Positions 1 to 64,000 of a stretch of DNA of 64,000 nucleotides are shown one piece after another. The translations under genes were made by a program, and so were the position numbers. The notes below the pieces were generated by a model. The model was not told where the DNA came from and made no database searches. It saw nothing but the letters and a program-made list of their open reading frames with translations. The stretch's first letter is position 1. Each line of letters opens with the position of its first letter. The DNA comes from a virus. The DNA lies in IMG/VR virus record IMGVR_UViG_3300025687_000022. One strand, 5' to 3'.

Positions 1-3000
1 TACTCGTACTCTTCTTGGAGGTCGTTTAACCTAAAGAGCGCATCTAAAACTTCAGGTGGAGCTTCGATTTTTCCAATATCTACAAGATAAGCATAAGTCT
101 GAACTGACTGCTCTAAGAAAGAATACCAGAATTCATCGTCGCTGAAAAGGTTGAAGATCTCCCACGGAGGGTTTTTAACATCTCTAAATGACTTTTCCAT
201 GTTCTCAACAATAAAAGAAGCATAAACAGAGCTAAATATCTGCGGGAACTTTGGAGCAAAACGAGAAAATGTTGGGAGAGTCTTAATCATGCTCGCGCTA
301 ATAAAGATGCGTGTTGCTGCCATAATAAGCCCTTGCATACTGGCTTTGGCAGCACGAGTCATAACTCTGTTATACGGAAGCTCAACTATGCAATCTTCGT
401 CGTATTTTAATCGCTCATCTTCTGGGATGTTGGGATAAATTTCGTCTATCATATCTTGAATAGATTCAAAATTAACAACATCTGCAATTTGTGGCTTGCA
501 CGCACTTAACTCAGGAAAGAATACATCCACCACACCCATCCAACCTTCAGGCGTTTGTGGCTTGATGTATAGTGGTGGACTAACATAATTTCCACCGTAC
601 TTTGCAGGATCAAGATAAAAGATTCTAGTTTTATCTGGCGTTTCAGCAATATCATTTTTGTATTGATCATAGCTGATACCCAAGATCATGTCTCTATTTG
701 AATATCCAGTATCAGCATACGGAACCCATTCACCGTCTTGGTTGATACCATATGCCGTATCTTCTTCTGTTAAGTTCTCAAACTGCGCACCATAATTCCA
801 AGCACTTTGGTCGCTTTCATAATCCGAGATTGTAGTAAAAACAGTTTTTGAGAATTGTTTTATTACTTGCGCACGTAGTTTATTGACATCTGAAATTGTA
901 ATAGAATCATCGTTTTTCATTTCCAGCATTTCTTTGAATAAAGTTGATTGAGGCGGGCTTGCTGGCTTGTCGCCGCCGAACTGACCTATAAAACTTGGGT
1001 AGTTATCATTTAAATATAACTCCATACTATCGCCATTAGGAGCAATTCTCGTTAAAGTATTATCAACGCCAATAAATTCGTATTTTAAATCTGTGATAAT
1101 TGAAGGATCTTTCTTCTCGGCTGTTGAAGTTGCTGCATCTGAGCTTATTTCGTCGCCTTCTCCTTCAAATACTGGAGGAATAAAATCACTATTAATTTCG
1201 TTTACTTTTGCATTTTGGTTGTTGTAGTCGTAAATTCTAATGCGTACATTATCGCTAAAGATGTTTTCTACAGATCCAGATTCATTTAAAGCTAAATCCC
1301 CAAAGAAGCTTTGAAGCTCGAAGCCCCAACTAAAATCTGATTCATCAGTAGCTTTTAATCCTTTTGCATTATCATAATAAGTAAAAGATAAATCAGGTTC
1401 AGCTTTTCTTGGTAAATAAGTAAACTGAACTTCTTCTATTTTACCATCAGATTCTATTGGCTGAACATCTACATTATATCCAAGGTCAGGTATACCAAGA
1501 AGATCGACACTTCCAAATATACCATCCATGCCAAGTTCCTTCAGTGATAAAGACCATTGCTCTTCTTCTGAAACTTCGTTGTTTATATTTGTTGTGATTG
1601 AACTCCCTATGTTATTCATTTCTTCTTGAAGATACGCAGCAACTTTTGTTGGGAAAGCTCCTCTTTGGAAATCAGCAATAAACGGAGTAAGTGCAAGACC
1701 AAGGAGCGGATTTGTTAAAAAGATTGCAGCCATTTGAGCATCAGTAGGTGAAAATGTTCCGTACCCATCAACGTAATTTGGTCTTAAAATTGCTCTTCTT
1801 GTATGCGCGGTAAGGGGAATGCCCATAGTGTCAGACAACATCATGTTGATTAAACCCCAATTATCTTCACCAGGACCGTTGCCAATCATGTCTTTTGAAT
1901 AATCAACTTGTAACTGTTCAAAATCTCCACCAATCGCGAACGTTGTTGATTGTGATGCAACTTCGGACTCGTAAGGAATAATGCCGTTATTACAACCAGG
2001 ATCTGAAACTAACGGCGGCATTTGCTGCTGTAAATAACAAGCAATACCATCAGGCTTTGAAATACAATCCAAAACATTTGCAAAATCACCTAAATCCTCA
2101 AGACCTCTTGAGTTATCGCACATTTGAGAGATTTGTTCTGGTGATGCTCTGCCTTCTAATATTGAGAATCTTGTTTCACAAAAGTTTTCCACTAAAGCTG
2201 GATCCAAACAGATGCTTGGGTTTGCTGGACTATCATCTAAAATGTTGCCCAAAGATTGACCTAAAGAATCTCTAAAATCGGCTGGCATAAGCTTGCCCAT
2301 ATTGCCAAAAAAACTTCCAATTGCTTGTCTGTTTGGAATCGTAGATCTATAATCTGGATACTCATATTCAATAAGAGAATCAATTATTGAAAGAGTTTCG
2401 TCTGTTGCTTGCCCGAGGATTAACTGCGTTAACTCTGCTTGTGTTAGTGATGAACTAACATCTTCAGCAAATTGCAAAGTTTGTTCTGTATTTGCAAGAG
2501 CAGCAGAACCAACTCCGAGAGAAGCAACCATATCTATAATTGTATTATCAACGTCTTCGCTTGCTGCATTCTCTCCGCAAATAGACTCTCTAATTAAGTT
2601 TACTAAATTTTGTCTTCCAGTTGAAAGCTGGGGGCTGTTCGACAAAATATCCCCTGCTAATTCTAGTCTATTACAAGTTGCGTTTCCAAGTGTTTGGCAA
2701 ATCTTAACAATTAATTTAATTAAGATCTTCATTATTGTAACTTGAATTGTGCATCGAATAGCTGCGAAAAGGGATGCGGTCAAATCAAATCTAAGAGGCA
2801 ACCAAACAAATGGATTTTGAAAATTTGGAAATGTTAGATCATCTATGTTCTCACAAAAAGGTAAATCAATTTCTTTAATAAAATCAATTATGCTTGGCTC
2901 GAAAAGAGGTGGCACTGGACAATCCACCAAAGCAATAATATTTGAAATTAAACGTGCGCCTGGGAATCGATTTAATTCATCTACTAATTCTAATAAGTTG

Positions 3001-5000
3001 TTTCCATAGACCTCAAGCATTGCTTGGATATAAGCTTCCAATACGATACTAGAACTCAATTTATTTGCCGCAGATGCCGGATCTAGCTGACTAGCAAGTG
3101 TTCTTTTTTCTTGTTGCGTTTGTTGGTTACTGGAATTTGCTCCCGTCGTGTCATTTAAGCTTTCTGAACCAGCATCATTATCTTCCCACGGAGGTAAAGC
3201 AGAAATATTTCCAGCAGCTATTGCATCAGAAATTTCTTGATTTGTTGAGCCTTCTTTAAAAATATCGCCACTTTCTAGCTTTTGCTTTACAAGGGCGTCT
3301 AGTTCTGCTTGTTTGTCTGGGGGCAAGCCTACAAATAAATCTCCAAAATTGGTTATTGACATTCCACGTAGAGCAGATTCAGTAATTTTAGAAAGTGATT
3401 CTTCAAGTGTCAGACCGCTCATCAAACAATTAATAACATCAATTAGCGCATCATAAAGACCACATAATTTAATATCGTCTAACCCAAGCTCCCACAATTG
3501 ATTAATGTCAAAATCGGTACTACTGCCAGTTGAACCGCCAGCAAAACAAGAAATAAAATTAATTTTGTCTAACGAACTAGATCCTCCAATAAGAATCGTG
3601 TCACATAAATTTAAAAATGGTTGTTTGCCTTGTTCAAGCTCGGCGTAAGCTTGCTCTAAAGCCATCGCTTTCATATTTTGTTCAGCTTCGTCAAGATTTC
3701 CAACAGCCACAAGGGTTCTAACTTCTAACGAAAAATCTAGGTCGGCTGTAAACCTGTTTTCTCTTTTTGCTTCGCTTACAGACTTACACAGCGATTCGTG
3801 GAACTTATAAGCAATAGCATCACCAATACCAAATACATCATCTAAAATATCTTGACCGAGTTGCTTTCCTTCTTCTGCAAGCGCACTTGCAATACAACTT
3901 CCGGCAGACAAATTAGCTGTTAAGTTATCGCCACCAGCGGAATAGACTTCTGGAAATGTATGTTTAATAACAAAATCAAGCCAAGGTAAGGGCTCTCTTG
4001 CTGTTAAGTCAGTTTCCATCTCTTTCATGCGAGAGAAATAATAAACTGCTGTTTGATCTTTCCACGCTTGCTTGCTGTTTAAATCGTTACACCTTTTCTG
4101 TCCCCAAACAATAGGCTTAGAACCACACGCTTCATAAAAAAACTCTATTTTCTTGACAACATACCGACTAAGATTTTGATTAAAAGTAATAGTAAATGTA
4201 GCTTCTGTAACTACATTTCTGCCTTTTAAGAATAGTCCATCTGTGCCTGGGATTGAATAATTGTATTTTGAAAAGAAAGCTCCAAGGTCGTCTATTAAAG
4301 ACTTCATGCTTGAGTTGCCAAACCCAAAATCACCATAGTTGCCTAAGTTGAAAACACGATCATCGTCTAAAAATCGAAGACTTTCTTCTTGAGTGAACTG
4401 ATATGCTTTATAATAGCGGTTATAAAGACTAAGACCTTTACGAATTTTAAGTGCTAAAATGGCGATCTCATCACCAGAATAGGTAAATTCAATATCTCCA
4501 GCTTCTGTTTCTGATTCTTCTTCTGAATCTGATTCTCCAATAGCGTCCAGAACTTCAATTGGGACAGAGTAAAGTAATTTTAATTTAGAGAATTGTCGTG
4601 GATCAAGATAATAATCAGTATACTCAAGATTTTCTTTTATAAAAGAGCGAGTTCCTTCTGTGTCGTTTTTATTGTAAGACAACAAAAGAAACTCAATTGC
4701 TTGATCAGAATAAGCATCATAAATATTATTTAAAGCGCTTTGAGCTTCACTATCTGACATTCCATCTGTATAGCCAGTATTTGATTCTGTTGTAGTAATA
4801 GTAATTTGGTATTGGCATTCTCGACCATTAAAATACGGCTCGTATTCCGTCAAGTTGTACCAAATAGGAATTATCGCATTTGGATCTGGAGTGCAAGTGG
4901 GACATTCTTTAACGTCTTCTATTCTTACTTCTTCTTTACAAGAATCGTTAAACCCATCACCATCAACATCTTGGAATGGTAAAAACTTTGATTCAGCCAT
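1..5000 (-). CDS. Very large (>1,660 aa) probable virion structural protein, 3' end beyond the window
   Basis: ATG at 5000 reads MAESKFLPFQDVDGDGFNDSCKEE... The same frame still reads open at the left edge (...FRLNDLQEEYE). It is absent from the ORF track, presumably because no stop lies in the window. I checked the two ends, not every codon. It lies next to baseplate-like genes. Confidence 0.75.
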   Translation of the reverse strand, partial: MAESKFLPFQDVDGDGFNDSCKEEVRIEDVKECPTCTPDPNAIIPIWYNLTEYEPYFNGRECQYQITITTTESNTGYTDGMSDSEAQSALNNIYDAYSDQAIEFLLLSYNKNDTEGTRSFIKENLEYTDYYLDPRQFSKLKLLYSVPIEVLDAIGESDSEEESETEAGDIEFTYSGDEIAILALKIRKGLSLYNRYYKAYQFTQEESLRFLDDDRVFNLGNYGDFGFGNSSMKSLIDDLGAFFSKYNYSIPGTDGLFLKGRNVVTEATFTITFNQNLSRYVVKKIEFFYEACGSKPIVWGQKRCNDLNSKQAWKDQTAVYYFSRMKEMETDLTAREPLPWLDFVIKHTFPEVYSAGGDNLTANLSAGSCIASALAEEGKQLGQDILDDVFGIGDAIAYKFHESLCKSVSEAKRENRFTADLDFSLEVRTLVAVGNLDEAEQNMKAMALEQAYAELEQGKQPFLNLCDTILIGGSSSLDKINFISCFAGGSTGSSTDFDINQLWELGLDDIKLCGLYDALIDVINCLMSGLTLEESLSKITESALRGMSITNFGDLFVGLPPDKQAELDALVKQKLESGDIFKEGSTNQEISDAIAAGNISALPPWEDNDAGSESLNDTTGANSSNQQTQQEKRTLASQLDPASAANKLSSSIVLEAYIQAMLEVYGNNLLELVDELNRFPGARLISNIIALVDCPVPPLFEPSIIDFIKEIDLPFCENIDDLTFPNFQNPFVWLPLRFDLTASLFAAIRCTIQVTIMKILIKLIVKICQTLGNATCNRLELAGDILSNSPQLSTGRQNLVNLIRESICGENAASEDVDNTIIDMVASLGVGSAALANTEQTLQFAEDVSSSLTQAELTQLILGQATDETLSIIDSLIEYEYPDYRSTIPNRQAIGSFFGNMGKLMPADFRDSLGQSLGNILDDSPANPSICLDPALVENFCETRFSILEGRASPEQISQMCDNSRGLEDLGDFANVLDCISKPDGIACYLQQQMPPLVSDPGCNNGIIPYESEVASQSTTFAIGGDFEQLQVDYSKDMIGNGPGEDNWGLINMMLSDTMGIPLTAHTRRAILRPNYVDGYGTFSPTDAQMAAIFLTNPLLGLALTPFIADFQRGAFPTKVAAYLQEEMNNIGSSITTNINNEVSEEEQWSLSLKELGMDGIFGSVDLLGIPDLGYNVDVQPIESDGKIEEVQFTYLPRKAEPDLSFTYYDNAKGLKATDESDFSWGFELQSFFGDLALNESGSVENIFSDNVRIRIYDYNNQNAKVNEINSDFIPPVFEGEGDEISSDAATSTAEKKDPSIITDLKYEFIGVDNTLTRIAPNGDSMELYLNDNYPSFIGQFGGDKPASPPQSTLFKEMLEMKNDDSITISDVNKLRAQVIKQFSKTVFTTISDYESDQSAWNYGAQFENLTEEDTAYGINQDGEWVPYADTGYSNRDMILGISYDQYKNDIAETPDKTRIFYLDPAKYGGNYVSPPLYIKPQTPEGWMGVVDVFFPELSACKPQIADVVNFESIQDMIDEIYPNIPEDERLKYDEDCIVELPYNRVMTRAAKASMQGLIMAATRIFISASMIKTLPTFSRFAPKFPQIFSSVYASFIVENMEKSFRDVKNPPWEIFNLFSDDEFWYSFLEQSVQTYAYLVDIGKIEAPPEVLDALFRLNDLQEEYE

Positions 5001-5024
5001 ATAATTTACCTTTGTGTACAGTAG

Positions 5025-5999
5025 TTAGTTTGTTTTAACGTTTTTAGATACGATGTAGCGATCAGCGGTAGCTCCAATATATCTATTTTTCCAAAGTGTT
5101 GAATTGACTCTTGTTTGGTACAAAGAAGTTAAAACTTTAGATGCATACTGGCTGTTTCCATAAGCAACAGCAGGAGCCTGCCACGGCAAAGGACTAACAC
5201 CAAGAGGAATATTAACACCTATTTGTATTAATGTCATATTAAATACTGCACTCCAAAGTTCGCCTATAATGTCGTTTAACTCTGAAATACAAAGCTCTGT
5301 TCTTTTTCCTAAAGCCACGCCTTGAACTTGGTCAAATGCATCTTTGCTATTGAATTTTAAGCTATAGTTATTGCCTGCGACCAATTCAATTTTTGGAGCT
5401 TTTGATTCTAAAACACCACCAAGAGAATTTGTTTCACCTTTAGGTCCAAGTTTGCCACCACGCATTTTGCCAGTAGTAATCTTGACTCCTTCGCGCCCGA
5501 TAATACGCACACCATCTGCTTTAATGCCAATACCAGAACGCGCTATTAATCCTCGTCCTTCTTTTTTTGTTGGCGAAGATTCTAATCCAAAGATCTGATC
5601 AATGTCGCAGAGCCTTGAAATATAAATTCTTGCTGCATCTGCTGAAAAGTTATTATCAATAACAGAACCTTCTTTCGGTCCTTTTCCACCATAAGTCGAA
5701 GAATGGCGACCTACAACCAAATCGATTGAAGAAGCTGGAATACCTTTGGCACCATATCCGCTTGTTTTACCGGAAGGAGGAACTTGACCAAATACAATAT
5801 AAGCACCTTTATTTTCAAGTTGGGAAGCGCCAGCGGGAGTATCGTAAGTAAAAGGAGTGCCGTATAAAGGCGTGTTAAATAATCCAGTTCCAGTAGGTAC
5901 TGAGTTTATTTGTGCTCCAGAATCAATAATCTCTTGTGCGGTTAGAGTTGGATCTTCTGAATTGCCTTTGACTAAATCTGATAATTTCTTTTTTGCCAT
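5025..5999 (-). CDS. Probable baseplate/spike-associated structural protein
   Basis: 324-aa Gly-rich, beta-strand-rich ORF (DAARIYIS, SGIGIKADGVRIIGREGVKI) directly downstream of the M15 peptidase gene. Function inferred from context. Confidence 0.45.
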   Translation of the reverse strand: MAKKKLSDLVKGNSEDPTLTAQEIIDSGAQINSVPTGTGLFNTPLYGTPFTYDTPAGASQLENKGAYIVFGQVPPSGKTSGYGAKGIPASSIDLVVGRHSSTYGGKGPKEGSVIDNNFSADAARIYISRLCDIDQIFGLESSPTKKEGRGLIARSGIGIKADGVRIIGREGVKITTGKMRGGKLGPKGETNSLGGVLESKAPKIELVAGNNYSLKFNSKDAFDQVQGVALGKRTELCISELNDIIGELWSAVFNMTLIQIGVNIPLGVSPLPWQAPAVAYGNSQYASKVLTSLYQTRVNSTLWKNRYIGATADRYIVSKNVKTN

Positions 6000-6002
6000 T
6001 TT

Positions 6003-7127
6003 TTATCTACCGTCTATGCTCCAGTGCCAGGGTTCTTCCCTATAATTTTTAAAACCATCTGTCTTTTTCTCTAAATCCAGCATGTAGTTGTAAGTTTTTG
6101 AATTTTTAGCTGAATCAGTACCTAGAATGCCAGAAAAGTCTATCGCAAGACCAAATAAATGTCGAGAACCATCTTCTGGCGATTTAGTTGGGATAGGAGC
6201 AGCAGGAGGTTCAAAATTGCCATCGCCAGAACTTATTGTCAAAAGTTGTTCATAGGTAAAATCGTTTCCTGCTTTTATAGAATTAGTTATTCTTAGTGAC
6301 ATTTGCGTCTCCACGCTTCTAAGTCCACCTCCAGCGTCGAATTTTTCACCAAACCCTTGTGCTTTAACGTTCTCGTAAACTTCTTTTACTTTATCCCAAA
6401 AAACGGGGTGTAAAGTTACATTCTTTGTTCCTATCTTGCCTGTCTTACAAAGCACTATGTCATAGCCGCCTATGCCGCCACAATGTCCCTCTGGAGGAAA
6501 CAATTTTGCTGCGTTAGGGTACTGGCTTGTCCAGTAGTCATAAAGCTTTTGTGTATTTTCTATATTACCTGGATTTTCACCATTCCTAAGTTCTGCTAAA
6601 GAAAAAACTGGAGATGTGTCAAAAGCATCTTTTAAACTTTCACAAGGTGCGCCGCCCTCTGGTGATTTTTGGAATATTTCTGATATTCTGGATAATTCTA
6701 TTGTTTGTAAGTCAAAATCTCCAACATCAGATGCGCGACATTCACCCACGATCTCATCACCAATTTGTAGATTGCCAACGTCAGGGCTGATTTTTGTACT
6801 AGCTATTATTCTTGTATGCAAACTACCAAGAACATTTTGTTTGTAAGGATCAGAAGCGACAGAAAGATCACAAATGTCAGGCAAGTAACTTTCATGAGCC
6901 ATATTGTTTTGTAATATTCTTCCCATAAAAATAAACTTAGTTTCGGCTCTTCCATCTTCTGTCTCCTTCTCCTCGGTATCACCACTTGAAGTTTGAGGTC
7001 CAGAAAATCTTGTTGGCTTACTAATCACCCTAATCTTAAAGGAGTTTTCGTTTTTAAACGCATTTGTTCCATCGTCAAGTGTTTTAACAAAAAGAATCTC
7101 TGCTAGCTCCCTTAATGAAAGAGACAT
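6003..7127 (-). CDS. Virion-associated peptidoglycan hydrolase with C-terminal peptidase M15 (VanY-like) domain
   Basis: M15 zinc motifs: LRSVETQ, SRHLFGLAIDF (SxHxxGxAxD) and EPWHW. Confidence 0.8.
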   Translation of the reverse strand: MSLSLRELAEILFVKTLDDGTNAFKNENSFKIRVISKPTRFSGPQTSSGDTEEKETEDGRAETKFIFMGRILQNNMAHESYLPDICDLSVASDPYKQNVLGSLHTRIIASTKISPDVGNLQIGDEIVGECRASDVGDFDLQTIELSRISEIFQKSPEGGAPCESLKDAFDTSPVFSLAELRNGENPGNIENTQKLYDYWTSQYPNAAKLFPPEGHCGGIGGYDIVLCKTGKIGTKNVTLHPVFWDKVKEVYENVKAQGFGEKFDAGGGLRSVETQMSLRITNSIKAGNDFTYEQLLTISSGDGNFEPPAAPIPTKSPEDGSRHLFGLAIDFSGILGTDSAKNSKTYNYMLDLEKKTDGFKNYREEPWHWSIDGR

Positions 7128-7129
7128 GA

Positions 7130-7426
7130 TTATGACTCCTGATTACTATCTTGGAGCATATCAAAGATGTCATTTTTATCGTCGTCTGTAAGCTCAAAAG
7201 ATTGAATTTTTGCTTTTTGACGTAAACCGATAATTTTAACTAACTGCTCGTTTGAACGTTGCATGGTTTCTATATGTTTTGCAGCTACAGGTGAAAGATA
7301 TTTATTATTTTCTGCATTAACCGCGATTTGGTTTGCGATCTCATTTAAAAACTCACGAGCTATCTTGCGATCATCTCGTATGTTGTCTAATGCTTCGCTA
7401 ATTAATGAATCAATATCTTTGCTCAT
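7130..7426 (-). CDS. Hypothetical helical protein
   Basis: ORF track; the likely start MSKDIDSL at 7426 overlaps the upstream stop. Confidence 0.6.
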   Translation of the reverse strand: MSKDIDSLISEALDNIRDDRKIAREFLNEIANQIAVNAENNKYLSPVAAKHIETMQRSNEQLVKIIGLRQKAKIQSFELTDDDKNDIFDMLQDSNQES

Positions 7427-8118
7427 ATTAAACCATTTTCCCAATCTTCTTTAAATGATGAATACTGCTTTCTAAACTTCTTTAAAGAATTAACTATTTG
7501 TTTAGTGTTTAAATCAGTAATCTCGCGAAGATATAAGTAAATAGCTTTCTTGTTAAAAATTTCAATGTCTTCTTTGGACTCAAAGAGAATCAAAATAGCT
7601 TTATAAACTTTTAAATCGTTTTCTTTCATGGACTCTGTATTCCAATCTTTTATTTCCTCGTAAAAAGATTGCCAGAACTCTTTCTGTAAACGATTTACTT
7701 CATAAGCATTTTGGGTTGATAAATATTGTTCTTCATATTTTTTAGAGATGTTGTCTAAATCAATCTCTCTTGTATTTTTCTTTTTCTGTTGTTTTACCTT
7801 ATGAATAAACCAGTTCTTTGAGACAACAGAAAAATAAGAAAATGCCTTTGCTTTTTCTGGACTATATTTATCGAGAACTGTAACTAACCATATTTTGCAT
7901 TCTTCTCGCAAATCATCACAGTTTGGTAAGGTTGTAAATTTGTAAGTAAAAACTATTTTATCAACCATTTCAGAAAAAGCAGGTTGTATAAAGTTTTCAT
8001 AAAGGTATGTCTTTTCTTTTAAATCATCACTATTGACATACCCTATAATTGCATCTTCATGAACTTGAGTAAAATAATGATTTGGTTCTCTACTCGACCT
8101 GCGTTGCCTGTTCTTCAT
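7423..8118 (-). CDS. Phage RNA polymerase sigma factor (T4 gp55-like late sigma)
   Basis: N-terminal HYF motif, region-2-like DDLREEC...LDKYSPEKAKAFSYFSVVSKNWFI, and a C-terminal helix-turn-helix-like segment. Confidence 0.7.
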   Translation of the reverse strand: MKNRQRRSSREPNHYFTQVHEDAIIGYVNSDDLKEKTYLYENFIQPAFSEMVDKIVFTYKFTTLPNCDDLREECKIWLVTVLDKYSPEKAKAFSYFSVVSKNWFIHKVKQQKKKNTREIDLDNISKKYEEQYLSTQNAYEVNRLQKEFWQSFYEEIKDWNTESMKENDLKVYKAILILFESKEDIEIFNKKAIYLYLREITDLNTKQIVNSLKKFRKQYSSFKEDWENGLI

Positions 8119-8434
8119 CTATTGTTTCCTTTAACTGCGTTTGCTCTTCTTCGGCAGTTAAAGAATAGATATATTCAAAAGTTGTTAACTGCTCGCTAAA
8201 AGACGAGGCATGATCTAATAAAAACTTCAAAGTATTATCGCCATAATACATTTCTAATTCGTAAATTGACTGTACGTGTGCCGCAAACGATTCTACCATG
8301 CTTTGTAGATCGCCAAGCTCTTCAGAGATAGATAATAATCTTATAATCGCTGAACGAGCATAAATAAGCATGCCAACATTAAATACAAGAGAAACCAACA
8401 AAATCGCTGATAAAATAATTTCAAGTCGGCTCAT
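8090..8434 (-). CDS. Membrane-anchored hypothetical protein
   Basis: N-terminal hydrophobic helix (IILSAILLVSLVFNVGMLIY) followed by a coiled-coil-like segment. Confidence 0.6.
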   Translation of the reverse strand: MSRLEIILSAILLVSLVFNVGMLIYARSAIIRLLSISEELGDLQSMVESFAAHVQSIYELEMYYGDNTLKFLLDHASSFSEQLTTFEYIYSLTAEEEQTQLKETIDEEQATQVE

Positions 8435-8681
8435 AAGTTTGTTTCCTTGCTTTCTGTTGCTCTTCTTTTAGAAGCTTTCTGTTATCTTCTATATATTGCT
8501 TTGTTAGTTTTCCAACTTGTGCATTTGATTCTATCACTTCTTTTTTCAATGAAGGGGAAGTCAAGCCACGCACAAGTTGTGACTCACAAACATCGCAAAT
8601 AACAATAGGCGACTCAGAGTACAAATGAAAAACCATTTTCTCTGAATCGCAATCTTGGCATGAGTATTTATATCTCGGCAT
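8421..8681 (-). CDS. FmdB-family zinc-ribbon protein
   Basis: MPRYKYSCQDC...CDVC pattern. Confidence 0.75.
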   Translation of the reverse strand: MPRYKYSCQDCDSEKMVFHLYSESPIVICDVCESQLVRGLTSPSLKKEVIESNAQVGKLTKQYIEDNRKLLKEEQQKARKQTYEPT

Positions 8682-8890
8682 TAGCTTACTGTGCTGTTTA
8701 GATCATCTTCTGAAATCTGCTCACCAGTAATGCGAACTGTTGGAGGGTTCATTACAACTAGCCCCTCTTCTGAAAGGTTTAGCTCAAAGCCCTTTAAAAT
8801 AGGCACAATATCTAGCTGATGTAGTAGCGACTCTTGCAAAGCCATCATAATAGCACCAAGCGCTTGGTTTGATAATCTCATGTTTTCCAT
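8681..8890 (-). CDS. Hypothetical protein
   Basis: Start MENMRLS at 8890 follows an AGGAG Shine-Dalgarno. Confidence 0.6.
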   Translation of the reverse strand: MENMRLSNQALGAIMMALQESLLHQLDIVPILKGFELNLSEEGLVVMNPPTVRITGEQISEDDLNSTVS

Positions 8891-8891
8891 A

Positions 8892-9251
8892 TTAATCTCC
8901 TTTTTGAATTCTATAACTATCTGAATCAAAATGTTGAGTTGAAAACTCAAACAATTCAGTGTCTTCTAACGCTATCATTTGGTGTCTAAGCCCACGATAT
9001 ACATGGAAATTGTCGCCCGATCCAAGTATTATTTCCTGTGCTTTTTCAATATCATCTGTGTCTGAAAAAAGAACTTTTATTTTTCCAGATTGGATATAAA
9101 AAACTTCATCTTTTAGTTCATGATAATGCCAAGAGCATTTTTTGTCTTTGACAAAATAGAGAAGCTTTCCGCAATACTCTTCGCAGTTAACGATCCATTT
9201 TTCAAATCCCCAGCCTTTGGGGACAAATTTAATTTCCAAAGAAGTCTTCAT
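8892..9251 (-). CDS. Cupin-fold protein (sugar-phosphate isomerase-like)
   Basis: KGWGFEKW, SWHYHELKDEVFYIQSG and RHQM cupin motifs. Confidence 0.8.
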   Translation of the reverse strand: MKTSLEIKFVPKGWGFEKWIVNCEEYCGKLLYFVKDKKCSWHYHELKDEVFYIQSGKIKVLFSDTDDIEKAQEIILGSGDNFHVYRGLRHQMIALEDTELFEFSTQHFDSDSYRIQKGD

Positions 9252-9549
9252 CTTTCATTCCTTTGTCATCAATATAAAAATCACCAGATGGTTTGCCTAA
9301 AAACAAACGATGATATTTAACACCCCATTCTTTTAGTTGTGATTTTGTTAAAACCTCAAAAGCCTCATAAGCAAAAGCAATAGAATTTCCGCTTCTGCCC
9401 ATACCTCTTGCTGTTAAAAAATAAATGGTATGTCCTTGGTCATATAACTTATTTACAGTGTCTATTCTGTCTTGTAGAGGCTCTGCTCTTGAATATTTTC
9501 CATTAGTATTGGTGCAAATTGTACCATCTATATCAAAAACATATGTCAT
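9229..9549 (-). CDS. HAD-superfamily phosphatase (capsule-biosynthesis type)
   Basis: FDIDGT motif I, TARG, and GKP...YIDDK. Confidence 0.85.
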   Translation of the reverse strand: MTYVFDIDGTICTNTNGKYSRAEPLQDRIDTVNKLYDQGHTIYFLTARGMGRSGNSIAFAYEAFEVLTKSQLKEWGVKYHRLFLGKPSGDFYIDDKGMKDEDFFGN

Positions 9550-9938
9550 TGTAAACCTACCAATATATTTGTTGTTGAGTATCCTTCTATTCTATCAAAA
9601 AATTTTACTTCCTGCACATGTCTGGAGCCGATCACTCTTTTATCTTTGTAATCGGAACCTACCACCATTATTTCAGCACGACTTAAAAGAATCTGTGTAT
9701 CAAGCTCATCATCGTGGTTAAACACTCTTATTTCGTCAATGTACTTAATTGATTCAAGTAACATAACCCTATCTTCTATAGTGTTAAAAGGGCGCGACTC
9801 TCCCTTAGCGGCTCTAACTCTCTGGTCAGTATCAATTCCGACCACCAACCAATCACCAAGAGACTTAGCATATTTAAATAATTCTATATGTCCTCGATGT
9901 AAAACGTCAAAACAACCGTTTGTCCATATAACTTTCAT
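9546..9938 (-). CDS. Heptose-1-phosphate nucleotidyltransferase (RfaE/HldE domain II, cytidylyltransferase fold)
   Basis: TNGCFDVLHRGH, KGESRP, VGSDY and GYSTT motifs; likely start MKVIW at 9938. Confidence 0.85.
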   Translation of the reverse strand: MKVIWTNGCFDVLHRGHIELFKYAKSLGDWLVVGIDTDQRVRAAKGESRPFNTIEDRVMLLESIKYIDEIRVFNHDDELDTQILLSRAEIMVVGSDYKDKRVIGSRHVQEVKFFDRIEGYSTTNILVGLQ

Positions 9939-10666
9939 ACTATAGTAACGCCTTTTTTCTGTACCACAATTGTAGCACATGTATTACCGAATTTTATAGA
10001 TTTATGAATATTTTTAGATTTTACATATTCGGCAACCATAGCAGCAATAAAAGTATCACCAGCACCCGATGTGTCTTTGATTTCTACTTTTGGTACTGGA
10101 TAAATCATATTATTATACTTTGCCCCATCTGATCCCATTGTTACTATTAGGGTGTTTAATATTTCTTCATCTAATATGTGTTTTGTTTTTTCATATTCAT
10201 CAAGGTTAATCTTAATATAATTTATGCTTTTACACCACGAGCCTAAAATCTTTTTTGTATCTAAAAATACACAATCATGATTTTCTCCAATAAACTTTAT
10301 ATCTTCTTCCGTAAGAAAACCTTTGTTATAATCAGAAATTAGAATAACCGCATACTGAGAAAAATCTATTTTCTTAATATCACATTTATCATAAGAATTA
10401 TCATTTTTATCAAGTCTCATAAACATATGATTTGTCTTTTCATCAATAAATCTAGTTTTTGTAATATTTTTAAAATTATTGTTTGTGTGTAGAGTGCATT
10501 CAACTTCTAGAGATTGTAGATTTTGATAAACATTATAAGCCATTCCTCCATTTTCAATTTTATACAAAGGATTAAAAACAGGTACGGGGGCTTCAGGACA
10601 CAACCTTTTACATTCTCCGTACATAAATATATCTAAACAACTCTCTCCTATAACAAGAACTGTCAT
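9935..10666 (-). CDS. PfkB-family sugar kinase (RfaE/HldE domain I-like)
   Basis: RLCPEAPVPV, ISDYNKG and DTSGAGDTF motifs; likely start MTVLVIG at 10666. Confidence 0.85.
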   Translation of the reverse strand: MTVLVIGESCLDIFMYGECKRLCPEAPVPVFNPLYKIENGGMAYNVYQNLQSLEVECTLHTNNNFKNITKTRFIDEKTNHMFMRLDKNDNSYDKCDIKKIDFSQYAVILISDYNKGFLTEEDIKFIGENHDCVFLDTKKILGSWCKSINYIKINLDEYEKTKHILDEEILNTLIVTMGSDGAKYNNMIYPVPKVEIKDTSGAGDTFIAAMVAEYVKSKNIHKSIKFGNTCATIVVQKKGVTIV

Positions 10667-11829
10667 TATATATCCTTTATAACGTTGCAAATAAATTCTA
10701 TCTCTTCTTCGGTCAATTCGGGGTAATTAGGCACAAAAAATCCTCTAGAATGAATTGCATCGCTTTGAAAATCAGCGAATTCATTATACAAATCAATCCA
10801 AAATGGATGTCTTCCTAAATTTCCAGCACTAAAAATTCTTGTCTCGATACCGTTTTCAACCAAACGACTTACTATTTCTTTTCTATGTTGCGTACTGTTA
10901 GCTAAGGCACCAAAAGAAATAGATACCGGGTACTCAACTCCCCAATCTTGAAACTCAACATAGCCTTGAAGCTTTTTAGCATACAGTAAATGATTTCTAT
11001 TTCTGTTTTTAGATGCCCACTCTGCTTTTTTGATTTGTCTAATTCCCAAAAAAGCCTGCAAGTCTGTTGACCTTAAATTGTATCCGGGTACAAAAAATGT
11101 AAAAGGAGAATGAAAATCGTCAATATTCCTTTCTTTCATCATGTCACTATAAGTTTCCTCATCCAGATCTTTAGCCCAACCGTGACTACGCAACATTAAA
11201 AGCATATCATAAAGTTTCTTATCATTGACGTTTACCATACCACCTTCAATTGTGGAAAGCTGATGTCCAAAATAAAATGAAAAAGAAGACATATCACCGA
11301 TAGTACCAACCATTGTGCCATCACTATATCTAGCCCCAAGTGCTGCACAAGCGTCCTCTAGAAGTACAAAACCATATTTTTCTTTCAGTTTCAACAACCT
11401 TTCTTTATGATGAGGAACACCCAATACTTGTACAAATATAACAGCATCAGGTCTTTCGGTTTCACAAATTTGCTCCAACTGATCCAGATCAATACCAAAA
11501 GTTTTTGGGTCCGCACCACACATAATTGGGTGTAATCCTAGCTGAATAGCTGGTGAAATCGTTGTAACCCATCCAACCGATGGAACAACTATTTTCTTAT
11601 TTGGTATTAGACCACATTGAACTGCTGTGGCTATCATTAAAAGATTAGCCGAAGACCCAGAATTATTGAATACTGAATATTTTGTACCGATATATTCAGC
11701 CCAATCTTTTTCTACCTGTAAAGTCAAATCTCCTTTTGTTAGTCTAGGATAACTTTTTAGCCAATTGCACAGCGCATCGACATCTTCATCATTAATTGTT
11801 TCTTTAGCCAACGGATATCTTATTTTCAT
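10666..11829 (-). CDS. DegT/DnrJ-fold PLP enzyme, probably a ColD/RfbH-type NDP-sugar 3-dehydratase
   Basis: NSGSSANLL and EDAC motifs. SFYFGHQLSTIEGG has His where aminotransferases carry the Schiff-base Lys. Confidence 0.8.
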   Translation of the reverse strand: MKIRYPLAKETINDEDVDALCNWLKSYPRLTKGDLTLQVEKDWAEYIGTKYSVFNNSGSSANLLMIATAVQCGLIPNKKIVVPSVGWVTTISPAIQLGLHPIMCGADPKTFGIDLDQLEQICETERPDAVIFVQVLGVPHHKERLLKLKEKYGFVLLEDACAALGARYSDGTMVGTIGDMSSFSFYFGHQLSTIEGGMVNVNDKKLYDMLLMLRSHGWAKDLDEETYSDMMKERNIDDFHSPFTFFVPGYNLRSTDLQAFLGIRQIKKAEWASKNRNRNHLLYAKKLQGYVEFQDWGVEYPVSISFGALANSTQHRKEIVSRLVENGIETRIFSAGNLGRHPFWIDLYNEFADFQSDAIHSRGFFVPNYPELTEEEIEFICNVIKDI

Positions 11830-12353
11830 TTAATCTCCTTTAAAAATTTAGATTTTTTGTCTCGTTCTGATAAAACCGGCAATGCCTTTATTAAAGGCCA
11901 TTTAATGTCTAATATTGGTTCGTCCCATCTTAGAGAAAATTGGTTTTCTGGAGAAACATAGTTTTCTGACCATTTATAATAGAACAAGCAATCTTCAGTT
12001 AAACAGTAGTGTCCATTCAAGAAATTTTTAGGAATAAAAACAGCAAAATTGCTATCTTCGTCCATCTCTATCTCAAATTTTTGTAAATATTGTTCACTTT
12101 GTTTATCATAATTTACAATAGCTAAATATATTTTTCCTTTAAGGCAGTATATCAATTTATCATTTATTGAATCTCCGTGCAAGCCCCTTAATACATTTTT
12201 TTTTGATTTTGTCAATTTATCAATTTTAAAATCTGGAAATTGGTTTACATCAAATAAATTTGTGATATTTCCTCTATTGTCTGAGAAGTTTTCTAAATAT
12301 ATTTTATACACTCCATTTAATGGAAGCTCTTCTTTTACAAACAACATTTTCAT
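11826..12353 (-). CDS. rmlC: dTDP-4-dehydrorhamnose 3,5-epimerase family
   Basis: FSDNRG, SKKNVLRGLH, IPKNFLNGH, RWDEPILDIKWP and LSERD motifs. Confidence 0.85.
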   Translation of the reverse strand: MKMLFVKEELPLNGVYKIYLENFSDNRGNITNLFDVNQFPDFKIDKLTKSKKNVLRGLHGDSINDKLIYCLKGKIYLAIVNYDKQSEQYLQKFEIEMDEDSNFAVFIPKNFLNGHYCLTEDCLFYYKWSENYVSPENQFSLRWDEPILDIKWPLIKALPVLSERDKKSKFLKEIK

Positions 12354-12378
12354 ACAATATTGTACTCCACAAATCAGT

Positions 12379-13167
12379 TCATTTGTTATTATTTTGCATA
12401 TTATTATATGCTTTTATCATTCGATCTGCAACTATATTTAAATATAGATTTTTGGCTTGTTGCGCGACTAAATCATAATAGTACAAATTTTCAGGGTTTT
12501 TCATACCATCCATTTCCATATTGTTATAAGATCCCCCAAATCCTGATGCTCCATCGGTGGGATTCCGACTGAAAAAATCGGGGACTGTTCTCCACAAATC
12601 TATCCCGTAAGACTCATACATTAAGATATGCAATAATGTTTTCCAATTATCTCCATTACATTGCCAACCGTAATTTTGTAAAACTTCAATACATCTTACT
12701 GAAAAGCATGGCAAACTAACACCTTCATTGTGTTTCCATACTTCCATGATTTGCGGTTCTCTCCAGCGACCTTTATAAAGCTCTACTCTTGGACGGCGGG
12801 GACCAACAAAACAATATTCATCTTTTATTGATAAGATATCATCAATAAAACCTTTTTTTATAAATGTGAAATCATCAGCACAAAGTAGAACAAATGTTGA
12901 TTTTTGGTTTCTTTGTGAAAACAAATAAAAATGATCTAAATGAAAACCATGACGACCTTCGCCTCTTGACCAAACAAAAGTTTTAACACTAAAAGGAAAT
13001 TTATTAAAATATTCTTGAGGAGGGCGTAAATCATCATCAGAATCATATTTTATCAAAACCTCACAATTTTCCGCATTTCCTCCACATTGCTGTAAACTTG
13101 TCAGTAGTTGATCTATATTGCTATCTTTATTACCTTTTACTCTTGAAGTCAATATCAATGTTAACAC
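12379..13167 (-). CDS. GT-A fold (GT2-like) glycosyltransferase
   Basis: N-terminal beta strand, KYDSDD and LCADD acidic motifs; lies within the sugar cluster. Confidence 0.55.
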   Translation of the reverse strand: MLTLILTSRVKGNKDSNIDQLLTSLQQCGGNAENCEVLIKYDSDDDLRPPQEYFNKFPFSVKTFVWSRGEGRHGFHLDHFYLFSQRNQKSTFVLLCADDFTFIKKGFIDDILSIKDEYCFVGPRRPRVELYKGRWREPQIMEVWKHNEGVSLPCFSVRCIEVLQNYGWQCNGDNWKTLLHILMYESYGIDLWRTVPDFFSRNPTDGASGFGGSYNNMEMDGMKNPENLYYYDLVAQQAKNLYLNIVADRMIKAYNNMQNNNK

Positions 13168-13177
13168 AAAATACCTC

Positions 13178-13948
13178 TCAAATTTCTAAATAAAATTTCT
13201 TCATATCTTCTAGATTATCAAAAACACTGTTTTTGTCATAGTAGTTGTTATTCAAATTACCAACCAGATTGTATAGAACAATCATATCGTAAACATCATA
13301 AGTTGTTTTAGCGTTTCTCCCAGCCCAATCCCACAAAGTAATTTCTCTGCATTCTATTGTTGGTTCCCCCATGTGACCAAGATAAATTGACATATAGTTG
13401 TCTGCTACATGGTGTAGGAAATGAGGATGAAATATTTTTTCTCCAAACAACTCATAAGTTTTTCTGTCCATTGTTGGGAATTTCATAATATAATTTCTAT
13501 TATGTTTTCTTTCGGCTTTGGTTATTGGGTGTATTACACTTGGCGGAACTAATTCGGCTGGTAATTTATAGTAATGCCCGTTATTTTTAACCGTAACTGA
13601 TAAGCTAGTAACTTTATATATTCTATCATAATATAAAGGAGATTGTAAGAAATTAATAACAGAAAACAAATTTTTTGACGGCAAATAATCATCTACCAAA
13701 ACACAAAGATAATCTCCATTTGCCTGAGAAGCAAGAAAATTAATTGGGCGTATTGATCCTTCGTTGTCAGTATCTTTAAAATATTTAATATTTTTACTAT
13801 CAATACCAGAATTGGTAGAAGAAACTAAAATTTCATAATCAAAACCCAAGCTGTCCATACGATTAATAGTTAATATTGTTTTATCTAAATATTTTTCGTG
13901 TGACCTGTTGGTTGGTATCAAAAAAGAAATATCTTTTTTACTTTTCAT
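13178..13948 (-). CDS. GT-A fold (GT2-like) glycosyltransferase
   Basis: ISFLIPTNR and ANGDYLCVLVDD; likely start MKSKK at 13948. Confidence 0.6.
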   Translation of the reverse strand: MKSKKDISFLIPTNRSHEKYLDKTILTINRMDSLGFDYEILVSSTNSGIDSKNIKYFKDTDNEGSIRPINFLASQANGDYLCVLVDDYLPSKNLFSVINFLQSPLYYDRIYKVTSLSVTVKNNGHYYKLPAELVPPSVIHPITKAERKHNRNYIMKFPTMDRKTYELFGEKIFHPHFLHHVADNYMSIYLGHMGEPTIECREITLWDWAGRNAKTTYDVYDMIVLYNLVGNLNNNYYDKNSVFDNLEDMKKFYLEI

Positions 13949-14477
13949 TATAATAATCACCCCACTCAACTAAAATGGTACTTTTTCCATCTGTCCTGTG
14001 ATATGCTTTATGATATGCTGGAAAAATATCTTCTGGCTCATCTAGTCTTATAACTTCTACTGTTGTCAACATATTTCTAAATGCATCGGTAAAGTCTCCA
14101 GTGTGTTGTATTTGCGGATTTAAAGGATTTTCAGACCCAATGCCAACCCGAATAATTGCTTTTGGAGCATATTCTCCGTGTGTATAAATTGAGTATTTGT
14201 CCAAATGATTAACCAATTGATTTACTGCTAAAAGAAGAAAATTCCAACGCGGGTATATACTAATCGGAACAGTTCCAGCTATGCTTAAGCCATTTGTGAT
14301 TCCCATTTGCATTTCTTCATTAACAGGCATTTCCAACAATTTATTTCTTGGAACTTCTTTCAAAGTATTTGTCATTGCCGTTCCTTTATATTCAACCGCT
14401 TGACCCAAAAATAAAGTATTATTTTGTTCTCCCAAATAAGACATAGCACGGCTTAATTCATCAAAATATTTTCCCAT
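13938..14477 (-). CDS. TPP-dependent enzyme, E1-beta/transketolase pyrimidine-binding subunit (short form)
   Basis: LFLGQAV, EMPVNEEMQMGITNGLS and QLVNH motifs. Confidence 0.8.
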   Translation of the reverse strand: MGKYFDELSRAMSYLGEQNNTLFLGQAVEYKGTAMTNTLKEVPRNKLLEMPVNEEMQMGITNGLSIAGTVPISIYPRWNFLLLAVNQLVNHLDKYSIYTHGEYAPKAIIRVGIGSENPLNPQIQHTGDFTDAFRNMLTTVEVIRLDEPEDIFPAYHKAYHRTDGKSTILVEWGDYYNEK

Positions 14478-14489
14478 ATTGTTTTCTCC

Positions 14490-15101
14490 TTAAAATTGAA
14501 CTCTGATTCCAGCACCAGCATGAGGATATTTGTCTAATTTATATTTATAATAAGTAACATAATCGTCATTAATACCTTCATAAGTTAGCTTTTCCATATT
14601 CCATGTTGCTCTTGTGTCGGTGCAAACTGATTTTCCATTATCTTCAATTATAAAGTGTATCGGCAATTTGTGATTACGAGCATATTTTATACACTCATGG
14701 GCAGCGCCAGTCTCGGAAGTCATTTCTCCCATAAAACAATATACTTTATTTTTTCCGCCTCGACGTTTAATATCAATGGCTATGCCTAATGAAACAGACA
14801 ATTGTCCAGTTACAATTCCAGAACAAAGAATTTTGTGTTCTTTAAAACTTAAAGATATCGATCTCCCTTCTAAGATCGCTTCCTTCAATTGTTTTGGTGG
14901 AACACCTTTTAAAAGACACTGATAATGGCTTCTCCAAGAACATAAAACCCAATCTTCTTTTCCTATTTTATGTTTTTTAAAAACATCAATTATTTGTTCT
15001 TCATTACCATTATATAAATGAACAGGAGCTTTAATCATGGCTGAATTAAAACAATCTGCTATATCATTTTCGAATTCTATCAATTCTTCTTTTGTTAACA
15101 T
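14490..15101 (-). CDS. TPP-dependent enzyme, E1-alpha subunit-like (short form)
   Basis: PVHLYNGNE, WRSHY, SGIVTG and the TPP motif variant GEMTSETG...IEDN. Confidence 0.8.
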   Translation of the reverse strand: MLTKEELIEFENDIADCFNSAMIKAPVHLYNGNEEQIIDVFKKHKIGKEDWVLCSWRSHYQCLLKGVPPKQLKEAILEGRSISLSFKEHKILCSGIVTGQLSVSLGIAIDIKRRGGKNKVYCFMGEMTSETGAAHECIKYARNHKLPIHFIIEDNGKSVCTDTRATWNMEKLTYEGINDDYVTYYKYKLDKYPHAGAGIRVQF

Positions 15102-16616
15102 TTAATCACCTAATATTTTCCTCTTTAATTTATGTTCGCACATTTTCACAATTCCATCGTGGGTTTCTTGACCGAATTTTTGCTTAATGTAACTTAGGTA
15201 TTTTGGATTTTGATAATACTCGTTAAAAGCATTATCTCTAAATTTTACTACTTCTGAAGAAGTAATATATTTTGTACTTAAAGGAAGTATATCATAGGAA
15301 TGCTGTGAATATCCACTATAAGTTTCTGGTAAGGGTAAATTATTTTTGATAGCATCCAAATATAGTCGTGAACCGGGGTATGCCATAGAACAATAAAAAT
15401 TGGCAAATTCACAATTTAAGTCTTTTGCTAGTTCTAAAGTTTCTCTCATTGTGCTGTGATCATCTTCCGGTAGACCAAAAATAAAATTCCCTATTACATT
15501 AATTCCAGAATCTTGTATTTCTTTAACTAAATCAGAAATCTTTACATCTGTAAACTTTCCTTTAACAACATCTTTTCTAACTACACCGTTACCAGACTCG
15601 ATACCAAGAGCTAACCATTCTATACCAGCTTTCTTTAGAGTGTCTAGGTAAGATTTTTTAACTGTATCAATTCTAGCATATGCCCAAATATTAAAATCAT
15701 ATTTTCTGTCTATTATTAGATTACACAATTTTAAAAAATGATCTTGATTTAAAACAAACATTTCGTCAGCAATTTTGATATTTCTAATCCCCATTTGATG
15801 TATCTTATCAAATTCATTTATAGCATATTCTGGATTCCAAAATCTAAATTTGTTTCTTTCATAATTCCAGTTCTCAACATTATTATTTCCAAACGGGGCG
15901 TTAATGCAACAAAAACTACATCTAAATGGACAACCCAAACTAGTATAAAGAGAGGCAAAAGGCATTGTTTGATTTTTGTTAGACATCCCATGCCAATTTG
16001 AAGTTCTATATTTTTCCATTGGCAACAAATCCCAAGCCATACCCGGAAGTTCTGTTTGCATCTCTTCTTGTGTTATTAATGGGGCAGGTTTAGTAAAACA
16101 AATTTTATCTCCATCCCTATACCATAAACCGGGAACCTTACTTAGCTGATAAGGATCCGATAAATTATCAACTTCCATTAATGCTGTTAATGTTCTGGGT
16201 CCTTCTCCCTGACAAACAAAATCAGTTTTTTCGTCTTGCATTGTTTTTCTAGAAACAGCAGACGGATAAAGTCCTGTTATTAGTACTTTTCTTTCTGGAT
16301 TGTTTTGTTTTAATATTTCTAAGCAATTGTGGACACCTAGCATATTCTGAGCCGATGCTGATGGCTGCTGTCCATAGACAACAAACACTACTAACTTTGG
16401 ATCAAAATCTTCTATTTTTAAATAACTTTCGACTGGACTTAGCTGCTCAGCCTCACAATCTAATATGGCTACATTTTCATATCCTTTCGAGCGGACATGA
16501 TTTGCCAACAAAGCAGCCCATATTGGTGGCTCTATAGCTGAGTATTTTTTACTCAGACTCTGATAAATTTGTTTTGAAGCATTCGGATGCACAAATAGAA
16601 TGTCCAATTTATTCAT
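15102..16616 (-). CDS. B12-binding radical SAM enzyme
   Basis: N-terminal cobalamin-binding domain (EPPIWAALLA, VCQGEG), CPFRCSFC motif, LGIESG and FIFGLP. Confidence 0.9.
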   Translation of the reverse strand: MNKLDILFVHPNASKQIYQSLSKKYSAIEPPIWAALLANHVRSKGYENVAILDCEAEQLSPVESYLKIEDFDPKLVVFVVYGQQPSASAQNMLGVHNCLEILKQNNPERKVLITGLYPSAVSRKTMQDEKTDFVCQGEGPRTLTALMEVDNLSDPYQLSKVPGLWYRDGDKICFTKPAPLITQEEMQTELPGMAWDLLPMEKYRTSNWHGMSNKNQTMPFASLYTSLGCPFRCSFCCINAPFGNNNVENWNYERNKFRFWNPEYAINEFDKIHQMGIRNIKIADEMFVLNQDHFLKLCNLIIDRKYDFNIWAYARIDTVKKSYLDTLKKAGIEWLALGIESGNGVVRKDVVKGKFTDVKISDLVKEIQDSGINVIGNFIFGLPEDDHSTMRETLELAKDLNCEFANFYCSMAYPGSRLYLDAIKNNLPLPETYSGYSQHSYDILPLSTKYITSSEVVKFRDNAFNEYYQNPKYLSYIKQKFGQETHDGIVKMCEHKLKRKILGD

Positions 16617-16627
16617 TTTTTTATTCC

Positions 16628-17563
16628 TTAATAATTCGCATACCACGGTGATTCTATAATAGAATAAGCTTTTATCAATTGTATAATACCATCATCCAAA
16701 TCATATTTGCAGTCAAATCCTTTATTATAAATCTTCTGACTACTAACTTCATAATCACGAACATCTGGATCAGTATTTATTTCCGCTTTTATAATTTGTA
16801 AAGGTATGTGCTCTTGAATTTTTTTAGCTAGCTGTAGCTTATTCATATTTATTCCATCGTGACCCACATTATATGTCTCATTTTTACAATTATCCCAATT
16901 ATCAATTACAAATTTAAAAGATCTACATGCATCTTGTAAGTGCAAATAATTTCTCATAAATTCACATTCGTATAAAACTAATACGCCTTCTCTCAGTGCC
17001 TTAAGAACAAAATTATTTACCAATAGATCTGTTCTCATTCTAGAACCGGGTCCGAATACAGTTGCAAATCTAAAAGTGACATGATTTTCTATTTCTCGAT
17101 AAGCCTTTTCTGCCTGAACTTTTGTTGTTCCATATAGAGAAACTGGATTAAGAGGAGATTCTTCTGTACACATGGAGCCATCTTTGGAGGTTCCATAACC
17201 AGAATTAGTGCAAGGATAAATCACCATTTGATCTTTTGATTTGTTATCGGCAATCCATTGATTTACCTCATAATTTATTTCTCTTGCTCCTCGTTTGTCT
17301 TTTTCGCACAACGGGAAGCCGACTAAAGCTGCCAAGGGTATAATAACATCTGCTTGTGCCATATGCTTTCGTAAAAAATTTATATTTCTTACATCCCCTT
17401 TTTCAAAATTAAAATTTGAATCAACTGTATATCTTAACAGAGACGTAGCATCATACATAAGATTATCTATACAAGTAACTTGATGACCGTCTCTTAGTAA
17501 ATGTCCCGTCAATTCGCTACCGATATATCCAGCGCCACCTGTAATCAATATTTTTTTACTCAT
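16628..17563 (-). CDS. NAD-dependent NDP-sugar epimerase/dehydratase
   Basis: ITGGAGYIGS Rossmann motif and YGTTK (YxxxK). Confidence 0.9.
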   Translation of the reverse strand: MSKKILITGGAGYIGSELTGHLLRDGHQVTCIDNLMYDATSLLRYTVDSNFNFEKGDVRNINFLRKHMAQADVIIPLAALVGFPLCEKDKRGAREINYEVNQWIADNKSKDQMVIYPCTNSGYGTSKDGSMCTEESPLNPVSLYGTTKVQAEKAYREIENHVTFRFATVFGPGSRMRTDLLVNNFVLKALREGVLVLYECEFMRNYLHLQDACRSFKFVIDNWDNCKNETYNVGHDGINMNKLQLAKKIQEHIPLQIIKAEINTDPDVRDYEVSSQKIYNKGFDCKYDLDDGIIQLIKAYSIIESPWYANY

Positions 17564-17931
17564 TAAAACTCCAATCTTCCAATTAAAATGTCTTTAAACA
17601 TAATCCAATCACACAATTTTGCTTTTATGGGGTGACTAAACGCGGCTGGTTTATTTTTTTCAAAAAAGTAATGCCCAGACCAAGCAAAAGGGTATACTAC
17701 AAAAGGTGCTAAAAACAACAATAACCAAAGTTTAAGGTATACAACCATAGCAATAAATATTATTGTTGCAATCTGTCCTAGTATGTGTGTTCTTCTGGTC
17801 CATCTATTTTGATGTAAGGTTAGATAATATTCATAATATTCACTAAGACTCATATCTTTATTCATTCCAACTAATCTCCCAATCTTTGAATTCTGCTGCC
17901 AGACAATCGATTTTATAATCTTTCCTGCCAC
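17563..17931 (-). CDS. DUF962/Mpo1-like membrane protein
   Basis: YYLTLHQNRWTRRTH and AWSGHYFFEKNKPAAF motifs; the real start may be downstream. Confidence 0.75.
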   Translation of the reverse strand: MAGKIIKSIVWQQNSKIGRLVGMNKDMSLSEYYEYYLTLHQNRWTRRTHILGQIATIIFIAMVVYLKLWLLLFLAPFVVYPFAWSGHYFFEKNKPAAFSHPIKAKLCDWIMFKDILIGRLEF

Positions 17932-18283
17932 CTACAATTTCTTGAATTTTATTTTTAGCAGTATTTCGAATTCCATTTAATCCGTGCGTCAACTCTAGAT
18001 TGTTGCCGTCTTTAATACCTTTACGGTAATTCGACTCGTTATGCCAAATGTGTAAATTCATTTGTGAAAGTACTACGATAGCTCTAATCGTTTTGGCATC
18101 AACTACCATATGTCCTTCTGAAGATTGTTTTTCTTCTAAAATCATCTGGATATCATACAAGATATCTGAAATTTCTTGTGCGTATTCATCTTTATGCTCT
18201 GAAATAAAGACTTCTTTTAACTGTGCGATACTAAGTCTGTCAACTAGTTCCGACAGTGTTGGGAGATATTTCCTATTTGTCAT
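17858..18283 (-). CDS. Hypothetical helical protein of the sugar cluster
   Basis: TLSELVDRLSI...NLHIWHNE; ORF track. Confidence 0.6.
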   Translation of the reverse strand: MTNRKYLPTLSELVDRLSIAQLKEVFISEHKDEYAQEISDILYDIQMILEEKQSSEGHMVVDAKTIRAIVVLSQMNLHIWHNESNYRKGIKDGNNLELTHGLNGIRNTAKNKIQEIVGGRKDYKIDCLAAEFKDWEISWNE

Positions 18284-18372
18284 TTGGGTGTTCCTTTTTT
18301 AATAGAATAAACATATTATAGCGCATATTAAACTGCATTTCAATATAATAATCATTATTCTTGTTATCACAT

Positions 18373-20004
18373 TTATTTTGTATTTAAAAATTGTGAAAAA
18401 TAGTTTTTATAAAGTTCATAGTTTTTTCCAAAAATATGACCATTTTTAAAAAATATCTGCGCTTCTTCTTTACGTTGCTCCAGATTATTTTGCGATTGCG
18501 ATCTGCCGCCTTCCATATATAAACCAACAACTTGTTCAACTTTAGAGAATATGCAGTTCTCGTTAACAGCACGAAGCCATAAATCCCAATCATCTGAAAA
18601 ATCTAGATTTACTTCATCAAAAAAACCAACTTTTTCATGAAGTCTTTTCCTCCACATTGGCATTGGCCCCGGTAAACATTTTATCATATTTTCTTTTGAA
18701 AATGGTAAAATGGAATGTTCAGATAATTTTGTTGATTTGGTGTTTTCTACTGTTTCGTTTTTTTTGTCCGTAACTAAGCAATCCCCATACACCAACTCTA
18801 TTTTATCACTGGATGTTAATCTATTATATAGAATTTCTATACCATCAATACTTTTTCTATCATCTATCATAGCCCAAACAACAAAAGGGCAATTACTCTT
18901 CATGATTGCTATATTGTGTCCAATTGTGGGCTTAAAATTTTTACTATATTGATAATAATGTATATTATTAAATTTTTTCATGTATTTTTTAACTATTTCT
19001 TTTTCTCTGCCGGGTGAAGCAGAATCAACTAGAATTAGTTCACACTGATCGAAAATTGTTTGTTTGGTTATGTTATCTAAATAATCTTCTATGTATTCTT
19101 CTGCTTTATGAAATGTTGTTATAATGCTAATCTTTTTATCAGTTTTTGTGATTCTAGGTTTATCTATTTCCTCTAATACTAAATTTAATATATAATCTCT
19201 TCTATCGTTCATATAATCTATTAATTTTTCGCCTTTTAGCTTAAACCACGGTTCATGACTAGCACCAACCATTTGATTTAAAATAACACCGACTCCCATC
19301 ATTCTAGCTTCACACACAATTCTAGATAATGTTTCCGGTGATTTAGGGAAAAAAATCAATTTTTTGTTATTACTAAGTTTATGTAAAAAATTGATATAAT
19401 TTGAGTCTTCTATTAAATCATATTCTAAATTATTTTTATTACAATAATCAATAGCACCTACTGTGTTTTTATGGGGTATTTGACTTTTCAAAATAGAAAC
19501 TCTATCTTTTTTTTGGTTTTGAGATAAAGCTTTCAATTTAGTTAATACTTCCAAAGACCACAAATTTCCATTTACGGATAAAACATTGTCTAACTCAAGA
19601 TTTTTTGTGATTATATTTTTGTGATAATTTGTTTGGCAAAAGACTTTTTTAGCATTTTTGTAAAAGAAATAATTTCTAAAATTATCATTTGAAGCTTTGA
19701 AGTCTTTAAAAAATATTGGATTTCTTGTATTTAAATATTTATGATCATGTTCGTATATTATGTATTCGCACTCATAGGTAATTTTTTCTCTAACATCATA
19801 TGAAAGATTACAAAAATTAGATATTATATAAAAACAATCCAGATTGTTTTGAATTATTTTCTTAGTAACCAAATGAGATTGAAAACATTCAACTTTCCTA
19901 CCACTATGTCTTAGAAGTTTAATTAATTCATGGTCGTTTAATTCGCCACCACCAACAATGTGGTTTACGAAAAAATCAGCTATATAAATTATTTTTCTAT
20001 TCAT
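18373..20004 (-). CDS. Two-domain glycosyltransferase (GT-B-like N-terminus plus GT2 C-terminus)
   Basis: GGGELND and ETLSRIVCEARMMG (GT-B); ISIITTF, ILVDSAS and SDDWDLWLR (GT2). Confidence 0.8.
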   Translation of the reverse strand: MNRKIIYIADFFVNHIVGGGELNDHELIKLLRHSGRKVECFQSHLVTKKIIQNNLDCFYIISNFCNLSYDVREKITYECEYIIYEHDHKYLNTRNPIFFKDFKASNDNFRNYFFYKNAKKVFCQTNYHKNIITKNLELDNVLSVNGNLWSLEVLTKLKALSQNQKKDRVSILKSQIPHKNTVGAIDYCNKNNLEYDLIEDSNYINFLHKLSNNKKLIFFPKSPETLSRIVCEARMMGVGVILNQMVGASHEPWFKLKGEKLIDYMNDRRDYILNLVLEEIDKPRITKTDKKISIITTFHKAEEYIEDYLDNITKQTIFDQCELILVDSASPGREKEIVKKYMKKFNNIHYYQYSKNFKPTIGHNIAIMKSNCPFVVWAMIDDRKSIDGIEILYNRLTSSDKIELVYGDCLVTDKKNETVENTKSTKLSEHSILPFSKENMIKCLPGPMPMWRKRLHEKVGFFDEVNLDFSDDWDLWLRAVNENCIFSKVEQVVGLYMEGGRSQSQNNLEQRKEEAQIFFKNGHIFGKNYELYKNYFSQFLNTK

Positions 20005-21280
20005 ATTCTTTTATAATATCCGATATTTCATTAAACCAATCATTGACATTTTCTTGATTATTATAAAATAAAATAATAAACCTCTCATACATCTTTTCGG
20101 CAGAGAAAGTCTCGTGTAGGCGCTTTACATTTTGCTCCAAAGCAATCATTTGTGTACCACGAGTCTCTTCGTTAGTCATTTGTTCATAACAAAGTCTCAT
20201 TTGTTGCTTTGCAGACTGCTCACGCGGATAAGCCCACATAGAGTCTTTGATCAAAACATTCTCCCAAACAACCTCCTGCTGAATTGGCTGTAAGTCAAAT
20301 GCGACGTTATAAAAATGTTGCTTACCTTGCTCATCAACCAAAAAATCTAACTGCCCTGACCAGCCTGTAGCGACCACAGGAAGCCCAGAATAGGCTGCTT
20401 CAAAGATTGGAAGACCAAAACCCTCACCATGAGGTAAAGCAAGGAAAGCATCTACAGAAGAATCTTTATAAAGCGCATGCATTTCTTTATCGGTCATATC
20501 GCCATGAAGAAGATAAACTTTGCATTTGTGTTCTGGAAGGTTTGCTAAAAACGATTTAAGATCTTTAAGAATCTTGTTTCTATCCATTAAGCTATTTTTA
20601 ACAATGTTGGTCTTAAGAATTAAGCCAACGTCTTCGTTATCTGCGAATTCCTCAACAAACCACTTAAGAGTATTTGGAAGGTTTTTGCGAGGTCCAAACT
20701 GAGCAACAGATAGAAAATTAAAGCTGGTGGAAAGATTTAGATTTAAATCTGGAAGGTTTTCAAAAACTTTAACTGGATAATTCACAGCCTCAACTGGAGT
20801 TTGAAGTCTGTACTGAAATTCTTGCTGACCGTTGGTTGCAATAGCCACAGTGTCTTCAAAGATATTTTTAGAATGGTTAGAGACAACAATAATTTTATCT
20901 ACAACCTCATTTCCTTTTTGAAGCCAGACGGGAGCCACTTTAGTTGTTTCAATTCCAGCCGTGTAGCCAATATTGATAGGAGCCAGTTTTTCCCATTCGT
21001 TTGGAATCGTAACTTGAACTGACATATCAAAAGTGCCACCGCTTTGAATATAAGCAATGGTCTTTTCAATCGTCATATCGATCCATACTCGCTCTTCATC
21101 CATGTCAGTCAGCCAAGACGTGGCACCCCATTGAAGAGGCTGAATGAAAACTTCAAATAAGTCCTCTCTTGAGCGAAGAGAGCGTAGCGCAAATCTTGCT
21201 TGCTCTCCATAGCCAGAACGAGTTAGTAGTGGTCCTTTTAGTAAAACCTTTTTTCTCACGCTACCTCCAGTAAGTGCCAA
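19997..21280 (-). CDS. GT4-family glycosyltransferase
   Basis: SGYG, RKN and GEGFGLPIFEAAYSGLPVVATGWSG motifs. Confidence 0.9.
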   Translation of the reverse strand: MALTGGSVRKKVLLKGPLLTRSGYGEQARFALRSLRSREDLFEVFIQPLQWGATSWLTDMDEERVWIDMTIEKTIAYIQSGGTFDMSVQVTIPNEWEKLAPINIGYTAGIETTKVAPVWLQKGNEVVDKIIVVSNHSKNIFEDTVAIATNGQQEFQYRLQTPVEAVNYPVKVFENLPDLNLNLSTSFNFLSVAQFGPRKNLPNTLKWFVEEFADNEDVGLILKTNIVKNSLMDRNKILKDLKSFLANLPEHKCKVYLLHGDMTDKEMHALYKDSSVDAFLALPHGEGFGLPIFEAAYSGLPVVATGWSGQLDFLVDEQGKQHFYNVAFDLQPIQQEVVWENVLIKDSMWAYPREQSAKQQMRLCYEQMTNEETRGTQMIALEQNVKRLHETFSAEKMYERFIILFYNNQENVNDWFNEISDIIKEYE

Positions 21281-22542
21281 GTTTGATAGTTCTTTCTATT
21301 TTCCCAAGAACCATGCTTCTCGATTATTTCATCCATTATCCGTACCCATTCGCTTTCATAGTTATCAAAGTTGTAATTTTCACGAACATGCATCTGACCA
21401 GAAATAGACATTTTCTTATAAGCACGGTCGCTTGTATACATAGCTTCGCTTAAAGCATTGATAAAGTCTTGTTTGGCGATTCTATCCTCGTAAATATAAG
21501 GAACGCTTAAAGAACCAATAATAGACTTAGATGCAGGCTCTATGCCGATACCAAACCAATCTTTACCATTTGTAACTTGCTCTTGCAATCCACCAGTCAT
21601 GTTAACAATAATTGGAGTTCCACAAGACAGCGATTCAAGCGTAGATAACCCAAAGCCTTCTGCATCTGAAATATTAATCGTAAAATCGGCTGCATTATAA
21701 ATATTCGCAAGGTCTTCTGGTGCTACCTTATTTGTTGAAATAAGAACCTGACCATCATCAAGACCAAGATGCTCAATAATGTGTGGCAGATCTTGACCAT
21801 GTGGGTCACGAGGATCAGTGTGCATTAGTAACATCGCTTTATCATGACCAACATAATCTAGAAAGCTTTTAAACCACCAGATAAGTGTACCGCTTTGTTT
21901 ACGACGGGCATTTCTGTTATTCCAAAAGAAAATAGTTTTTTCTTTATTTTTGAACTTTCTACTTGATTCAACAGTTAGTTTGGTTCTTGTATCTTTTACT
22001 TGTTGCTTTAGTTCATCAGTTTTATACTTATAAAAAACATTGGAATTTACAGCATGTGGAAGATAACGCGAGCTTACATCTGGTGAAACTTCCTTAACAA
22101 TGTCATGGGTCACTTTTGAGATGCAAACAACCTCATCGGTTGAGTTATAAAACTCAGCGTTGTAGTGAGGAGCAGGAAAGTTATCCCATACATGATAATA
22201 AACCATAGGAACACAAGCCCTAATCTCATTTTCAATTTCCCAAAGCCAAGTATAAAAACGAGGATCAGTCATAAACCAAAGAACATCGGGGCGCTCTTTC
22301 TGCAGAATTGACCGAATAATCTCGTGATTACCATAACCATCAACTGGAAAGATTCGCCAATCATCACCATAAGGTTCGACTTTCTGCGGCTGATAGCTCT
22401 GATGCTTCATAGCCCCGCCCAAGCAAACGAAAGAATATCGTCCAGTCTTGAGCAGGGCTTCAATCATATATTTTGTTTGCGTACCAACACCAGACGGTGT
22501 TAGTGGATGGTCCGATAAGACCAAAATCTTTTTCTTTTGCAT
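21256..22542 (-). CDS. GT4-family glycosyltransferase
   Basis: SGVG, NRNARRK and AEGFGLSTLESLSCGTPII motifs. Confidence 0.9.
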   Translation of the reverse strand: MQKKKILVLSDHPLTPSGVGTQTKYMIEALLKTGRYSFVCLGGAMKHQSYQPQKVEPYGDDWRIFPVDGYGNHEIIRSILQKERPDVLWFMTDPRFYTWLWEIENEIRACVPMVYYHVWDNFPAPHYNAEFYNSTDEVVCISKVTHDIVKEVSPDVSSRYLPHAVNSNVFYKYKTDELKQQVKDTRTKLTVESSRKFKNKEKTIFFWNNRNARRKQSGTLIWWFKSFLDYVGHDKAMLLMHTDPRDPHGQDLPHIIEHLGLDDGQVLISTNKVAPEDLANIYNAADFTINISDAEGFGLSTLESLSCGTPIIVNMTGGLQEQVTNGKDWFGIGIEPASKSIIGSLSVPYIYEDRIAKQDFINALSEAMYTSDRAYKKMSISGQMHVRENYNFDNYESEWVRIMDEIIEKHGSWENRKNYQTWHLLEVA

Positions 22543-22549
22543 TTATACC

Positions 22550-23308
22550 TCATGGGCACTGCTCCGAGTGCCGAAATACACATTTTTTACAAGACAAGCG
22601 ATTTTTAATGTATCGCTGACTTTTAATATTATACAATGCCTTTTCTAAAAGTTTAAGGGCATTTTGAGTTTTTCTTGGACCACTAGTGACTCTAAAAAAT
22701 TCAACTCGATCCTTCTTGGCAGTACGCTTAAGTAGTGCAAAGTGAGTTTCAATCTTTTTAGGGTCAATATTCATTTTAACAGAATAGAAATACTTGTATA
22801 GGGTTAGCTGATAAGTTGTGATAGCATCAGACCGCTTTTGAGCGTCCCAGCCCCATGAACAAGTCTTCCAATCAAAGATGTGGTACTTGCCGTCAGGTGT
22901 CTTGACAATAGCATCAATATATCCGTTGAACTGATAATCTTCGTGATTATCAATCGGCTCACCAAGCTCTTGCTCAATAGCAACAACCTCGTATTCACCG
23001 AAATAATCATCAAGCGCATCTTTAATCTCAGGGATAATCTGATTACCTTGAGTACGCATATCATTTACAAGGTCTTCTCTAATTTCAACATCAGATAGAC
23101 TTTCAATGTTCTTAGAAAACTCTTGAATAAAATAAGACTCGTCAATATCCTCGTTTAGTAGAATTTTTTCACAAGCGCTGTGGATTGTAGTTCCAAAAGC
23201 CGTAAACTCATTACCAGTAAAGCCGTCGATCTTGTCAATACGAGTAAGCTTGTGGTAAAAAGCACAAAAAACCCAATCCTTCAAGCTAGAATAAGAAATA
23301 TGTGCCAT
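22550..23308 (-). CDS. PD-(D/E)XK exonuclease (RecB/Cas4-like)
   Basis: ISYSSL...C, GTTIH, GYIDA, IFDWKT, YQLTLY and C-terminal CKKC...C motifs. Confidence 0.85.
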   Translation of the reverse strand: MAHISYSSLKDWVFCAFYHKLTRIDKIDGFTGNEFTAFGTTIHSACEKILLNEDIDESYFIQEFSKNIESLSDVEIREDLVNDMRTQGNQIIPEIKDALDDYFGEYEVVAIEQELGEPIDNHEDYQFNGYIDAIVKTPDGKYHIFDWKTCSWGWDAQKRSDAITTYQLTLYKYFYSVKMNIDPKKIETHFALLKRTAKKDRVEFFRVTSGPRKTQNALKLLEKALYNIKSQRYIKNRLSCKKCVFRHSEQCP

Positions 23309-23328
23309 CTTTTCTCCTTTGTCATAAT

Positions 23329-23357
23329 AATATAACCTTTGGAGATCAGATCGTCAA
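23329..23357 (-). promoter_or_regulatory. Sigma70-type promoter
   Basis: Minus strand TTGACG-N17-TATATT followed by an AGGAGA RBS, upstream of the nuclease gene. Confidence 0.65.
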
Positions 23358-24040
23358 GTTTGATCTTTCATTTTATTTATTTTATCTATCTTAGAGTATA
23401 GAATAGGGCAAGTCATTTTCAACCAAACGAGGTCTTCGTTTAAATAATAATAAGTAAATCCTGTTGCAAAATATTCTCTTAATGAAGTAGCAGCATAAGC
23501 ACTAATAAAAATACCAAGAGCGACCATTGATAATTTATTATAGCCAACTTTGTTTAATAGGTAATCATCAAACTCAGCATCATATTCTGGATCTAAAAAG
23601 AAACTTTTTGGTGTTTTGTAACCATGAGCCCAAAGCTCATCATAAAGACGAATTCTTTTTTGCAAGAACTCTTCTTCAAGTTGTTTGTCTCCGTATATTT
23701 CATATCCATAAGATTCTTCTAAAGAATGTGACATTTCATGAATTAAATCATCAATAAGATCTGCCTCATTATCTTGTTCATTTGAAATGTAAAGGCAACC
23801 ATCACTATAGAATGCATTTATTTTTCTTTCTTCAAACTCTTTGAAGTGTCCGATTGCAACCATTTCAACTTCAGAAAATAAATGTGGCGGCAAAACACTT
23901 TCTAATTTTGAAATTACTACTTCGGGGTTAACTCCGTTTGAAACAGGATCTTTAACGTAAACGTGTAGACCGTTTGAAGTATAAAAATCGTTCACGCTAT
24001 TCAGATTCCGCTGATAGGACTCTTTCAAGTAATTGAGCAT
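23354..24040 (-). CDS. Zincin-like metallopeptidase domain protein
   Basis: HEMSH (HExxH) and downstream YAATSLREYFA. Confidence 0.65.
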   Translation of the reverse strand: MLNYLKESYQRNLNSVNDFYTSNGLHVYVKDPVSNGVNPEVVISKLESVLPPHLFSEVEMVAIGHFKEFEERKINAFYSDGCLYISNEQDNEADLIDDLIHEMSHSLEESYGYEIYGDKQLEEEFLQKRIRLYDELWAHGYKTPKSFFLDPEYDAEFDDYLLNKVGYNKLSMVALGIFISAYAATSLREYFATGFTYYYLNEDLVWLKMTCPILYSKIDKINKMKDQT

Positions 24041-24275
24041 CTTCTAAACCCTCTTGGTATCCTCTTAAGAAATTTTCTTCGGCTACTGCATAAAGAAATT
24101 CTGGAAACTCAGAAGCAATAACCTCGACAATCATATTCACAGAAACTTCTTCAGAATTAAATTTCGTCCCAGCATACTCAACCAAATATTTTTTCAAATC
24201 AGAATCAGGCTGGACAACCAGCCCTAAATCTGGGTTTGTATGAACTTCTTCTTCTGTCAATACTTTCTCATTCAT
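23997..24275 (-). CDS. Hypothetical acidic protein
   Basis: ORF track; tightly packed with neighbours. Confidence 0.6.
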   Translation of the reverse strand: MNEKVLTEEEVHTNPDLGLVVQPDSDLKKYLVEYAGTKFNSEEVSVNMIVEVIASEFPEFLYAVAEENFLRGYQEGLEDAQLLERVLSAESE

Positions 24276-25612
24276 TATAACACCTTTGACGCTAATGTAG
24301 CAAGGTCAGAACGCTCGCCTTTCTTAAAAGTAACGTGCCCAGCAATCTTATAATTCTTAAACGATTCAACCGCATGAGCTAACCCATTTGATGTTTCGTT
24401 TACATAAGCATTGTCAATCTGTTCAACGTCACCAGTTAGAATGATTTTTGCATTCTCACCTATTCTTGTAATTATAGTCTTAATTTCGTGTTTTGTTAAG
24501 TTCTGTGCCTCATCAATTACGACAAAAGCATCTGATATACTTCTTCCGCGAATGTAAGTTAGTGCTTCAATTTCGATTTTGCCTTTATCAACATAAATCT
24601 GCATTGAAGTACCATCGCCCATAAGAAACTTTAAGTTATCTTGAATAGGCATAAGCCACGGAAGCATCTTTTCTTCCATCGTACCGGGAAGGAAGCCGAT
24701 ATCTTTGCCAAGAGGCTGAACAGGTCTAGAAACAATAAGACGAGAATAATGATTACTGTTTCCTCTTAATCCTATTGTTTGTTGCAGCCCTGCTGCTATC
24801 GCACATAAAGTTTTACCTGAGCCTGCTCTACCAACAAGAGAAACCAACCTAACATCAGGATCCATTAGCAAATCAATTGCAAAGGCTTGCTCTTTGTTTC
24901 TTGAGTTAATTTTCCAATCAGGTATCTTGTCATGATATATTTTTTTCAAAGGCGTCTGATGGTCCACAAAGCGTGCTATGCATGTTTTCTTTGGGTTCGC
25001 GTTAGAGATCAACAAAAGATATTGGTTTGGGTACAGCTTTTGATTAATTTCTTCTTTGTTTATAAATAAATGATTTCCATCGTAAAACTGTTCGATAAAA
25101 GCATCATCAACAAGAATCTCAGTAAAACCTTGGTAAAGCTCGTCTGAGGATTTTACAGCTTTTTCAGAATCATAATCTTCTGCAACGATACCTATAGAGT
25201 CACAGATAACTCGCATGTTAATGTCACGAGAAACTACAACTACTTTTCTTTTTGGATTTGTATTTTCAATTGCTTTGGCTGTTGCAATGATCTGATGATC
25301 TGGAACTGATAAGTTTAAATCAGATGGAAAGTTTGCATGCTCTAAAGCATCATAAGACATTACTTTTAATATGCCTTTGCCTTTATCGAGTCGGACGCCT
25401 TTCTGAAGACAACCCTTCGCTCTTAGTTCGTCTAAAAAGCGAATAATCTTTCTTGCGTTAACACCGACTGAATCTTGTCTTTTCTTGTGCTTGTCTATTT
25501 CTTCAAGCACTTTTAGAGGCAAAAATAAATCATGATTTTCAAATTTATAAATTGCTTCTGCGTCTGTTAGGCAAACGCTTGTATCTAATAAATAATTCTT
25601 CTTTACAGCCAT
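24275..25612 (-). CDS. phoH: PIN-PhoH protein (PhoH2-type)
   Basis: PIN domain (LLDTSV, EEID, D, SRDINMR) plus PhoH ATPase (GRAGSGKT, GFLPG, RGRS, DEAQN, GDVEQID). Confidence 0.95.
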   Translation of the reverse strand: MAVKKNYLLDTSVCLTDAEAIYKFENHDLFLPLKVLEEIDKHKKRQDSVGVNARKIIRFLDELRAKGCLQKGVRLDKGKGILKVMSYDALEHANFPSDLNLSVPDHQIIATAKAIENTNPKRKVVVVSRDINMRVICDSIGIVAEDYDSEKAVKSSDELYQGFTEILVDDAFIEQFYDGNHLFINKEEINQKLYPNQYLLLISNANPKKTCIARFVDHQTPLKKIYHDKIPDWKINSRNKEQAFAIDLLMDPDVRLVSLVGRAGSGKTLCAIAAGLQQTIGLRGNSNHYSRLIVSRPVQPLGKDIGFLPGTMEEKMLPWLMPIQDNLKFLMGDGTSMQIYVDKGKIEIEALTYIRGRSISDAFVVIDEAQNLTKHEIKTIITRIGENAKIILTGDVEQIDNAYVNETSNGLAHAVESFKNYKIAGHVTFKKGERSDLATLASKVL

Positions 25613-25672
25613 AAAAAACCCCTTATTGGCAAAAGATAAATAGTTCTCAACACTAATAAGGGCAATTAAAAG

Positions 25673-25745
25673 TCTGAGTGGTAGGACTTGAACCTACAAC
25701 CCCCGCACCCCAAATGCGGTGCGCTACCAATTGCGCTACACCCAG
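25673..25745 (-). tRNA. tRNA-Pro(TGG)
   Basis: Acceptor stem CTGGGTG/CACTCAG, anticodon arm CCGCA-TT TGG GG-TGCGG, GGTTCAAG T-loop; CCA not encoded. Confidence 0.95.
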
Positions 25746-25756
25746 AAATAAGATAA

Positions 25757-25829
25757 TGGAGATAAAGAGATTCGAACTCTTGACCTTCTGCGTGCAAAGC
25801 AGATGCTCTCCCAACTGAGCTATACCCCC
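25757..25829 (-). tRNA. tRNA-Ala(TGC)
   Basis: 5' GGGGGTATAGCTCAGTTGGGAGAGC, anticodon arm TCTGC-TT TGC AC-GCAGA, GTTCGAAT T-loop, and the G3:U70 alanine identity pair. Confidence 0.95.
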
Positions 25830-25836
25830 ATAATCC

Positions 25837-26031
25837 TTATCCGACTTTTTCAGTTAGATACTGAACATCGGAAGCAACATCGCTTTTAAAGCGCTTGAGT
25901 TCGTTTCGAAGAATATTAACTTCATCATTTAAAGCGCTGATTCTACCAAGAGCGTGAACAAGTCTTTTATTCTGCTCTTGAAGTCTGCTCTCAAAATAAT
26001 TTCTATCGAATACATCTACGGTATCGGGCAT
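25837..26031 (-). CDS. Small coiled-coil protein
   Basis: Start MPDTV at 26031 after an AGGAG RBS; heptad pattern. Confidence 0.6.
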   Translation of the reverse strand: MPDTVDVFDRNYFESRLQEQNKRLVHALGRISALNDEVNILRNELKRFKSDVASDVQYLTEKVG

Positions 26032-26117
26032 CTTCACTCCTTTTTTAAAAATTGAAAACCAAATTTGCTTTATTCTTAATAACATTTTACACCATTCACG
26101 TCAAATGTAAAGTTATT

Positions 26118-26612
26118 TTACCACAAATAATTCTTCCAGATATCATTTATTTGAGAATTACTAACATATCTAAGAGAAGAATATCTTGGTGGTGCTGGAG
26201 TTCTTAGCAAATCCATGCCACTTTCTTTTGGCGTTCTATTACTTTTCTTTTGGTTGCATTTTCTGCAAGCAGCAACAAGATTGTTCCAAGAGTTATTGCC
26301 ACCACGAGATTTAGGCAAAACATGATCTAATGTCAGTTCTTTATCTGGAAATCTGTTTCCGCAGTATTGACAAATATTATCATCTCTACAAAGAATGTGC
26401 TTTCTAGTTGGAGATACAATAGCTGTCCTATACTTTACCAATCGATTTAAAACAATAACTGCTGGAAGCTCAAAAGTTTGGCTTGTTGAATTTATTTTTT
26501 GTGTGTAATTTTCAATTGCCTTTGCTTTGCCAATAATACAAAGAACTAAAGCCTCTAAAGAATCTATAACTTCGATTGGTCGAAAAGTAGAATCTAATTT
26601 TAAAGTTTTCAT
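26118..26612 (-). CDS. HNH endonuclease (McrA-like)
   Basis: RDDNICQYCG, TLDHVLPKSRGG and WNNLVAACRKCNQKK. Confidence 0.95.
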   Translation of the reverse strand: MKTLKLDSTFRPIEVIDSLEALVLCIIGKAKAIENYTQKINSTSQTFELPAVIVLNRLVKYRTAIVSPTRKHILCRDDNICQYCGNRFPDKELTLDHVLPKSRGGNNSWNNLVAACRKCNQKKSNRTPKESGMDLLRTPAPPRYSSLRYVSNSQINDIWKNYLW

Positions 26613-26740
26613 TATTCTTCTTCGTATTCTTCTTCACGCTCGTCATAACAAGAAAGACAAATTATCTCTCCATCTTCAGTAATTTCATAACCTGAATTAT
26701 AAATGCAGGTATCGCAGAAATCACAAACTTTAGCAGTCAT
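26612..26740 (-). CDS. 42-aa zinc-finger-like protein (not in ORF track)
   Basis: Hand translation MTAKVCDFCDTCIYNSGYEITEDGEIICLSCYDEREEEYEEE; fills the gap exactly. Confidence 0.65.
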   Translation of the reverse strand: MTAKVCDFCDTCIYNSGYEITEDGEIICLSCYDEREEEYEEE

Positions 26741-26747
26741 TTATTTT

Positions 26748-27317
26748 TTAATCTCCGTAAAAGTCCACATCAAGTGGAGTAGCTGGTAAAGGTTGCCAAA
26801 TGGCAACAATAACTTGGTTTGGATCTTTACTTTGGGGATAAATAAAGCCTTTAAAGCCATATTCTCTTTCACCTAAAGTTGCCACTCTTTCAAAAACGTT
26901 TGTTGGGTAATATCTTGGAGTACCAAACTCTTTTTCTCTTATTTCTTTATATTCATCAACACGTCTGGATAATCCAAGAGGATCTTTCATAACAGGATAC
27001 AAATCATGTTTATTAACTGTAACAGTGTAAGCAGAGCCTTGAATTCTTCCAATGCCAGTATCTTCTTGCCCAAGACGAGTAAAATAAAACACTCTTGGAC
27101 GATCCCAAGCTCGATATTCAGCTTGACTATACGTTTTTCTACCAGCAGCAGCAATTTGAGGATCTAAAACTTCAATATCTGGAGTCGAAGAAACATGATA
27201 AAGCTGAACTTGGTCAGGAAGATCTAAAGGATAAGCATTATCTAACTTTGCAAGCTGCTCATCATCCATTATTTCTTCAGTTAAATATTTGTTCCAGTTT
27301 TCAAAAAGTTTTTTCAT
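26748..27317 (-). CDS. Leader-bearing (MKKLFENW class) protein with ADP-ribosyltransferase-like domain
   Basis: Leader MKKLFENWNKYLTEE; LYHVSS...RVFYFT strand pattern typical of ART folds. Confidence 0.5.
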   Translation of the reverse strand: MKKLFENWNKYLTEEIMDDEQLAKLDNAYPLDLPDQVQLYHVSSTPDIEVLDPQIAAAGRKTYSQAEYRAWDRPRVFYFTRLGQEDTGIGRIQGSAYTVTVNKHDLYPVMKDPLGLSRRVDEYKEIREKEFGTPRYYPTNVFERVATLGEREYGFKGFIYPQSKDPNQVIVAIWQPLPATPLDVDFYGD

Positions 27318-27318
27318 T

Positions 27319-27666
27319 TTAAGTGTTTCCTGTATCTTCTTCTATAAAGAAATTATCTATATCGTACTTATCATATTGTGCTGAAAACTCACTATAAGTC
27401 AACCCTAAAAATCTTGCAGCATCTATTTTTGATTTAGAAGTTGAAATAGCAAATTTTAAAAGTGCTTCTTTCACAATATAATCCGATCTTCTCCAAATGT
27501 CAAGTCCATATAACCTGTATTTTAAATTAGCACATGCTAGTTCTAACTTTATAGCAATTAGATCTTCTAAAGTTAAATTAGAAATTAACACTAACAGATC
27601 ATTGCTGATCAAATTATTATATGTTAATTTATTAATTATACTTTTATTCTTTAATTTGCTAATCAT
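27319..27666 (-). CDS. Protein with Fis-like C-terminal helix-turn-helix
   Basis: KEALLKFAISTSKSKIDAARFLGLTYSEF. Confidence 0.6.
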   Translation of the reverse strand: MISKLKNKSIINKLTYNNLISNDLLVLISNLTLEDLIAIKLELACANLKYRLYGLDIWRRSDYIVKEALLKFAISTSKSKIDAARFLGLTYSEFSAQYDKYDIDNFFIEEDTGNT

Positions 27667-27696
27667 TTGCTAATCACTACTGATCAATTCTTTAAT

Positions 27697-27725
27697 AATG
27701 TAATTTGATTTCAATAATCTGTCAA
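27697..27725 (-). promoter_or_regulatory. Sigma70-type promoter
   Basis: Minus strand TTGACA-N17-TACATT upstream of the Fis-like gene. Confidence 0.65.
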
Positions 27726-27743
27726 GGGACTTTTTTGTAATTT

Positions 27744-28517
27744 TTAATCTAAACCAAGATCAATCTCATCTTCTGTAGGTTGCTCCAGATCTTGTTTAGC
27801 CATATCATAAGCTTGGTTAGAAGGCTCTTCAATACTTGGATCTAATTCTTTTTCAAACTTATCAAAATAAAGCTTTACATTTGTAATCAAGTAATCGTAG
27901 AATAATTCTTGATCTTCAGCATTAGATAACAACTCATAAGCATCAATTATGTTTGTTTCGATCTTTTTAAAACACGAATAAGCAATGTTTCTTCCAGTCT
28001 CGTCCTGACCTTCAATACCAAATTCTTTTCTTGGATCTTCAGGTTCTTCTTCTTCCGCTTTTTCAGCATCAGAGCGAATATCAATAAACTTGTCAGATTC
28101 TGGATTAGCTTCATCGTCTTCAATTTCAATACTAATCTCTTCTTCTAAATCTTCTTCAGAGTTGCCTGCTTTTGTATTCATTTCAACAGGAGTTAAAGTA
28201 TTAATGATAGCTTGGATAACGTGAGCACGGAAAGACTTACGTTGTTCTGGGTCGGTTGTCATAATTTTGTAATCTGCTTCTAAAACAGGAACAATCTTCT
28301 TTAATAGATCTTCCAGAATGTTAATTCCAGTAGACTTATTTGGGGTTGGATTTGTATCAGAAACCTGAGCTTCCAAGATCAATAAATCGCGAATAATAGA
28401 ACGTAGTTTTTGCTCTTCTATTTCAATTGCTTTTTGTTCTTGCAATCTTTTTCTTTTAGTGACTCTGATCATTTCTCTAATGTCTTGTCTCAGTTGTTTC
28501 TCTTCTTTTGTAATCAT
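27744..28517 (-). CDS. Acidic hypothetical protein, possibly head-associated
   Basis: Leader-like helices LRQDIREMI and LRSIIRDLLILE; strongly acidic. Confidence 0.55.
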   Translation of the reverse strand: MITKEEKQLRQDIREMIRVTKRKRLQEQKAIEIEEQKLRSIIRDLLILEAQVSDTNPTPNKSTGINILEDLLKKIVPVLEADYKIMTTDPEQRKSFRAHVIQAIINTLTPVEMNTKAGNSEEDLEEEISIEIEDDEANPESDKFIDIRSDAEKAEEEEPEDPRKEFGIEGQDETGRNIAYSCFKKIETNIIDAYELLSNAEDQELFYDYLITNVKLYFDKFEKELDPSIEEPSNQAYDMAKQDLEQPTEDEIDLGLD

Positions 28518-29305
28518 TTTAAAATGCCTCTTTTAAGGAAAATGTTATAAATTTGTTCGCTTATGCAGCCGCAGTCTTCGTCTCTCTTTCCAACAAATGG
28601 TTTAGAATACCCAGCAACTGCTCCAGCACCCATAGCTGAAATCTCTTCAATTGGCTCTGAGGACGCCGGTACAATACCTAGAATGTCCAGAAATTTTTTT
28701 GCCATAGCGTCATCTAAAACAAAATCTCGAAGGAGTTCTACAGCCTCTGGGGAGGTCGAAGCTTTACCTAAAAGATAGCGCATATCTGATGCATGAAATA
28801 AACTAAAGTCTTTATTTGTAATAATACTTGGCATGGATTCCTTAAAATCAGAACTCATTACTGATTGTATGTATTCTGGGCTATGAACTTCTGGCTGTAC
28901 TGCTGTTGTTTGTGGATTAAGAAGCATTACGCCTTTTTTCACATATCTATCGGCATCTTTCCAACGCTGAACATCAGTTCCTTTGTTGCTTGCTCCAAGG
29001 GTAATAAAGTCGCCTTCTTGCAAATCACCTTCAGGTCCAATATAATTATAAGATGCACCAACGGGAGAAGCTGATGGTGAAACTTGTATTTCCACATTTG
29101 AAAGTCCTGAAGTTAGTTCGTCCCACATGTCTATTGCGTTTTGGGCAGTAATAACAGTGCCATCTTCAAGAGCGCGTTGATTTTTTAACGGATTTGAAAT
29201 TAATATAATAACTTTATCGTTATTTTGTGAATACTGCTCTACCATAGCAAGATGCCCCCTGTGCGGAGGCTTAAAAGAACCAGGAACAATTGCAATCTTA
29301 GCCAT
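28514..29305 (-). CDS. Cytidylyltransferase-like (HxGH) nucleotidyltransferase
   Basis: IAIVPGSFKPPHRGHL and HASDMR motifs. Confidence 0.8.
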   Translation of the reverse strand: MAKIAIVPGSFKPPHRGHLAMVEQYSQNNDKVIILISNPLKNQRALEDGTVITAQNAIDMWDELTSGLSNVEIQVSPSASPVGASYNYIGPEGDLQEGDFITLGASNKGTDVQRWKDADRYVKKGVMLLNPQTTAVQPEVHSPEYIQSVMSSDFKESMPSIITNKDFSLFHASDMRYLLGKASTSPEAVELLRDFVLDDAMAKKFLDILGIVPASSEPIEEISAMGAGAVAGYSKPFVGKRDEDCGCISEQIYNIFLKRGILK

Positions 29306-29564
29306 CTAAAATTTCTCCATCTGATAGATTGTGCTCTAATATGTTTATTTTTGCTTCCAATAAATCATTTTTGGTTTCTAATCTTTTGGCTAATTTTCTA
29401 ACTTCTTTTAAATATTCTTTTGCTGTTTCAATTTGTTGTTTCTCTCCAAAAGTTTTAGGACGCATTTGTCCAACGAACTCTTGAAGAGAACCAATATAAT
29501 CAAAAATGTCTTTTTCAACATTTTGATTGTTTAAAAAATCTTTCCAGCTTTTTTCCACCGACAT
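29298..29564 (-). CDS. Small coiled-coil protein
   Basis: ORF track; the N-terminus SWKDFLN resembles the FENW-class leader. Confidence 0.55.
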   Translation of the reverse strand: MSVEKSWKDFLNNQNVEKDIFDYIGSLQEFVGQMRPKTFGEKQQIETAKEYLKEVRKLAKRLETKNDLLEAKINILEHNLSDGEILDG

Positions 29565-29568
29565 AGCC

Positions 29569-30264
29569 TTATCTTTTAACGATTGACTTTTTTAAAGCTT
29601 CACGAACAGCGCGACGAAGTTTTGCTTCACTAAGACTCGGAGGAGCACCAAATTGGTCTTTTTCTTTGTCACCTTCTTCTGCTTGTTCTGCTGCTTGTTT
29701 CATCGGCTCTTCTTTATCACCGTCTTTATCAAGATCAAGATAATCAGGCTTTGCTTCTTCGTTTAAGTTATCAAAATTCATATTAAAGCCCCAGCTTTCA
29801 GCTAAAAGGCTGTTAAGTTCTTTGTTTTTCCATTTTTTGTTAGACATATTGTTTGCTCCTTTTTGCAAATGTTCAAAATAAATAGTATGCTTAATGCTGT
29901 CTTCCCAATCGCGAAAACATAAATTTCCTTGTTCGTAAGCTTCTCTTTCCATTTCTCTTAAATGTTCATCGTTTTGTGCGTATCCGTCGCCCATCTGACC
30001 TACTTGATCAAATTTGCCATTACAATTTTGAGTATGATGAACCAATTCATGAGAAAGTGAACGCATAACATCTTTAGGATGTCTTCCAGTAATGTAAAGA
30101 GTCACGCTTTTTTGTTCTGGATCGTAATACGCTGTTTTGCCAAGAGGGTTTTGAGCGTTTGTTTGATCTCTTTTCAAGAATAATCTTGGAGGAGATTCAA
30201 ATCCCATACGCTCTTTTGCAAATGGCATAAATTGCTTTATCATTGGCTTAAGAACATCAATCAT
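29569..30264 (-). CDS. Zincin-like metallopeptidase domain protein with acidic tail
   Basis: HELVH...EREA; DLDKDGDKEE EF-hand-like loop; C-terminal LSEAKLRRAVREAL. Confidence 0.7.
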   Translation of the reverse strand: MIDVLKPMIKQFMPFAKERMGFESPPRLFLKRDQTNAQNPLGKTAYYDPEQKSVTLYITGRHPKDVMRSLSHELVHHTQNCNGKFDQVGQMGDGYAQNDEHLREMEREAYEQGNLCFRDWEDSIKHTIYFEHLQKGANNMSNKKWKNKELNSLLAESWGFNMNFDNLNEEAKPDYLDLDKDGDKEEPMKQAAEQAEEGDKEKDQFGAPPSLSEAKLRRAVREALKKSIVKR

Positions 30265-30595
30265 CTAAAAATACCTTTTTTTGTTTATCTGAATACCAAA
30301 TATATTCTAAATAGTTGTTAAATGGGTCTTTTACATAAGCACCTGTAGTTCCATCACGATGTTCTACAATTTCTGCGTTTTCTGGGAAGTCTTTTTTACT
30401 ATCTATAAGTATTCCAATATGTGCATATGGATACCATTTTTTATCAATAAGAGCAATATTTGTGTTTTCTACTTTTAATCTTATGTATTTTTGATCTCGA
30501 AAAGTTACTTCGCCCTTTAAATGGCTTACATACCATTCTTCCGCGACTTGCAAATCATCAACTAATAAGGCTATGTGATCAATTACTGATTTCAT
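30257..30595 (-). CDS. VOC/glyoxalase-family protein
   Basis: IDHIALLVDDL, HIGI and YVKDPFNNYLE motifs. Confidence 0.85.
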   Translation of the reverse strand: MKSVIDHIALLVDDLQVAEEWYVSHLKGEVTFRDQKYIRLKVENTNIALIDKKWYPYAHIGILIDSKKDFPENAEIVEHRDGTTGAYVKDPFNNYLEYIWYSDKQKKVFLDD

Positions 30596-30860
30596 TTTGT
30601 TTGCTCTCCGACGCTTTTGAGATTATTCGCAGATTAAAAGTAAATAGTTCTATCTCGCCTCTAACGGGCTCTTTCATCGGAATAACAGTACAAACAGAAA
30701 CAAGTCTATTAGATTTGATTTTATTGCTAATATTTGTTATTAAACCATAGTTTAATTTCCAACTTTTGTCGATAGGACACCACTTAGACCACTCTACAAT
30801 ATCGCCAATACAAAAATCATCAGAGATTAGCTTGCCGAATGGACTATCGCTTGGTTCCAT
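30579..30860 (-). CDS. Hypothetical protein (SH3/KOW-like)
   Basis: IGDIVEW motif; ORF track. Confidence 0.5.
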   Translation of the reverse strand: MEPSDSPFGKLISDDFCIGDIVEWSKWCPIDKSWKLNYGLITNISNKIKSNRLVSVCTVIPMKEPVRGEIELFTFNLRIISKASESKQNEISN

Positions 30861-30866
30861 TAATAT

Positions 30867-31004
30867 TTACCTTTCTTTTAAAATTGATGCTATTAAAGCC
30901 AATAAAGTTAAAGCAACAAATTCAAAACCCCAAAGAGCATAACAAATCCAAGTAACAACAAGAAAAATTATAACCCTCCAGAACACACCAAATTCAAATA
31001 ACAT
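30867..31004 (-). CDS. 45-aa membrane protein (not in ORF track)
   Basis: Hand translation MLFEFGVFWRVIIFLVVTWICYALWGFEFVALTLLALIASILKER; fills the gap. Confidence 0.55.
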   Translation of the reverse strand: MLFEFGVFWRVIIFLVVTWICYALWGFEFVALTLLALIASILKER

Positions 31005-31297
31005 TAGTTGTAGCCCACATAAAATATTTCTTTTCTGTCTATCATGACTACGTTGTTTGAAGAAACATAAACCATAACTCTATTTCTTGAATCTAAAGTT
31101 TCGTCTATCATAAAACAAGTAGTGCCTCTCGCAACCTTAATAAAGCTACGAGAAGTTATATCATAACACATTATGTAACCGCTTGAACCTCTTATTATCA
31201 TTTCTGGAAGAAGTTCTTTATTTTTATCTGGTATTCCAGCTAACTGATTTAAAACTCTTTGAAGTTTTTTTGTTATAACTGTATCTTCTAACTTCAT
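31004..31297 (-). CDS. Hypothetical protein
   Basis: ORF track. Confidence 0.55.
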   Translation of the reverse strand: MKLEDTVITKKLQRVLNQLAGIPDKNKELLPEMIIRGSSGYIMCYDITSRSFIKVARGTTCFMIDETLDSRNRVMVYVSSNNVVMIDRKEIFYVGYN

Positions 31298-31317
31298 ACA
31301 ATAAATAGAAGCTTAAA

Positions 31318-31554
31318 TTAACTTTCTTTATACTTTTTTAAAGCATCAAGTACAACACGAGCAATCTTGCGACTATCAGCCGCTGAAGGCGAAGTTGAAG
31401 AAGTTGGATCGTAAGCTGCCAGCCAGTCCCCCACTTCTGAAAGAGGAACAAGAACCGGAATAATAATACATTCTTCTGAAATGCTACTTCCGTCCGTGTC
31501 TTCAGTAGAAATGGTTCCTTCTACAACTTGAGAATAATCTGCGTTCATGTGCAT
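31318..31554 (-). CDS. Small hypothetical protein, probably associated with the fibre module
   Basis: ORF track; directly downstream of fibre-like genes. Confidence 0.5.
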   Translation of the reverse strand: MHMNADYSQVVEGTISTEDTDGSSISEECIIIPVLVPLSEVGDWLAAYDPTSSTSPSAADSRKIARVVLDALKKYKES

Positions 31555-31556
31555 TT

Positions 31557-32330
31557 TTAAGCTCCTGCTGCAATAGTTGTTGAGACATGGCTCAACTTAA
31601 ATTTAGTTTGATCGCCTGCGGTGATTGTCACATTGTTCGCCCCAATGCCTAAACCAACCATTAACTGCACGTCTGTAGGGACAGGAAGACCTGTAGTGTA
31701 AACGCCAGCAGAGCGAGCGGCGGCTTGGAGGTTCGCGTCGGTGTTGTCGAAAATCATAAATTCACCACCACCAAGCCCGTCGCCACCGCGTATCGTAGTA
31801 CAAACGCCATAGATCCCGTTATTCGGACCGTTTGAAGATTCTGTGTGTCGTGTAAATACACCATAAAGGGGATTGGTCACTGTCGAAAAACGCCCCATCG
31901 TACCGCCAGTCCCACACATCAAGCCGGTGTCCGTTGATGCAGCATCAAGGGCTGCACCGAAAACACCTTTCCATCTGAACGGGCATACGTCAGGGGAGCC
32001 CAGGGGAGGTACTTCCATGCGATAGGTCGACACAAGTAGGTCCAATGACGTGACCTGTGTGCCATCAATTTCCAAGTTCTTGTACCAACGTGGTGCTCTA
32101 ACAGTAGTACCGTAAAACCAGTTATAGTCACCAGAGCCAACAGGCAGTGCGTTCCATGTTAGTGTATGCCAAGCACCAGAAAAAGTAATTGTATTAACAA
32201 GACTGTCTGGATCATAAAGCGTCCATGAACCATCTGTTAAATCTATTATTGTTAGGGTCTTATCATATTCAGAACCACCAGCAGCAGGAGTTAGTGTCCA
32301 AACGCCATTCGTTAAAGTCCAGTCAGCCAT
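31557..32330 (-). CDS. Probable virion appendage/fibre-associated beta-rich protein
   Basis: Thr/Gly/Trp-rich with low charge; the central part is GC-richer than its flanks. Confidence 0.5.
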   Translation of the reverse strand: MADWTLTNGVWTLTPAAGGSEYDKTLTIIDLTDGSWTLYDPDSLVNTITFSGAWHTLTWNALPVGSGDYNWFYGTTVRAPRWYKNLEIDGTQVTSLDLLVSTYRMEVPPLGSPDVCPFRWKGVFGAALDAASTDTGLMCGTGGTMGRFSTVTNPLYGVFTRHTESSNGPNNGIYGVCTTIRGGDGLGGGEFMIFDNTDANLQAAARSAGVYTTGLPVPTDVQLMVGLGIGANNVTITAGDQTKFKLSHVSTTIAAGA

Positions 32331-33328
32331 TATCTATCACCTACAATAAGCCAACCTAAAGCACCGCCAGCAATAATGGTAACTGCGCTCCAAGCGCTTT
32401 GAATTTTAGCTTCAGTTCCTGAGTCAATTGTTTCAGAACCAGACGGCTGTATAACAATATTATTTGTTGCAGAGTTTCCATCGGCATCTTTAAATACAAA
32501 GATTCTTCCTCCACCAGCATCAGCTAAAGAAGGCAAGCTTGCTGTAACATGAGTGCTTGAACCAGAAATTAAATAATAATGATCTGATGTTTGTGCTGTA
32601 AAAGAAGCGCTATGCACTATAACTGCTCTACGTAGACCAGCCCGTGTTCTTAAGCCTCCATCAACATCAAGAGTATCCGTTGGATCAACTGTATTAATAC
32701 CAACTAAATTTGCTGAAGAGGACACAAAAATAGTATCGTCTGCTACAGAAACATCTTGATCGTTTCCAACAAAAAGAAAACCTTTGTCTAGGTTTGGTGT
32801 TGCGTTGGTACGACCAGCGCCGCCAACTTTAATTTGCCCAGCAGAAGCATCGACGCGCATAACTTGCCCAATGTTCTGCAATAAATTAAATGAACCAGTT
32901 GGAGCTAATTTTGTAAAGCTACCAGATGTTCCACCAGAGCCTGTTTGAACGTAAAGTGTGTCACCAAGGCTATAGCCTGCTGTGTTTACATTTTTTAAAC
33001 TACCAAGAGTAATGATTTGAACTTCTGCTCCATTATTTGCGTTAGAAGCTGCAACACCAAAAGCTGGCATTTTATTTGGATCATCACATGCAGCAAGAGC
33101 AACAGTAGGCGTTTGTCCAGAAGCACCAGTAACAAAAACAACTTGACCTTTTGTTATTGAATCTCCCTCTGCATTTATCGCAGTAAAAGTAACTGCTGCA
33201 TTTGCATAATGAGAATAAAGAGTTTCAATTCTTAAGTTTTCTTCTCCTATGCTGTAAGCCTCATCAGAGTATGGAGTTAAAACACTTGTTCCTGTTACAA
33301 AACTATTGCTGTTGATATTATAAGCCAT
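32330..33328 (-). CDS. Tail-fibre/decoration-like structural protein
   Basis: GQVVFVTG...MPAFGVA, VGINTVDPTDTLDVDG and KDADGNSATNNIVIQPSGSETID, motifs common in phage fibre proteins. Confidence 0.65.
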   Translation of the reverse strand: MAYNINSNSFVTGTSVLTPYSDEAYSIGEENLRIETLYSHYANAAVTFTAINAEGDSITKGQVVFVTGASGQTPTVALAACDDPNKMPAFGVAASNANNGAEVQIITLGSLKNVNTAGYSLGDTLYVQTGSGGTSGSFTKLAPTGSFNLLQNIGQVMRVDASAGQIKVGGAGRTNATPNLDKGFLFVGNDQDVSVADDTIFVSSSANLVGINTVDPTDTLDVDGGLRTRAGLRRAVIVHSASFTAQTSDHYYLISGSSTHVTASLPSLADAGGGRIFVFKDADGNSATNNIVIQPSGSETIDSGTEAKIQSAWSAVTIIAGGALGWLIVGDR

Positions 33329-33610
33329 TTAAATTTGCTCACCTTTATGTATTAATAAACGCAAAGCGCCGTTACCTTTGATTACTCGATGGTAAACATA
33401 AGCTGGTATGTTATAAGTAGTGCCTTCTTTTAATAAAACAGGTAGTTCGTTATCCATCTGTAAAAACCAATTGTTTGATTCTAAAACTTTTATTTTTCTA
33501 TTTTCACGATCTTGGTGCCAAATTAGCTCTTCAGAGTTTGTAGTTTCTTTAAATTCTCGTAAAAATAGTTGATTACCAACTTTTTGTTCTGTAAATGGAT
33601 AATCAGACAT
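33329..33610 (-). CDS. Small cupin-like hypothetical protein
   Basis: ELIWHQDRE and IPAYVYHRVIKG; likely start MSDYPF at 33610. Confidence 0.6.
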   Translation of the reverse strand: MSDYPFTEQKVGNQLFLREFKETTNSEELIWHQDRENRKIKVLESNNWFLQMDNELPVLLKEGTTYNIPAYVYHRVIKGNGALRLLIHKGEQI

Positions 33611-34739
33611 TTTGTTTTCCACTCATGTTAAATGGTCTTTCTAAATCTACAATGTTTATCTCTGCGGGCTCATCAGTTAGTTTAAATTTTCTAAAAATGA
33701 AATCTAAATATGTCACAAATCTTGAAATCTCAGTTTCAACTATTTGTTTCATTTCTTGCTCTAACGCCTCTTCGGCTTCTAAGATGGCTATATCGTAATC
33801 CTCATTTTCTTCTATATCTTCATCAGAATCAACATCAATCAATTTTTTATAATATTCAAATACTTTTGGTGCTAAAGACTCTCTCATTCTTTGAATGTAA
33901 TATTGTCTCTGTATAATATAAATTGGCATTAAAATTTCAGAGATAATCTCTCTTTTTATATTTTCTTTATTGTTGATGTAATTTTCAACTGATTTAATTT
34001 TTGTATAAAATGCATTCCTAATTTGGCGGAAAAAAGAATCTGAATTTATTTTGTCATTCTGTATTGTATAGATACTTTTCATATCTTCTGTAAATTTTTG
34101 CGAGTCTTCTAGAAAATTATTAAAATTGGTGCTTTTAATTGATAAAGTTTCTCCAAATCCAACAAGAATAAAATCTGAATTTTTATACCCGACTAAGACA
34201 GAGCCGTCTTTCCTGCCTGTGAAAACTAATCCATGTATTTTTTGTTTTTCACTTGCATTGTTTTCTAAATATGTTGAAAATGCAAGAGCTTGTTCGCTTG
34301 TGAATGGCTTATCTGTTCTGTTGAGCAAACTTGTTTCGTTACAAATCATTTCTAACTCTTCGTCTATAAATAAATCATTTTGTTCTAATTGCTGTTTTAA
34401 ATTATGATTTCTTCCATATACTTTTTTTGCCTCTTTATAATCAAAAATCGCATATTTATTTAAATTTTTAACTTCAAATTTAAAAACAAAATCACCATAT
34501 TCATATAAGAGATCATTTGAATTTCTAACGGTATAAATACCACGACCATAAAGGTCGCCCTCGCCTGGAATAAACCCTTTTTCTCTTAACGTTTCTATTC
34601 TATTTAAAATTTCGTTTTTTTGAAGACTTTCATTTCCTCTAGAGCCTTTACCGAAAGCATGATAAACAATAGCTTTATTTTCAAATGGTATAATCTCTTC
34701 AGAGATAAACTGTCGCCAATTTTCAAATAGAAGCTTCAT
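33603..34739 (-). CDS. Leader-bearing ADP-ribosyltransferase-like (PARP/HYE-type) protein
   Basis: Leader MKLLFENWRQFISEE; VYH...KGFIPGEGDLYGRGIY...YG pattern. Confidence 0.65.
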   Translation of the reverse strand: MKLLFENWRQFISEEIIPFENKAIVYHAFGKGSRGNESLQKNEILNRIETLREKGFIPGEGDLYGRGIYTVRNSNDLLYEYGDFVFKFEVKNLNKYAIFDYKEAKKVYGRNHNLKQQLEQNDLFIDEELEMICNETSLLNRTDKPFTSEQALAFSTYLENNASEKQKIHGLVFTGRKDGSVLVGYKNSDFILVGFGETLSIKSTNFNNFLEDSQKFTEDMKSIYTIQNDKINSDSFFRQIRNAFYTKIKSVENYINNKENIKREIISEILMPIYIIQRQYYIQRMRESLAPKVFEYYKKLIDVDSDEDIEENEDYDIAILEAEEALEQEMKQIVETEISRFVTYLDFIFRKFKLTDEPAEINIVDLERPFNMSGKQNV

Positions 34740-34750
34740 TGTGTCATACC

Positions 34751-35332
34751 TTACCAGAATCTACCGGGGACATTTGTACCAAAGTCTTTATGAGCCCTGC
34801 AAGCCCAATAACCGGGTTTTGTTTTATCTTTTTTCTGATCGCACTTGTGCCTTGCAGCAAAACTTTTACGAGCTTCTGGGTCGTTCCAGTTGCCTTTTAG
34901 ACCACCTTTTGCGTCACCATAAGTAACTTTCTTGACATTACCTGTTTTTGGATCGCGAACATAAACTTTATATTTCTTTCCTGAACCAGTATTTTTGGTT
35001 GGCTTGTTTAGTGGCGGGTCTTTTTTCTTGGACTCTTCTTCTAAAACTTCATCGTACATTGGAAAATCAAGCGGGACTCTTTCACCTTCAAATATCGCCC
35101 ACTCACCTAAATCGGTATGCTTGAGGGTATGAAGATCAATTAACTGAGGATTAATTTCTTTATTCTCGTACATCTTTCTTGCTTCGTGAATAACACGAAA
35201 ATAGTTATCAGACCCAATACGATAAATATTTCTTGAAAAAGGAATCTTATTTTCAAGATGGTAGTCTACCATTTCAATAGCTTCGGTTTCTTCTTTAATT
35301 ATTTGCTTTAATTTAGCTTCTGTTATTTTCAT
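34751..35332 (-). CDS. Leader-bearing (MKIT class) protein with basic C-terminal domain
   Basis: MKITEAKLKQIIKEE; basic domain KKYKVYVRDPKTGNVKKV...RKSFAARHKC...GYWACR. Confidence 0.7.
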   Translation of the reverse strand: MKITEAKLKQIIKEETEAIEMVDYHLENKIPFSRNIYRIGSDNYFRVIHEARKMYENKEINPQLIDLHTLKHTDLGEWAIFEGERVPLDFPMYDEVLEEESKKKDPPLNKPTKNTGSGKKYKVYVRDPKTGNVKKVTYGDAKGGLKGNWNDPEARKSFAARHKCDQKKDKTKPGYWACRAHKDFGTNVPGRFW

Positions 35333-36354
35333 GGTTGGTTTCCTTTGGATACGTTTAAAACTTCCATAAAATGTTCGTATGCTGTGCCGTAGTATTCAGA
35401 AGATTGAAACAATCTTCGTAGTACTCGTGGCAGCGACTCACAGAAGGTGAGATCAAGGCTCGTCAGGTTCGTACAGCCCGCCAGACCGTCTACGTTCTCC
35501 AGCGACGTGCACCAGTAAGCGTCGAGGGTCGTCAGATTCGTACAGCCCGCCAGACCGTCTACGTTCTGCAGTGACCTACACCGGCTGAGGTCGAGGTCCG
35601 TCAGGTTCGTAAGCCCCTGGAGCCCGTCTACGTTCTGAAGCGACTTGCAATTGCTGAGGTCGAGACTCGTCAGGTTCGTAAACCCCTGGAGTGCATCTAC
35701 GTTCTGAAGCGACTTGTTCCCGGTGAGGAAGAGGCTCGTCAAGTTCGTAAGCCCCTGGAGCCCGTCTACGTTCTGCAGCGACGAGCACCTTTCGAGGTTG
35801 AGGTCCGTCAGGTTCGTAAGCCCCTGGAGCCCATTTACGTTCTGCAGCGACGAGCACCATCCGAGGTCGAGGCTCGTCAGGCTCGTGCAGCCCTTTAGCC
35901 CGTCTACGTTCTCCAGCGAATAGCAATGGTTGATGTCGAGGCTCGTCAGGCTCGTAAGCCCCTGGAGTCCGTCCACATTACGCAGCGAATTGCAATAGCT
36001 GAGGTCTATTTTTGTTGTAACGTTTAGTTCACGTAAGCCTGACAAGAAATTAACATTTTCTTCTTCTATATCTGACTCTGCAAACTGATCAATTACTTCT
36101 AGCTTTTTTAAGATTTCGCTATTTCCTGCTGGATCGCTGGCTTTAATTACGTCTTTGTACAGTAAATAAACCTCTACTCCTTGTGCAAACTCCCAAGGAT
36201 CATTTGAAGATAGAAGTCTTATTATTTTTTGTGCCGGCGTAAGTTCTTCCTCTTCTTCATAATCATAATCATCATCATATTCGTCTTCTTCAATAAGAAG
36301 CTTAACAACTTCTTCTTTGATGATCTGATTCAATTTTGATTTAGTTATTTTCAT
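35329..36354 (-). CDS. Leader-bearing LRR protein 1 (N-cap type A, about 8 repeats)
   Basis: MKITKSKLNQIIKEE leader; 23-aa repeats LxxLxLxxCxSLxNVDGL. Confidence 0.9.
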   Translation of the reverse strand: MKITKSKLNQIIKEEVVKLLIEEDEYDDDYDYEEEEELTPAQKIIRLLSSNDPWEFAQGVEVYLLYKDVIKASDPAGNSEILKKLEVIDQFAESDIEEENVNFLSGLRELNVTTKIDLSYCNSLRNVDGLQGLTSLTSLDINHCYSLENVDGLKGCTSLTSLDLGWCSSLQNVNGLQGLTNLTDLNLERCSSLQNVDGLQGLTNLTSLFLTGNKSLQNVDALQGFTNLTSLDLSNCKSLQNVDGLQGLTNLTDLDLSRCRSLQNVDGLAGCTNLTTLDAYWCTSLENVDGLAGCTNLTSLDLTFCESLPRVLRRLFQSSEYYGTAYEHFMEVLNVSKGNQP

Positions 36355-37208
36355 CCTTTTTTACCTGATTTTGATTTCTTGCCCCAATTTCCACGCTCTC
36401 CACAAGCTGATGGTGTTGGTCTGCAAGAAGGATATTTAGATCTTTTTTCATCTCCAGACCTACCGCATGGAGAGCACTTCTTTTTGCCTGTCTTTTCGTC
36501 CTTTCTGCAAGTGTTGCAATCAACCCAGCCACCTTTCTTTCCAGGTGCTCCTTTACGACCAAACCAATCGCGAAGAGAAGTTTCAGATGATGGCTTCTTA
36601 GTTAGTTTTCTTTTTTTTTCATTTAGCTCTTTTTGTATTTCTTCGTCAATAAGAGAACTAAGAAAATCTGCCTGAGAGCCATGCTTTTTAACAGAATCTT
36701 CAAGTTGACCAATAATTTCTTTTATTTTCTTAATATCTTGGTCGGACATTTCTTTGCTTTCAAAAACTTTATTTATTTCTTCATCAATTATTTGATCGAG
36801 ATGCTCAAAATCAATAGATTCTTTTTTGGAATTGCCCCAATTTTTAGCACCTACTTTACGACATTTAACAAGTGCCCCTGAAGCGTATGCAGATGGCCAA
36901 ACTTTATAACGAGATTTAACTTTATGATAACAAGCATCTTTCTTTCCTGAAGAATTCTTTTTCTTTTTTCTATCAGCTACCTTGCGAGCACGTTTCTTGC
37001 CCTTTTGTTGCTTTTTCTTTTTCTCGTTTATTTCTTCTTCCTCAAGAGTGGCGGTGCCTCCTGCTTTTTTATAAAGTTGAGATGCTTCTTCTTTTGAGAT
37101 CATGCCAAGTCGAAGCATTTTTTTAATAGCTTCTCTTTGCCTTTGTTTTCTTTCCTCGTTAGAACGAGTAATTTCTTCTTCGTTAATATCACCATATAAA
37201 TCTTGCAT
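36351..37208 (-). CDS. Lys-rich multidomain protein, probably head-associated and nucleic-acid binding
   Basis: KKDACYHKVKSRYKVWPSAYASGALVKCRK and LRDWF...GWVDC...KYPSCRP blocks separated by acidic LDQIIDEE-type linkers. Confidence 0.65.
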   Translation of the reverse strand: MQDLYGDINEEEITRSNEERKQRQREAIKKMLRLGMISKEEASQLYKKAGGTATLEEEEINEKKKKQQKGKKRARKVADRKKKKNSSGKKDACYHKVKSRYKVWPSAYASGALVKCRKVGAKNWGNSKKESIDFEHLDQIIDEEINKVFESKEMSDQDIKKIKEIIGQLEDSVKKHGSQADFLSSLIDEEIQKELNEKKRKLTKKPSSETSLRDWFGRKGAPGKKGGWVDCNTCRKDEKTGKKKCSPCGRSGDEKRSKYPSCRPTPSACGERGNWGKKSKSGKKG

Positions 37209-37264
37209 AGTTTTGGTATCCTTGCTTTAAATAGTTAGCAGTCAAAGGACAATACAAAAAAATA

Positions 37265-38197
37265 TTATCCTTTTAAAACTTCCATAAACTGCTCGTATGC
37301 TGTGCCACTGCTATCAGATTCAAACCTTTCTTGTAATTCTGGTGGTAGCGATGAGCACTCTATGAGGGAGAGGCTCGTCAGGTTCGTGCAGCCCTTCAAC
37401 CCATCTACGTTCTGCAGCGAATTGCAGAAGCCGAGGTTGAGGTACATCAGGTTCGTGCATTCCTTTAGCCCGTCTACGTTCTCCAGCGACTCGCAGAAGC
37501 TGAGGTAGAGGTACATCAGGTTCGTGCATTCCTTTAGCCCGTCCACGTTCTGCAGCGACTTGCACCTGTTGAGGTTGAGCCAATTCAAGTTCGTACAGCC
37601 CGCCAGCCCGTCTACGTTCTGCAGCAACTCGCATTTGTAGAGGTTGAGGTCCGTCAGGTTCGTGAGTCCTTGGAGCCCGTCTACGTTCTCCAGCGACGTG
37701 CACCCGTTGAGTTTGAGGCTCGTCAGGTTCTTGCAAAACCTTAAAAAATCAACGTTTGTGATAAAATCATTTGCAATATTAAGTCTCTCAATCTGATCAA
37801 GCATATTTTTAACACGATCAGATTTTTCAGCAAAATAGTTTAAAATCATCCCAAGTTGTTGCGGAACAATTTCTTGCGGAAGATCAAATCCTTGTGTAGT
37901 TATTGAATTACTTTTTGAGTCGAAAACGAAATGACTTGCAATTGTATCGATGAGTTGTTGATATTCGAGTTGTGAAAATCCAGGTTGTGGATCTTCAAGG
38001 GCGTCAAGAATTGAAAGACCTTGCTGTACATTAGCAGAATCATCTGAAATTAGAAGCTTGATTATTTTTTGTGCGTAAGTAAGTTCTTCTTCTTCGTAAT
38101 CATAATCATCATAATCATCATATTCGTCTTGTTCAACAAGAAGCTTAACAACTTCTTCTTTGATTATTTGCTTTAGTTTAGTTTTGGTGATTTTCAT
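37265..38197 (-). CDS. Leader-bearing LRR protein 2 (N-cap type B, about 5 repeats)
   Basis: Same leader and 23-aa LRR. Confidence 0.9.
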   Translation of the reverse strand: MKITKTKLKQIIKEEVVKLLVEQDEYDDYDDYDYEEEELTYAQKIIKLLISDDSANVQQGLSILDALEDPQPGFSQLEYQQLIDTIASHFVFDSKSNSITTQGFDLPQEIVPQQLGMILNYFAEKSDRVKNMLDQIERLNIANDFITNVDFLRFCKNLTSLKLNGCTSLENVDGLQGLTNLTDLNLYKCELLQNVDGLAGCTNLNWLNLNRCKSLQNVDGLKECTNLMYLYLSFCESLENVDGLKECTNLMYLNLGFCNSLQNVDGLKGCTNLTSLSLIECSSLPPELQERFESDSSGTAYEQFMEVLKG

Positions 38198-39144
38198 GGT
38201 TGGTTTCCTTTAGATGCATTTAAAGCTTTCATAAACTGTTCGTATGCTGTGCCGCTGCTATCAGTTCCAAAATATTTTTGCAATTTTATTGGCAGCGACT
38301 TGCACCCTTCGAGGCTGAGGCTTATCAGATTCGTGCAGTCCTCCAGACCGTCTACGTTCTGCAACGACTCGCACCTGTAGAGGTCGAGTTCCGTCAGGTT
38401 CGTGCATTCCTTTAACCCGTCTACGTTCTCCAGCGACTCGCACCCTTCGAGGGTGAGGTGCGTCAGGTTCGTGCATTCCTTTAGCCCGTCTACGTTCTGC
38501 AGCGACTTGCACCCTTGGAGGTCGAGGGTCGTCAGACTCGCACAGCCCCCCAGCCCATCTACGTTCTGCAGCTTATCGCACCCGTTGAGATAGAGGGTCG
38601 TCAGGTTCGAGCAGCCCTTCAGCGCGTCTACGTTCTCCAGCGACTTACATTCACTGAGGTCGAGCCACGTCAGGTTCGTAAGCCCCTCCAGCCCGTCTAC
38701 GTTCTCCAGCGAGTTGCAGAAGCCGAGGTCGAGCCTCCACAGGTTCGTAAGCCCCTGGAGTCCGTCCACGTTCTGCAGTGATTTGCACCCTTCGAGGATG
38801 ATTTTTTCTGTAACGTTTAGAACACTTAAGCCCGACAAGAAATTAACGTTTTGTATGTCTGGCGACCTTGCAAACTGATCAATCACTCTTAATTTTTCTA
38901 AGATCTGATTATTTCCTGCTGGATCGCTGGCTTCAATATCGTCTTTGAAAAGTAAATAAACCTCTAATCCTTGTGCAAAAGTGCCAGGATCAGGTGAAGA
39001 TAGAAGTCTGATTATTTTTTGTGCGTAAGTAAGTTCTTCTTCCTCTTCTTCGTAATCATAATCATCATATTCGTCTTGTTCAATAAGAAGCTTAACTACT
39101 TCTTCTTTGATGATTTGCTTTAAAGTTGCTTTAGTGATTTTCAT
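38194..39144 (-). CDS. Leader-bearing LRR protein 3 (type A, about 7 repeats)
   Basis: Same leader and 23-aa LRR. Confidence 0.9.
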   Translation of the reverse strand: MKITKATLKQIIKEEVVKLLIEQDEYDDYDYEEEEEELTYAQKIIRLLSSPDPGTFAQGLEVYLLFKDDIEASDPAGNNQILEKLRVIDQFARSPDIQNVNFLSGLSVLNVTEKIILEGCKSLQNVDGLQGLTNLWRLDLGFCNSLENVDGLEGLTNLTWLDLSECKSLENVDALKGCSNLTTLYLNGCDKLQNVDGLGGCASLTTLDLQGCKSLQNVDGLKECTNLTHLTLEGCESLENVDGLKECTNLTELDLYRCESLQNVDGLEDCTNLISLSLEGCKSLPIKLQKYFGTDSSGTAYEQFMKALNASKGNQP

Positions 39145-40040
39145 GGTTGGTTTCCTTTGGATGCATTTAAAGCTTTCATAAACTGTTCGTATGCTGTGCC
39201 GATGTGCTCAAAAGAATGAAAAGATCTTTGCAGTGCTCGCGGCAGCGACTCGCACCCGTTGAGGAAGAGGCTCGTCAGATTCGTGCAGCCCTTCAGCGCG
39301 TCTACGTTCTGCAGCGACGTGCACCCGCTAAGGTCGAGGCTTTTCAGGTTCGTAAGCCCCTGGAGCCCGCCTACGTTCTGCAGCGACTCGCATCTGTTGA
39401 GGTAGAGGGACGCCAGATTCGTACAGCCCTCCAGCCCGTCTATGTTCTGTAGCGACGTGCACCAGCTGAGGTCGAGTTCCGTCAGGTTCGTGCATTCTTT
39501 TAGCCCGTCTACGTTCTGCAGCGACTCGCACCCGCTGAGGTGGAGCCAATCCAGATTCATAAGCCCCTGGAGCCCGTCTACGTTCTGCAGCGAATCGCAC
39601 CTGCTGAGGTCGAGTTCCGTCAGGTTCGTGAGCCTTTGGGGCTCGTCTACGTTCTGGAACCCGTCTACGTTCTTCAGCGACTCGCACCCGCTGAGGTCTA
39701 TTTCTTCTGTGACGTTTAGATCACTTAAGACTGACAAGGAACCAACGTCTGGTATATCTGACCCTGCAAACTGATCAATCACTCTTAGCTTTTCTAAGAT
39801 TTGGCTATTTTCTGTTTGAGCGTTAGCTTCAATATCGTCTTTGACCAAAGAATAAATCTCTACTCCTTGTGCAAAAGTGTCAGGATCTTTTGAAGATAGA
39901 AATCTGATTATTTTTTGTGCCGGCGTAAGTTCTTCTTCTTCGTAATCATAATCATCATAATCATATTCGTCTTGCTCAACAAGAAGCTTAACAACTTCTT
40001 CTTTGATTATTTGCTTTAAAGTTGATTTGGTTATTTTCAT
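39141..40040 (-). CDS. Leader-bearing LRR protein 4 (type A, about 6 repeats)
   Basis: Same leader and LRR; one repeat has a partial duplication. Confidence 0.9.
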   Translation of the reverse strand: MKITKSTLKQIIKEEVVKLLVEQDEYDYDDYDYEEEELTPAQKIIRFLSSKDPDTFAQGVEIYSLVKDDIEANAQTENSQILEKLRVIDQFAGSDIPDVGSLSVLSDLNVTEEIDLSGCESLKNVDGFQNVDEPQRLTNLTELDLSRCDSLQNVDGLQGLMNLDWLHLSGCESLQNVDGLKECTNLTELDLSWCTSLQNIDGLEGCTNLASLYLNRCESLQNVGGLQGLTNLKSLDLSGCTSLQNVDALKGCTNLTSLFLNGCESLPRALQRSFHSFEHIGTAYEQFMKALNASKGNQP

Positions 40041-41089
40041 AATGAGTTCCTTTTAGATGCTTTTAGGGCTTCCATAAACTTCTCGTGTGCTGTGCCACTG
40101 CTATCAGTTGCAAAATATTCTTGCAATTCTGGTGGCAGCGACGAACACCAGCTGAGTTCGAGAATCGTGAGCTTTGTAAGCCCCTGGAGTGCATCTACGT
40201 TCTGCAGCGACTCGCAACCGGCGAGGTTCAGGGTCGTCAGGTTCGTAAGCCCTTGGAGCCCGTCTACGTTCTGCAGCGACGAGCACATGTTGAGGTAGAG
40301 GGTCGTCAGGTTCGTAAGCCCCTGGAGCCCATCCACGTTCTGCAGCGACTTGCACCCTTGGAGGTCGAGGGTCGTCAGGTTCGTAAGCCCCTGGAGCCCA
40401 TTTATGTTCTGCAGTGACTTGCACCCTCTGAGGTAGAGGGTCGCCAGGTTCATAAGCCCCTGGAGTGAATCTACGTTCTGCAGCGACGTGCACCCGCTGA
40501 GGTCGAGGGTCGTCAGGTTCGTGCAGCCCTCCAGCCCGTCTACGTTCTGCAGCGACGTGCACTCGTAGAGGTTGAGGGTCGTCAGGTTCGTGCAGCCCTT
40601 CAGCCCATTTACGTTCTGCAGCGACTCGCACCAGCCGAGGTTGAGGCGCGTCAGGTTCGTGCAAAACCTTAAAAAATCAACGTTTGTGATAAAATCATTA
40701 AGATAGAACACCAGATTCTCAATCTGAGCAAGCATATCTTTAAAATGATCAGATTTTTCAGCAAAATAGTTTAAAATCATCTCAAGGGTTTCATTTGGGA
40801 TCTTAAATCTTCGAATAGTTATTCTGCCGCCTGATCTAAAATCGATATAACTTGCAATTGTATCGATGAGTTGTTGATCTTCAAGAGCGTCAAGAATTGT
40901 AAGACCTTGTTCTACATTAGCAGAATCATCTGAAGATAGAAGCTTGATTATTTTTTGTGCCGGTGTAAGTTCTTCTTCTTCTTCTTCATAATCATCATCA
41001 TAATAATCATCATATTCGTCTTGCTCAACAAGAAGCTTAACAACTTCTTCTTTGATTATTTGCTTTAACTTAGTTTTAGTGATTTTCAT
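40037..41089 (-). CDS. Leader-bearing LRR protein 5 (type B, about 7 repeats)
   Basis: Same leader and 23-aa LRR. Confidence 0.9.
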   Translation of the reverse strand: MKITKTKLKQIIKEEVVKLLVEQDEYDDYYDDDYEEEEEELTPAQKIIKLLSSDDSANVEQGLTILDALEDQQLIDTIASYIDFRSGGRITIRRFKIPNETLEMILNYFAEKSDHFKDMLAQIENLVFYLNDFITNVDFLRFCTNLTRLNLGWCESLQNVNGLKGCTNLTTLNLYECTSLQNVDGLEGCTNLTTLDLSGCTSLQNVDSLQGLMNLATLYLRGCKSLQNINGLQGLTNLTTLDLQGCKSLQNVDGLQGLTNLTTLYLNMCSSLQNVDGLQGLTNLTTLNLAGCESLQNVDALQGLTKLTILELSWCSSLPPELQEYFATDSSGTAHEKFMEALKASKRNSL

Positions 41090-42255
41090 GGTTGGTTTCC
41101 TTTGGATGCGTTCAAAGCTTTCATAAACTTCTCATGCGCTGTGCTACTGTTATCAGATTCAAACAATTTTTGTAATCCTAATGGCAGCGACCTGCACCTG
41201 TAGAGGTCGAGGCTTTTCAGGTTCGTGCAGCCCTTCAGCCCGTCTACGTTCTGCAGTGACCTGCAATAGCGGAGGTCGAGGCTCGTCAGGTTCGTGCAGC
41301 CCTCCAGACCGTCTACGTTCTGCAGAGACTCGCAGAAGCGGAGGTCGAGGGTCGTCAGGTTCGTGCAGCCCTTCAGCCCGTCTACGTTTTCCAGCGAACT
41401 GCAATAGCGGAGGTCGAGGCTCGTCAGGTTCGTGCATTCCTTTAGCCCGTCTACGTTCTCCAGCGACTTGCACTCGTAGAGGGTGAGGGTCGTCAGGTTC
41501 GTGCATTCCTTTAACCCGTCTACGTTCTGCAGCGACCTGCACCAGCTGAGGTCGAGGGTCGTCAGATTCGTGCAGCCCTCCAGCACATCTACGTTCTCCA
41601 GCGACGTGCACCTGTTGAGGTCGAGTTTCGTCAGGTTCGGTAGGGACTTCAAGACACCGAGCGCCCCAAGAGACTGCAGCGCCGTGAACGTGCCTCCGCC
41701 GAGGTAGAGGGTCGTCAGGTTCGTAAGCCCCTGGAGCCCGTCTACGTTCTGCAGCTTCTCACACCAGTAGAGGTCGAGTTCCGTCAGGTTCGTACAGCCC
41801 GCCAACCCGTTTACGTTCTCCAGCGAATCGCACTCGTAGAGGCGCAGGATCGCCAGACTCGCACAGCCCTTCAGCCCGTCTATGTTCTGCAGTGACTTGC
41901 AAGAGCTAAGGTCTATTTGCTCTGTAATATTTATCTCTTTTAAACCTGACAAGAAGTCCACGTTTTGTATATCTGACAATGCAAACTGATCAATTACTTG
42001 TAGCTTTGCTATAATCTCATCATTTTCTGTTGGAGCGTTAACTTCAATTTCGTCTTTGACCAATGAATAAATCTCTACTCCTTGTGCAAAAGTGTCAGGA
42101 TCATTTGAAGATAGAAATCTTATTATTTTTTGTGCGTAAGTAAGTTCTTCCTCATCATCATAATCATCATAATCATCATATTCGTCTTGTTCAATAAGAA
42201 GCTTAACAACTTCTTCTTTGATTATTTGCTTTAACTTAGTTTTAGTGATTTTCAT
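41086..42255 (-). CDS. Leader-bearing LRR protein 6 (type A, about 10 repeats, one atypical)
   Basis: Same leader and 23-aa LRR. Confidence 0.9.
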   Translation of the reverse strand: MKITKTKLKQIIKEEVVKLLIEQDEYDDYDDYDDEEELTYAQKIIRFLSSNDPDTFAQGVEIYSLVKDEIEVNAPTENDEIIAKLQVIDQFALSDIQNVDFLSGLKEINITEQIDLSSCKSLQNIDGLKGCASLAILRLYECDSLENVNGLAGCTNLTELDLYWCEKLQNVDGLQGLTNLTTLYLGGGTFTALQSLGALGVLKSLPNLTKLDLNRCTSLENVDVLEGCTNLTTLDLSWCRSLQNVDGLKECTNLTTLTLYECKSLENVDGLKECTNLTSLDLRYCSSLENVDGLKGCTNLTTLDLRFCESLQNVDGLEGCTNLTSLDLRYCRSLQNVDGLKGCTNLKSLDLYRCRSLPLGLQKLFESDNSSTAHEKFMKALNASKGNQP

Positions 42256-43307
42256 GGTTGGTTTCCTTGCATAATAGCATTTCTTAGATCATTATTTATT
42301 GTTTTACACAGATACCTGCCTTTTAATCCAAGTCTTTGCCAATTTTGAAGCCAATAAGACTCTAACTCTTGAGGAATATATCCGCATCTTTCGCTAGCAC
42401 CAGTTGTAGGATTAATTTCTTTATTTCCGTTTGTTGAATCAAGAATGCGAAGATACATATCATAAATATTTGCTTTTTCTTGTTCGGAAGTATTAGCTTC
42501 TATCCAATCATAAAGGCTGTTGAAGTTGAGCAAATCTTCACGCGAAATAGGAGCCCCATAAATTTTTTGAAGCAGCTGTAGAGCCTCTGAAGGGCTGTGA
42601 GCGACCTTTTGACCTGTGCTTTTATCAAATACGCCCTCTACGTGGTTAAACGAATAGTTTTTGGCTCCAAACATAGACAAAACAAGCTGTGTTCTATGTA
42701 AGCCTTTTAACATTGGTTGTGTTTCAGAGGGAAAATCAGAAAAATAAGAAAAAGTAAGCCAATTTTTGTTTCCAAGCATCCAATCCATTTGAACACCGAT
42801 ATCTTGTTGCTCTCCAGCTTCATTATGTTGAGGAAAAAGAGTGAACATGTTGCCAGGACGCACTTTTTTTAAATCACTAATGATTAAAGTAGAGTTCTCG
42901 CCAATATATTTGGCAAGTTCGTATAAAAATGCTCTTAACTCAACTTGTTCTGGCGTTGCTGTTCTTGCACGCTTAACAAATCTTTGATAAGTTGCTTTCC
43001 AGTCGTCTGGGTTTAAATTCCAGCTTTGTAGAGCCTCATCAGTAACCTTTTTATCTGGAAAAAGATCAGAAACATCAACAGCAAGGTCAATATCGCCTGA
43101 TTTTGCTTTTTTGCCGACTGATCCAAGGGGCTCAAAAGTTTGAAATAAACTAGAATGCTGCGGAAACAGCCTTGATAGCTCTTCATAATACTTTTCAAGT
43201 GTTGGCTGAATATAACCAAGAGGAATTGGACCTACAGATTGGTCCTGAAAAACATTTCCACCTTCTGTAATCAAAAATCTCCTCCAATTTTCAAATAACT
43301 TTTGCAT
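42252..43307 (-). CDS. Leader-bearing Pol-beta-superfamily nucleotidyltransferase
   Basis: Leader MQKLFENWRRFLITE; LGSVGKKAKSGDIDLAVD (hGS...DxD) with a third Asp in VQMDW. Confidence 0.75.
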   Translation of the reverse strand: MQKLFENWRRFLITEGGNVFQDQSVGPIPLGYIQPTLEKYYEELSRLFPQHSSLFQTFEPLGSVGKKAKSGDIDLAVDVSDLFPDKKVTDEALQSWNLNPDDWKATYQRFVKRARTATPEQVELRAFLYELAKYIGENSTLIISDLKKVRPGNMFTLFPQHNEAGEQQDIGVQMDWMLGNKNWLTFSYFSDFPSETQPMLKGLHRTQLVLSMFGAKNYSFNHVEGVFDKSTGQKVAHSPSEALQLLQKIYGAPISREDLLNFNSLYDWIEANTSEQEKANIYDMYLRILDSTNGNKEINPTTGASERCGYIPQELESYWLQNWQRLGLKGRYLCKTINNDLRNAIMQGNQP

Positions 43308-43349
43308 TTCTATAATAATCCTAAAATTAAATCAACCAAAGCTTCTACA

Positions 43350-43904
43350 TCATCTGGATTGGGCTTTATGTTCAATATTTTCTTGTAAATATTCATCATA
43401 ATCAGCAGAATCTTCAAAAGCTTCTGTTGCCGTCTTGATATTTTCTGGTTTTAAAGCTATTTTCCACTCTTTTCCATCTCTGCGAGCACCATACATAGCA
43501 GAACTACCAGGAATTTCTGGATCTGAATAAAAAACAATCCCTGGTGGTATTTGCATATCACTTACAGACACTATTAGTAGATCGTACTCTTGTGGATCGC
43601 CAGAAGATATACCCCCTATGATCGCATCAATTTGTCCAGACCGCGAAAATGCTTGACCAAGTGCTTCGTTAAAGTCTTTAAAAAAATAAATACGATATTC
43701 TATCTCGCCTTTTTCATTTCGATAGAATTTATCTTTATCTTTAGGCTTATTATAAGATTTTAAAGTGTCAGCACGCACTTTTGTAACGTGATAAATCGGG
43801 GATCCGACCATATCTATATTACCAAGCCGTTCTCCAAAATTTGAGAACGGCTCTTCAACGCCTTCTTTTAAGAAAATTCTCCAAGAATCATAAATTTTTT
43901 TCAT
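43350..43904 (-). CDS. Leader-bearing protein with ART/Tpt1-like fold features
   Basis: Likely start MKKIYDSWRIFLKE at 43904; IYHVT...RIYFF...FYSDPE...KPENI pattern. Confidence 0.45.
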   Translation of the reverse strand: MKKIYDSWRIFLKEGVEEPFSNFGERLGNIDMVGSPIYHVTKVRADTLKSYNKPKDKDKFYRNEKGEIEYRIYFFKDFNEALGQAFSRSGQIDAIIGGISSGDPQEYDLLIVSVSDMQIPPGIVFYSDPEIPGSSAMYGARRDGKEWKIALKPENIKTATEAFEDSADYDEYLQENIEHKAQSR

Positions 43905-44370
43905 TTTTAAGTCTCTCAAGTTCTTTTTCTAATAAATAGACATTAAAAGTTGTTTGGGAAAGACTTTTATCACTCTTTAATTGTTCTATTGAAGCCCATT
44001 TTGAATCGTTATGCTCAACAAAACCAGATTCTGGATTTTTCTTGAATTTTATTTGACCTGACCAATCGCGAGTAAAGTAATAATAACGAATATAATCTTT
44101 AAATTCTTCTTTTGAAGCGTATGTTACGTTATTTTGATCGCATTTTAAGTTTGTTTCTTCTTTTAACTCACGAACAACGGCTTCCTCAAAAGAAGAATCG
44201 TCTAAATCTACGTGACCTCCTGGCAAATCCCAATAATTTTTCATTATTGGTGCCGTATTAGTTCGTTTTATGATCAAAATCTTGTCATTTTTGTCTAAAC
44301 AAACCAAGCTAACAACATCATCACGACCTTTTTTCATTTTGATCATGATTTTTATCATTTCAGACAACAT
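43888..44370 (-). CDS. NUDIX hydrolase
   Basis: WDLPGGHVDLDDSSFEEAVVRELKEETNL Nudix box. Confidence 0.9.
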   Translation of the reverse strand: MLSEMIKIMIKMKKGRDDVVSLVCLDKNDKILIIKRTNTAPIMKNYWDLPGGHVDLDDSSFEEAVVRELKEETNLKCDQNNVTYASKEEFKDYIRYYYFTRDWSGQIKFKKNPESGFVEHNDSKWASIEQLKSDKSLSQTTFNVYLLEKELERLKNEKNL

Positions 44371-44371
44371 T

Positions 44372-45115
44372 TTATCTGCAAACTCTCATTTTTAAATCTG
44401 TCATTTGGCAAAAATCAACCAAAGCGTTGTCTAAATCAAGAACTTGTATTGGTTGAACCCAAATAATGTCCCCAACGACCTGTAAATTTGGTTGCCATTC
44501 GACATCGACACCCCAAAGAATACCAACTAAGTCGCCATTATCGTCATAGACGACAGATCCAGACGATCCAAACCAGCCGTAACTATGCATAATTATCTGA
44601 ATTCCGGTATCCCCCGTCGTTTCATAGCCAGCAACACGACCTCTAAAGGTCATAATTTCGTGAGTTGAGGGAAAACCAGAGTAAGTTATTTCCTCTCCTA
44701 CGTTCATTTGCTTTTTGCGTGGAGAATATCTAATCGGTTTTGCATTTTGCAAGTCAGCAACAGGATAAACAATAGCGATATCATAAACTGGATCTGCATA
44801 AATAAGCACCCCAGGCATAGCTTCATTACCATGAGTGATCAAAAATAGTTTTCCGATCTCATTTCCAGTTACATGCTTTGCTGTTAAAATAAAATTTGAG
44901 CCTTTATACCTGATCAGGGAACCAGATCCGTGACCTTGCCCAATACTTAAGACTCTAACCGCAGCATTTCGCACTTGCATTTCAACTTTAGACGAAATTT
45001 CTGATACAGGAAAGACCCCTTCAATTAGATTTTCGTCAGAAAATGGCAACTGAAGGGGCTCAGAGTGAGCCTGAGTTCCAAAAAGCAAGCAAAAAGCAAA
45101 AAGTAATTTTTTCAT
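44372..45115 (-). CDS. Trypsin-like serine protease with signal peptide
   Basis: Signal peptide MKKLLFAFCLLFGTQAHS; catalytic triad LTAKHV, YDIA and GSSGS. Confidence 0.85.
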   Translation of the reverse strand: MKKLLFAFCLLFGTQAHSEPLQLPFSDENLIEGVFPVSEISSKVEMQVRNAAVRVLSIGQGHGSGSLIRYKGSNFILTAKHVTGNEIGKLFLITHGNEAMPGVLIYADPVYDIAIVYPVADLQNAKPIRYSPRKKQMNVGEEITYSGFPSTHEIMTFRGRVAGYETTGDTGIQIIMHSYGWFGSSGSVVYDDNGDLVGILWGVDVEWQPNLQVVGDIIWVQPIQVLDLDNALVDFCQMTDLKMRVCR

Positions 45116-45141
45116 TTATTGTTTCTCCCACAATAAATAGA

Positions 45142-45612
45142 TTACAGGGCTCTTATTTGCGTTTCCATCCAAGCATTTGCCTGAGAATGTGTATCAAAAA
45201 GAGGGGAAAATCCAGATAGATACCTTAGAGTTGCCCCCTCTACCGCAGCCCATTGCCACTTCCAGCTACTCTCAGAACAAAATACAAGAGCAGAAGACAC
45301 GGAAGACATTTTAGATGCTTTAATATTCATAGGCGAAGCATGCATTTGAAGAATCTGGTTGCACTTCTTAAGGTAAACAGGGTCTTGCTGCGGTGTATCC
45401 TGCTTATTTTCTTTAATTTCTTCTCTTTCTTGCGGAAGATCTGCGCGGATAATGGTATATTTTGAACGACGCTGTTTTGTAGTAAACTCTTGATAAACGT
45501 TAAGCTTAAAAAAAGTTTCTGCGTTATTATCATCTTCGATCTCAAAAGAAGTCATTGGTGACTTTGCGCGCTGCCCAGACTTAAAAATCTTGTATACGTT
45601 CCATGTACTCAT
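45142..45612 (-). CDS. Hypothetical protein
   Basis: ORF track. Confidence 0.55.
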   Translation of the reverse strand: MSTWNVYKIFKSGQRAKSPMTSFEIEDDNNAETFFKLNVYQEFTTKQRRSKYTIIRADLPQEREEIKENKQDTPQQDPVYLKKCNQILQMHASPMNIKASKMSSVSSALVFCSESSWKWQWAAVEGATLRYLSGFSPLFDTHSQANAWMETQIRAL

Positions 45613-45943
45613 TTTGCACTCCTTCGATTGATTGCCATTTTAATATACCAAGAATGATCGAAGTCTGCAAGTGTTTTTCTTCAATAAATCGATAAAAAGC
45701 AAAATTTGTTCGTTTTTCTAAGGGACCATACCAGATAATCTCCCAAAAAACATGATCTTCAAATTTCATGCTTTCTTTATGTTCGCATGACAAAAGAAGA
45801 CCAATATTACCTCCGATTATATCAATAATAATATCTCCGTTTGACAGCTTTATTTTTTTTGCTTCTTTTTCTAGCGCTTCTCTTTCCAATTTTTTACAAT
45901 AATAACCATTGATTAGTAGAAATAGAATTGTAATATTTTTCAA
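45581..45943 (-). CDS. Hypothetical protein
   Basis: ORF track; start uncertain. Confidence 0.5.
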   Translation of the reverse strand: MKNITILFLLINGYYCKKLEREALEKEAKKIKLSNGDIIIDIIGGNIGLLLSCEHKESMKFEDHVFWEIIWYGPLEKRTNFAFYRFIEEKHLQTSIILGILKWQSIEGVQNEYMERIQDF

Positions 45944-46124
45944 TGGAAATAAAATCTGTTTGTTCTTGGGCTGGCAGTTTTAAAGGAAGCGGTTGATTAT
46001 CTCCAACAACAGTAGAAGGAATTAGTTTTTGATATTCTGTTCTTTCGTGGTTGTTGATTAACAATAAGTTGAAAAAGTAAAATAAAATACTCATTGTTAT
46101 AAATGTTGCTATAAATGTTCTCAT
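45894..46124 (-). CDS. Small membrane-anchored protein
   Basis: N-terminal hydrophobic helix; AGGA RBS. Confidence 0.5.
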   Translation of the reverse strand: MRTFIATFITMSILFYFFNLLLINNHERTEYQKLIPSTVVGDNQPLPLKLPAQEQTDFISIEKYYNSISTNQWLLL

Positions 46125-46144
46125 TTTATATTTTCCTGCCTTGG

Positions 46145-48070
46145 CTAAACTTTGATCCTATCAATAATATATGGATGGTGATAAGATAGATCTTTATATA
46201 GTTTTTTCATTACTTTTTTAGTAATGTCACCAATTTCTTCTTTAGTTTCTTTGGAAGATAAAGATTTAGACAACTCATCTTTAAGAATTTTTTCAATTTC
46301 TTTTTTAAGAACTTTATCAAGTTCTTTTGCTATTAAATCTTTAATATCAGATTTGTCACTTCTTGTTAGTTCTTCGTTGATTTGTTTATTTTCTGTGGCT
46401 AGTCTTTGTAAGCGAGTAATATAATTTTGCTCTTCAATTTCATCAAGCGTCTCTTGAAATGATTCATTTCTTAAACTTTGTTTTATAATTTTTTGCTTTA
46501 AGTCGGGTACAGATTCAAATATTTCTCTTCTCATATATTCTTGGACACTGATATAGTTGACAAAATCTGTAACTAAATCTTCTGCGGTTAAATCAAAGTC
46601 AAAATCTGTAACCATTTTAAAAATCATGTCAGGTTTTGAATTTAAATATTGATTAGTTATCATTTTAGCCATTACATCTGGAATATAAGCTCTTTCTCTG
46701 CCATTGTATTTTATTATCCAATGGCGTGCGTTCTCGTAGTGTTCTTCTTCCAAGGCTTTTTGCATCAGCTTCTCGATGTACATTTGTAAAATATATTCTA
46801 ACCAAGATTGTATTCTTATACGAGTTAGATCAATCATGAAGTTTTCTAAATTACCACCATGTTTAATAGCGATTATAACCTTGTATAATTCCTCAGCAAT
46901 AGGATTGCTACTAATGTCTTCTGAAGGGGAATTTAAAAATTCTTGGACTTCGAAAACTGCACCGAGCATGAACTCCGCAGCTTCTATTTCATCTGCTGTG
47001 ATGTTCCCTGATTCTTCTAAGGGGGCAAAAACGTCGTTAATTGTTTGCTCTAAATGAGATAAGAACGCTTGTGGGTCGCTATTTTGTTTAGCAAATTCAA
47101 CTAATTGGCTTATTTGATCGTACAAGTTTTCTCCTGATACCGAACTTATACTTGAGCCAGCCTCTTCGTATGATAATTTTATAAATTCTCCTATAATTTG
47201 TGGAAGTAGTTCTTCAATACTATTTCCAGTATAAGATTCTTTTATTAACTTTCTATGTTCGTATAATTCGTGGTTGTCGATAAAATATCGCAATTCTGCT
47301 TCCATACGAGTAATTCGATCGTTTGTTCTTGCGACTTCTTTCAATTGGGAAACAGTCACCCCTGGTTTAAAAAAGTCTTTTTCTGATAAAAATATAAAAA
47401 ATTCCTCTATAAAATTAGTTAACTCTTCTTGAGAGGGCTCAGTAATACCTTGCACAATATTGTAAGAAAATTGCGCACCATAATTTGGTGTTCGCATGTA
47501 TTCTTTTATTAAAATGTGATATTCATCTTTAAATTCAGGTTTTACAATTTCATCATGATCTTCAAGACGCATACAAATAAGAAGAAGTTCCATACTAAAA
47601 TTGTCCGATAGCTGTGTTATTACAAGATCCTGCTCATCTTTGTCTTTGATTGTATAAAGAAAAACCAAATTTTCAATTGGATGCTCACTATACTGAAGAT
47701 CCATCACACCTGTTTCTTCAAAGGCGGCTTTTTCGCCCATTCTTAAAGTAAGTTTGATGTTCTCAAGAAAGCGCCGGTTGGAACCTGTAGCTTCTGGGTA
47801 ATCAAAACGAGTATAAGGTGGGACTCCGAATTCAAAAGACACAACTGTATGTAACTCGTCTGACAAAGCTTCTTCCGCAAAGAATGCAACATCATATTTC
47901 AGGGTTTTAGAAAGAAAAGCGGGAATACGCCTGAATAGCTCTCTAACTATTGCTCGAATTTCTGCGGTAGTTTCTGGTATGTCTTTTAATAATTCTTGTT
48001 GGTATAAATGTTGTAGATTTCTTTTTATTTCTTCTACAATTTCAGGTTTTACAATTTCAGGTTTAGGCAT
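46145..48070 (-). CDS. Large acidic helical hypothetical protein
   Basis: 641 aa; C-terminal leader-like helices (IKDLIAKEL, IEKILKDEL). Confidence 0.65.
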   Translation of the reverse strand: MPKPEIVKPEIVEEIKRNLQHLYQQELLKDIPETTAEIRAIVRELFRRIPAFLSKTLKYDVAFFAEEALSDELHTVVSFEFGVPPYTRFDYPEATGSNRRFLENIKLTLRMGEKAAFEETGVMDLQYSEHPIENLVFLYTIKDKDEQDLVITQLSDNFSMELLLICMRLEDHDEIVKPEFKDEYHILIKEYMRTPNYGAQFSYNIVQGITEPSQEELTNFIEEFFIFLSEKDFFKPGVTVSQLKEVARTNDRITRMEAELRYFIDNHELYEHRKLIKESYTGNSIEELLPQIIGEFIKLSYEEAGSSISSVSGENLYDQISQLVEFAKQNSDPQAFLSHLEQTINDVFAPLEESGNITADEIEAAEFMLGAVFEVQEFLNSPSEDISSNPIAEELYKVIIAIKHGGNLENFMIDLTRIRIQSWLEYILQMYIEKLMQKALEEEHYENARHWIIKYNGRERAYIPDVMAKMITNQYLNSKPDMIFKMVTDFDFDLTAEDLVTDFVNYISVQEYMRREIFESVPDLKQKIIKQSLRNESFQETLDEIEEQNYITRLQRLATENKQINEELTRSDKSDIKDLIAKELDKVLKKEIEKILKDELSKSLSSKETKEEIGDITKKVMKKLYKDLSYHHPYIIDRIKV

Positions 48071-48101
48071 AAATTTATCCCTTTTTACAGTAGATAGTAT
48101 C

Positions 48102-48866
48102 TTATCTTTTTGAAAGAGCTTTTTTTAGTCTTTCATTAATAACATTACGATGGTGCCAACGTGATTTTTTGGTTATGTTTTTCTTTAAGATTTTAGATAC
48201 TCTTTCGTTCATTTCTTTGATAAGATCTGCGTGTTCAACCTCATCTAATTCTTCAGTTTCTTCAGTTTCTTCAGAATTATCAGGTTCAAATGGATATTCT
48301 GAGTCAAAGAAAGGAATAACAAATTTACGAGACAACCTTTGAACCGGAGGTCCAGCGCTGGGACCACCTTTTGGATAAGCCATAGTATACATTCTGGAAC
48401 CCCCAGGCTCTTGTGAATAATAATCAGATCTAAAATCAGCTTTATCGCCAGTTAAAACAACATCTCTTCTCTGTATTGTTTCGCCGGTATCACAAAGAAT
48501 ATATTCGTATATCATTTTACCGTCTTGCATAGAACCCCAAATAACAGCTTCTTGTCCGAATTCTTTGCCAAATTGTAAAATCTCATCACGAGCAACATTT
48601 GGAATAATAAAAGATCTTTCTTCATTTCCAAATTTACCACGGATTCGCCTGTAGCCAATCTTCATACTTTTTAGCTTGTCTTCAAACTGCCTTAGAAGTG
48701 CGTCGTTCTCTTGTTTTGATAATTCTTCGGCATTTGGGTTTTCTGAGGTCATGATACCGACAGATTGTATGGTTGGTCTTTGCCCTGTTATAATTCTAAT
48801 AATGTCTCTAAATTGAGATTCTTCATTTAATAAAAACTTTTTCCATTCTGTTATTATTTTTTTCAC
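48102..48866 (-). CDS. Leader-bearing DUF3293-like protein
   Basis: Leader MKKIITEWKKFLLNEE; GIMTSENP...EN...GKFGNEERSFII...FGQEAVIW. Confidence 0.65.
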   Translation of the reverse strand: MKKIITEWKKFLLNEESQFRDIIRIITGQRPTIQSVGIMTSENPNAEELSKQENDALLRQFEDKLKSMKIGYRRIRGKFGNEERSFIIPNVARDEILQFGKEFGQEAVIWGSMQDGKMIYEYILCDTGETIQRRDVVLTGDKADFRSDYYSQEPGGSRMYTMAYPKGGPSAGPPVQRLSRKFVIPFFDSEYPFEPDNSEETEETEELDEVEHADLIKEMNERVSKILKKNITKKSRWHHRNVINERLKKALSKR

Positions 48867-48884
48867 ATCATGCTCCTTTTAAAA

Positions 48885-48914
48885 TAATATAACTTTATTA
48901 TATCGCTGTGTCAA
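48885..48914 (-). promoter_or_regulatory. Sigma70-type promoter
   Basis: Minus strand TTGACA-N17-TATATT followed by AGGAG. Confidence 0.65.
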
Positions 48915-48950
48915 TAAAATTTACTTTTCTATAAGTTCTTGAATTGAGCC

Positions 48951-49844
48951 TTAGTTTCCTTTGGATGCGTTTAAAGCTTTCATAAACTGTTCGTGTGCTG
49001 TGTCGTATTCATCAGATTTAAACAAATCTTGTAATCCTAATGGCAGTGACGCGCACCTGCGGAGGTCGAGGGTCGTCAGGTTCGTGCATTCCTTCAGTAC
49101 GTCTACGTTCTGCAGCGACTTGCACCAGTTGAGCTTGAGCGTCTCCAGGTTTGTGCATTCCTTTAACCCGTCTACGTTCTGCAGCGACTCGCACCAGTAG
49201 AGGTAGAGGTACGTCAGGTTCGTACAGCCCTCCAACCCGTCTACGTTCTGCAGCGAATCGCACTCCCAGAGGTTGAGGGTCGTCAGGTTCGTACAGCCCT
49301 TCAGTCCGTCTACGTTCTGCAGCGACTCGCACCCCCAGAGTTCGAGGCTCGTCAGGTTCGTGCAAAACTTTAAAAAATCAACGTTTGTCATAAATTTATC
49401 TTTAATATTAAGACTCTCAATCTTAGCAAGCATATATTGAACACGAGAAGATTTTTCAGCAAAATAGTTTAAAATCATCCAAAATGTTACATTTGAGACT
49501 TCAAAACCTTGAATAGTTATTAAACTACTTTTTGAGTCGAAAGTGAAATGACTTGCAATTGTATTGATGAGTTGTTGATATTCGAGTTTGAGCCGTTGAT
49601 ATTCGAGTTGTGAAACTCCAGGTTGTGGATTTTCAAGGGCGTCAAGAATTCCAAGACCTAGATTTACATATTCAGGATCAGGTGAAGATAGAAATCTGAT
49701 TATTTTTTGTGCTTCAGTAAGTTCTTCTTCTTCTTCTTCTTCTTCTTCTTCTTCTTCATCATAATCATCATATTCGTCTTGTTCAATAAGAAGCTTAACA
49801 ACTTCTTCTTTGATGATTTGCTTTTTAGTTTTAGTTATTTTCAT
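48951..49844 (-). CDS. Leader-bearing LRR protein 7 (A/B hybrid N-cap, about 4 repeats)
   Basis: Leader lacks one residue (MKITKTKKQIIKEE); 12-Glu run; LRR. Confidence 0.9.
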   Translation of the reverse strand: MKITKTKKQIIKEEVVKLLIEQDEYDDYDEEEEEEEEEEEELTEAQKIIRFLSSPDPEYVNLGLGILDALENPQPGVSQLEYQRLKLEYQQLINTIASHFTFDSKSSLITIQGFEVSNVTFWMILNYFAEKSSRVQYMLAKIESLNIKDKFMTNVDFLKFCTNLTSLELWGCESLQNVDGLKGCTNLTTLNLWECDSLQNVDGLEGCTNLTYLYLYWCESLQNVDGLKECTNLETLKLNWCKSLQNVDVLKECTNLTTLDLRRCASLPLGLQDLFKSDEYDTAHEQFMKALNASKGN

Positions 49845-50560
49845 GGTTGGCTTCTCTTAGATGCGTTCAAAGCTTCCATAAACTTCTCGTATGCTGTGCC
49901 ACTGCTATCAGTTTTAAACAATTGTTGTAATTTTATTGGCAGCGACCTGCACAGCCAGAGGCTGAGGCTCGTCAGGCTCGTAAGCCCCTGGAGCCCGTCT
50001 ACGTTCTGCAGCGAATAGCACCCGGCGAGGCTGAGGCTCGTCAGGCTCGTAAGCCCCTGGAGCCCGTCTACGTTCTGCAGCGACTTGCAGAAGCTGAGGT
50101 AGAGTCTCGTCAGGCTCGTGCATTCCTTTATCCCGTCTACGTTCTGCAGCGACTCGCAATCGCTGAGGTCGAGGGTCGTCAGGCTTGTAAGCCCCTGGAG
50201 CCCGTCTACGTTCTGCAGCGACGAGCACCAGCGGAGAACTATTTTTTCTGTAATATTTAGCTCACTTAAGCCTGACAAGAAGTCAACATCTTGTATTTTT
50301 GACTCTGCAAACTGATCAATTACTTTTAGCTTTTCTAAGATCTGATCATTTTCTGTTGGAGCATTAACTTCAATATCTTCTTTCAATTGGGTATAAAAAG
50401 ATAATGCTTGTGCAAAGTAACCAGGATCATTGCCGCTTAAACGATCTAGAATTGTTAACGCATATTGTTTATATTCATTTTCTTGATCTTCATTTTCTGT
50501 TAAAAGTTTGGTTACTTCTTCTTTGATTATTTGCTTTAGTTTAGTTTTGGTTATTTTCAT
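49841..50560 (-). CDS. Leader-bearing LRR protein 8 (divergent type A, about 4 repeats)
   Basis: Same leader and LRR; lacks the DY-rich tract. Confidence 0.9.
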   Translation of the reverse strand: MKITKTKLKQIIKEEVTKLLTENEDQENEYKQYALTILDRLSGNDPGYFAQALSFYTQLKEDIEVNAPTENDQILEKLKVIDQFAESKIQDVDFLSGLSELNITEKIVLRWCSSLQNVDGLQGLTSLTTLDLSDCESLQNVDGIKECTSLTRLYLSFCKSLQNVDGLQGLTSLTSLSLAGCYSLQNVDGLQGLTSLTSLSLWLCRSLPIKLQQLFKTDSSGTAYEKFMEALNASKRSQP

Positions 50561-50563
50561 AAT

Positions 50564-51304
50564 TTATCTATCCCATACAGAATGATTTAGCCATCTATTT
50601 TTTATATCCTCAGCTTCATCTGATGTAACTATTCCGCTTTGGACTTGGTTATGTAAATAGTTTTGTATTAGCTCTTCGATACTTTTTTGTGATTTTGATG
50701 CCTCTGCTCTAAATCCTATTAAAAATGCAGGAGTCTCGCAAGCGCTTGTAAAATACTCATACATTGAATTATATTCTTTTGTTGGCAGATAAGTGCAATT
50801 TGGTCGCTGAAAAGGTCTACCATCTTGAGTAAAATGATGAAGCTCGTGCGCCACAACATTAAATAGCTCATTTTCAATTGAAGCGATGTTGGAACCAGAT
50901 AAGAAAAGTCCCGGTCTAATAGTAAAATCAACAATAATCTTGCCACCATCCTCAGAATAGTCTGAAGCACCATCTATATTCCAGCCAACATGATTGCTGT
51001 CAAAATTGGTTGGAGTAAAAATAACTTCTACTTCAAATGCAGGTATAGCATCCTCATAGTTATCACTCCAGACTTCAACATCAACAGGATAATCCCAAGA
51101 ATAAAAGAAAGTTTTTTTATGTTTTGTTTTCTTTCCAGTTGCTGGTAGTATTTTTAAAATATCTTCAACGATTTTTTCTACTGTTTCTTTATAATAAAAA
51201 TCAGCATCTTGTAATCTAAACTCTGGAAACTCCATATCAACCTCCAATAAGTTTAATATTTCTTCTTTGATTATTTGCTTTAAATTTGATTTGGTTATTT
51301 TCAT
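50564..51304 (-). CDS. Leader-bearing (MKIT class) zincin-like metallopeptidase
   Basis: MKITKSNLKQIIKEEILNLLE; VAHELHHFTQ...YFTSACETPAF. Confidence 0.7.
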   Translation of the reverse strand: MKITKSNLKQIIKEEILNLLEVDMEFPEFRLQDADFYYKETVEKIVEDILKILPATGKKTKHKKTFFYSWDYPVDVEVWSDNYEDAIPAFEVEVIFTPTNFDSNHVGWNIDGASDYSEDGGKIIVDFTIRPGLFLSGSNIASIENELFNVVAHELHHFTQDGRPFQRPNCTYLPTKEYNSMYEYFTSACETPAFLIGFRAEASKSQKSIEELIQNYLHNQVQSGIVTSDEAEDIKNRWLNHSVWDR

Positions 51305-52278
51305 GGTTGGCTTGTCTTAGATGCATTTAAAGCTTCCATAAACTTCTCGTGTGCTGTACCGCTGCTATCAGTTCCAAAATATTTTTGCAATTTTATTGGC
51401 AGCGACTTGCACTCTTCGAGGCTGAGGCTTATCAGATTCGTGCAGCCCTCCAGCCCGTCTACGTTCTGCAGCGACTCGCACTCGTAGAGGTCGAGGTTCG
51501 CCAGGTTAGTGCAACCCTCCAGCCCGTCTACGTTCTGCAGTGACTCGCACCCGAAGAGGCTGAGGCTCGTCAGGTTCGTGCAGCCCTTCAGCCCGTCTAC
51601 GTTCACCAGCGACCTGCAATAGCTGAGGTCGAGGCTCGTCAGGTTTGTGCATTCCTTTAGCCCGTCTACGTTCTGTAGTGACTCACACCCGTTGAGGTCG
51701 AGGGTCGTCAGGTTCGTGCATTCCTTTAGCACGTCTACGTTCTTCAGCGATGAGCACCCGGTGAGGTAGAGGGTCGTCAGGTTTGTGCAGCCCTCCAGTC
51801 CATCCACGTTCTGCAGCGACCCGCAATAGCTGAGGTCAAGCTTCGTCAGGCTCGTAAACCTCTGGAGTGCATCTACGTTCTCCGGCGATTTGAGTCCCTT
51901 CAGCCCGTCTACGTTCTTCAGTGATCTGCACCCTTTGAGGATGATTTTTTGTGTAACGTTTAGTTCACGTAAGCCTGACAAGAAATTAACATTTTTTTCT
52001 TTTATATCTGAATCTGCAAACTGATCAATTACTTCTAGCTTTTCTAAGATTTGGCTATTTTCTGTTGGAGCGTTAGCTTCAATATCGTCTTTGACCAAAG
52101 AATAAATCTCTACTCCTTGTGCAAAAGTGTCAGGATCAGGTGAAGATAGAAATCTGATTATTTTTTGTGCCGGCGTAAGTTCTTCCTCTTCATAATCATC
52201 ATATTCGTCTTGCTCAACAAGAAGCTTAACAACTTCTTCTTTGATTATTTGCTTTAAATCTGATTTAGTTATTTTCAT
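51301..52278 (-). CDS. Leader-bearing LRR protein 9 (type A, about 7 repeats)
   Basis: Same leader and 23-aa LRR. Confidence 0.9.
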   Translation of the reverse strand: MKITKSDLKQIIKEEVVKLLVEQDEYDDYEEEELTPAQKIIRFLSSPDPDTFAQGVEIYSLVKDDIEANAPTENSQILEKLEVIDQFADSDIKEKNVNFLSGLRELNVTQKIILKGCRSLKNVDGLKGLKSPENVDALQRFTSLTKLDLSYCGSLQNVDGLEGCTNLTTLYLTGCSSLKNVDVLKECTNLTTLDLNGCESLQNVDGLKECTNLTSLDLSYCRSLVNVDGLKGCTNLTSLSLFGCESLQNVDGLEGCTNLANLDLYECESLQNVDGLEGCTNLISLSLEECKSLPIKLQKYFGTDSSGTAHEKFMEALNASKTSQP

Positions 52279-53042
52279 GGTCGGCTTCCTTTGGATGCAT
52301 TTAAAGCTTTCATAAACTTCTCGTGTGCTGTGCCTCTGTTATCAGTTTTAAACCATCGTTGTAATTCTGATGGCAGCGAATAGCACATGCTGAGGTCGAG
52401 GGTCGTCAGGTTCGTGCAGCCCTCCAGCCCGTCTATGTTCTTCAGCGACGTGCACCAGCTGAGGTCGAGGCTTTTCAGGTTCGTGCAGCCCTTCAGTCCG
52501 TCTACGTTCTGCAGCGACTCGCACGCGCCGAGTTCAAGGTACGTCAGATTCGTGAGTCCCTGGAGCCCGTCTACGTTCTCCAGGGACGTGCACCAGTTGA
52601 GGTTGAGTCCCCTCAGGTTCATGCAAAAACTTAAAAAATCAACGTTTGTCATAAATTCATCTGTAATATCAAGATTCTCAATCTGAGCAAGCATATTTTT
52701 AACATGAACAGATTTTTTAGCAAAATAATTTAAAATCATCCCAAGTTCTTGCGGAAGATCAAATCCTTGTGTAGTTATTGAAGCACTTGTTGGGTCGAAA
52801 TCGATATAACTTGCAATTGTATCGATGAGTTGTTGATCTCCAAGGTCGTCAAGAATTCCAAGACCTAGCACTACATTAGCAGAATCATCTGAAGTTAGAA
52901 GCTTGATTATTTTTTGTGCGTAAGTAAGCTCTTCTTCTTCGTAATCATAATCATCATAATCATCATATTCGTCTTGCTCAACAAGAAGCTTAACAACTTC
53001 TTCTTTAATTATTTGCTTTAAAGTTGATTTGGTTATTTTCAT
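52275..53042 (-). CDS. Leader-bearing LRR protein 10 (type B, about 3 repeats)
   Basis: Same leader and 23-aa LRR. Confidence 0.9.
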   Translation of the reverse strand: MKITKSTLKQIIKEEVVKLLVEQDEYDDYDDYDYEEEELTYAQKIIKLLTSDDSANVVLGLGILDDLGDQQLIDTIASYIDFDPTSASITTQGFDLPQELGMILNYFAKKSVHVKNMLAQIENLDITDEFMTNVDFLSFCMNLRGLNLNWCTSLENVDGLQGLTNLTYLELGACESLQNVDGLKGCTNLKSLDLSWCTSLKNIDGLEGCTNLTTLDLSMCYSLPSELQRWFKTDNRGTAHEKFMKALNASKGSRP

Positions 53043-53069
53043 AATAATTTTCCTTATTATAACACAACC

Positions 53070-53076
53070 TAAATAG
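53070..53076 (-). promoter_or_regulatory. Candidate late-promoter motif CTATTTA (also at 25637, 31302, 37228, 45134; variant at 48091)
   Basis: TAAATAG on the + strand recurs in short intergenic gaps 5-30 nt upstream of start codons. Confidence 0.5.
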
Positions 53077-53187
53077 TAAAACAGGCACTAAAAAACACAA
53101 ATTTTGTTTTGTATTTTTTAGCACCATCCCAATACTCGTATTATTTTTTTCCGAGTCTTATAAAGCCTTTTAAACAATCGAGAGCAC

Positions 53188-53215
53188 AAAAAAAAGCGTA
53201 CCTTATCGGTACGCT
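53188..53215 (-). terminator. Intrinsic terminator downstream of thyX
   Basis: AGCGTACC-N5-GGTACGCT stem followed by a T-run on the minus strand. Confidence 0.8.
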
Positions 53216-53218
53216 AAA

Positions 53219-53923
53219 TCATTCTTCGTTCCTAATCCTACGATAAGCACCTACTGTTTCAGGGTATAAATCGGTCGCAATCTCCAAGCAGGCTTCAGCG
53301 ACTTTTACAATCTCCCATTGTGCCCCTTCGTGTGTGCGAAGGTCAATAAACTTCAAAAGGTTAGATAAATTGACTGTACCGTAGTATTCGGTGTAGAGGT
53401 TCTGTGGCAGAACTCCACGGGCTTGTTCTCGGCAAACGCCTGCTTCGATAAGATCATTGAAAAGCTGCAAACTAGTCTTATGATGGTGTTGAACAATCAG
53501 GCTAGCTCTTGGCAAAGCATACGGCATACCGCGAGGATCAATCAACTCTTCGGCATTACTTGCCTGTCGGTTGCTCTTGTGTTGTGTTCTGAATGCTTGA
53601 GGCTCATAGAACTGAATATTCACGTCAGTATACCTTCTACTAATTTCGTTATAAGACCATGTTCTATGACGATGGTGCTGAGAGCGTACAAATAAAGGAA
53701 CAGTAAACCTGAAAGTAATAAGATTATGTTCCAGGGTAGATGTATGCTTATGGCGAATTAGATAATTGATAAGTCTTTTATCTCTTTCATCCAGTTCTTC
53801 TTTTTCCACTCCAAATGATACACGAGCGGAATTAACTATAGTTAAATCAGATCCCATATGTTCAACATAATCTACTTTACCAATGTTGTCGTTATAAAGT
53901 TGTATGCTTTTATTATATTTCAT
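53219..53923 (-). CDS. thyX: Flavin-dependent thymidylate synthase
   Basis: VNSARVS, HTSTLEH, RHRTWSYNEISRRY (RHRx7SxR), REQARGVLP and HEGAQWEI. Confidence 0.97.
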   Translation of the reverse strand: MKYNKSIQLYNDNIGKVDYVEHMGSDLTIVNSARVSFGVEKEELDERDKRLINYLIRHKHTSTLEHNLITFRFTVPLFVRSQHHRHRTWSYNEISRRYTDVNIQFYEPQAFRTQHKSNRQASNAEELIDPRGMPYALPRASLIVQHHHKTSLQLFNDLIEAGVCREQARGVLPQNLYTEYYGTVNLSNLLKFIDLRTHEGAQWEIVKVAEACLEIATDLYPETVGAYRRIRNEE

Positions 53924-54189
53924 TCTTCGTTCTCCTCTACAATAATAAACTCACTATTACAACAATGTTCTCTTATTTCAACTTCGTCGCCTTCTTTGTA
54001 ACCTTTGCTATGCCAATAGGTATCGCAACCCTCGTTTGGTCCAATAACATAAGTTCCTCGGTAGATTGCTGACCCGTGTGAAATGCCGTTCTCATCAAAT
54101 AGAGTTCCAACTGGAACCATTTCTTCTTCGTAGAATGCTTCGGTTCCTTCCTTGAACCAAGTGTCGGGTTTGGCGAAGTATCTTTTCAT
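53920..54189 (-). CDS. Hypothetical protein
   Basis: Bounded by junction repeats; ends in ENEE. Confidence 0.65.
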   Translation of the reverse strand: MKRYFAKPDTWFKEGTEAFYEEEMVPVGTLFDENGISHGSAIYRGTYVIGPNEGCDTYWHSKGYKEGDEVEIREHCCNSEFIIVEENEE

Positions 54190-54201
54190 TCTTCGTTCTC
54201 T

Positions 54202-54399
54202 TTATTCATAATGATTACCACCAAAGACAAGGTTCAGTCCAAAATATTCTTCGTGTTCAGGGTTTTTGCGATAGAACTCTTGAGACTCAAGGATAATAGA
54301 CCATGGAATCATCACCTTAACTTTCATGCCGTGATCTTCAATCTCATAAATTGAATCTTTATTGTAATTGTCTACATCTTTAATTTTAGTAATCTTCAT
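54202..54399 (-). CDS. Hypothetical protein
   Basis: Starts at the junction-repeat ATG (54399). Confidence 0.6.
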   Translation of the reverse strand: MKITKIKDVDNYNKDSIYEIEDHGMKVKVMIPWSIILESQEFYRKNPEHEEYFGLNLVFGGNHYE

Positions 54400-54683
54400 T
54401 CTTCGTTCTCCATAAGTTCCCAATATCCTTCTGCTGAGACATAGTGATGGTCATGCCCAACAAGTTCAGAATAGTTTCTATTCCATTCTCTTTCCATCTT
54501 TGCTATACCTCCAGAGTTATTCACAAAGCTTTCTGAATATTTTTCCCAAGTTTCAGTTTCAGAAAATCTATCCAGTTCTTTTTGCAAACCTTTATGATCT
54601 CCTACTCGGGTCTTCAATTTCATTCTATACTTTAAATCGGTTCCTGTCAAGCCAATTTCAAGATAATATCTTGGTGCGCTCAT
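54396..54683 (-). CDS. Hypothetical protein
   Basis: Bounded by junction repeats; ends in ENEE. Confidence 0.65.
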   Translation of the reverse strand: MSAPRYYLEIGLTGTDLKYRMKLKTRVGDHKGLQKELDRFSETETWEKYSESFVNNSGGIAKMEREWNRNYSELVGHDHHYVSAEGYWELMENEE

Positions 54684-54880
54684 TCTTCGTTCTCCTTACC
54701 AAACAAGCCTTCAACTTCAATGAATAGAACATTCCTGCCATCCTTCATCTTTTTCTTTTTAGCATTGAGGGTTGCCTTAACGCCATTCAGAAAGCCAGTC
54801 TCGTATTTCATATCAAAAGGTTGTGGCAACAATAGCCAGCCAATAGAAAGACCACCTAAGAAAAATAATGTCTCAATCAT
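54680..54880 (-). CDS. Small membrane-anchored protein
   Basis: N-terminal hydrophobic helix; bounded by junction repeats. Confidence 0.6.
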   Translation of the reverse strand: MIETLFFLGGLSIGWLLLPQPFDMKYETGFLNGVKATLNAKKKKMKDGRNVLFIEVEGLFGKENEE

Positions 54881-55107
54881 TCTTCGCTCTCACAAGTACA
54901 TTCTTGGTCTGGATAACCGGCGTCACAATGAGCGCAGTTATACCACTTTGAGGTGTCTTTTGCTCCGAGTGCTTCAAACAACTCTTCTTCAAGTCTGAAC
55001 ATATCCCCTCTGAAATGTAGGGCTCTTTCAAAAGAACGGTCGGTCTTCTTGGCTTTTTCAAACGCTTTTTTGAGTTTTTGCAATAGTTGATAGTTACTCA
55101 TTCTCAT
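54877..55107 (-). CDS. Small protein with C-terminal Cys cluster
   Basis: CAHC...CTC; ends in ESEE. Confidence 0.6.
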   Translation of the reverse strand: MRMSNYQLLQKLKKAFEKAKKTDRSFERALHFRGDMFRLEEELFEALGAKDTSKWYNCAHCDAGYPDQECTCESEE

Positions 55108-55579
55108 TCACCTTTTGAATGTTTCTCCATTCAATTTCCAACCTTGTAGGCGCTGTCATAGGTTGTGATGTGACCATCTCGTCAGCAGACGGGACTCTAT
55201 GAACCTTTGCTGCTCTTGCTCTTCCCACTTCTTTGTGGGGACGATCATGTTTGATTGAATGAAATTCTTCGTGATATTGTTTCCGCAATTCCAAAACAAC
55301 AGGATCGTTCCCAATGTAAGTATCCAACCATTGCTCAAGCCAGTCATTCTTTCTTGCCAGTTCGGTCTTGTGATGAATCCCGATATCAACAGCCGCTTTG
55401 AGACAAGCAACCCTTGAAGGCAAACCTCCCCAATCTTCTCCTTCGATAATATCGTCAGAGCAGCCAATCGCTTTGTAGGTTTGGCGAATAATAGACTTTA
55501 GAGCGCCAAGTTGTTCTTTTAGATCACTAACCTCTTCTCTTAGTTCGTAAGATAGATCTTCAAAATAATCGTTCATCAT
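55094..55579 (-). CDS. Hypothetical protein
   Basis: ORF track; ATGA coupling with neighbours. Confidence 0.6.
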   Translation of the reverse strand: MMNDYFEDLSYELREEVSDLKEQLGALKSIIRQTYKAIGCSDDIIEGEDWGGLPSRVACLKAAVDIGIHHKTELARKNDWLEQWLDTYIGNDPVVLELRKQYHEEFHSIKHDRPHKEVGRARAAKVHRVPSADEMVTSQPMTAPTRLEIEWRNIQKVNENE

Positions 55580-55809
55580 TTACTCTCAAAGTTTATCATT
55601 CTAAGAAGCTCTACTGCTTCTTCTGGGTTTCTGCTAACTTGTTCCCAAGCGTACCGAGAAAGATTTTCGATCTTTTCAAGCTTCTTGATTAATCGATCTC
55701 GTTCTTCGTTCAAGAAATTAACTTGATCTCTCAACTCCTCGATGGTTTTGCCTCTTCCGCGAAAAGTGTCTTTGTTGTTTTCTGGTCTAATATCCATTAC
55801 TCTTCCCAA
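55576..55809 (-). CDS. Small coiled-coil protein
   Basis: ORF track. Confidence 0.55.
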   Translation of the reverse strand: MGRVMDIRPENNKDTFRGRGKTIEELRDQVNFLNEERDRLIKKLEKIENLSRYAWEQVSRNPEEAVELLRMINFESK

Positions 55810-56087
55810 CCTGCTGTAGTTGCTGCTCCGTCTCCGAATTCTTTCAGAGAATCTTCATAATCTTCTATGCCGTCCCTAAAGCCTTTCTCAAAAGCAACAA
55901 TATCAAGTGCCTCTGATACTGGTCTGCGAACATCAGCAATCCATTTAGTGAAAAGAATGTTGATTGGAATATCGTGGTATTCCGTGTTTAGACCTCTGTG
56001 GTATCCGGCATTGTAGGAATTGACCTGCCACCACTCAACCACATCATCCACCTTTCCAATGCAGATTTCATTACAAGGATTCTTCAT
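55797..56087 (-). CDS. Hypothetical protein
   Basis: ORF track. Confidence 0.55.
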   Translation of the reverse strand: MKNPCNEICIGKVDDVVEWWQVNSYNAGYHRGLNTEYHDIPINILFTKWIADVRRPVSEALDIVAFEKGFRDGIEDYEDSLKEFGDGAATTAGWEE

Positions 56088-56368
56088 TCTTCTTCCTTAT
56101 CGAGCACAATGCTTACTTTGATGTGGTCAAGTTCGAAGGGAGGGACGTACTCTATGGTGTACGAACCATCTTCGTTGAGATGAACTTTTCGAGGATCAAT
56201 CCTCTTGCCATCCATCTCAAAGCTGTTGCCGTAAACTAGTCGATCTTTTGCGATGAGTAAGGTTAGTGCTTCAGCTTCTTTCTTTCTTTGCAGCGGGTTG
56301 TCAGGGTGCATTGCCAGCATCGCGCAGAAATAGCACTCCTTGATATTCGCTCCATGTTCGCACTTCAC
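56084..56368 (-). CDS. Hypothetical protein
   Basis: ORF track; N-terminal CxH...CxxC. Confidence 0.55.
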   Translation of the reverse strand: MKCEHGANIKECYFCAMLAMHPDNPLQRKKEAEALTLLIAKDRLVYGNSFEMDGKRIDPRKVHLNEDGSYTIEYVPPFELDHIKVSIVLDKEEE

Positions 56369-57066
56369 GGCGCAGCCTCCAGCGCAGCCACGAGGGCTTC
56401 GGCTTCGGTCGCGCCCTGGACGCTCTCTCCGTCAGCCCCCAAAACAAACACCTCTCCACGAGATCGACCGGACATCGCCACCCACCTCTCCCAATCCGCT
56501 CCGGGGAGTTTGGCTCGCCTGACGACGAGCGCAGGCAACCCGTGAGCCTCTCGCACCAACTGCAAGATGCATCCCAGTGTGGCGGGGTCTTCGAGGTCGG
56601 GCAGATAATCCCCGCTACCGATCCCCGTAGTCTCAGTCACTCGCAGCCGAGTTGGCTGCGCCAGCATCCCTGGCATCCATCGCCAGTGCGGCGATGCAAC
56701 GGCGCGTCGGGATAGGTCGTCACTCATGGCTTCCTCGTTTGATTCAGCCATAGTATACCAGCCGCCAATCCGTCCGTCAAGTCTCGAAAGCAGATTCACA
56801 GAGGTATGAGTGTCATCTGGATCGGGCGAAATCTCTTGCAGTTTGTCATCAAGCATTTTAATCTCCTCTGCTGCTCTGCGACAAAGAGACTCAAGACGAA
56901 GAATCTCAAGAAAATAAACTTGTTCATCCAAGCGTCCGTATTTGGTGAGCATACGCTTCATAACGGCAGTTGCAGCAGATTCAGGGAAATACTTTTTTGC
57001 ATTTTGGATGATTTCATCGTCAGACATTTTAGCGATTTCCTTTGCGATTTGCTCTTCGTTGCTCAT
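56365..57066 (-). CDS. Hypothetical protein, apparent in-frame fusion of an AT-rich and a GC-rich gene
   Basis: Internal GAGG RBS plus ATG at 56727 (MSDDLSRRAVASPHWRWMPGM...PDLEDPATLGC) coincides with a sharp rise in GC. Confidence 0.6.
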   Translation of the reverse strand: MSNEEQIAKEIAKMSDDEIIQNAKKYFPESAATAVMKRMLTKYGRLDEQVYFLEILRLESLCRRAAEEIKMLDDKLQEISPDPDDTHTSVNLLSRLDGRIGGWYTMAESNEEAMSDDLSRRAVASPHWRWMPGMLAQPTRLRVTETTGIGSGDYLPDLEDPATLGCILQLVREAHGLPALVVRRAKLPGADWERWVAMSGRSRGEVFVLGADGESVQGATEAEALVAALEAAP

Positions 57067-57263
57067 TTCATAACCTCCACATAGCCAAGGGGCTCTTTTG
57101 TTATTTCACCATGTGACCACAAGATAGACAAACGGTCTTGAAAGTAATCGTTGTGGCGATAGAAGTCTTTTTCAATGTCTATTAAAATACCAATATCATG
57201 ATTTTTCTTTTTGAATTTTTCATCCCACTGACTTTTTGGTCTTACAAGATCACCGACTTTCAT
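57063..57263 (-). CDS. Small KOW/SH3-like protein
   Basis: Start MKVGDLVR at the junction-repeat ATG. Confidence 0.6.
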   Translation of the reverse strand: MKVGDLVRPKSQWDEKFKKKNHDIGILIDIEKDFYRHNDYFQDRLSILWSHGEITKEPLGYVEVMK

Positions 57264-57454
57264 TCTTCGTTCTCCTTGACAATCCATGTATGCCGACTGT
57301 AATCACATGACCTAATTTTCATCTTGTTCATTTTCAAAAGAAGAGCGAAGATCTCATCAAGACAATCGATAACAGAATCTTTGTTAAAAGTTTCACAGTC
57401 TCTTAGAGAGTTTATACTATTTTGCAGATGTTGCAAATCATTTGTTTCAATCAT
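57260..57454 (-). CDS. Hypothetical protein
   Basis: Start MIETNDL at 57454; ends in ENEE. Confidence 0.6.
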   Translation of the reverse strand: MIETNDLQHLQNSINSLRDCETFNKDSVIDCLDEIFALLLKMNKMKIRSCDYSRHTWIVKENEE

Positions 57455-57474
57455 TCTTCGTTCTCCTTTTATAT

Positions 57475-57503
57475 AATATAACTTGTTGATCAATTACAGT
57501 CAA
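57475..57503 (-). promoter_or_regulatory. Sigma70-type promoter of the thyX-containing operon
   Basis: Minus strand TTGACT-N17-TATATT, with an A-tract upstream and an AGGAGA RBS. Confidence 0.7.
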
Positions 57504-57529
57504 GTTTTTTTTCCTTTTTTCCTTTTATA

Positions 57530-57724
57530 CCTCGGGGGCAAATGGGGGGAAAATCGGGGGTATATGTATATCGCAAAATCTGGGAATTTTTCTGGGGGAT
57601 TTTTTTGGAATATTCAATATTTGGGAATTTTTATCGGCGTATCGTGAGGGGGCTATGCCCGCCTCCAGCACCCTCCTATCTTGCCGGGGACATATATCCC
57701 GGGGGGAGGAGGGGGGGAGGGGGG
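57530..57724. other. Non-coding region of alternating G-tracts and A/T-tracts
   Basis: Several G5-G7 runs on the + strand, ending in GGGGGGAGGAGGGGGGGAGGGGGG; marks a boundary in composition and gene organisation. Confidence 0.7.
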
Positions 57725-57777
57725 TCAGGTTAGCGCCGGTCAGGTTAGCGTTAATCAGGTAAGCGTCAATCAGTCAT
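57722..57777 (-). pseudogene. Pentapeptide-repeat gene remnant
   Basis: The promoter+RBS leads to ATG-ACT-GAT-TGA. The +1 frame reads LIDAY LINAN LTGAN LT. 26 nt are identical to 63861-63886. Confidence 0.7.
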
Positions 57778-57837
57778 GCTGCTTTCTCCTTTTGGTACTA
57801 CCAATATAACGCGGCAAGGTTATCTGTCAAGGGGATA

Positions 57838-58077
57838 TTACCTCTTAACGATCCGAACACCTTCATCTGCATCGAAGGCGCGCGTATCAGGGCTGAGGGC
57901 ATCACCGCTAAAAGGATCGGTGACTCGCAAAGTATAAACCAGCTTACCGTCAGGCAACTCGCGCACGCCGAAGATCTGGAAAGAGTGATGGTGCCCCTCG
58001 AAGCCGATCCGATCTCCAACCCGGACATCAGACGCGGGAACAATCTCCGTCTTCTTAGTGGTATCGTTATCAATCAT
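57838..58077 (-). CDS. Early small protein
   Basis: Own promoter and RBS; VRVGDRI SH3-like motif. Confidence 0.7.
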   Translation of the reverse strand: MIDNDTTKKTEIVPASDVRVGDRIGFEGHHHSFQIFGVRELPDGKLVYTLRVTDPFSGDALSPDTRAFDADEGVRIVKR

Positions 58078-58141
58078 GTTGCTCTCTCCTTTGGGGTATC
58101 TACAATGTAACCTGTTAGTTTAATCTGTCAAGGAAACTTAG

Positions 58142-58402
58142 TTAAAAAGAGCCGGGATCCTTGCTATCGATATACTCCTCGATCTCCCGAAGCATAGCAA
58201 CGTCATCGCTGCTAGAATAATCATCAAGGGAGTAGTTAAAGAGGACTCCATGTCCAGTAAGCCAGTCGCCCACCGCTGAGCGGATCGCAGTCAACAGATC
58301 GTAGCCCTCCCTATGAACGCGACCAAGAGCGATAGAGGAGATCGCGCCCTTCTCGCTGAGGTTAAAGAAAGGAGCGTTAGTGGTGGTATCGTTGTTAGTC
58401 AT
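58142..58402 (-). CDS. Early small protein
   Basis: Own promoter and RBS; start corrected to MTNNDT. Confidence 0.7.
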   Translation of the reverse strand: MTNNDTTTNAPFFNLSEKGAISSIALGRVHREGYDLLTAIRSAVGDWLTGHGVLFNYSLDDYSSSDDVAMLREIEEYIDSKDPGSF

Positions 58403-58461
58403 ACTCTTCTCTCCTTTGGGGTATCTACAATGTAACGTGGTGGAGCTATCTGTCAAGGGAG

Positions 58462-58704
58462 TTAGGCAAATTTATGGTTGGAGACTGACAGCACCTCGTT
58501 TCGAGAGTAGGCGTTGGAAGCGCGCCAAAGCATCTCAGAAAGAAAGCAAACCTTATACCATTGAGCGTCAAAGTAAGGGGGCTTCTCAATGTCGCCGTTG
58601 CGGATCGCAACGCGAAGACTGTTAAGAGTCTCCCACTCAGCGCGGATAGCCGCCGGATCAAGCGCTACAGGGATATGAGTCTCAGGGAAGTTCATGGTGC
58701 TCAT
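58462..58704 (-). CDS. Early small protein
   Basis: Own promoter and RBS; start corrected to MSTMNF. Confidence 0.7.
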   Translation of the reverse strand: MSTMNFPETHIPVALDPAAIRAEWETLNSLRVAIRNGDIEKPPYFDAQWYKVCFLSEMLWRASNAYSRNEVLSVSNHKFA

Positions 58705-58753
58705 GTTGCTCTCTCCTTTTGGTACTACCAATATAACTCGATAAGGCTATCTG

Positions 58754-58948
58754 TCAAGCGTCAATCTTATAAACAGACTCAAAAACTTTAAGCACCTCGC
58801 GGACCGTATCCTCGTGAATGGTGCGGCAGTCCATATCACCACACCACCAACCTTCATTAAGGTAACACCAATACCCGTCTTCATCACGCTCAAAAAGCTC
58901 GACAGCAGGATGCTTCATCAGATCGGCTCTAGTGCGGGGCGCTTTCAT
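58754..58948 (-). CDS. Early small protein
   Basis: Own promoter and RBS. Confidence 0.7.
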   Translation of the reverse strand: MKAPRTRADLMKHPAVELFERDEDGYWCYLNEGWWCGDMDCRTIHEDTVREVLKVFESVYKIDA

Positions 58949-59010
58949 GTTCTTCTCTCCTTTGGGGTACTACCAATATAACGCGGTGTGGCTATCTGTC
59001 AAGCAAATTT

Positions 59011-59187
59011 CTAAGGCTCTTGAAGTTCAGCGCCGTTTTCATCAGTTAGCATGCTGCAATCACTGCAGCGCAAGATCTGATAAAGGTAGACCTCTCCGTC
59101 AGACGCGAGGATCCTACCGATCCCGTGATCCTTCACCGCGCCGCCGCAGTCCTGACAGATAATAAGCTTAGAAGCTTTCTGAGTCAC
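59011..59187 (-). CDS. Early small zinc-ribbon protein
   Basis: GTG start after the RBS; CQDC...CSDC. Confidence 0.65.
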   Translation of the reverse strand: MTQKASKLIICQDCGGAVKDHGIGRILASDGEVYLYQILRCSDCSMLTDENGAELQEP

Positions 59188-59262
59188 GCTGATCTCCTTT
59201 GGGGGTACTGCCAATATAACTCGATGAAGCGACTTGTCAAGAAGATAGTGATATCTTTTTTA

Positions 59263-59312
59263 ACCACTAAATATGGGGGTTTTTGGGGGATTTACCACTA
59301 AATATGGGGGTT
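59263..59312. repeat. 19-bp direct repeat ACCACTAAATATGGGGGTT, two copies
   Basis: Copies at 59263-59281 and 59294-59312 in a non-coding gap. Confidence 0.85.
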
Positions 59313-59385
59313 AATTGGGTATACAGGGTGTTTATTTTTTTGGGTGGGCATTATCCCCCCACCATATAAGAGCCTATAACTACAC

Positions 59386-59423
59386 AATAAAAAGAAGCAA
59401 GGGAGAGCGGCTCCCCCTTGCTT
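59386..59423 (-). terminator. Intrinsic terminator
   Basis: AAGCAAGGG(A)GAG...CTC(C)CCCTTGCTT stem followed by CTTTTTATT on the minus strand. Confidence 0.75.
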
Positions 59424-59433
59424 TACTTAATAC

Positions 59434-59793
59434 TTACCAGCCCTTAAAAAGCATCAGCTTGAACTGAACCCAAGGGCTATCGCTATTATCGCTCATAAGC
59501 TCGTTAATCTCATTCTGAGCGATAATGCCGATAGCGTCAGGGTCAAGAAGAGTAGCGTTAGAAGCGGATCGAAGAATCATGCCAACGTGCTTAGAAGTGG
59601 TTTGAGAGATATACGTGCCCGAAGCGGTATAGTCAGCGACAACAACGTCGCCGTTAAAGTCGCGACAAGCGATAGGCTGAGAGTAAGAGTAAAGAATACC
59701 CTTGCTATGGTGAAGAGCGCCGTTAGGAGTAGTACCATCACGGTCACCGGAAAGAAAAGAAGCGATAAGAGAGTTGTTGTTGTACTTAGGCAT
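59434..59793 (-). CDS. Early protein
   Basis: Own promoter and RBS; LYSYSQPIA...SQTTSKH motif. Confidence 0.75.
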   Translation of the reverse strand: MPKYNNNSLIASFLSGDRDGTTPNGALHHSKGILYSYSQPIACRDFNGDVVVADYTASGTYISQTTSKHVGMILRSASNATLLDPDAIGIIAQNEINELMSDNSDSPWVQFKLMLFKGW

Positions 59794-59857
59794 GTTGCTT
59801 TTCTCCTTTGGGGTATCTACAATATAACTCGATGAAGCTATCTGTCAAGAAGTTTTT

Positions 59858-60121
59858 TTAGTTAGTGCTCTCGACGGTAGAAGGCTCAGTAACAGTGACG
59901 GTAGTAACTTGGATATCAGCGTTAGGAGCGCGGTTAGCGATAATGTAAGTATCCTCACTAACCTTAATCGAATACTGCGACCGGTTAACAGACCGAGGGC
60001 GGAAAGTGCCGATAGGAGTCATACCAGCCGCCTTGATAGCAGCGCGGATCTGGTGCTTACCCTCTTTCCAAGTAACGTAAGTAAGACCAGCGGGGGCGAC
60101 GAGCTTGCCAATAACTTTCAT
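59858..60121 (-). CDS. Early small protein
   Basis: Start corrected to MKVIGK after the RBS. Confidence 0.7.
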   Translation of the reverse strand: MKVIGKLVAPAGLTYVTWKEGKHQIRAAIKAAGMTPIGTFRPRSVNRSQYSIKVSEDTYIIANRAPNADIQVTTVTVTEPSTVESTN

Positions 60122-60188
60122 GTTCTTCTCTCCTTTAAGGTATCTACAATATAACTCGATGGTGCTATCTGTCAAGAACTTTTTTTAT

Positions 60189-60389
60189 TTAGTGATCTCG
60201 CGGATCAGACTCAACAGGAAGCAGATCGGCAAGGGGGACGCGACGGGTAAGCGATCCGCGCCAACGGTTCCAACCCAAGCCAGCGCCGTCGATAACCCAG
60301 CGAAGATCGACATACTTATCACTAGTATCAGCGACCATACAGCGCTTGTTAGCGTAGACAACGATATCACCGATCTGAATCTTAGTCAT
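60189..60389 (-). CDS. Early small KOW/SH3-like protein
   Basis: Own promoter and RBS; IQIGDIVVY. Confidence 0.7.
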   Translation of the reverse strand: MTKIQIGDIVVYANKRCMVADTSDKYVDLRWVIDGAGLGWNRWRGSLTRRVPLADLLPVESDPRDH

Positions 60390-60497
60390 ACTCTTCTCCT
60401 TTTGGTACTACCAATGTAACTCGATGGGACGACTTGTCAAGAACTTTTTTTATTTAATGCTCTCAAGTGCTAAGTGGGGGAAAAAATAGGAGAAAAT

Positions 60498-60677
60498 TTA
60501 GCCGCCGATCAGCGCTTCATACGCAAGCGCTTTAGAAAACCGGCGCTGCGCCCGGTTAAAACGGCGGCGCGCCCGCCCATAGCCGGGATCGCCACGGTAG
60601 CCGAGGCGGCGATCATCGCGCCAAAGGGAAACCTCGGAATAGTTGGAAGCAAGGGAACGCTCGTGCCGCTTCGACAT
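60498..60677 (-). CDS. Early small Arg-rich protein
   Basis: Start corrected to MSKRHER; GRARRRFNRAQRRFSK. Confidence 0.7.
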   Translation of the reverse strand: MSKRHERSLASNYSEVSLWRDDRRLGYRGDPGYGRARRRFNRAQRRFSKALAYEALIGG

Positions 60678-60739
60678 GTTCTTATCTCCTTTTGGTACTG
60701 ACAATGTAACCTGATTATCTAGTCTGTCAAGAAGTTTTT

Positions 60740-60931
60740 TTAAATTCCCATGCGCCGCCGCCGATCCTGCATACGCTTGCGAGACTGATCATATAGGTCG
60801 CGATCAACCACGTCCACACGCTCATAGTGCTGCCAGTGCGGGTGAATAATCGCCAGCGCCGCCAGCGCGCCGCGCCGATCTCCAGACTCAATATGCTCGC
60901 GATACTTGTTAATGGCGGCGCTAACAGTCAT
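60740..60931 (-). CDS. Early small protein
   Basis: Start corrected to MTVSAA. Confidence 0.7.
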   Translation of the reverse strand: MTVSAAINKYREHIESGDRRGALAALAIIHPHWQHYERVDVVDRDLYDQSRKRMQDRRRRMGI

Positions 60932-60994
60932 GTTACCTTCTCCTTTGGGGTACTGACAATGTAACCGACTATGAGAATCTGTCAAGAACTTTTT

Positions 60995-61207
60995 TTAGTT
61001 CTTAACCCTGGAAGGACCGCGAAGCTCATAATCTTTAATGTATTCAAAGCCTTGCGCATCCAAATTATCGATCAGCCGCTCCTCGGCGTCCTCGGCATTA
61101 TAACCCCAAGCAACCACAGCGCTTTTGGGTTCACATTCGTCGGTTGAGATATAAGAAAAGCGATACAGGTAAAGAGTACCGTGCTTACCATTTTTGGTTT
61201 TATACAT
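60995..61207 (-). CDS. Early small protein
   Basis: Own promoter and RBS. Confidence 0.7.
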   Translation of the reverse strand: MYKTKNGKHGTLYLYRFSYISTDECEPKSAVVAWGYNAEDAEERLIDNLDAQGFEYIKDYELRGPSRVKN

Positions 61208-61276
61208 GCTCTTCTCCTTTGGGGTACTGACAATGTAACCGACTATGAGAATCTGTCAAGAACTTTTTTTAAACTA

Positions 61277-61351
61277 CTAAACCAACCAGAAAACCATATA
61301 CCAGCAGGCAAGAGTAAAAACAAGAGTCACAGCCGATAGAAAGTTGTCCAC
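61277..61351 (-). CDS. 24-aa hydrophobic micropeptide (not in ORF track)
   Basis: Own promoter and GGGAG RBS; GTG start; MDNFLSAVTLVFTLACWYMVFWLV. Confidence 0.65.
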   Translation of the reverse strand: MDNFLSAVTLVFTLACWYMVFWLV

Positions 61352-61412
61352 GTTGTCTCCCTTTCTGGTGCTAACAATATAACCGGCTGGTTAAATCTGT
61401 CAAGAAGTTTTT

Positions 61413-61781
61413 TTAAGAAATGATCTCGCTCATGTGCTTAATCGCAAAATCGTAGCGATTTGCAGTAGATAGGACGCCGCCCCAGCCGTTCTGGGTAGCT
61501 ACGTCGCGCAAGCGCTGCTCTCGCTGGCGCTCTTCAGTAAGGAATTCGCTTATAAAATCGCGGACATACGACATTCCCTCTGGAGTGATCACATAACTTT
61601 CCCAAGAGCGGCTAGCAGGAGCGACAAGGTTTCGTCGATACAGCGCTCGAAGCGTCGAGATCGAAGCGACAGAGCTAACGCCAGACAAGTCAGGCGAGAA
61701 GGCTCCAGGGTTTGCAAGGCTAGCAAACTTCTGACGAACCAGACACCGGAGAGCGCGAGCTTGAGCAGAAGTGATATCCAT
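61413..61781 (-). CDS. Early protein with winged-helix-like pattern
   Basis: ITSAQARALRCL...TLRALYRRNLV...YVITPEG. Confidence 0.7.
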   Translation of the reverse strand: MDITSAQARALRCLVRQKFASLANPGAFSPDLSGVSSVASISTLRALYRRNLVAPASRSWESYVITPEGMSYVRDFISEFLTEERQREQRLRDVATQNGWGGVLSTANRYDFAIKHMSEIIS

Positions 61782-61842
61782 GTTTTCTCCCTTTTGGTAC
61801 TGACAATGTAACCTGATTATCTAGTCTGTCAAGAAGTTTTTT

Positions 61843-61917
61843 TCAGATACTCAAAACAAAAGCGAAAACCATGAGATAAGGAAGGCAGTAGAAGAGAACC
61901 GAAATAAAAAACCGCAT
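61843..61917 (-). CDS. 24-aa hydrophobic micropeptide (not in ORF track)
   Basis: Own promoter and AGGAGA RBS; MRFFISVLFYCLPYLMVFAFVLSI. Confidence 0.7.
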   Translation of the reverse strand: MRFFISVLFYCLPYLMVFAFVLSI

Positions 61918-61964
61918 GCTTTCTCCTTTCTGGTGCTGGTAATGTAACCGACTATGAGAATCTG

Positions 61965-62198
61965 TCAAGAAGAAAAATCTTTTTTCATAGCTTCAGACCT
62001 CGCGTCAAACATAGCCTGAGTATTTTGGTATGGATAATGGCTAGCCCAAATCGTACCGGAAGCGGGGTTGCGACCAATCCAGCGAGATTTACGATTACTC
62101 CACGCAAGCTGAATCCACTGCCCCGGACGGAGCTTAACCTCACCCGAATGAAGCTTTACGATTAGGTCGTTATCAACTAGAATGGTCTTGAAGTACAT
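61965..62198 (-). CDS. Early small protein
   Basis: Own promoter and RBS. Confidence 0.7.
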   Translation of the reverse strand: MYFKTILVDNDLIVKLHSGEVKLRPGQWIQLAWSNRKSRWIGRNPASGTIWASHYPYQNTQAMFDARSEAMKKDFSS

Positions 62199-62284
62199 GC
62201 TCTTCTCCTTTCTGGTGCTGATAATGTAACCGACTATGAGAATCTGTCAAGAACTTTTTTTTGTGATTAAGATAATCCTGAAAC

Positions 62285-62395
62285 TCAGCTTTGAAATGCT
62301 GCAAAAATCCTGTTTAAAACAAAGTTAAAAGTATCCCGATCTGTATCTTCTTGCGCGATCATTGCAAGAAGTCTGGCAATTTCTGATTTTGTCAT
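62285..62395 (-). CDS. 36-aa protein (not in ORF track)
   Basis: Starts at the junction-repeat ATGA; MTKSEIARLLAMIAQEDTDRDTFNFVLNRIFAAFQS. Confidence 0.55.
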   Translation of the reverse strand: MTKSEIARLLAMIAQEDTDRDTFNFVLNRIFAAFQS

Positions 62396-62580
62396 TCTTC
62401 GTTCTCCTTTTCTTCTTCAGCTTTCTTAATCAGATCCATCAAAGTGCAGGCAGTATGCCACTTTTTATCAAAATCTTCTACAGTATGTTTCATTCCAAGA
62501 GCGCGTATATGTTCCAAAGCATGGAAGTTTCTACGGATCTCTCTGACATTTAGGGTGATAGTGATCTCGTCGTTGTTCAT
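62392..62580 (-). CDS. Early small protein
   Basis: Own promoter; ends in ENEE. Confidence 0.7.
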   Translation of the reverse strand: MNNDEITITLNVREIRRNFHALEHIRALGMKHTVEDFDKKWHTACTLMDLIKKAEEEKENEE

Positions 62581-62652
62581 ATTCTTCTCTCTTTAGCATA
62601 AACAATATAACCCGCTGGTTAAATCTGTCAAGAAGTTTTTTTAGCTGTTCTC

Positions 62653-62964
62653 TTATTCTTCCCAACTTACGCAATAATGGTTAGCACCATAACTAGTGCG
62701 TAGCCCCTGCTCTCTCAGAAGAAAGAGCGCCTGATTTAGTGCATCATCAGCCCAAGCGGGAAGCTCTTCACATAAAATAGACTCCTCATCTTCTGGAAAG
62801 GCAGAAGCATACGCGCCTTTCAAACTAAAAACGATCTCCTCTTCACCGACACTAGCCGCATCACGGCAAAATTGCTCAATCTTGTCGTAAAAGGCTTGCA
62901 CATGCATACAAGAAGCGGTTTTAGCTGCGGCAGTTCGCTCACGAAGTTCTTGGGCAAGGTTCAT
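62653..62964 (-). CDS. Early small protein
   Basis: Start corrected to MNLAQEL. Confidence 0.7.
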   Translation of the reverse strand: MNLAQELRERTAAAKTASCMHVQAFYDKIEQFCRDAASVGEEEIVFSLKGAYASAFPEDEESILCEELPAWADDALNQALFLLREQGLRTSYGANHYCVSWEE

Positions 62965-63026
62965 AGTTTTTCTCCTTTGGGGTAATGACAATATAACCGA
63001 CTATGAGAATCTGTCAAGAAGTTTTT

Positions 63027-63224
63027 TTAGTCCTCTTCAAACACGTCAGGATCGATATATGCCGGGCTTACGTCGCCGGGGAGAATAAGCATTACCTCCT
63101 CCCAATCTTCAGCGAGGCGGCTCGCCTCGCGGTATGCGTCGTTAGGGCTAGACTGGCTATACAGGCATAGCGGGCGAGTGAAGGTCTTCGCGAAATTATC
63201 GATCAAAATCGCAGTATAAGTCAT
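63027..63224 (-). CDS. Early small acidic protein
   Basis: Start corrected to MTYTAIL. Confidence 0.7.
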   Translation of the reverse strand: MTYTAILIDNFAKTFTRPLCLYSQSSPNDAYREASRLAEDWEEVMLILPGDVSPAYIDPDVFEED

Positions 63225-63286
63225 GCTCTTCTCTCCTTTTGGTACTACCAATTTAACTTGCTATGAGAGTTTGTCAAGAAGTTTTT

Positions 63287-63514
63287 TTAGATTCGATCTC
63301 GCCAGCTATCGTCATCAGGGGATGAAGGAACATAATCATCCTGCCAATGTCCATAAATCCGCGTATGGTCCTCAACTTCAGGATCGGTAGAAGTGCGAGA
63401 ACTTGAATCTGGCGAACTGCAATGCTCCTGAGCTTCTTCCAGCGTCAATCCATCAGCGATAATGATATTGGAAACACTTGGAGCATCATAAAAGCGAACA
63501 ATCATATAGCTCAT
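63287..63514 (-). CDS. Early small acidic protein
   Basis: Start corrected to MSYMIVRFY; GLTLEEAQEHC. Confidence 0.7.
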   Translation of the reverse strand: MSYMIVRFYDAPSVSNIIIADGLTLEEAQEHCSSPDSSSRTSTDPEVEDHTRIYGHWQDDYVPSSPDDDSWRDRI

Positions 63515-63576
63515 GTTCTTCTCTCCTTTTGGTACTGACAATATAACCTGATAGTTCAATGAGTCAAGAACTTTTT

Positions 63577-64000
63577 TTAGATTTTGATCATGCCAGCTTT
63601 AATGGGATCAAAATCATCATCAAAAACAGTAGCTTCGTTGTATACAGCGTCGGTCAGGTTAGCGCATCTCAGGTCAGCGCGAAGGTCAGCGCTGGACAGG
63701 TTAGCGCCAGTCAGGTTGGCGTGGTACAAGATAGCGTTGGTCAGGTCAGCGCCGGTCAGGTCAGCGGTTCTCAGGTCAGCGCTGGTCAGAAAAGCGCAAT
63801 ACAGGTCAGCGTCAATCAGGTTAGCGTCAATCAGGATAGCGCGGTACAGGTTAGCGGATCTCAGGTTAGCGCCGGTCAGGTTAGCGCATCTCAGGTCAGC
63901 GCGGGTCAGGTCAGCGCGGGTCAGGTCAGCGCGGGTCAGGTCAGCGCGTCTCAGGTTAGCGGATCTCAGGTTAGCGTTGGTCAGGTTAGCGCGGGTCAGG
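63577..64000 (-). CDS. Pentapeptide-repeat protein, 5' end beyond the window
   Basis: 15-bp tandem repeats encoding A(N/D)Lxx (LTRAN LTNAN LRSAN LRRAD LTRAD...), ending in AVYNEATVFDDDFDPIKAGMIKI. Confidence 0.92.
   Translation of the reverse strand, partial: LTRANLTNANLRSANLRRADLTRADLTRADLTRADLRCANLTGANLRSANLYRAILIDANLIDADLYCAFLTSADLRTADLTGADLTNAILYHANLTGANLSSADLRADLRCANLTDAVYNEATVFDDDFDPIKAGMIKI

Follow-up and report, generated by a model that had tools for sequence, protein, structure and literature searches.

In the variable lymphocyte receptors (VLRs) of lampreys and hagfish, an incomplete germline gene is completed somatically from flanking leucine-rich repeat (LRR) cassettes. Among intracellular proteins, the CC LRR subclass of the Kobe and Kajava classification has a unit of ~26 residues in which Cys replaces Asn at position 9. 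Most phage counter-defence proteins described to date are inhibitors with a single purpose. In phage T4, a variety of injected anti-restriction proteins are made with propeptides of 10-19 residues that are cut off behind a Glu, and inhibitors of host defence are among the internal cargo that T4 injects (PMC3012670, PMC9026906). Searches of the literature and of phage databases turned up no tailed phage with an expanded LRR family, in agreement with the novelty claimed in a first-pass annotation of the locus described here. This locus belongs to a large uncultured estuarine phage and contains ten minus-strand LRR paralogs, each a complete ORF, within the 64-kb window (the whole stretch of DNA that was analysed). 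Together these genes form a germline multigene family whose products are small, acidic LRR solenoid proteins rich in Cys.

Ten LRR genes form a reproducible array

All ten ORFs proposed in the first-pass annotation were present on the minus strand and matched Pfam LRR_4 with E values of 1e-12 to 4e-29 (Table 1). Nucleotide-metabolism and accessory genes surround the array, and tail genes are absent from its vicinity. Family searches returned no match for the HExxH protein encoded between LRR9 and LRR8. The single architecture proposed for the ten proteins stood as regards leader, N-cap, C-cap and 23-aa repeats, but LRR8 lacks the D/Y/E tract, the leader of LRR7 is one residue short, and the N-caps fall into two distinct classes, A and B.

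Table 1. Positions of the LRR genes and associated features in the window
Feature	Coordinates	Strand	Remarks
193-aa non-LRR protein	34751..35332	-	same class-A leader as LRR genes
LRR1, 341 aa	35329..36354	-	class-A leader, acidic tract, N-cap class A, 8 units + capping unit
Mobile block (LRR6, 5, 4, 3, 2 + 285-aa gene)	36196..42256	-	missing in one strain, present in another phage context
285-aa gene	36351..37208	-	basic (pI 9.7), Cys-rich, no leader, inside array; phrog_727 match
LRR2, 310 aa	37265..38197	-	N-cap class B, 5 units
LRR3, 316 aa	38194..39144	-	N-cap class A, 7 units; paralog chosen for modelling
LRR4, 299 aa	39141..40040	-	N-cap class A; 6-residue insert follows unit 1
LRR5, 350 aa	40037..41089	-	N-cap class B, 7 units
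LRR6, 389 aa	41086..42255	-	N-cap class A, 9 units + irregular 28-residue insert
LRR7, 297 aa	48951..49844	-	N-cap class B, 4 units; leader one residue short
LRR8, 239 aa	49841..50560	-	N-cap class A, 4 units, no D/Y/E tract
246-aa non-LRR protein	50564..51304	-	class-A leader, HExxH motif; between LRR9 and LRR8
LRR9, 325 aa	51301..52278	-	N-cap class A, 7 units
LRR10, 255 aa	52275..53042	-	N-cap class B, 3 units; first gene past terminator-like hairpin
Terminator-like hairpin	53195..53215	-	after ThyX, upstream of LRR10

Assembly of repeats is difficult and many contigs stop within the array, as would be expected if repeats had been mis-joined or strain variants concatenated, the latter being an outcome that the first-pass annotation had named as speaking against its reading. 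However, no k-mer of at least 80 nt occurs twice within the LRR regions, the 13-33 nt shared at allele junctions are far below k=141, and at least 11 samples yielded contigs with the same layout: L044 matches the array at 100% identity, and L044, L046, L009 and L010 keep the gene order at 99.98-100%. Identical proteins were encoded on 3 independent contigs for LRR5, on 17 contigs for LRR9 (P0001) and on 20 contigs for the 193-aa leader-tagged protein. As a source of the variation, a diversity-generating retroelement (DGR) fares no better, since two weak, unconvincing YxDD-type matches are the window's only candidates for a reverse-transcriptase motif, the most variable nucleotide is not adenine, and the concave residues are the same between 99.9% identical strains. 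We see next to no chance that the array is an assembly artefact or its variation the product of a DGR.

Protein architecture and fold

Each protein opens with a leader of 22 residues, which a disordered linker, acidic in nine of the ten, joins to a helical N-cap; 3-10 LRRs of the Cys type follow, and a C-cap helix closes the chain. The repeat anchors lie exactly 23 aa apart, giving 60 units in total, including 54 core units. Position 9 is Cys in 53 of the 54, as in the CC LRR subclass, whereas the unit is 23 residues long vs ~26 for that subclass. From the 6-18 Cys per protein, the absence of a signal peptide in the LRR proteins and their predicted pI of 4.1-4.7, we infer that they are of the intracellular type.

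An AF2 model of LRR3 (pLDDT 92.5) placed the beta-strands on repeat positions 3-5, bearing out the concave sheet anticipated in the first-pass annotation, and contained no trimerisation or fibre domain. With their tandem units, their LRR_4 matches and, in the LRR3 model, a solenoid with a concave beta-sheet, the proteins belong to the LRR superfamily. Foldseek matched the model to internalins, FBXL2 and a Roco LRR. Identity with internalin A (41.7 bits vs a cutoff of 1600) or XopL (45.6 vs a cutoff of 500) was rejected.

The best PDB sequence matches were the LRRs of the plant TNL proteins RPP1 and Roq1, and weak NCBIfam matches pointed to XopL and XopAC. As LRR effectors encoded by prophages are known, the proteins might be directed at eukaryotes like the prophage-borne GogB/SspH or Ralstonia GALA, serving a bacterial host that meets eukaryotic cells. 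We regard this as highly improbable: the effector-family scores are all far under their cutoffs, no F-box, NEL or secretion signal is present, free-living aquatic bacteria and phage contigs are the closest relatives, the phage is a large lytic-type one from estuarine plankton, and the leader is common to unrelated phage cargo.

A constant framework carries a hypervariable concave face

Per-position entropy over the aligned repeats reached 2.4-3.0 bits at positions 3, 5, 7, 8 and 10, while most framework positions stayed below 0.6 bits (maximum 0.81), which confirmed the contrast between constant framework and hypervariable concave face drawn in the first-pass annotation. All 54 core units are unique and carry 53 distinct concave signatures. 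The concave positions are dominated by S, D, E, T, Y, N, G, R and W, and the proposed enrichment in aromatic and charged residues was found in the residue counts (Y+W+F = 18%). At the variable codons (2, 3, 5, 7, 8, 10), nucleotide positions 1 and 2 hold most of the diversity.

Computed among repeat units and paralogs rather than orthologs, with concave sites near saturation and units not independent, dN(concave)/dS(framework) was 2.99 in the window (bootstrap 2.17-3.79) and 2.89 in a second phage contig (L007), and framework dN/dS was 0.15-0.17. Concave codons thus change at ~3x the synonymous framework rate, contrary to the dN/dS well below 1 that had been named as the outcome speaking against a diversified binder family, and the fast concave codons and purified framework support that reading. 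These rates indicate that the solvent-exposed concave residues are under diversifying selection and that the framework, constant down to codon choice, is under purifying selection. Ongoing selection is not directly measurable because near-identical strains differ by almost no point changes.

Repeat units, genes and a gene block recombine

Near-identical strains differ by whole repeat units. LRR1 occurs as population alleles of 341, 318 and 295 aa that differ in this way, P0005 is a 253-aa LRR4 allele with two units fewer, P0003 is a recombinant LRR3 allele with an LRR5-type C-cap, and a 232-aa allele of LRR10 contains a chimeric unit with the crossover inside the constant segment. The junctions of the whole-unit alleles sit in 13-33 nt of identical framework DNA, showing that variants arise by homologous recombination in the constant repeat DNA, which adds, removes or hybridises whole units.

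Larger rearrangements were also found. L008, an otherwise identical strain, lacks a 5.9-kb block carrying five LRR genes, with the deletion crossover within 33 nt of identical leader DNA, and in L045 a copy of the block, 99.56% identical, is set between other LRR genes in another phage context; the leaderless 285-aa gene travels with the block. All junctions found lie in constant framework or leader DNA. In 10/10 genes the N-cap and C-cap partners disagree. Relatives have arrays as well: L007 has four genes in tandem, and the arrays of L025, L027 and L028 differ in composition. The variation in copy number and repeat number for which the first-pass annotation had suggested a check is real, being visible among contigs as whole-unit alleles and as presence or absence of the block. 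These patterns indicate that recombination in the conserved gene junction and leader deletes, duplicates or exchanges genes and blocks between co-circulating phages.

The repeat module differs in base composition from the rest of each gene

The GC3 of the repeats is 0.81-0.86 and that of the N-terminal part of these genes 0.19-0.37, and outside the repeat DNA the rest of each gene has a GC3 of about 0.25. The framework codons match those of L017 and L021, from a ~70% GC genome in which the homolog is leaderless, and the irregular insert of LRR6 recurs in the high-GC homolog P0013. The phage may have captured the repeat module from a cellular lineage with high GC; base composition is what suggests this direction of transfer. 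A single capture event leaves unexplained why the phage version of the homologous N-cap is AT-rich.

A common leader may mark packaged cargo

Within the window, the class-A leader is found on the ten LRR genes and on two unrelated genes; in relatives, distant contigs included, it also precedes other protein bodies. Enzyme-like proteins (HExxH, kinase-like) are among those tagged. The leader is predicted to be helical, and (I/L)-x-E occurs twice in class-A leaders, with its last residue at 14 and 22 (13 and 21 in LRR7). By analogy, it resembles the capsid-targeting propeptides of T4, making injection of the tagged proteins plausible. Most likely acting like a T4 propeptide, the leader would load the LRR proteins into the prohead and be cut off after an (I/L)-x-E site; the mature binders would then enter the next host together with the DNA and, in an arms race, bind variable host proteins inside the cell. 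Against packaging, T4 internal proteins are small and basic and these LRR proteins are strongly acidic.

The leader DNA is A-rich and, together with the preceding C-terminal tail codons, gives a ribosome-binding site and an ATGA overlap. Leader and junction could therefore be a translation-initiation and recombination cassette, with the LRR proteins left unpackaged and serving host takeover or anti-defence by binding within the infected cell; recombination demonstrably uses the leader DNA, the acidity again differs from that of T4 internal proteins, and LRR10, following the terminator, may open its own transcription unit. However, a pure nucleotide cassette needs no retention of 22 residues, and the leader is conserved as protein on unrelated bodies, on distant contigs too, as a predicted helix with Glu-type cleavage motifs at fixed positions. 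We consider an unpackaged role rather unlikely.

A place on the virion surface, with the LRR proteins as interchangeable adhesins or receptor-binding modules docked on tail or capsid via the N-terminal helix, would fit host-range variation through strain-level gain and loss of binders and would resemble the DUF7941 fibre cloud of phage Goslar or a phage with multiple tailspikes. For host recognition, phage Goslar joins LRR/beta-helix and carbohydrate-binding domains to a common N-terminal module (PMC13742148), and a diverse LRR-like gene is reported from a vibriophage tail module (PMC10945359). Such adhesins are nevertheless very unlikely here, given the 6-18 free cysteines in Cys-type LRRs typical of intracellular proteins, a leader of just 22 residues that is also on enzyme-like proteins (HExxH, kinase-like), the nucleotide-metabolism and accessory neighbours in place of tail genes, and a model devoid of fibre-type domains.

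The LRR proteins look like a set of protein binders belonging to the phage itself, with variable host proteins as their probable targets. We hold with moderate confidence the account as a whole, that of a recombining, diversifying germline LRR family whose members would be capsid-loaded, injected binders of variable host proteins, with a repeat module from a high-GC lineage. A stronger version, which we think unlikely, would make this a population-level combinatorial system, in which framework and junction-leader are kept down to synonymous sites as recombination handles, co-infecting phages, and possibly the cellular homolog, exchange concave-face modules, whole genes and multi-gene blocks, and the products are capsid-loaded and injected as ready-made, antibody-like inhibitors of variable host defence proteins.

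If the account is true, a recombination-shuffled family of generic binders would be a different counter-defence strategy, a heritable repertoire instead of one lock-one key. Leader plus LRR would then be a sequence-readable marker for such repertoires in metagenomes, the genes would offer a natural library of small LRR scaffolds, and the locus would be a tractable case of constant repeat DNA steering recombination. If the leader does direct capsid loading, sequence alone could reveal which proteins this phage group injects.

Comparison with known systems

New in this locus are whole-unit strain differences, a mobile five-LRR-gene block, junctions in constant DNA and high-GC3 repeats. The bacterial LRR families (Ralstonia GALA, XopL/XopAC, Listeria internalins, Salmonella prophage GogB/SspH) likewise comprise several paralogs whose concave face sets the target, and some are phage-borne, but their F-box, NEL, signal peptide and cell-wall anchor are absent from the phage proteins, which come from tandem arrays of a lytic-type phage and bear a phage-specific leader. 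The repeat families of giant viruses (ankyrin, FNIP/IP22, LRR) are also viral tandem paralog binders evolving by duplication and recombination, in viruses of eukaryotes rather than in a tailed phage. In Goslar (Chimalliviridae), about ten DUF7941 proteins combine a common N-terminal module with varied binding domains, including LRR/beta-helix (PMC13742148); that module is a folded domain forming external fibres, in contrast to the 22-residue helix found here, and the present LRRs are Cys-rich and have no fibre or tail context.

The VLRs share with the phage proteins the LRR solenoid, the diversity at concave positions 3, 5, 7, 8 and 10, and the formation of new combinations by joining LRR modules via short homology in the constant part. 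They differ in that their diversity is somatic, whereas that of the phage is germline and population-level, with complete ORFs. The phage units have 23 aa and VLR LRRV units 24; the phage caps are helical and free of Cys clusters in the AF2 model, and the phage proteins have no disulfide LRRNT/LRRCT caps, signal peptide, stalk or cytidine deaminase. VLR-based repebodies in the PDB matched only at E 1e-7 to 1e-11, over the repeats. The VLR/antibody comparison of the first-pass annotation fails as a mechanism and was rejected on the complete germline ORFs, the identical concave residues in 99.9% strains, the window's lack of a reverse transcriptase and of adenine bias, and the missing VLR caps; it is an analogy only, because no DGR or somatic process was found.

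The internal proteins of T4 (IPI, IPII, IPIII, Alt) are the parallel for the leader. There, too, a short N-terminal leader is the sole feature common to otherwise unrelated proteins and ends in (I/L)-x-E, the form cut by T4-type prohead proteases, and the polymorphic internal-protein loci of T-even phages differ between close relatives. The putative capsid-targeting leader of the present phage has another and longer sequence (22 residues, two candidate sites), and its cargo is acidic where that of T4 is basic. T-even phages have no counterpart to the ten-member repeat-protein family that is the dominant cargo here.

Gene family and layout

The ten leucine-rich-repeat (LRR) paralogs that the first-pass annotation described as sharing one architecture were all recovered as ORFs at the coordinates it gave, on the minus strand throughout, and are numbered LRR1 to LRR10 by rising coordinate. 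Each matched Pfam LRR_4 (E 1e-12 to 4e-29), most carry an ATGA start/stop overlap with the adjoining gene, and the anchor-to-anchor spacing of the repeats is exactly 23 residues, apart from three local departures (LRR4, LRR6 and LRR9). They contain 60 repeat units, 54 of which are full core units with the consensus LTxLxLxxCxSLxNVDGLxGCTN. The N-cap is of two unrelated classes, A (LRR1, 3, 4, 6, 8 and 9) and B (LRR2, 5, 7 and 10). The leader and D/Y/E tract said to be common to all ten hold in general, except that LRR8 has no tract and the LRR7 leader is one residue short.

The promoter and terminator-like hairpin listed in the table suggest that the two LRR clusters are separate transcription units. 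ORFs of 100–186 aa in alternative frames of the clusters are shadows created by the GC-rich repeat DNA and not genes. For the 246-aa HExxH protein, single-sequence AlphaFold2 reached a pLDDT of 50, too low for the model to be used.

Features in and around the LRR clusters of the window
Feature	Coordinates	Strand	Remarks
LRR cluster, six genes	35329-42255	minus	sole interruption is the 285-aa basic gene
LRR cluster, four genes	48951-53042	minus	246-aa gene intervenes
285-aa protein	36351-37208		pI 9.7, Cys-rich C-terminus, no leader; matches phrog_727 (function unknown)
NUDIX hydrolase	43888-44370		adjoins trypsin-like peptidase gene, between LRR clusters
Trypsin-like serine peptidase	44372-45115		between the two LRR clusters; Pfam Trypsin_2 E 7e-16; signal-peptide-like N-terminus
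Second leader class MK.LFENW..FL.E	33603-34739, 42252-43307, 43350-43919, 26748-27317, 48102-48866		leader with (I/L)-x-E-like end
Near-consensus sigma-70-type promoter	48886-48914		11/12 matches; upstream of DUF3293 gene
Strong terminator-like hairpin	53195-53215		after ThyX
Shadow ORFs (100-186 aa)	35576-35926, 37320-37736, 40104-40664, 41159-41611, others	both	rich in Arg, Pro, Ala and Glu

The array is reproduced in other contigs

An array of this kind could be an assembly concatenation of strain variants, as the first-pass annotation had itself considered. No k-mer of 80 nt or longer is repeated in the LRR regions, so that unique assembly of the array was possible. The exact LRR9 protein was found on 17 contigs, the 193-aa neighbour of the array on 20 and that of LRR5 on 3, jointly from at least 11 samples (JGI, ENA, Logan). 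Over the six-gene block the 118-kb contig L044 is 100% identical to the window, and three further contigs (L046, L009 and L010) show 99.98–99.99% identity. Concatenation is rejected on the k-mer uniqueness together with these matching contigs, and the array is taken as genuine.

Variability and selection at the concave face

Entropy was 2.4–3.0 bits at repeat positions 3, 5, 7, 8 and 10, 1.5 bits at position 2 and 0.9–1.9 bits at positions 13, 19, 20 and 21; the remaining positions were mostly below 0.6 bits, with a maximum of 0.81. The variable (concave) positions are enriched in S, D, E, T, Y, N, G, R and W. LRR3, modelled by AlphaFold2 on a family alignment of 41 sequences, gave a confident model (pLDDT 92.5, pTM 0.87). 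In it, a leader helix of lower confidence (residues 5–25) is followed by an acidic, disordered linker, and a helical N-cap then leads into a regular solenoid closed by a C-terminal capping helix. Since the predicted beta-strands fall at repeat positions 3–5, the model does place the variable positions within the concave sheet and immediately following it. Per-position entropy and structural mapping thus agree with the constant framework and hypervariable binding face proposed from inspection of the repeats.

Framework codons are near-uniform over the 54 units, with a single Leu codon in 52/54 and a single Asn codon in 54/54, and nucleotide diversity at the variable codons is chiefly at codon positions 1 and 2. 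Substitution rates (Nei-Gojobori, Jukes-Cantor corrected) were partitioned, the sequences compared being repeat units and paralogs rather than orthologs. With dN near saturation and the units non-independent, dN(concave)/dS(framework) was 2.99 in the window (bootstrap 95% 2.17–3.79) and 2.89 (2.14–3.85) in the divergent relative phage contig L007, against framework dN/dS of 0.17 and 0.15, respectively. A value well below 1 at the concave positions, which would have spoken against diversification, was not what we found, the ratio being about 3. Because variable and constant codons are interleaved within 27 nt, gene conversion would be unable to homogenise one set alone, and the contrast argues that amino-acid replacement on the concave face is selected for. 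With 0–2 substitutions per gene, a dN/dS test on orthologs from different strains lacked power.

Recombination among LRR genes

Structural differences between otherwise identical strains are restricted to LRR genes, and both repeat number and gene copy number vary between assembled strains. LRR1 occurs in three lengths (341, 318 and 295 aa), either unit 8 or both units 5 and 6 being missing from the shorter alleles; LRR10 occurs as alleles of 255 and 232 aa, the latter with a hybrid unit formed by a crossover within the constant segment; and a 253-aa allele of LRR4 is missing two units. The recombinant allele P0003 follows LRR3 through unit 3 and thereafter has an LRR5-type C-cap. The junctions measured in the LRR1 and LRR10 alleles each lie inside 13–33 nt of identical framework DNA, a stretch much shorter than the assembler's k of 141.

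Larger exchanges involve a 5.9-kb block comprising LRR6, 5, 4, 3 and 2 and the 285-aa basic gene, which is embedded in the array and travels with it. The entire block is absent from the 113-kb contig L008, where an LRR6-identical sequence switches to an LRR1-identical one inside 33 nt of identical leader DNA. L045, a contig from the same sample, has the block at 99.56% identity, flanked on both sides by different, L007-lineage-like LRR genes. The block boundaries coincide with a junction-plus-leader cassette, in which the last codons of the upstream gene form the ribosome-binding site and its stop overlaps the following start.

For each of the ten LRR genes of the window, the paralog with the closest N-cap is not the one with the closest C-cap, and for 47 of the 54 units the most similar unit belongs to another gene. 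L007 carries four tandem LRR genes, and the arrays on contigs L025, L027 and L028 are of different composition again. A complete 349-aa LRR gene at L007 2327-3376 is absent from the public gene call, which lists three.

Nothing pointed to a mutagenic mechanism, and a diversity-generating retroelement was considered and rejected, as there is no convincing reverse-transcriptase motif (two weak YxDD-type matches in a scan of the window), no adenine bias, and no change of concave residues between strains. The diversified set of putative binders put forward in the first-pass annotation gains support from the selection signal at the concave face, and the recombination findings reinforce it.

Origin of the repeat DNA

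The repeats have a GC3 of 0.81–0.86, compared with 0.19–0.37 for the N-terminal portion of these genes and 0.22–0.30 for the neighbours; L007 has the same framework codons as the window. A leaderless homolog, P0013, is encoded on a 67%-GC contig (L017), and a 93% identical variant with one additional unit lies between flanks of 73% GC on another (L021). Both homolog genes are GC-rich over their full length and agree with the phage in their framework codons; P0013 also has the irregular insert of LRR6. Nucleotide identity to the phage genes amounts to 80–85% over 360–450 ungapped nt, which is about that among the phage paralogs themselves. The simplest reading of these sequences is that the repeat module was captured from a high-GC lineage, which leaves unaccounted for the homologous class-B N-cap, AT-rich in the phage. 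The P0013-seeded homolog search returned no named cellular relatives, and a scan of genome contigs with patterns over-specific for donors gave two remote LRR matches only.

Five AT-rich contigs of 28–35% GC (L018, L034–L037) also encode LRR proteins that have this type of 23-aa repeat but no leader and are written in AT-rich codons; in one group a C-terminal motif is conserved. Repeats of this type are thus widespread over genomes of very different composition.

Leaders and possible delivery

The 22-residue class-A leader (MKITKxxLKQIIKEE plus seven further residues) is carried in the window by the ten LRR genes, the 193-aa protein and the 246-aa HExxH protein, and elsewhere by a kinase-like protein in L007 and by the proteins P0173 and P0176, which have other bodies. 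In every class-A leader, one (I/L)-x-E motif ends at residue 14 and a second at residue 22 (13 and 21 in LRR7). The second leader class is found on five unrelated non-LRR proteins among the LRR genes, one of them DUF3293. In P0175 (296 aa, metagenomic), a single ORF contains a class-A-like leader and acidic tract twice, N-terminally and internally, which may reflect either the fusion of two tagged genes or read-through.

The LRR proteins have 6–18 cysteines each and no signal peptide, features that favour an intracellular rather than a virion-surface role.

Distribution and comparison with known systems

Searched exhaustively with a leader-plus-N-cap query, 1.84 billion representatives yielded only 16 matches, 13 of them true family members; a word-indexed search gave about 45 full-architecture clusters, metagenomic without exception. 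The family was not found in INPHARED (tblastn, deposited phages), in IMG/VR, or in PHROGs as a family; the best PhoH match in cultured phages was below 37% identity. PADLOC had no match for the LRR or leader-tagged proteins, and the ESM Atlas no usable match to the N-terminal part. Foldseek with the LRR3 model returned generic LRR solenoids only (internalins, FBXL2, Roco LRR), and by sequence RPP1 and Roq1, both plant TNL LRRs, come closest among solved structures. Identity as internalins or Xop effectors was rejected, NCBIfam scores being far under the curated cutoffs.

The literature searched contained no account of a tailed phage with an expanded LRR family, the nearest cases being the prophage LRR effectors GogB and SspH, Goslar DUF7941 with LRR/beta-helix (PMC13742148) and a weak LRR-like vibriophage tail gene (PMC10945359). 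The likeness to variable lymphocyte receptors drawn in the first-pass annotation is valid as an analogy only. In T4, diverse injected anti-restriction proteins have nothing in common but a capsid-targeting propeptide of 10–19 residues, which is cut off after Glu (PMC3012670, PMC9026906). The class-A leader resembles these propeptides in form, its (I/L)-x-E motifs being candidate cleavage sites. The LRR proteins, unlike T4 internal proteins, are acidic (pI 4.1–4.7). Delivery from the virion is plausible, as are defence proteins as putative targets. The kinds of system behind the family are already known, namely leader-tagged phage cargo and paralogous LRR binder families.

What the first reader, a model, noticed from the sequence alone, without database searches (positions are those of the whole stretch)
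35329..53042. LRR paralogs are segmental mosaics: caps and sub-blocks are shuffled between distant copies
Seen: there are two N-caps, type A (DPDTFAQGVEIY...VIDQFA; 35329, 38194, 39141, 41086, 49841, 51301) and type B (DDSANV...LIDTIAS...MILNYFA; 37265, 40037, 52275). 48951 is a hybrid that begins FLSSPDP and continues as type B. C-caps assort independently of position and N-cap: LPIKLQKYFGTDSSGTA in 38194 and 51301; LPLGLQ in 41086 (A) and 48951 (B-like); LPPELQE in 37265 and 40037. Other shared blocks cross-cut these pairs: ASDPAGN (35329, 38194), NVNFLSGLRELNVT (35329, 51301), TTQGFDLPQE (37265, 52275). Partial repeat duplications appear in 39141 (NVDGFQNVDEP) and 51301 (NVDGLKGLKSPENVDAL). 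Inference: ongoing recombination or gene conversion through the conserved repeat core generates the diversity.
Basis: partly seen in the sequence, partly recalled or inferred. Interest (0 to 1): 0.75.

Follow-up and report, generated by a model that had tools for sequence, protein, structure and literature searches.

The report
Recombining LRR gene arrays in phage
An uncultured large phage carries ten tandem leucine-rich-repeat binder genes that are patchworks of one another, and closely related phage strains from other samples show the patchwork still being re-cut by recombination.

Summary
All ten minus-strand genes, both N-cap types, the hybrid 48951, the cross-cutting C-caps, the shared sub-blocks and the two partial repeat duplications are present as described.

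The mosaicism exceeds chance:
- PHI gives p=0.0002 for the six type-A genes, p=0.001 for the C-parts of all ten, and p<0.0004 for 23 family proteins.
- Trees for three segments reject one another in AU tests (p 0.0001-0.056).

Recombination is ongoing. Metagenome contigs that are 99-100% identical in flanking genes carry at least five array haplotypes. Crossovers lie in the leader (33-nt tract, 5.9-kb deletion), the repeat core (27-nt tract, chimeric gene), the C-tail and the N-cap/LRR boundary. There are also one- and two-unit indels. One 44-nt patch in 49841 of a strain is an exact copy of 51301.

Crossovers are not confined to the repeat core. Binding-face diversity comes mainly from point substitution under positive selection (dN/dS 2.3).

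Each gene is also a compositional chimera. The array has GC3 about 0.85 and matches Verrucomicrobiota/Planctomycetota units; the caps have GC3 about 0.2.

The scan had already noted swapping for another LRR gene of this genome. I rate it a new variant of a known kind.

The parts
52275..53042 (-). LRR gene, N-cap B, 3 units plus C-cap (255 aa)
   Evidence: A strain allele lacks exactly one unit (L015). A 3-change patch in L013 matches 37265 exactly over 44 nt.
51301..52278 (-). LRR gene, N-cap A, mosaic of 39141-like, 35329-like and 38194-like segments (325 aa)
   Evidence: The donor tract 51700-51743 is copied into 49841 of strain L007.
50564..51304 (-). non-LRR gene carrying the same MKITK..KQIIKEE leader and junction cassette
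49841..50560 (-). LRR gene, N-cap A with divergent TENEDQ linker (239 aa)
   Evidence: The recipient span 49964-50007 is converted in L007.
48951..49844 (-). LRR gene, hybrid of an A-like start and a B N-cap (297 aa)
   Evidence: The L007 allele is B-like at the same site. A 48951-type gene follows g351 in L029.
42252..43307 (-). single-copy 351-aa gene used as anchor; it ends in ..QGNQP with an ATGA overlap, like the LRR tails
41086..42255 (-). LRR gene, N-cap A, 10 units including a 28-aa irregular unit (389 aa)
   Evidence: It is absent in L030/L034. Its leader tract 42190-42222 is the crossover site in L012.
40037..41089 (-). LRR gene, N-cap B, 7 units (350 aa)
   Evidence: The array and C-cap are swapped in L019. 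Repeat-core tract 40373-40399 corresponds to the L031 crossover.
39141..40040 (-). LRR gene, N-cap A, 6 units with an 18-nt partial duplication (299 aa)
   Evidence: P0004 is this gene minus two units. P0005 and L030 carry another N-cap on the same array.
38194..39144 (-). LRR gene, N-cap A, 7 units (316 aa)
   Evidence: In L034 its tail is fused to the 37265 tail and 37265 is missing.
37265..38197 (-). LRR gene, N-cap B, 5 units, short tail ..EVLKG (310 aa)
36351..37208 (-). non-LRR basic protein embedded in the array (285 aa)
35329..36354 (-). LRR gene, N-cap A, 8 units (341 aa)
   Evidence: Crossover partner in L012 (leader tract 36289-36321) and in L031 (core tract 35599-35625). One unit fewer in L012.
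34751..35332 (-). non-LRR 193-aa gene with the leader; downstream boundary of the array in all haplotypes

Best explanation
The region is a hyperplastic locus of a large uncultured phage. It holds two tandem blocks of internalin-like LRR genes. Each gene has four modules:
- a conserved leader with a linker;
- a helical N-cap of type A or B;
- a variable number of 69-nt LRR units;
- a C-cap with a helical tail.

Short stretches that stay identical between paralogs (27-73 nt) lie in the tail/leader junction, the cap boundaries and the repeat core. They serve as substrates for homologous recombination within a genome and between co-infecting relatives.

Three outcomes are shown:
1. Unequal crossing-over deletes or fuses whole genes and adds or removes single units in register.
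2. Short-patch gene conversion copies tens of nucleotides from one paralog into another.
3. A whole array with its C-cap is swapped between genes that have different leaders and N-caps.

Point substitution under positive selection at the concave-face positions of the unit supplies the residue diversity that recombination then re-sorts.

Inferred, not shown:
- The proteins are binders aimed at host molecules.
- The shared leader may address them to the virion for injection.
- The GC-rich array was captured from a Verrucomicrobiota- or Planctomycetota-like genome.
For: Statistical signal: PHI and AU tests; segment identity tables.

Haplotypes next to a 99-100% identical anchor gene:
- L012: 5901-nt deletion with the crossover in a 33-nt leader tract.
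- L030/L034: lack 41086.
- L031: chimeric gene with the crossover in a 27-nt repeat-core tract; 0 mismatches on the left, 14 in 297 nt on the right.
- L034: 38194/37265 tail fusion.
- L029: a 48951-type gene follows g351.

Other events:
- Cassette swap: the 40037 allele of L019 is identical for 441 nt. It then carries the array and C-cap of P0032/P0014, which have another leader and N-cap.
- Unit indels.
- Templated patches: a 44-nt exact copy of 51301 in L007 49841; the 52275 alleles match 37265 or 40037.
- Differences (mismatches and gap positions) among near-identical strains run at 2.75/kb in LRR genes and 0.79/kb elsewhere, and are clustered.
- Exact shared tracts of 23-73 nt at the junctions between LRR genes.

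Selection and fold:
- dN/dS is 2.3 at positions 2, 4, 5, 7, 16 and 23, and 0.17 in the framework.
- The model is an LRR solenoid with a helical cap. Its nearest solved folds are the Listeria internalins.
Against: - Every variant haplotype was seen on only one or two metagenome contigs. Reads could not be inspected, so single cases could be chimeric assemblies.
- The L015 patch in 41086 lies 10-20 nt from a contig end and was discounted.
- PHI on N parts alone is weak within the window (p=0.08 for A, 0.46 for B).
- No two units in the window are nearly identical (maximum 64/69). Conversion inside arrays is therefore rare or short.
- The direction of each structural event (deletion or insertion) is not polarised.
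Confidence: 0.87

Rival explanations
1. The strain-level chimeras are artefacts. De Bruijn assemblers jumped between paralogs or between co-occurring phages at shared repeats. Only ancient mosaicism among the ten paralogs would then be real.
For: Variant proteins are singletons in the protein collection. Many contigs end inside the arrays. One apparent patch sits at a contig end.
Against: - The crossover tracts are 27-44 nt, far shorter than the 141-mers in the k141 contig names.
- The left arm of L031 is 100% identical over 684 nt to an allele assembled independently in another sample (L034).
- The L019 array equals P0032 and P0014 from other assemblies.
- Loss of 41086 is seen in two samples, L030 and L034.
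- The in-window mosaic is reproduced by four assemblies.
Confidence: 0.08
2. There was no recombination. The shared blocks reflect duplication order plus convergent or constrained evolution of short cap motifs, and rate variation along the genes.
For: Some shared motifs are short (LPLGLQ, ASDPAGN). The caps are probably under structural constraint. The number of taxa is small.
Against: - Segment trees are mutually rejected at nucleotide level.
- Discordance includes synonymous sites and exact tracts of 41-44 nt.
- Identical 34-aa tails sit on A and B N-caps with different linkers (P0021 and P0038).
- Clean two-parent chimeras exist.
Confidence: 0.03
3. Diversity is produced by a dedicated mutator, either a diversity-generating retroelement or a VLR-like programmed cassette assembly, rather than by general homologous recombination.
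For: Variable codons keep their third base while the first two vary (NNC/NNG pattern). This superficially recalls targeted mutagenesis. The framework is nearly invariant.
Against: - No template/variable pair exists; the best unit pair is 64/69.
- The changes are not adenine-specific.
- All ten genes are complete ORFs.
- The NNC/NNG pattern follows from descent from one GC-rich unit plus positive selection.
- No reverse-transcriptase hit appeared among the 30 window proteins scanned. The scan was not exhaustive.
Confidence: 0.02

Closest known systems
Hyperplastic internal-protein (IP) loci of T-even/T4-type phages with capsid-targeting sequences, and PeSL-mediated modular shuffling (PMC9026906; PMC2839356, which cites Repoila et al. 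1994)
   Same: Tandem, non-essential-looking genes with unrelated or variable bodies share a short conserved N-terminal leader. Conserved sequence at gene junctions is proposed there as the site of homologous recombination that inserts, deletes or replaces genes. Here, gene loss and fusion with the crossover in the leader is seen directly.
   Different: - The cargo is a ten-member LRR family, not small basic proteins.
- Crossovers also fall inside the coding body (repeat core, cap boundaries, tail).
- Leader cleavage, virion location and T4-type core genes were not shown in this window.
Tandem LRR gene clusters evolving by unequal crossing-over, gene conversion and positive selection on solvent-exposed residues: plant NLR/R-gene clusters (PMC3113787, PMC6771003) and the Leishmania PSA family (PMC2584048)
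   Same: Tandem paralogs; repeat-number variation; chimeric genes; short conversion tracts; dN/dS above 1 at the x positions of LxxLxLxxC; conserved framework.
   Different: The host is a phage genome of roughly 100-160 kb with haploid, population-level exchange. The units are 23 aa and internalin-like. The array is compositionally foreign to its own gene.
Listeria internalins (InlA, InlB, InlH; PDB 1o6v, 1h6t, 1h6u)
   Same: They are the best structural matches: a helical N-cap followed by short LRR units ending in ..L.N/C.I.D...L (Foldseek E 1e-10 to 1e-14). They also form a multigene family.
   Different: Internalins have 22-aa units with Asn, where the phage has 23-aa units with Cys. They have signal peptides and cell-wall anchors and no phage leader. 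Sequence identity is only 20-28%.
LRR arrays of Verrucomicrobiota and Planctomycetota proteins (Luteolibacter, Chthoniobacter and Planctomycetota MAGs: L021-L025)
   Same: The same 23-aa unit (C.ALQNVDGLKGL...L.L). 51-61% aa identity over the array (best segment). The same position-specific codons (CTC at L1 and L3, TGC at C6, CTG at L9, AAC at N11). High GC.
   Different: The bacterial proteins have transmembrane or P-loop NTPase N-terminal regions. They have no MKITK leader, no A or B N-cap and no phage-type tail.

Membership tests
Leucine-rich repeat proteins (internalin-like short-unit class) | Tandem units with an LxxLxLxxN/CxL core | tested here: met
   Pfam LRR_4 E=4e-29 and 9e-24. 48 regular 23-aa units with L1, L3, C6, L9, N11 and L21 nearly invariant.
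Leucine-rich repeat proteins (internalin-like short-unit class) | Curved solenoid with a capping N-terminal helical domain | tested here: met
   AlphaFold2 model of 40037, pLDDT 82.9. Helices at 43-121, then one beta strand per unit. Top PDB matches are InlA, InlB and InlH. This is a prediction only.
Recombining tandem LRR cluster (R-gene / PSA-type evolutionary mode) | Incongruent phylogenies or a PHI signal between segments of paralogs | tested here: met
Recombining tandem LRR cluster (R-gene / PSA-type evolutionary mode) | Chimeric genes and copy-number or unit-number variants among close haplotypes | tested here: met
   L012, L031, L034, L030, L015, P0004. The contigs come from metagenome assemblies and reads were not checked.
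Recombining tandem LRR cluster (R-gene / PSA-type evolutionary mode) | Positive selection on solvent-exposed x residues | tested here: met
   Nei-Gojobori dN/dS is 2.3 at variable positions and 0.17 in the framework. No site-model likelihood test was run.
T4-type capsid-targeted internal/ejection proteins | A short conserved N-terminal leader shared by otherwise unrelated proteins of one phage | tested here: met
   The MKITK..KQIIKEE leader is on ten LRR genes and on two non-LRR genes, 34751 and 50564.
T4-type capsid-targeted internal/ejection proteins | The leader is removed by the prohead protease, and the protein is present in the virion and injected | not testable with these tools
   This needs virion proteomics. 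Only L/I-x-E-like motifs in the leader can be pointed to, which is inference.
T4-type capsid-targeted internal/ejection proteins | The phage has T4-type head-assembly core genes (gp21/22/23 homologues) | tested here: inconclusive
No such hit among the 20 window proteins scanned against PHROGs. No whole genome is held.
Diversity-generating retroelement targets | A template/variable repeat pair with adenine-specific differences, plus a reverse transcriptase | tested here: not met
   The closest unit pair is 64/69. Substitutions are not A-specific. No RT was seen among the scanned ORFs, but the scan was not exhaustive.

The most novel reading that the evidence does not exclude
The phage maintains a germline library of injected LRR binders. 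It would be a viral counterpart of plant NLR clusters or lamprey VLRs. One conserved leader/junction cassette would serve both as the virion-addressing signal and as the recombination site that lets arrays captured from the host lineage be re-dealt within and between phages. New specificities against host defence or surface proteins would then arise on ecological time scales.
Probability: 0.25. Interest if true: 0.85.

Novelty: new variant of a known kind. Interest (0 to 1): 0.66.

Why it matters
Recombination at conserved junctions is the accepted route of plasticity in T4-type phages. Unequal exchange plus positive selection is the accepted route of LRR receptor diversification in plants and parasites. 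This locus combines both in one phage. Natural haplotypes also catch the individual events: gene loss, gene fusion, unit gain or loss, patch conversion and cassette swap.

It offers a tractable case for three measurements:
- how short a homology tract suffices in nature;
- how a phage domesticates a compositionally foreign host-type domain;
- whether phages use diversified repeat binders in the arms race with their hosts.

Tried and rejected
- The LRR protein and a 14-kb stretch gave no match in the phage collection.
- IMG/VR gave no confirmed relative.
- No whole genome is held for the window.
DNA for P0014, P0032 and P0004, and independent contigs for the L012 junction, could therefore not be fetched. 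Those comparisons are at protein level only.
- The exact 318-aa L012 product is not in the protein collection under my coordinates.
- The metagenome scan anchored on g351 returned only six short loci.
- I searched variant patches for exact donors with fixed flanks and missed the real donors. A search for the longest covering match found them.
- The L015 patch in 41086 was discarded because it lies at a contig end.
- A DGR reading was considered and rejected.
- GC-biased conversion was considered as the cause of the high GC3. It is not favoured. Position-specific codons, including GTA at V12, are inherited and are shared with bacterial units. It is not excluded.
- PHROG scans gave no T4 structural hits in this window.


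Full report
**Layout.** Every gene in the window lies on the minus strand. The window carries PhoH, ThyX, NUDIX, glycosyltransferases and two tRNAs. It has no close relative in the phage collection, and no whole genome is held for it. I read it as a large uncultured phage.

They form two blocks:
- 52275, 51301, [246-aa non-LRR gene], 49841, 48951.
- 41086, 40037, 39141, 38194, 37265, [285-aa non-LRR gene], 35329.

Adjacent genes mostly overlap by ATGA.

**Observation.** I split each protein at its repeat motif.
- The 48951 hybrid shares an exact 41-nt tract with 51301 across the leader/N-cap junction.
- The 39141 irregular unit is an 18-nt tandem copy, and 51301 carries a 36-nt insertion.

**Is it more than chance?** A permutation PHI test that I wrote gives these values:
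- p=0.0002 for the N and C parts of the six type-A genes (94 informative sites);
- p=0.0012 for the C parts of all ten genes;
- p=0.08 for type-A N parts alone;
- p=0.05 for type B.

Maximum-likelihood trees were built for three segments of the type-A genes: leader plus first half of the N-cap, second half plus pre-LRR block, and last unit plus C-cap. They differ. In AU tests each data set rejects the other trees at p=0.0001 to 0.039, with one borderline pair at 0.056.

Segment identity tables show the pattern plainly:
- 51301 follows 39141 in the leader and N-cap (95-97% nt).
- It follows 35329 in the pre-LRR block (92.8% against 77.8% to 39141).
- It follows 38194 in the last unit and C-cap (92-93%).
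- 49841 is about 50% identical to all others in the first N-cap half, but 90% identical to 41086 and 51301 in the second.

The same holds across the wider family found in metagenomes:
- Three linker types combine with both N-cap types.
- Each main C-cap type occurs on both A and B N-caps.
- An identical 34-aa tail sits on P0021 (A) and P0038 (B).
- PHI on 23 type-B proteins is 0.74 against a permuted 1.07 +/- 0.026.

**Strain haplotypes.** This is the strongest evidence. Public contigs that carry identical or near-identical flanking genes were fetched. Four assemblies reproduce the window's arrangement with 0-7 mismatches. Others differ in structure.

1. L012 fuses the upstream region and first 32 nt of 41086 to 35329. 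This removes 5901 nt. The crossover lies in a 33-nt identical leader tract.
2. L030 and L034, from two samples, lack 41086. The anchor gene g351 runs straight into a 40037-type gene.
3. L031 has a 326-aa chimera.
   - Its first 684 nt are 100% identical to the L034 allele of 40037.
   - The remaining 297 nt differ at 14 positions from the window's 35329.
   - The usual 193-aa gene follows.
   - The crossover lies in the 27-nt repeat-core tract encoding GLQGLTNLT.
4. In L034 the tail of 38194 switches to the tail of 37265, and the 285-aa gene follows. 37265 has therefore been lost through a crossover in the tail.
5. In L029 the end of g351 and 57 nt of 41086-type leader lead into a 48951-type gene, followed by the DUF3293 gene.
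6. In L019 the 40037 gene is identical for 441 nt and then carries a different array and C-cap. At protein level these equal P0032 and, with one extra unit, P0014. Both of those have a different leader and N-cap.
7. Exactly one unit is missing from 52275 in L015 and from 35329 in L012. Two units are missing from 39141 in P0004.

**Short patches.** Among near-identical strains, differences (mismatches and gap positions) occur at 2.75 per kb in LRR genes against 0.79 per kb elsewhere. They come in tight clusters.
- In L007, 49841 has ten changes within 28 nt. The variant tract is an exact 44-nt copy of 51301 (window 51700-51743). The window allele has no such match.

These are templated conversions between paralogs, and they are polymorphic in the population.

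**Substrates.** In the stretch from 30 nt upstream to 110 nt into each gene, the LRR paralogs share exact tracts of 14-73 nt. Most pairs share 23 nt or more, and 41086 and 40037 share 73. The anchor gene g351 ends in ..QGNQP with the same ATGA junction as the LRR tails. That may explain why arrays begin there.

**What recombination does not explain.**
- The 48 regular 69-nt units average 75% identity. No pair exceeds 64/69.
- Synonymous divergence is the same for units of one gene and of different genes (0.37 and 0.35). This fits thorough mixing or a single burst of amplification.
- Framework codons have dN/dS 0.17. Positions 2, 4, 5, 7, 16 and 23 have dN/dS 2.3. Positions 23, 2, 4, 5 and 7 are the x positions of LxxLxLxxC, the concave face in established LRR structures.

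Binding-face residue diversity therefore comes mainly from point substitution under positive selection. Recombination re-sorts it and changes array length.

**Compositional chimera.** Within every gene, GC3 rises from 0.20-0.26 in the N part to 0.79-0.87 in the array. It returns to about 0.3 after the SLP of the C-cap. The switch happens within a few codons.
- Codon choice is position-specific: CTC at L1 and L3, CTG at L9 and L21, GTA at V12. All units therefore descend from one GC-rich unit.
- The closest cellular arrays are in Verrucomicrobiota and Planctomycetota MAGs (GC 0.62-0.70). They have the same 23-aa unit, 51-61% aa identity (best segment) and several of the same position-specific codons.
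- I infer capture of the array from such a genome, possibly the host lineage. Amplification and slow amelioration would have followed.

**Fold.** An AlphaFold2 model of 40037 has pLDDT 82.9. It shows a low-confidence leader helix, a disordered acidic linker, a helical N-cap, the solenoid and a C-terminal helix. Listeria internalins are the best solved matches.

**Comparison with known systems.**
- T-even internal-protein loci have leaders shared by variable cargo. Conserved junction elements there are proposed to mediate shuffling (PMC9026906; PMC2839356).
- Plant R-gene clusters and Leishmania PSA show unequal exchange, conversion and selection on exposed LRR residues (PMC3113787, PMC6771003, PMC2584048).

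This locus works like both. Membership in the T4 capsid-targeted class is untested, because cleavage and virion location cannot be examined here.

**Caveats.**
- All variant haplotypes come from short-read metagenome assemblies and are rare in the collection.
- Reads were not available.
- The crossover tracts are much shorter than the 141-mers in the k141 contig names, and several features recur in independent assemblies. I therefore give the artefact reading a low probability.

**Earlier notes.** This scan had already reported swapping and a variable face for another LRR gene of this genome, and had proposed the leader as a capsid address. No look-alike was recorded in other genomes.

Noticed in passing
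window 35428-36009, 37343-37717, 38290-38802, 39240-39701, 40133-40645, 41182-41916, 49041-49346, 49937-50242, 51397-51945, 52371-52607: The LRR arrays have GC3 0.79-0.87, while the N parts and tails of the same genes have 0.20-0.35. The boundaries are sharp to within a few codons. Units share position-specific codons with Verrucomicrobiota and Planctomycetota LRR genes, which suggests capture from a high-GC genome.
   Followed up: partly
window 33603-34739, 42252-43307, 43350-43919, 48102-48866: A second shared N-terminal motif, (L/I)(F/Y).(N/S/E)W(R/K).F(L/I), heads four otherwise unrelated proteins, including a DUF3293 protein. It is also kept in 54-66% identical relatives of g351 (L032, L033).
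   Followed up: no
window 40104-40664, with similar ORFs at 41159-41611, 39328-39687 and 49018-49365: Long alternative-frame ORFs inside the GC-rich arrays (for example 186 aa of HEPD..PQPR repeats) are by-products of the repeat composition. One was called as a gene in a public contig (L014, 186 aa).
   Followed up: no
window 49715-49760 (48951 linker) and 49824: The acidic linker is a length-polymorphic GAA/GAT tract: plus 4 codons in L007, minus 1 codon in L020, and minus 1 Asp codon in 52275 of L012. The window's 48951 lacks the Leu8 codon that is present in ten other contigs.
   Followed up: partly
window 41605-41688 (41086, irregular unit): A 28-aa atypical unit (LYLGGGTFTALQSLGALGVLKSLPNLTK) interrupts the array. 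The same block occurs in type-A relatives P0008 and P0017 and in type-B P0013, so it is another module that crosses N-cap classes.
   Followed up: partly
window 44372-45115: A trypsin-like serine peptidase (Trypsin_2, E=7e-16) has an N-terminal hydrophobic signal-like segment. It sits between the two LRR blocks, next to a NUDIX hydrolase.
   Followed up: no
L021 1279-4122 and L023 1255-4002: The verrucomicrobial proteins with the closest LRR arrays are about 900-aa proteins. They have a P-loop NTPase region and hydrophobic segments upstream of the array, so they look like STAND/NLR-type sensors.
   Followed up: no
window 48102-48866 versus L007 4473-5051: In strain L007 the DUF3293 gene next to 48951 also differs by 26 positions in 575 nt, although the upstream genes are nearly identical. 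The exchanged segment in that strain seems to extend beyond the LRR gene.
   Followed up: no
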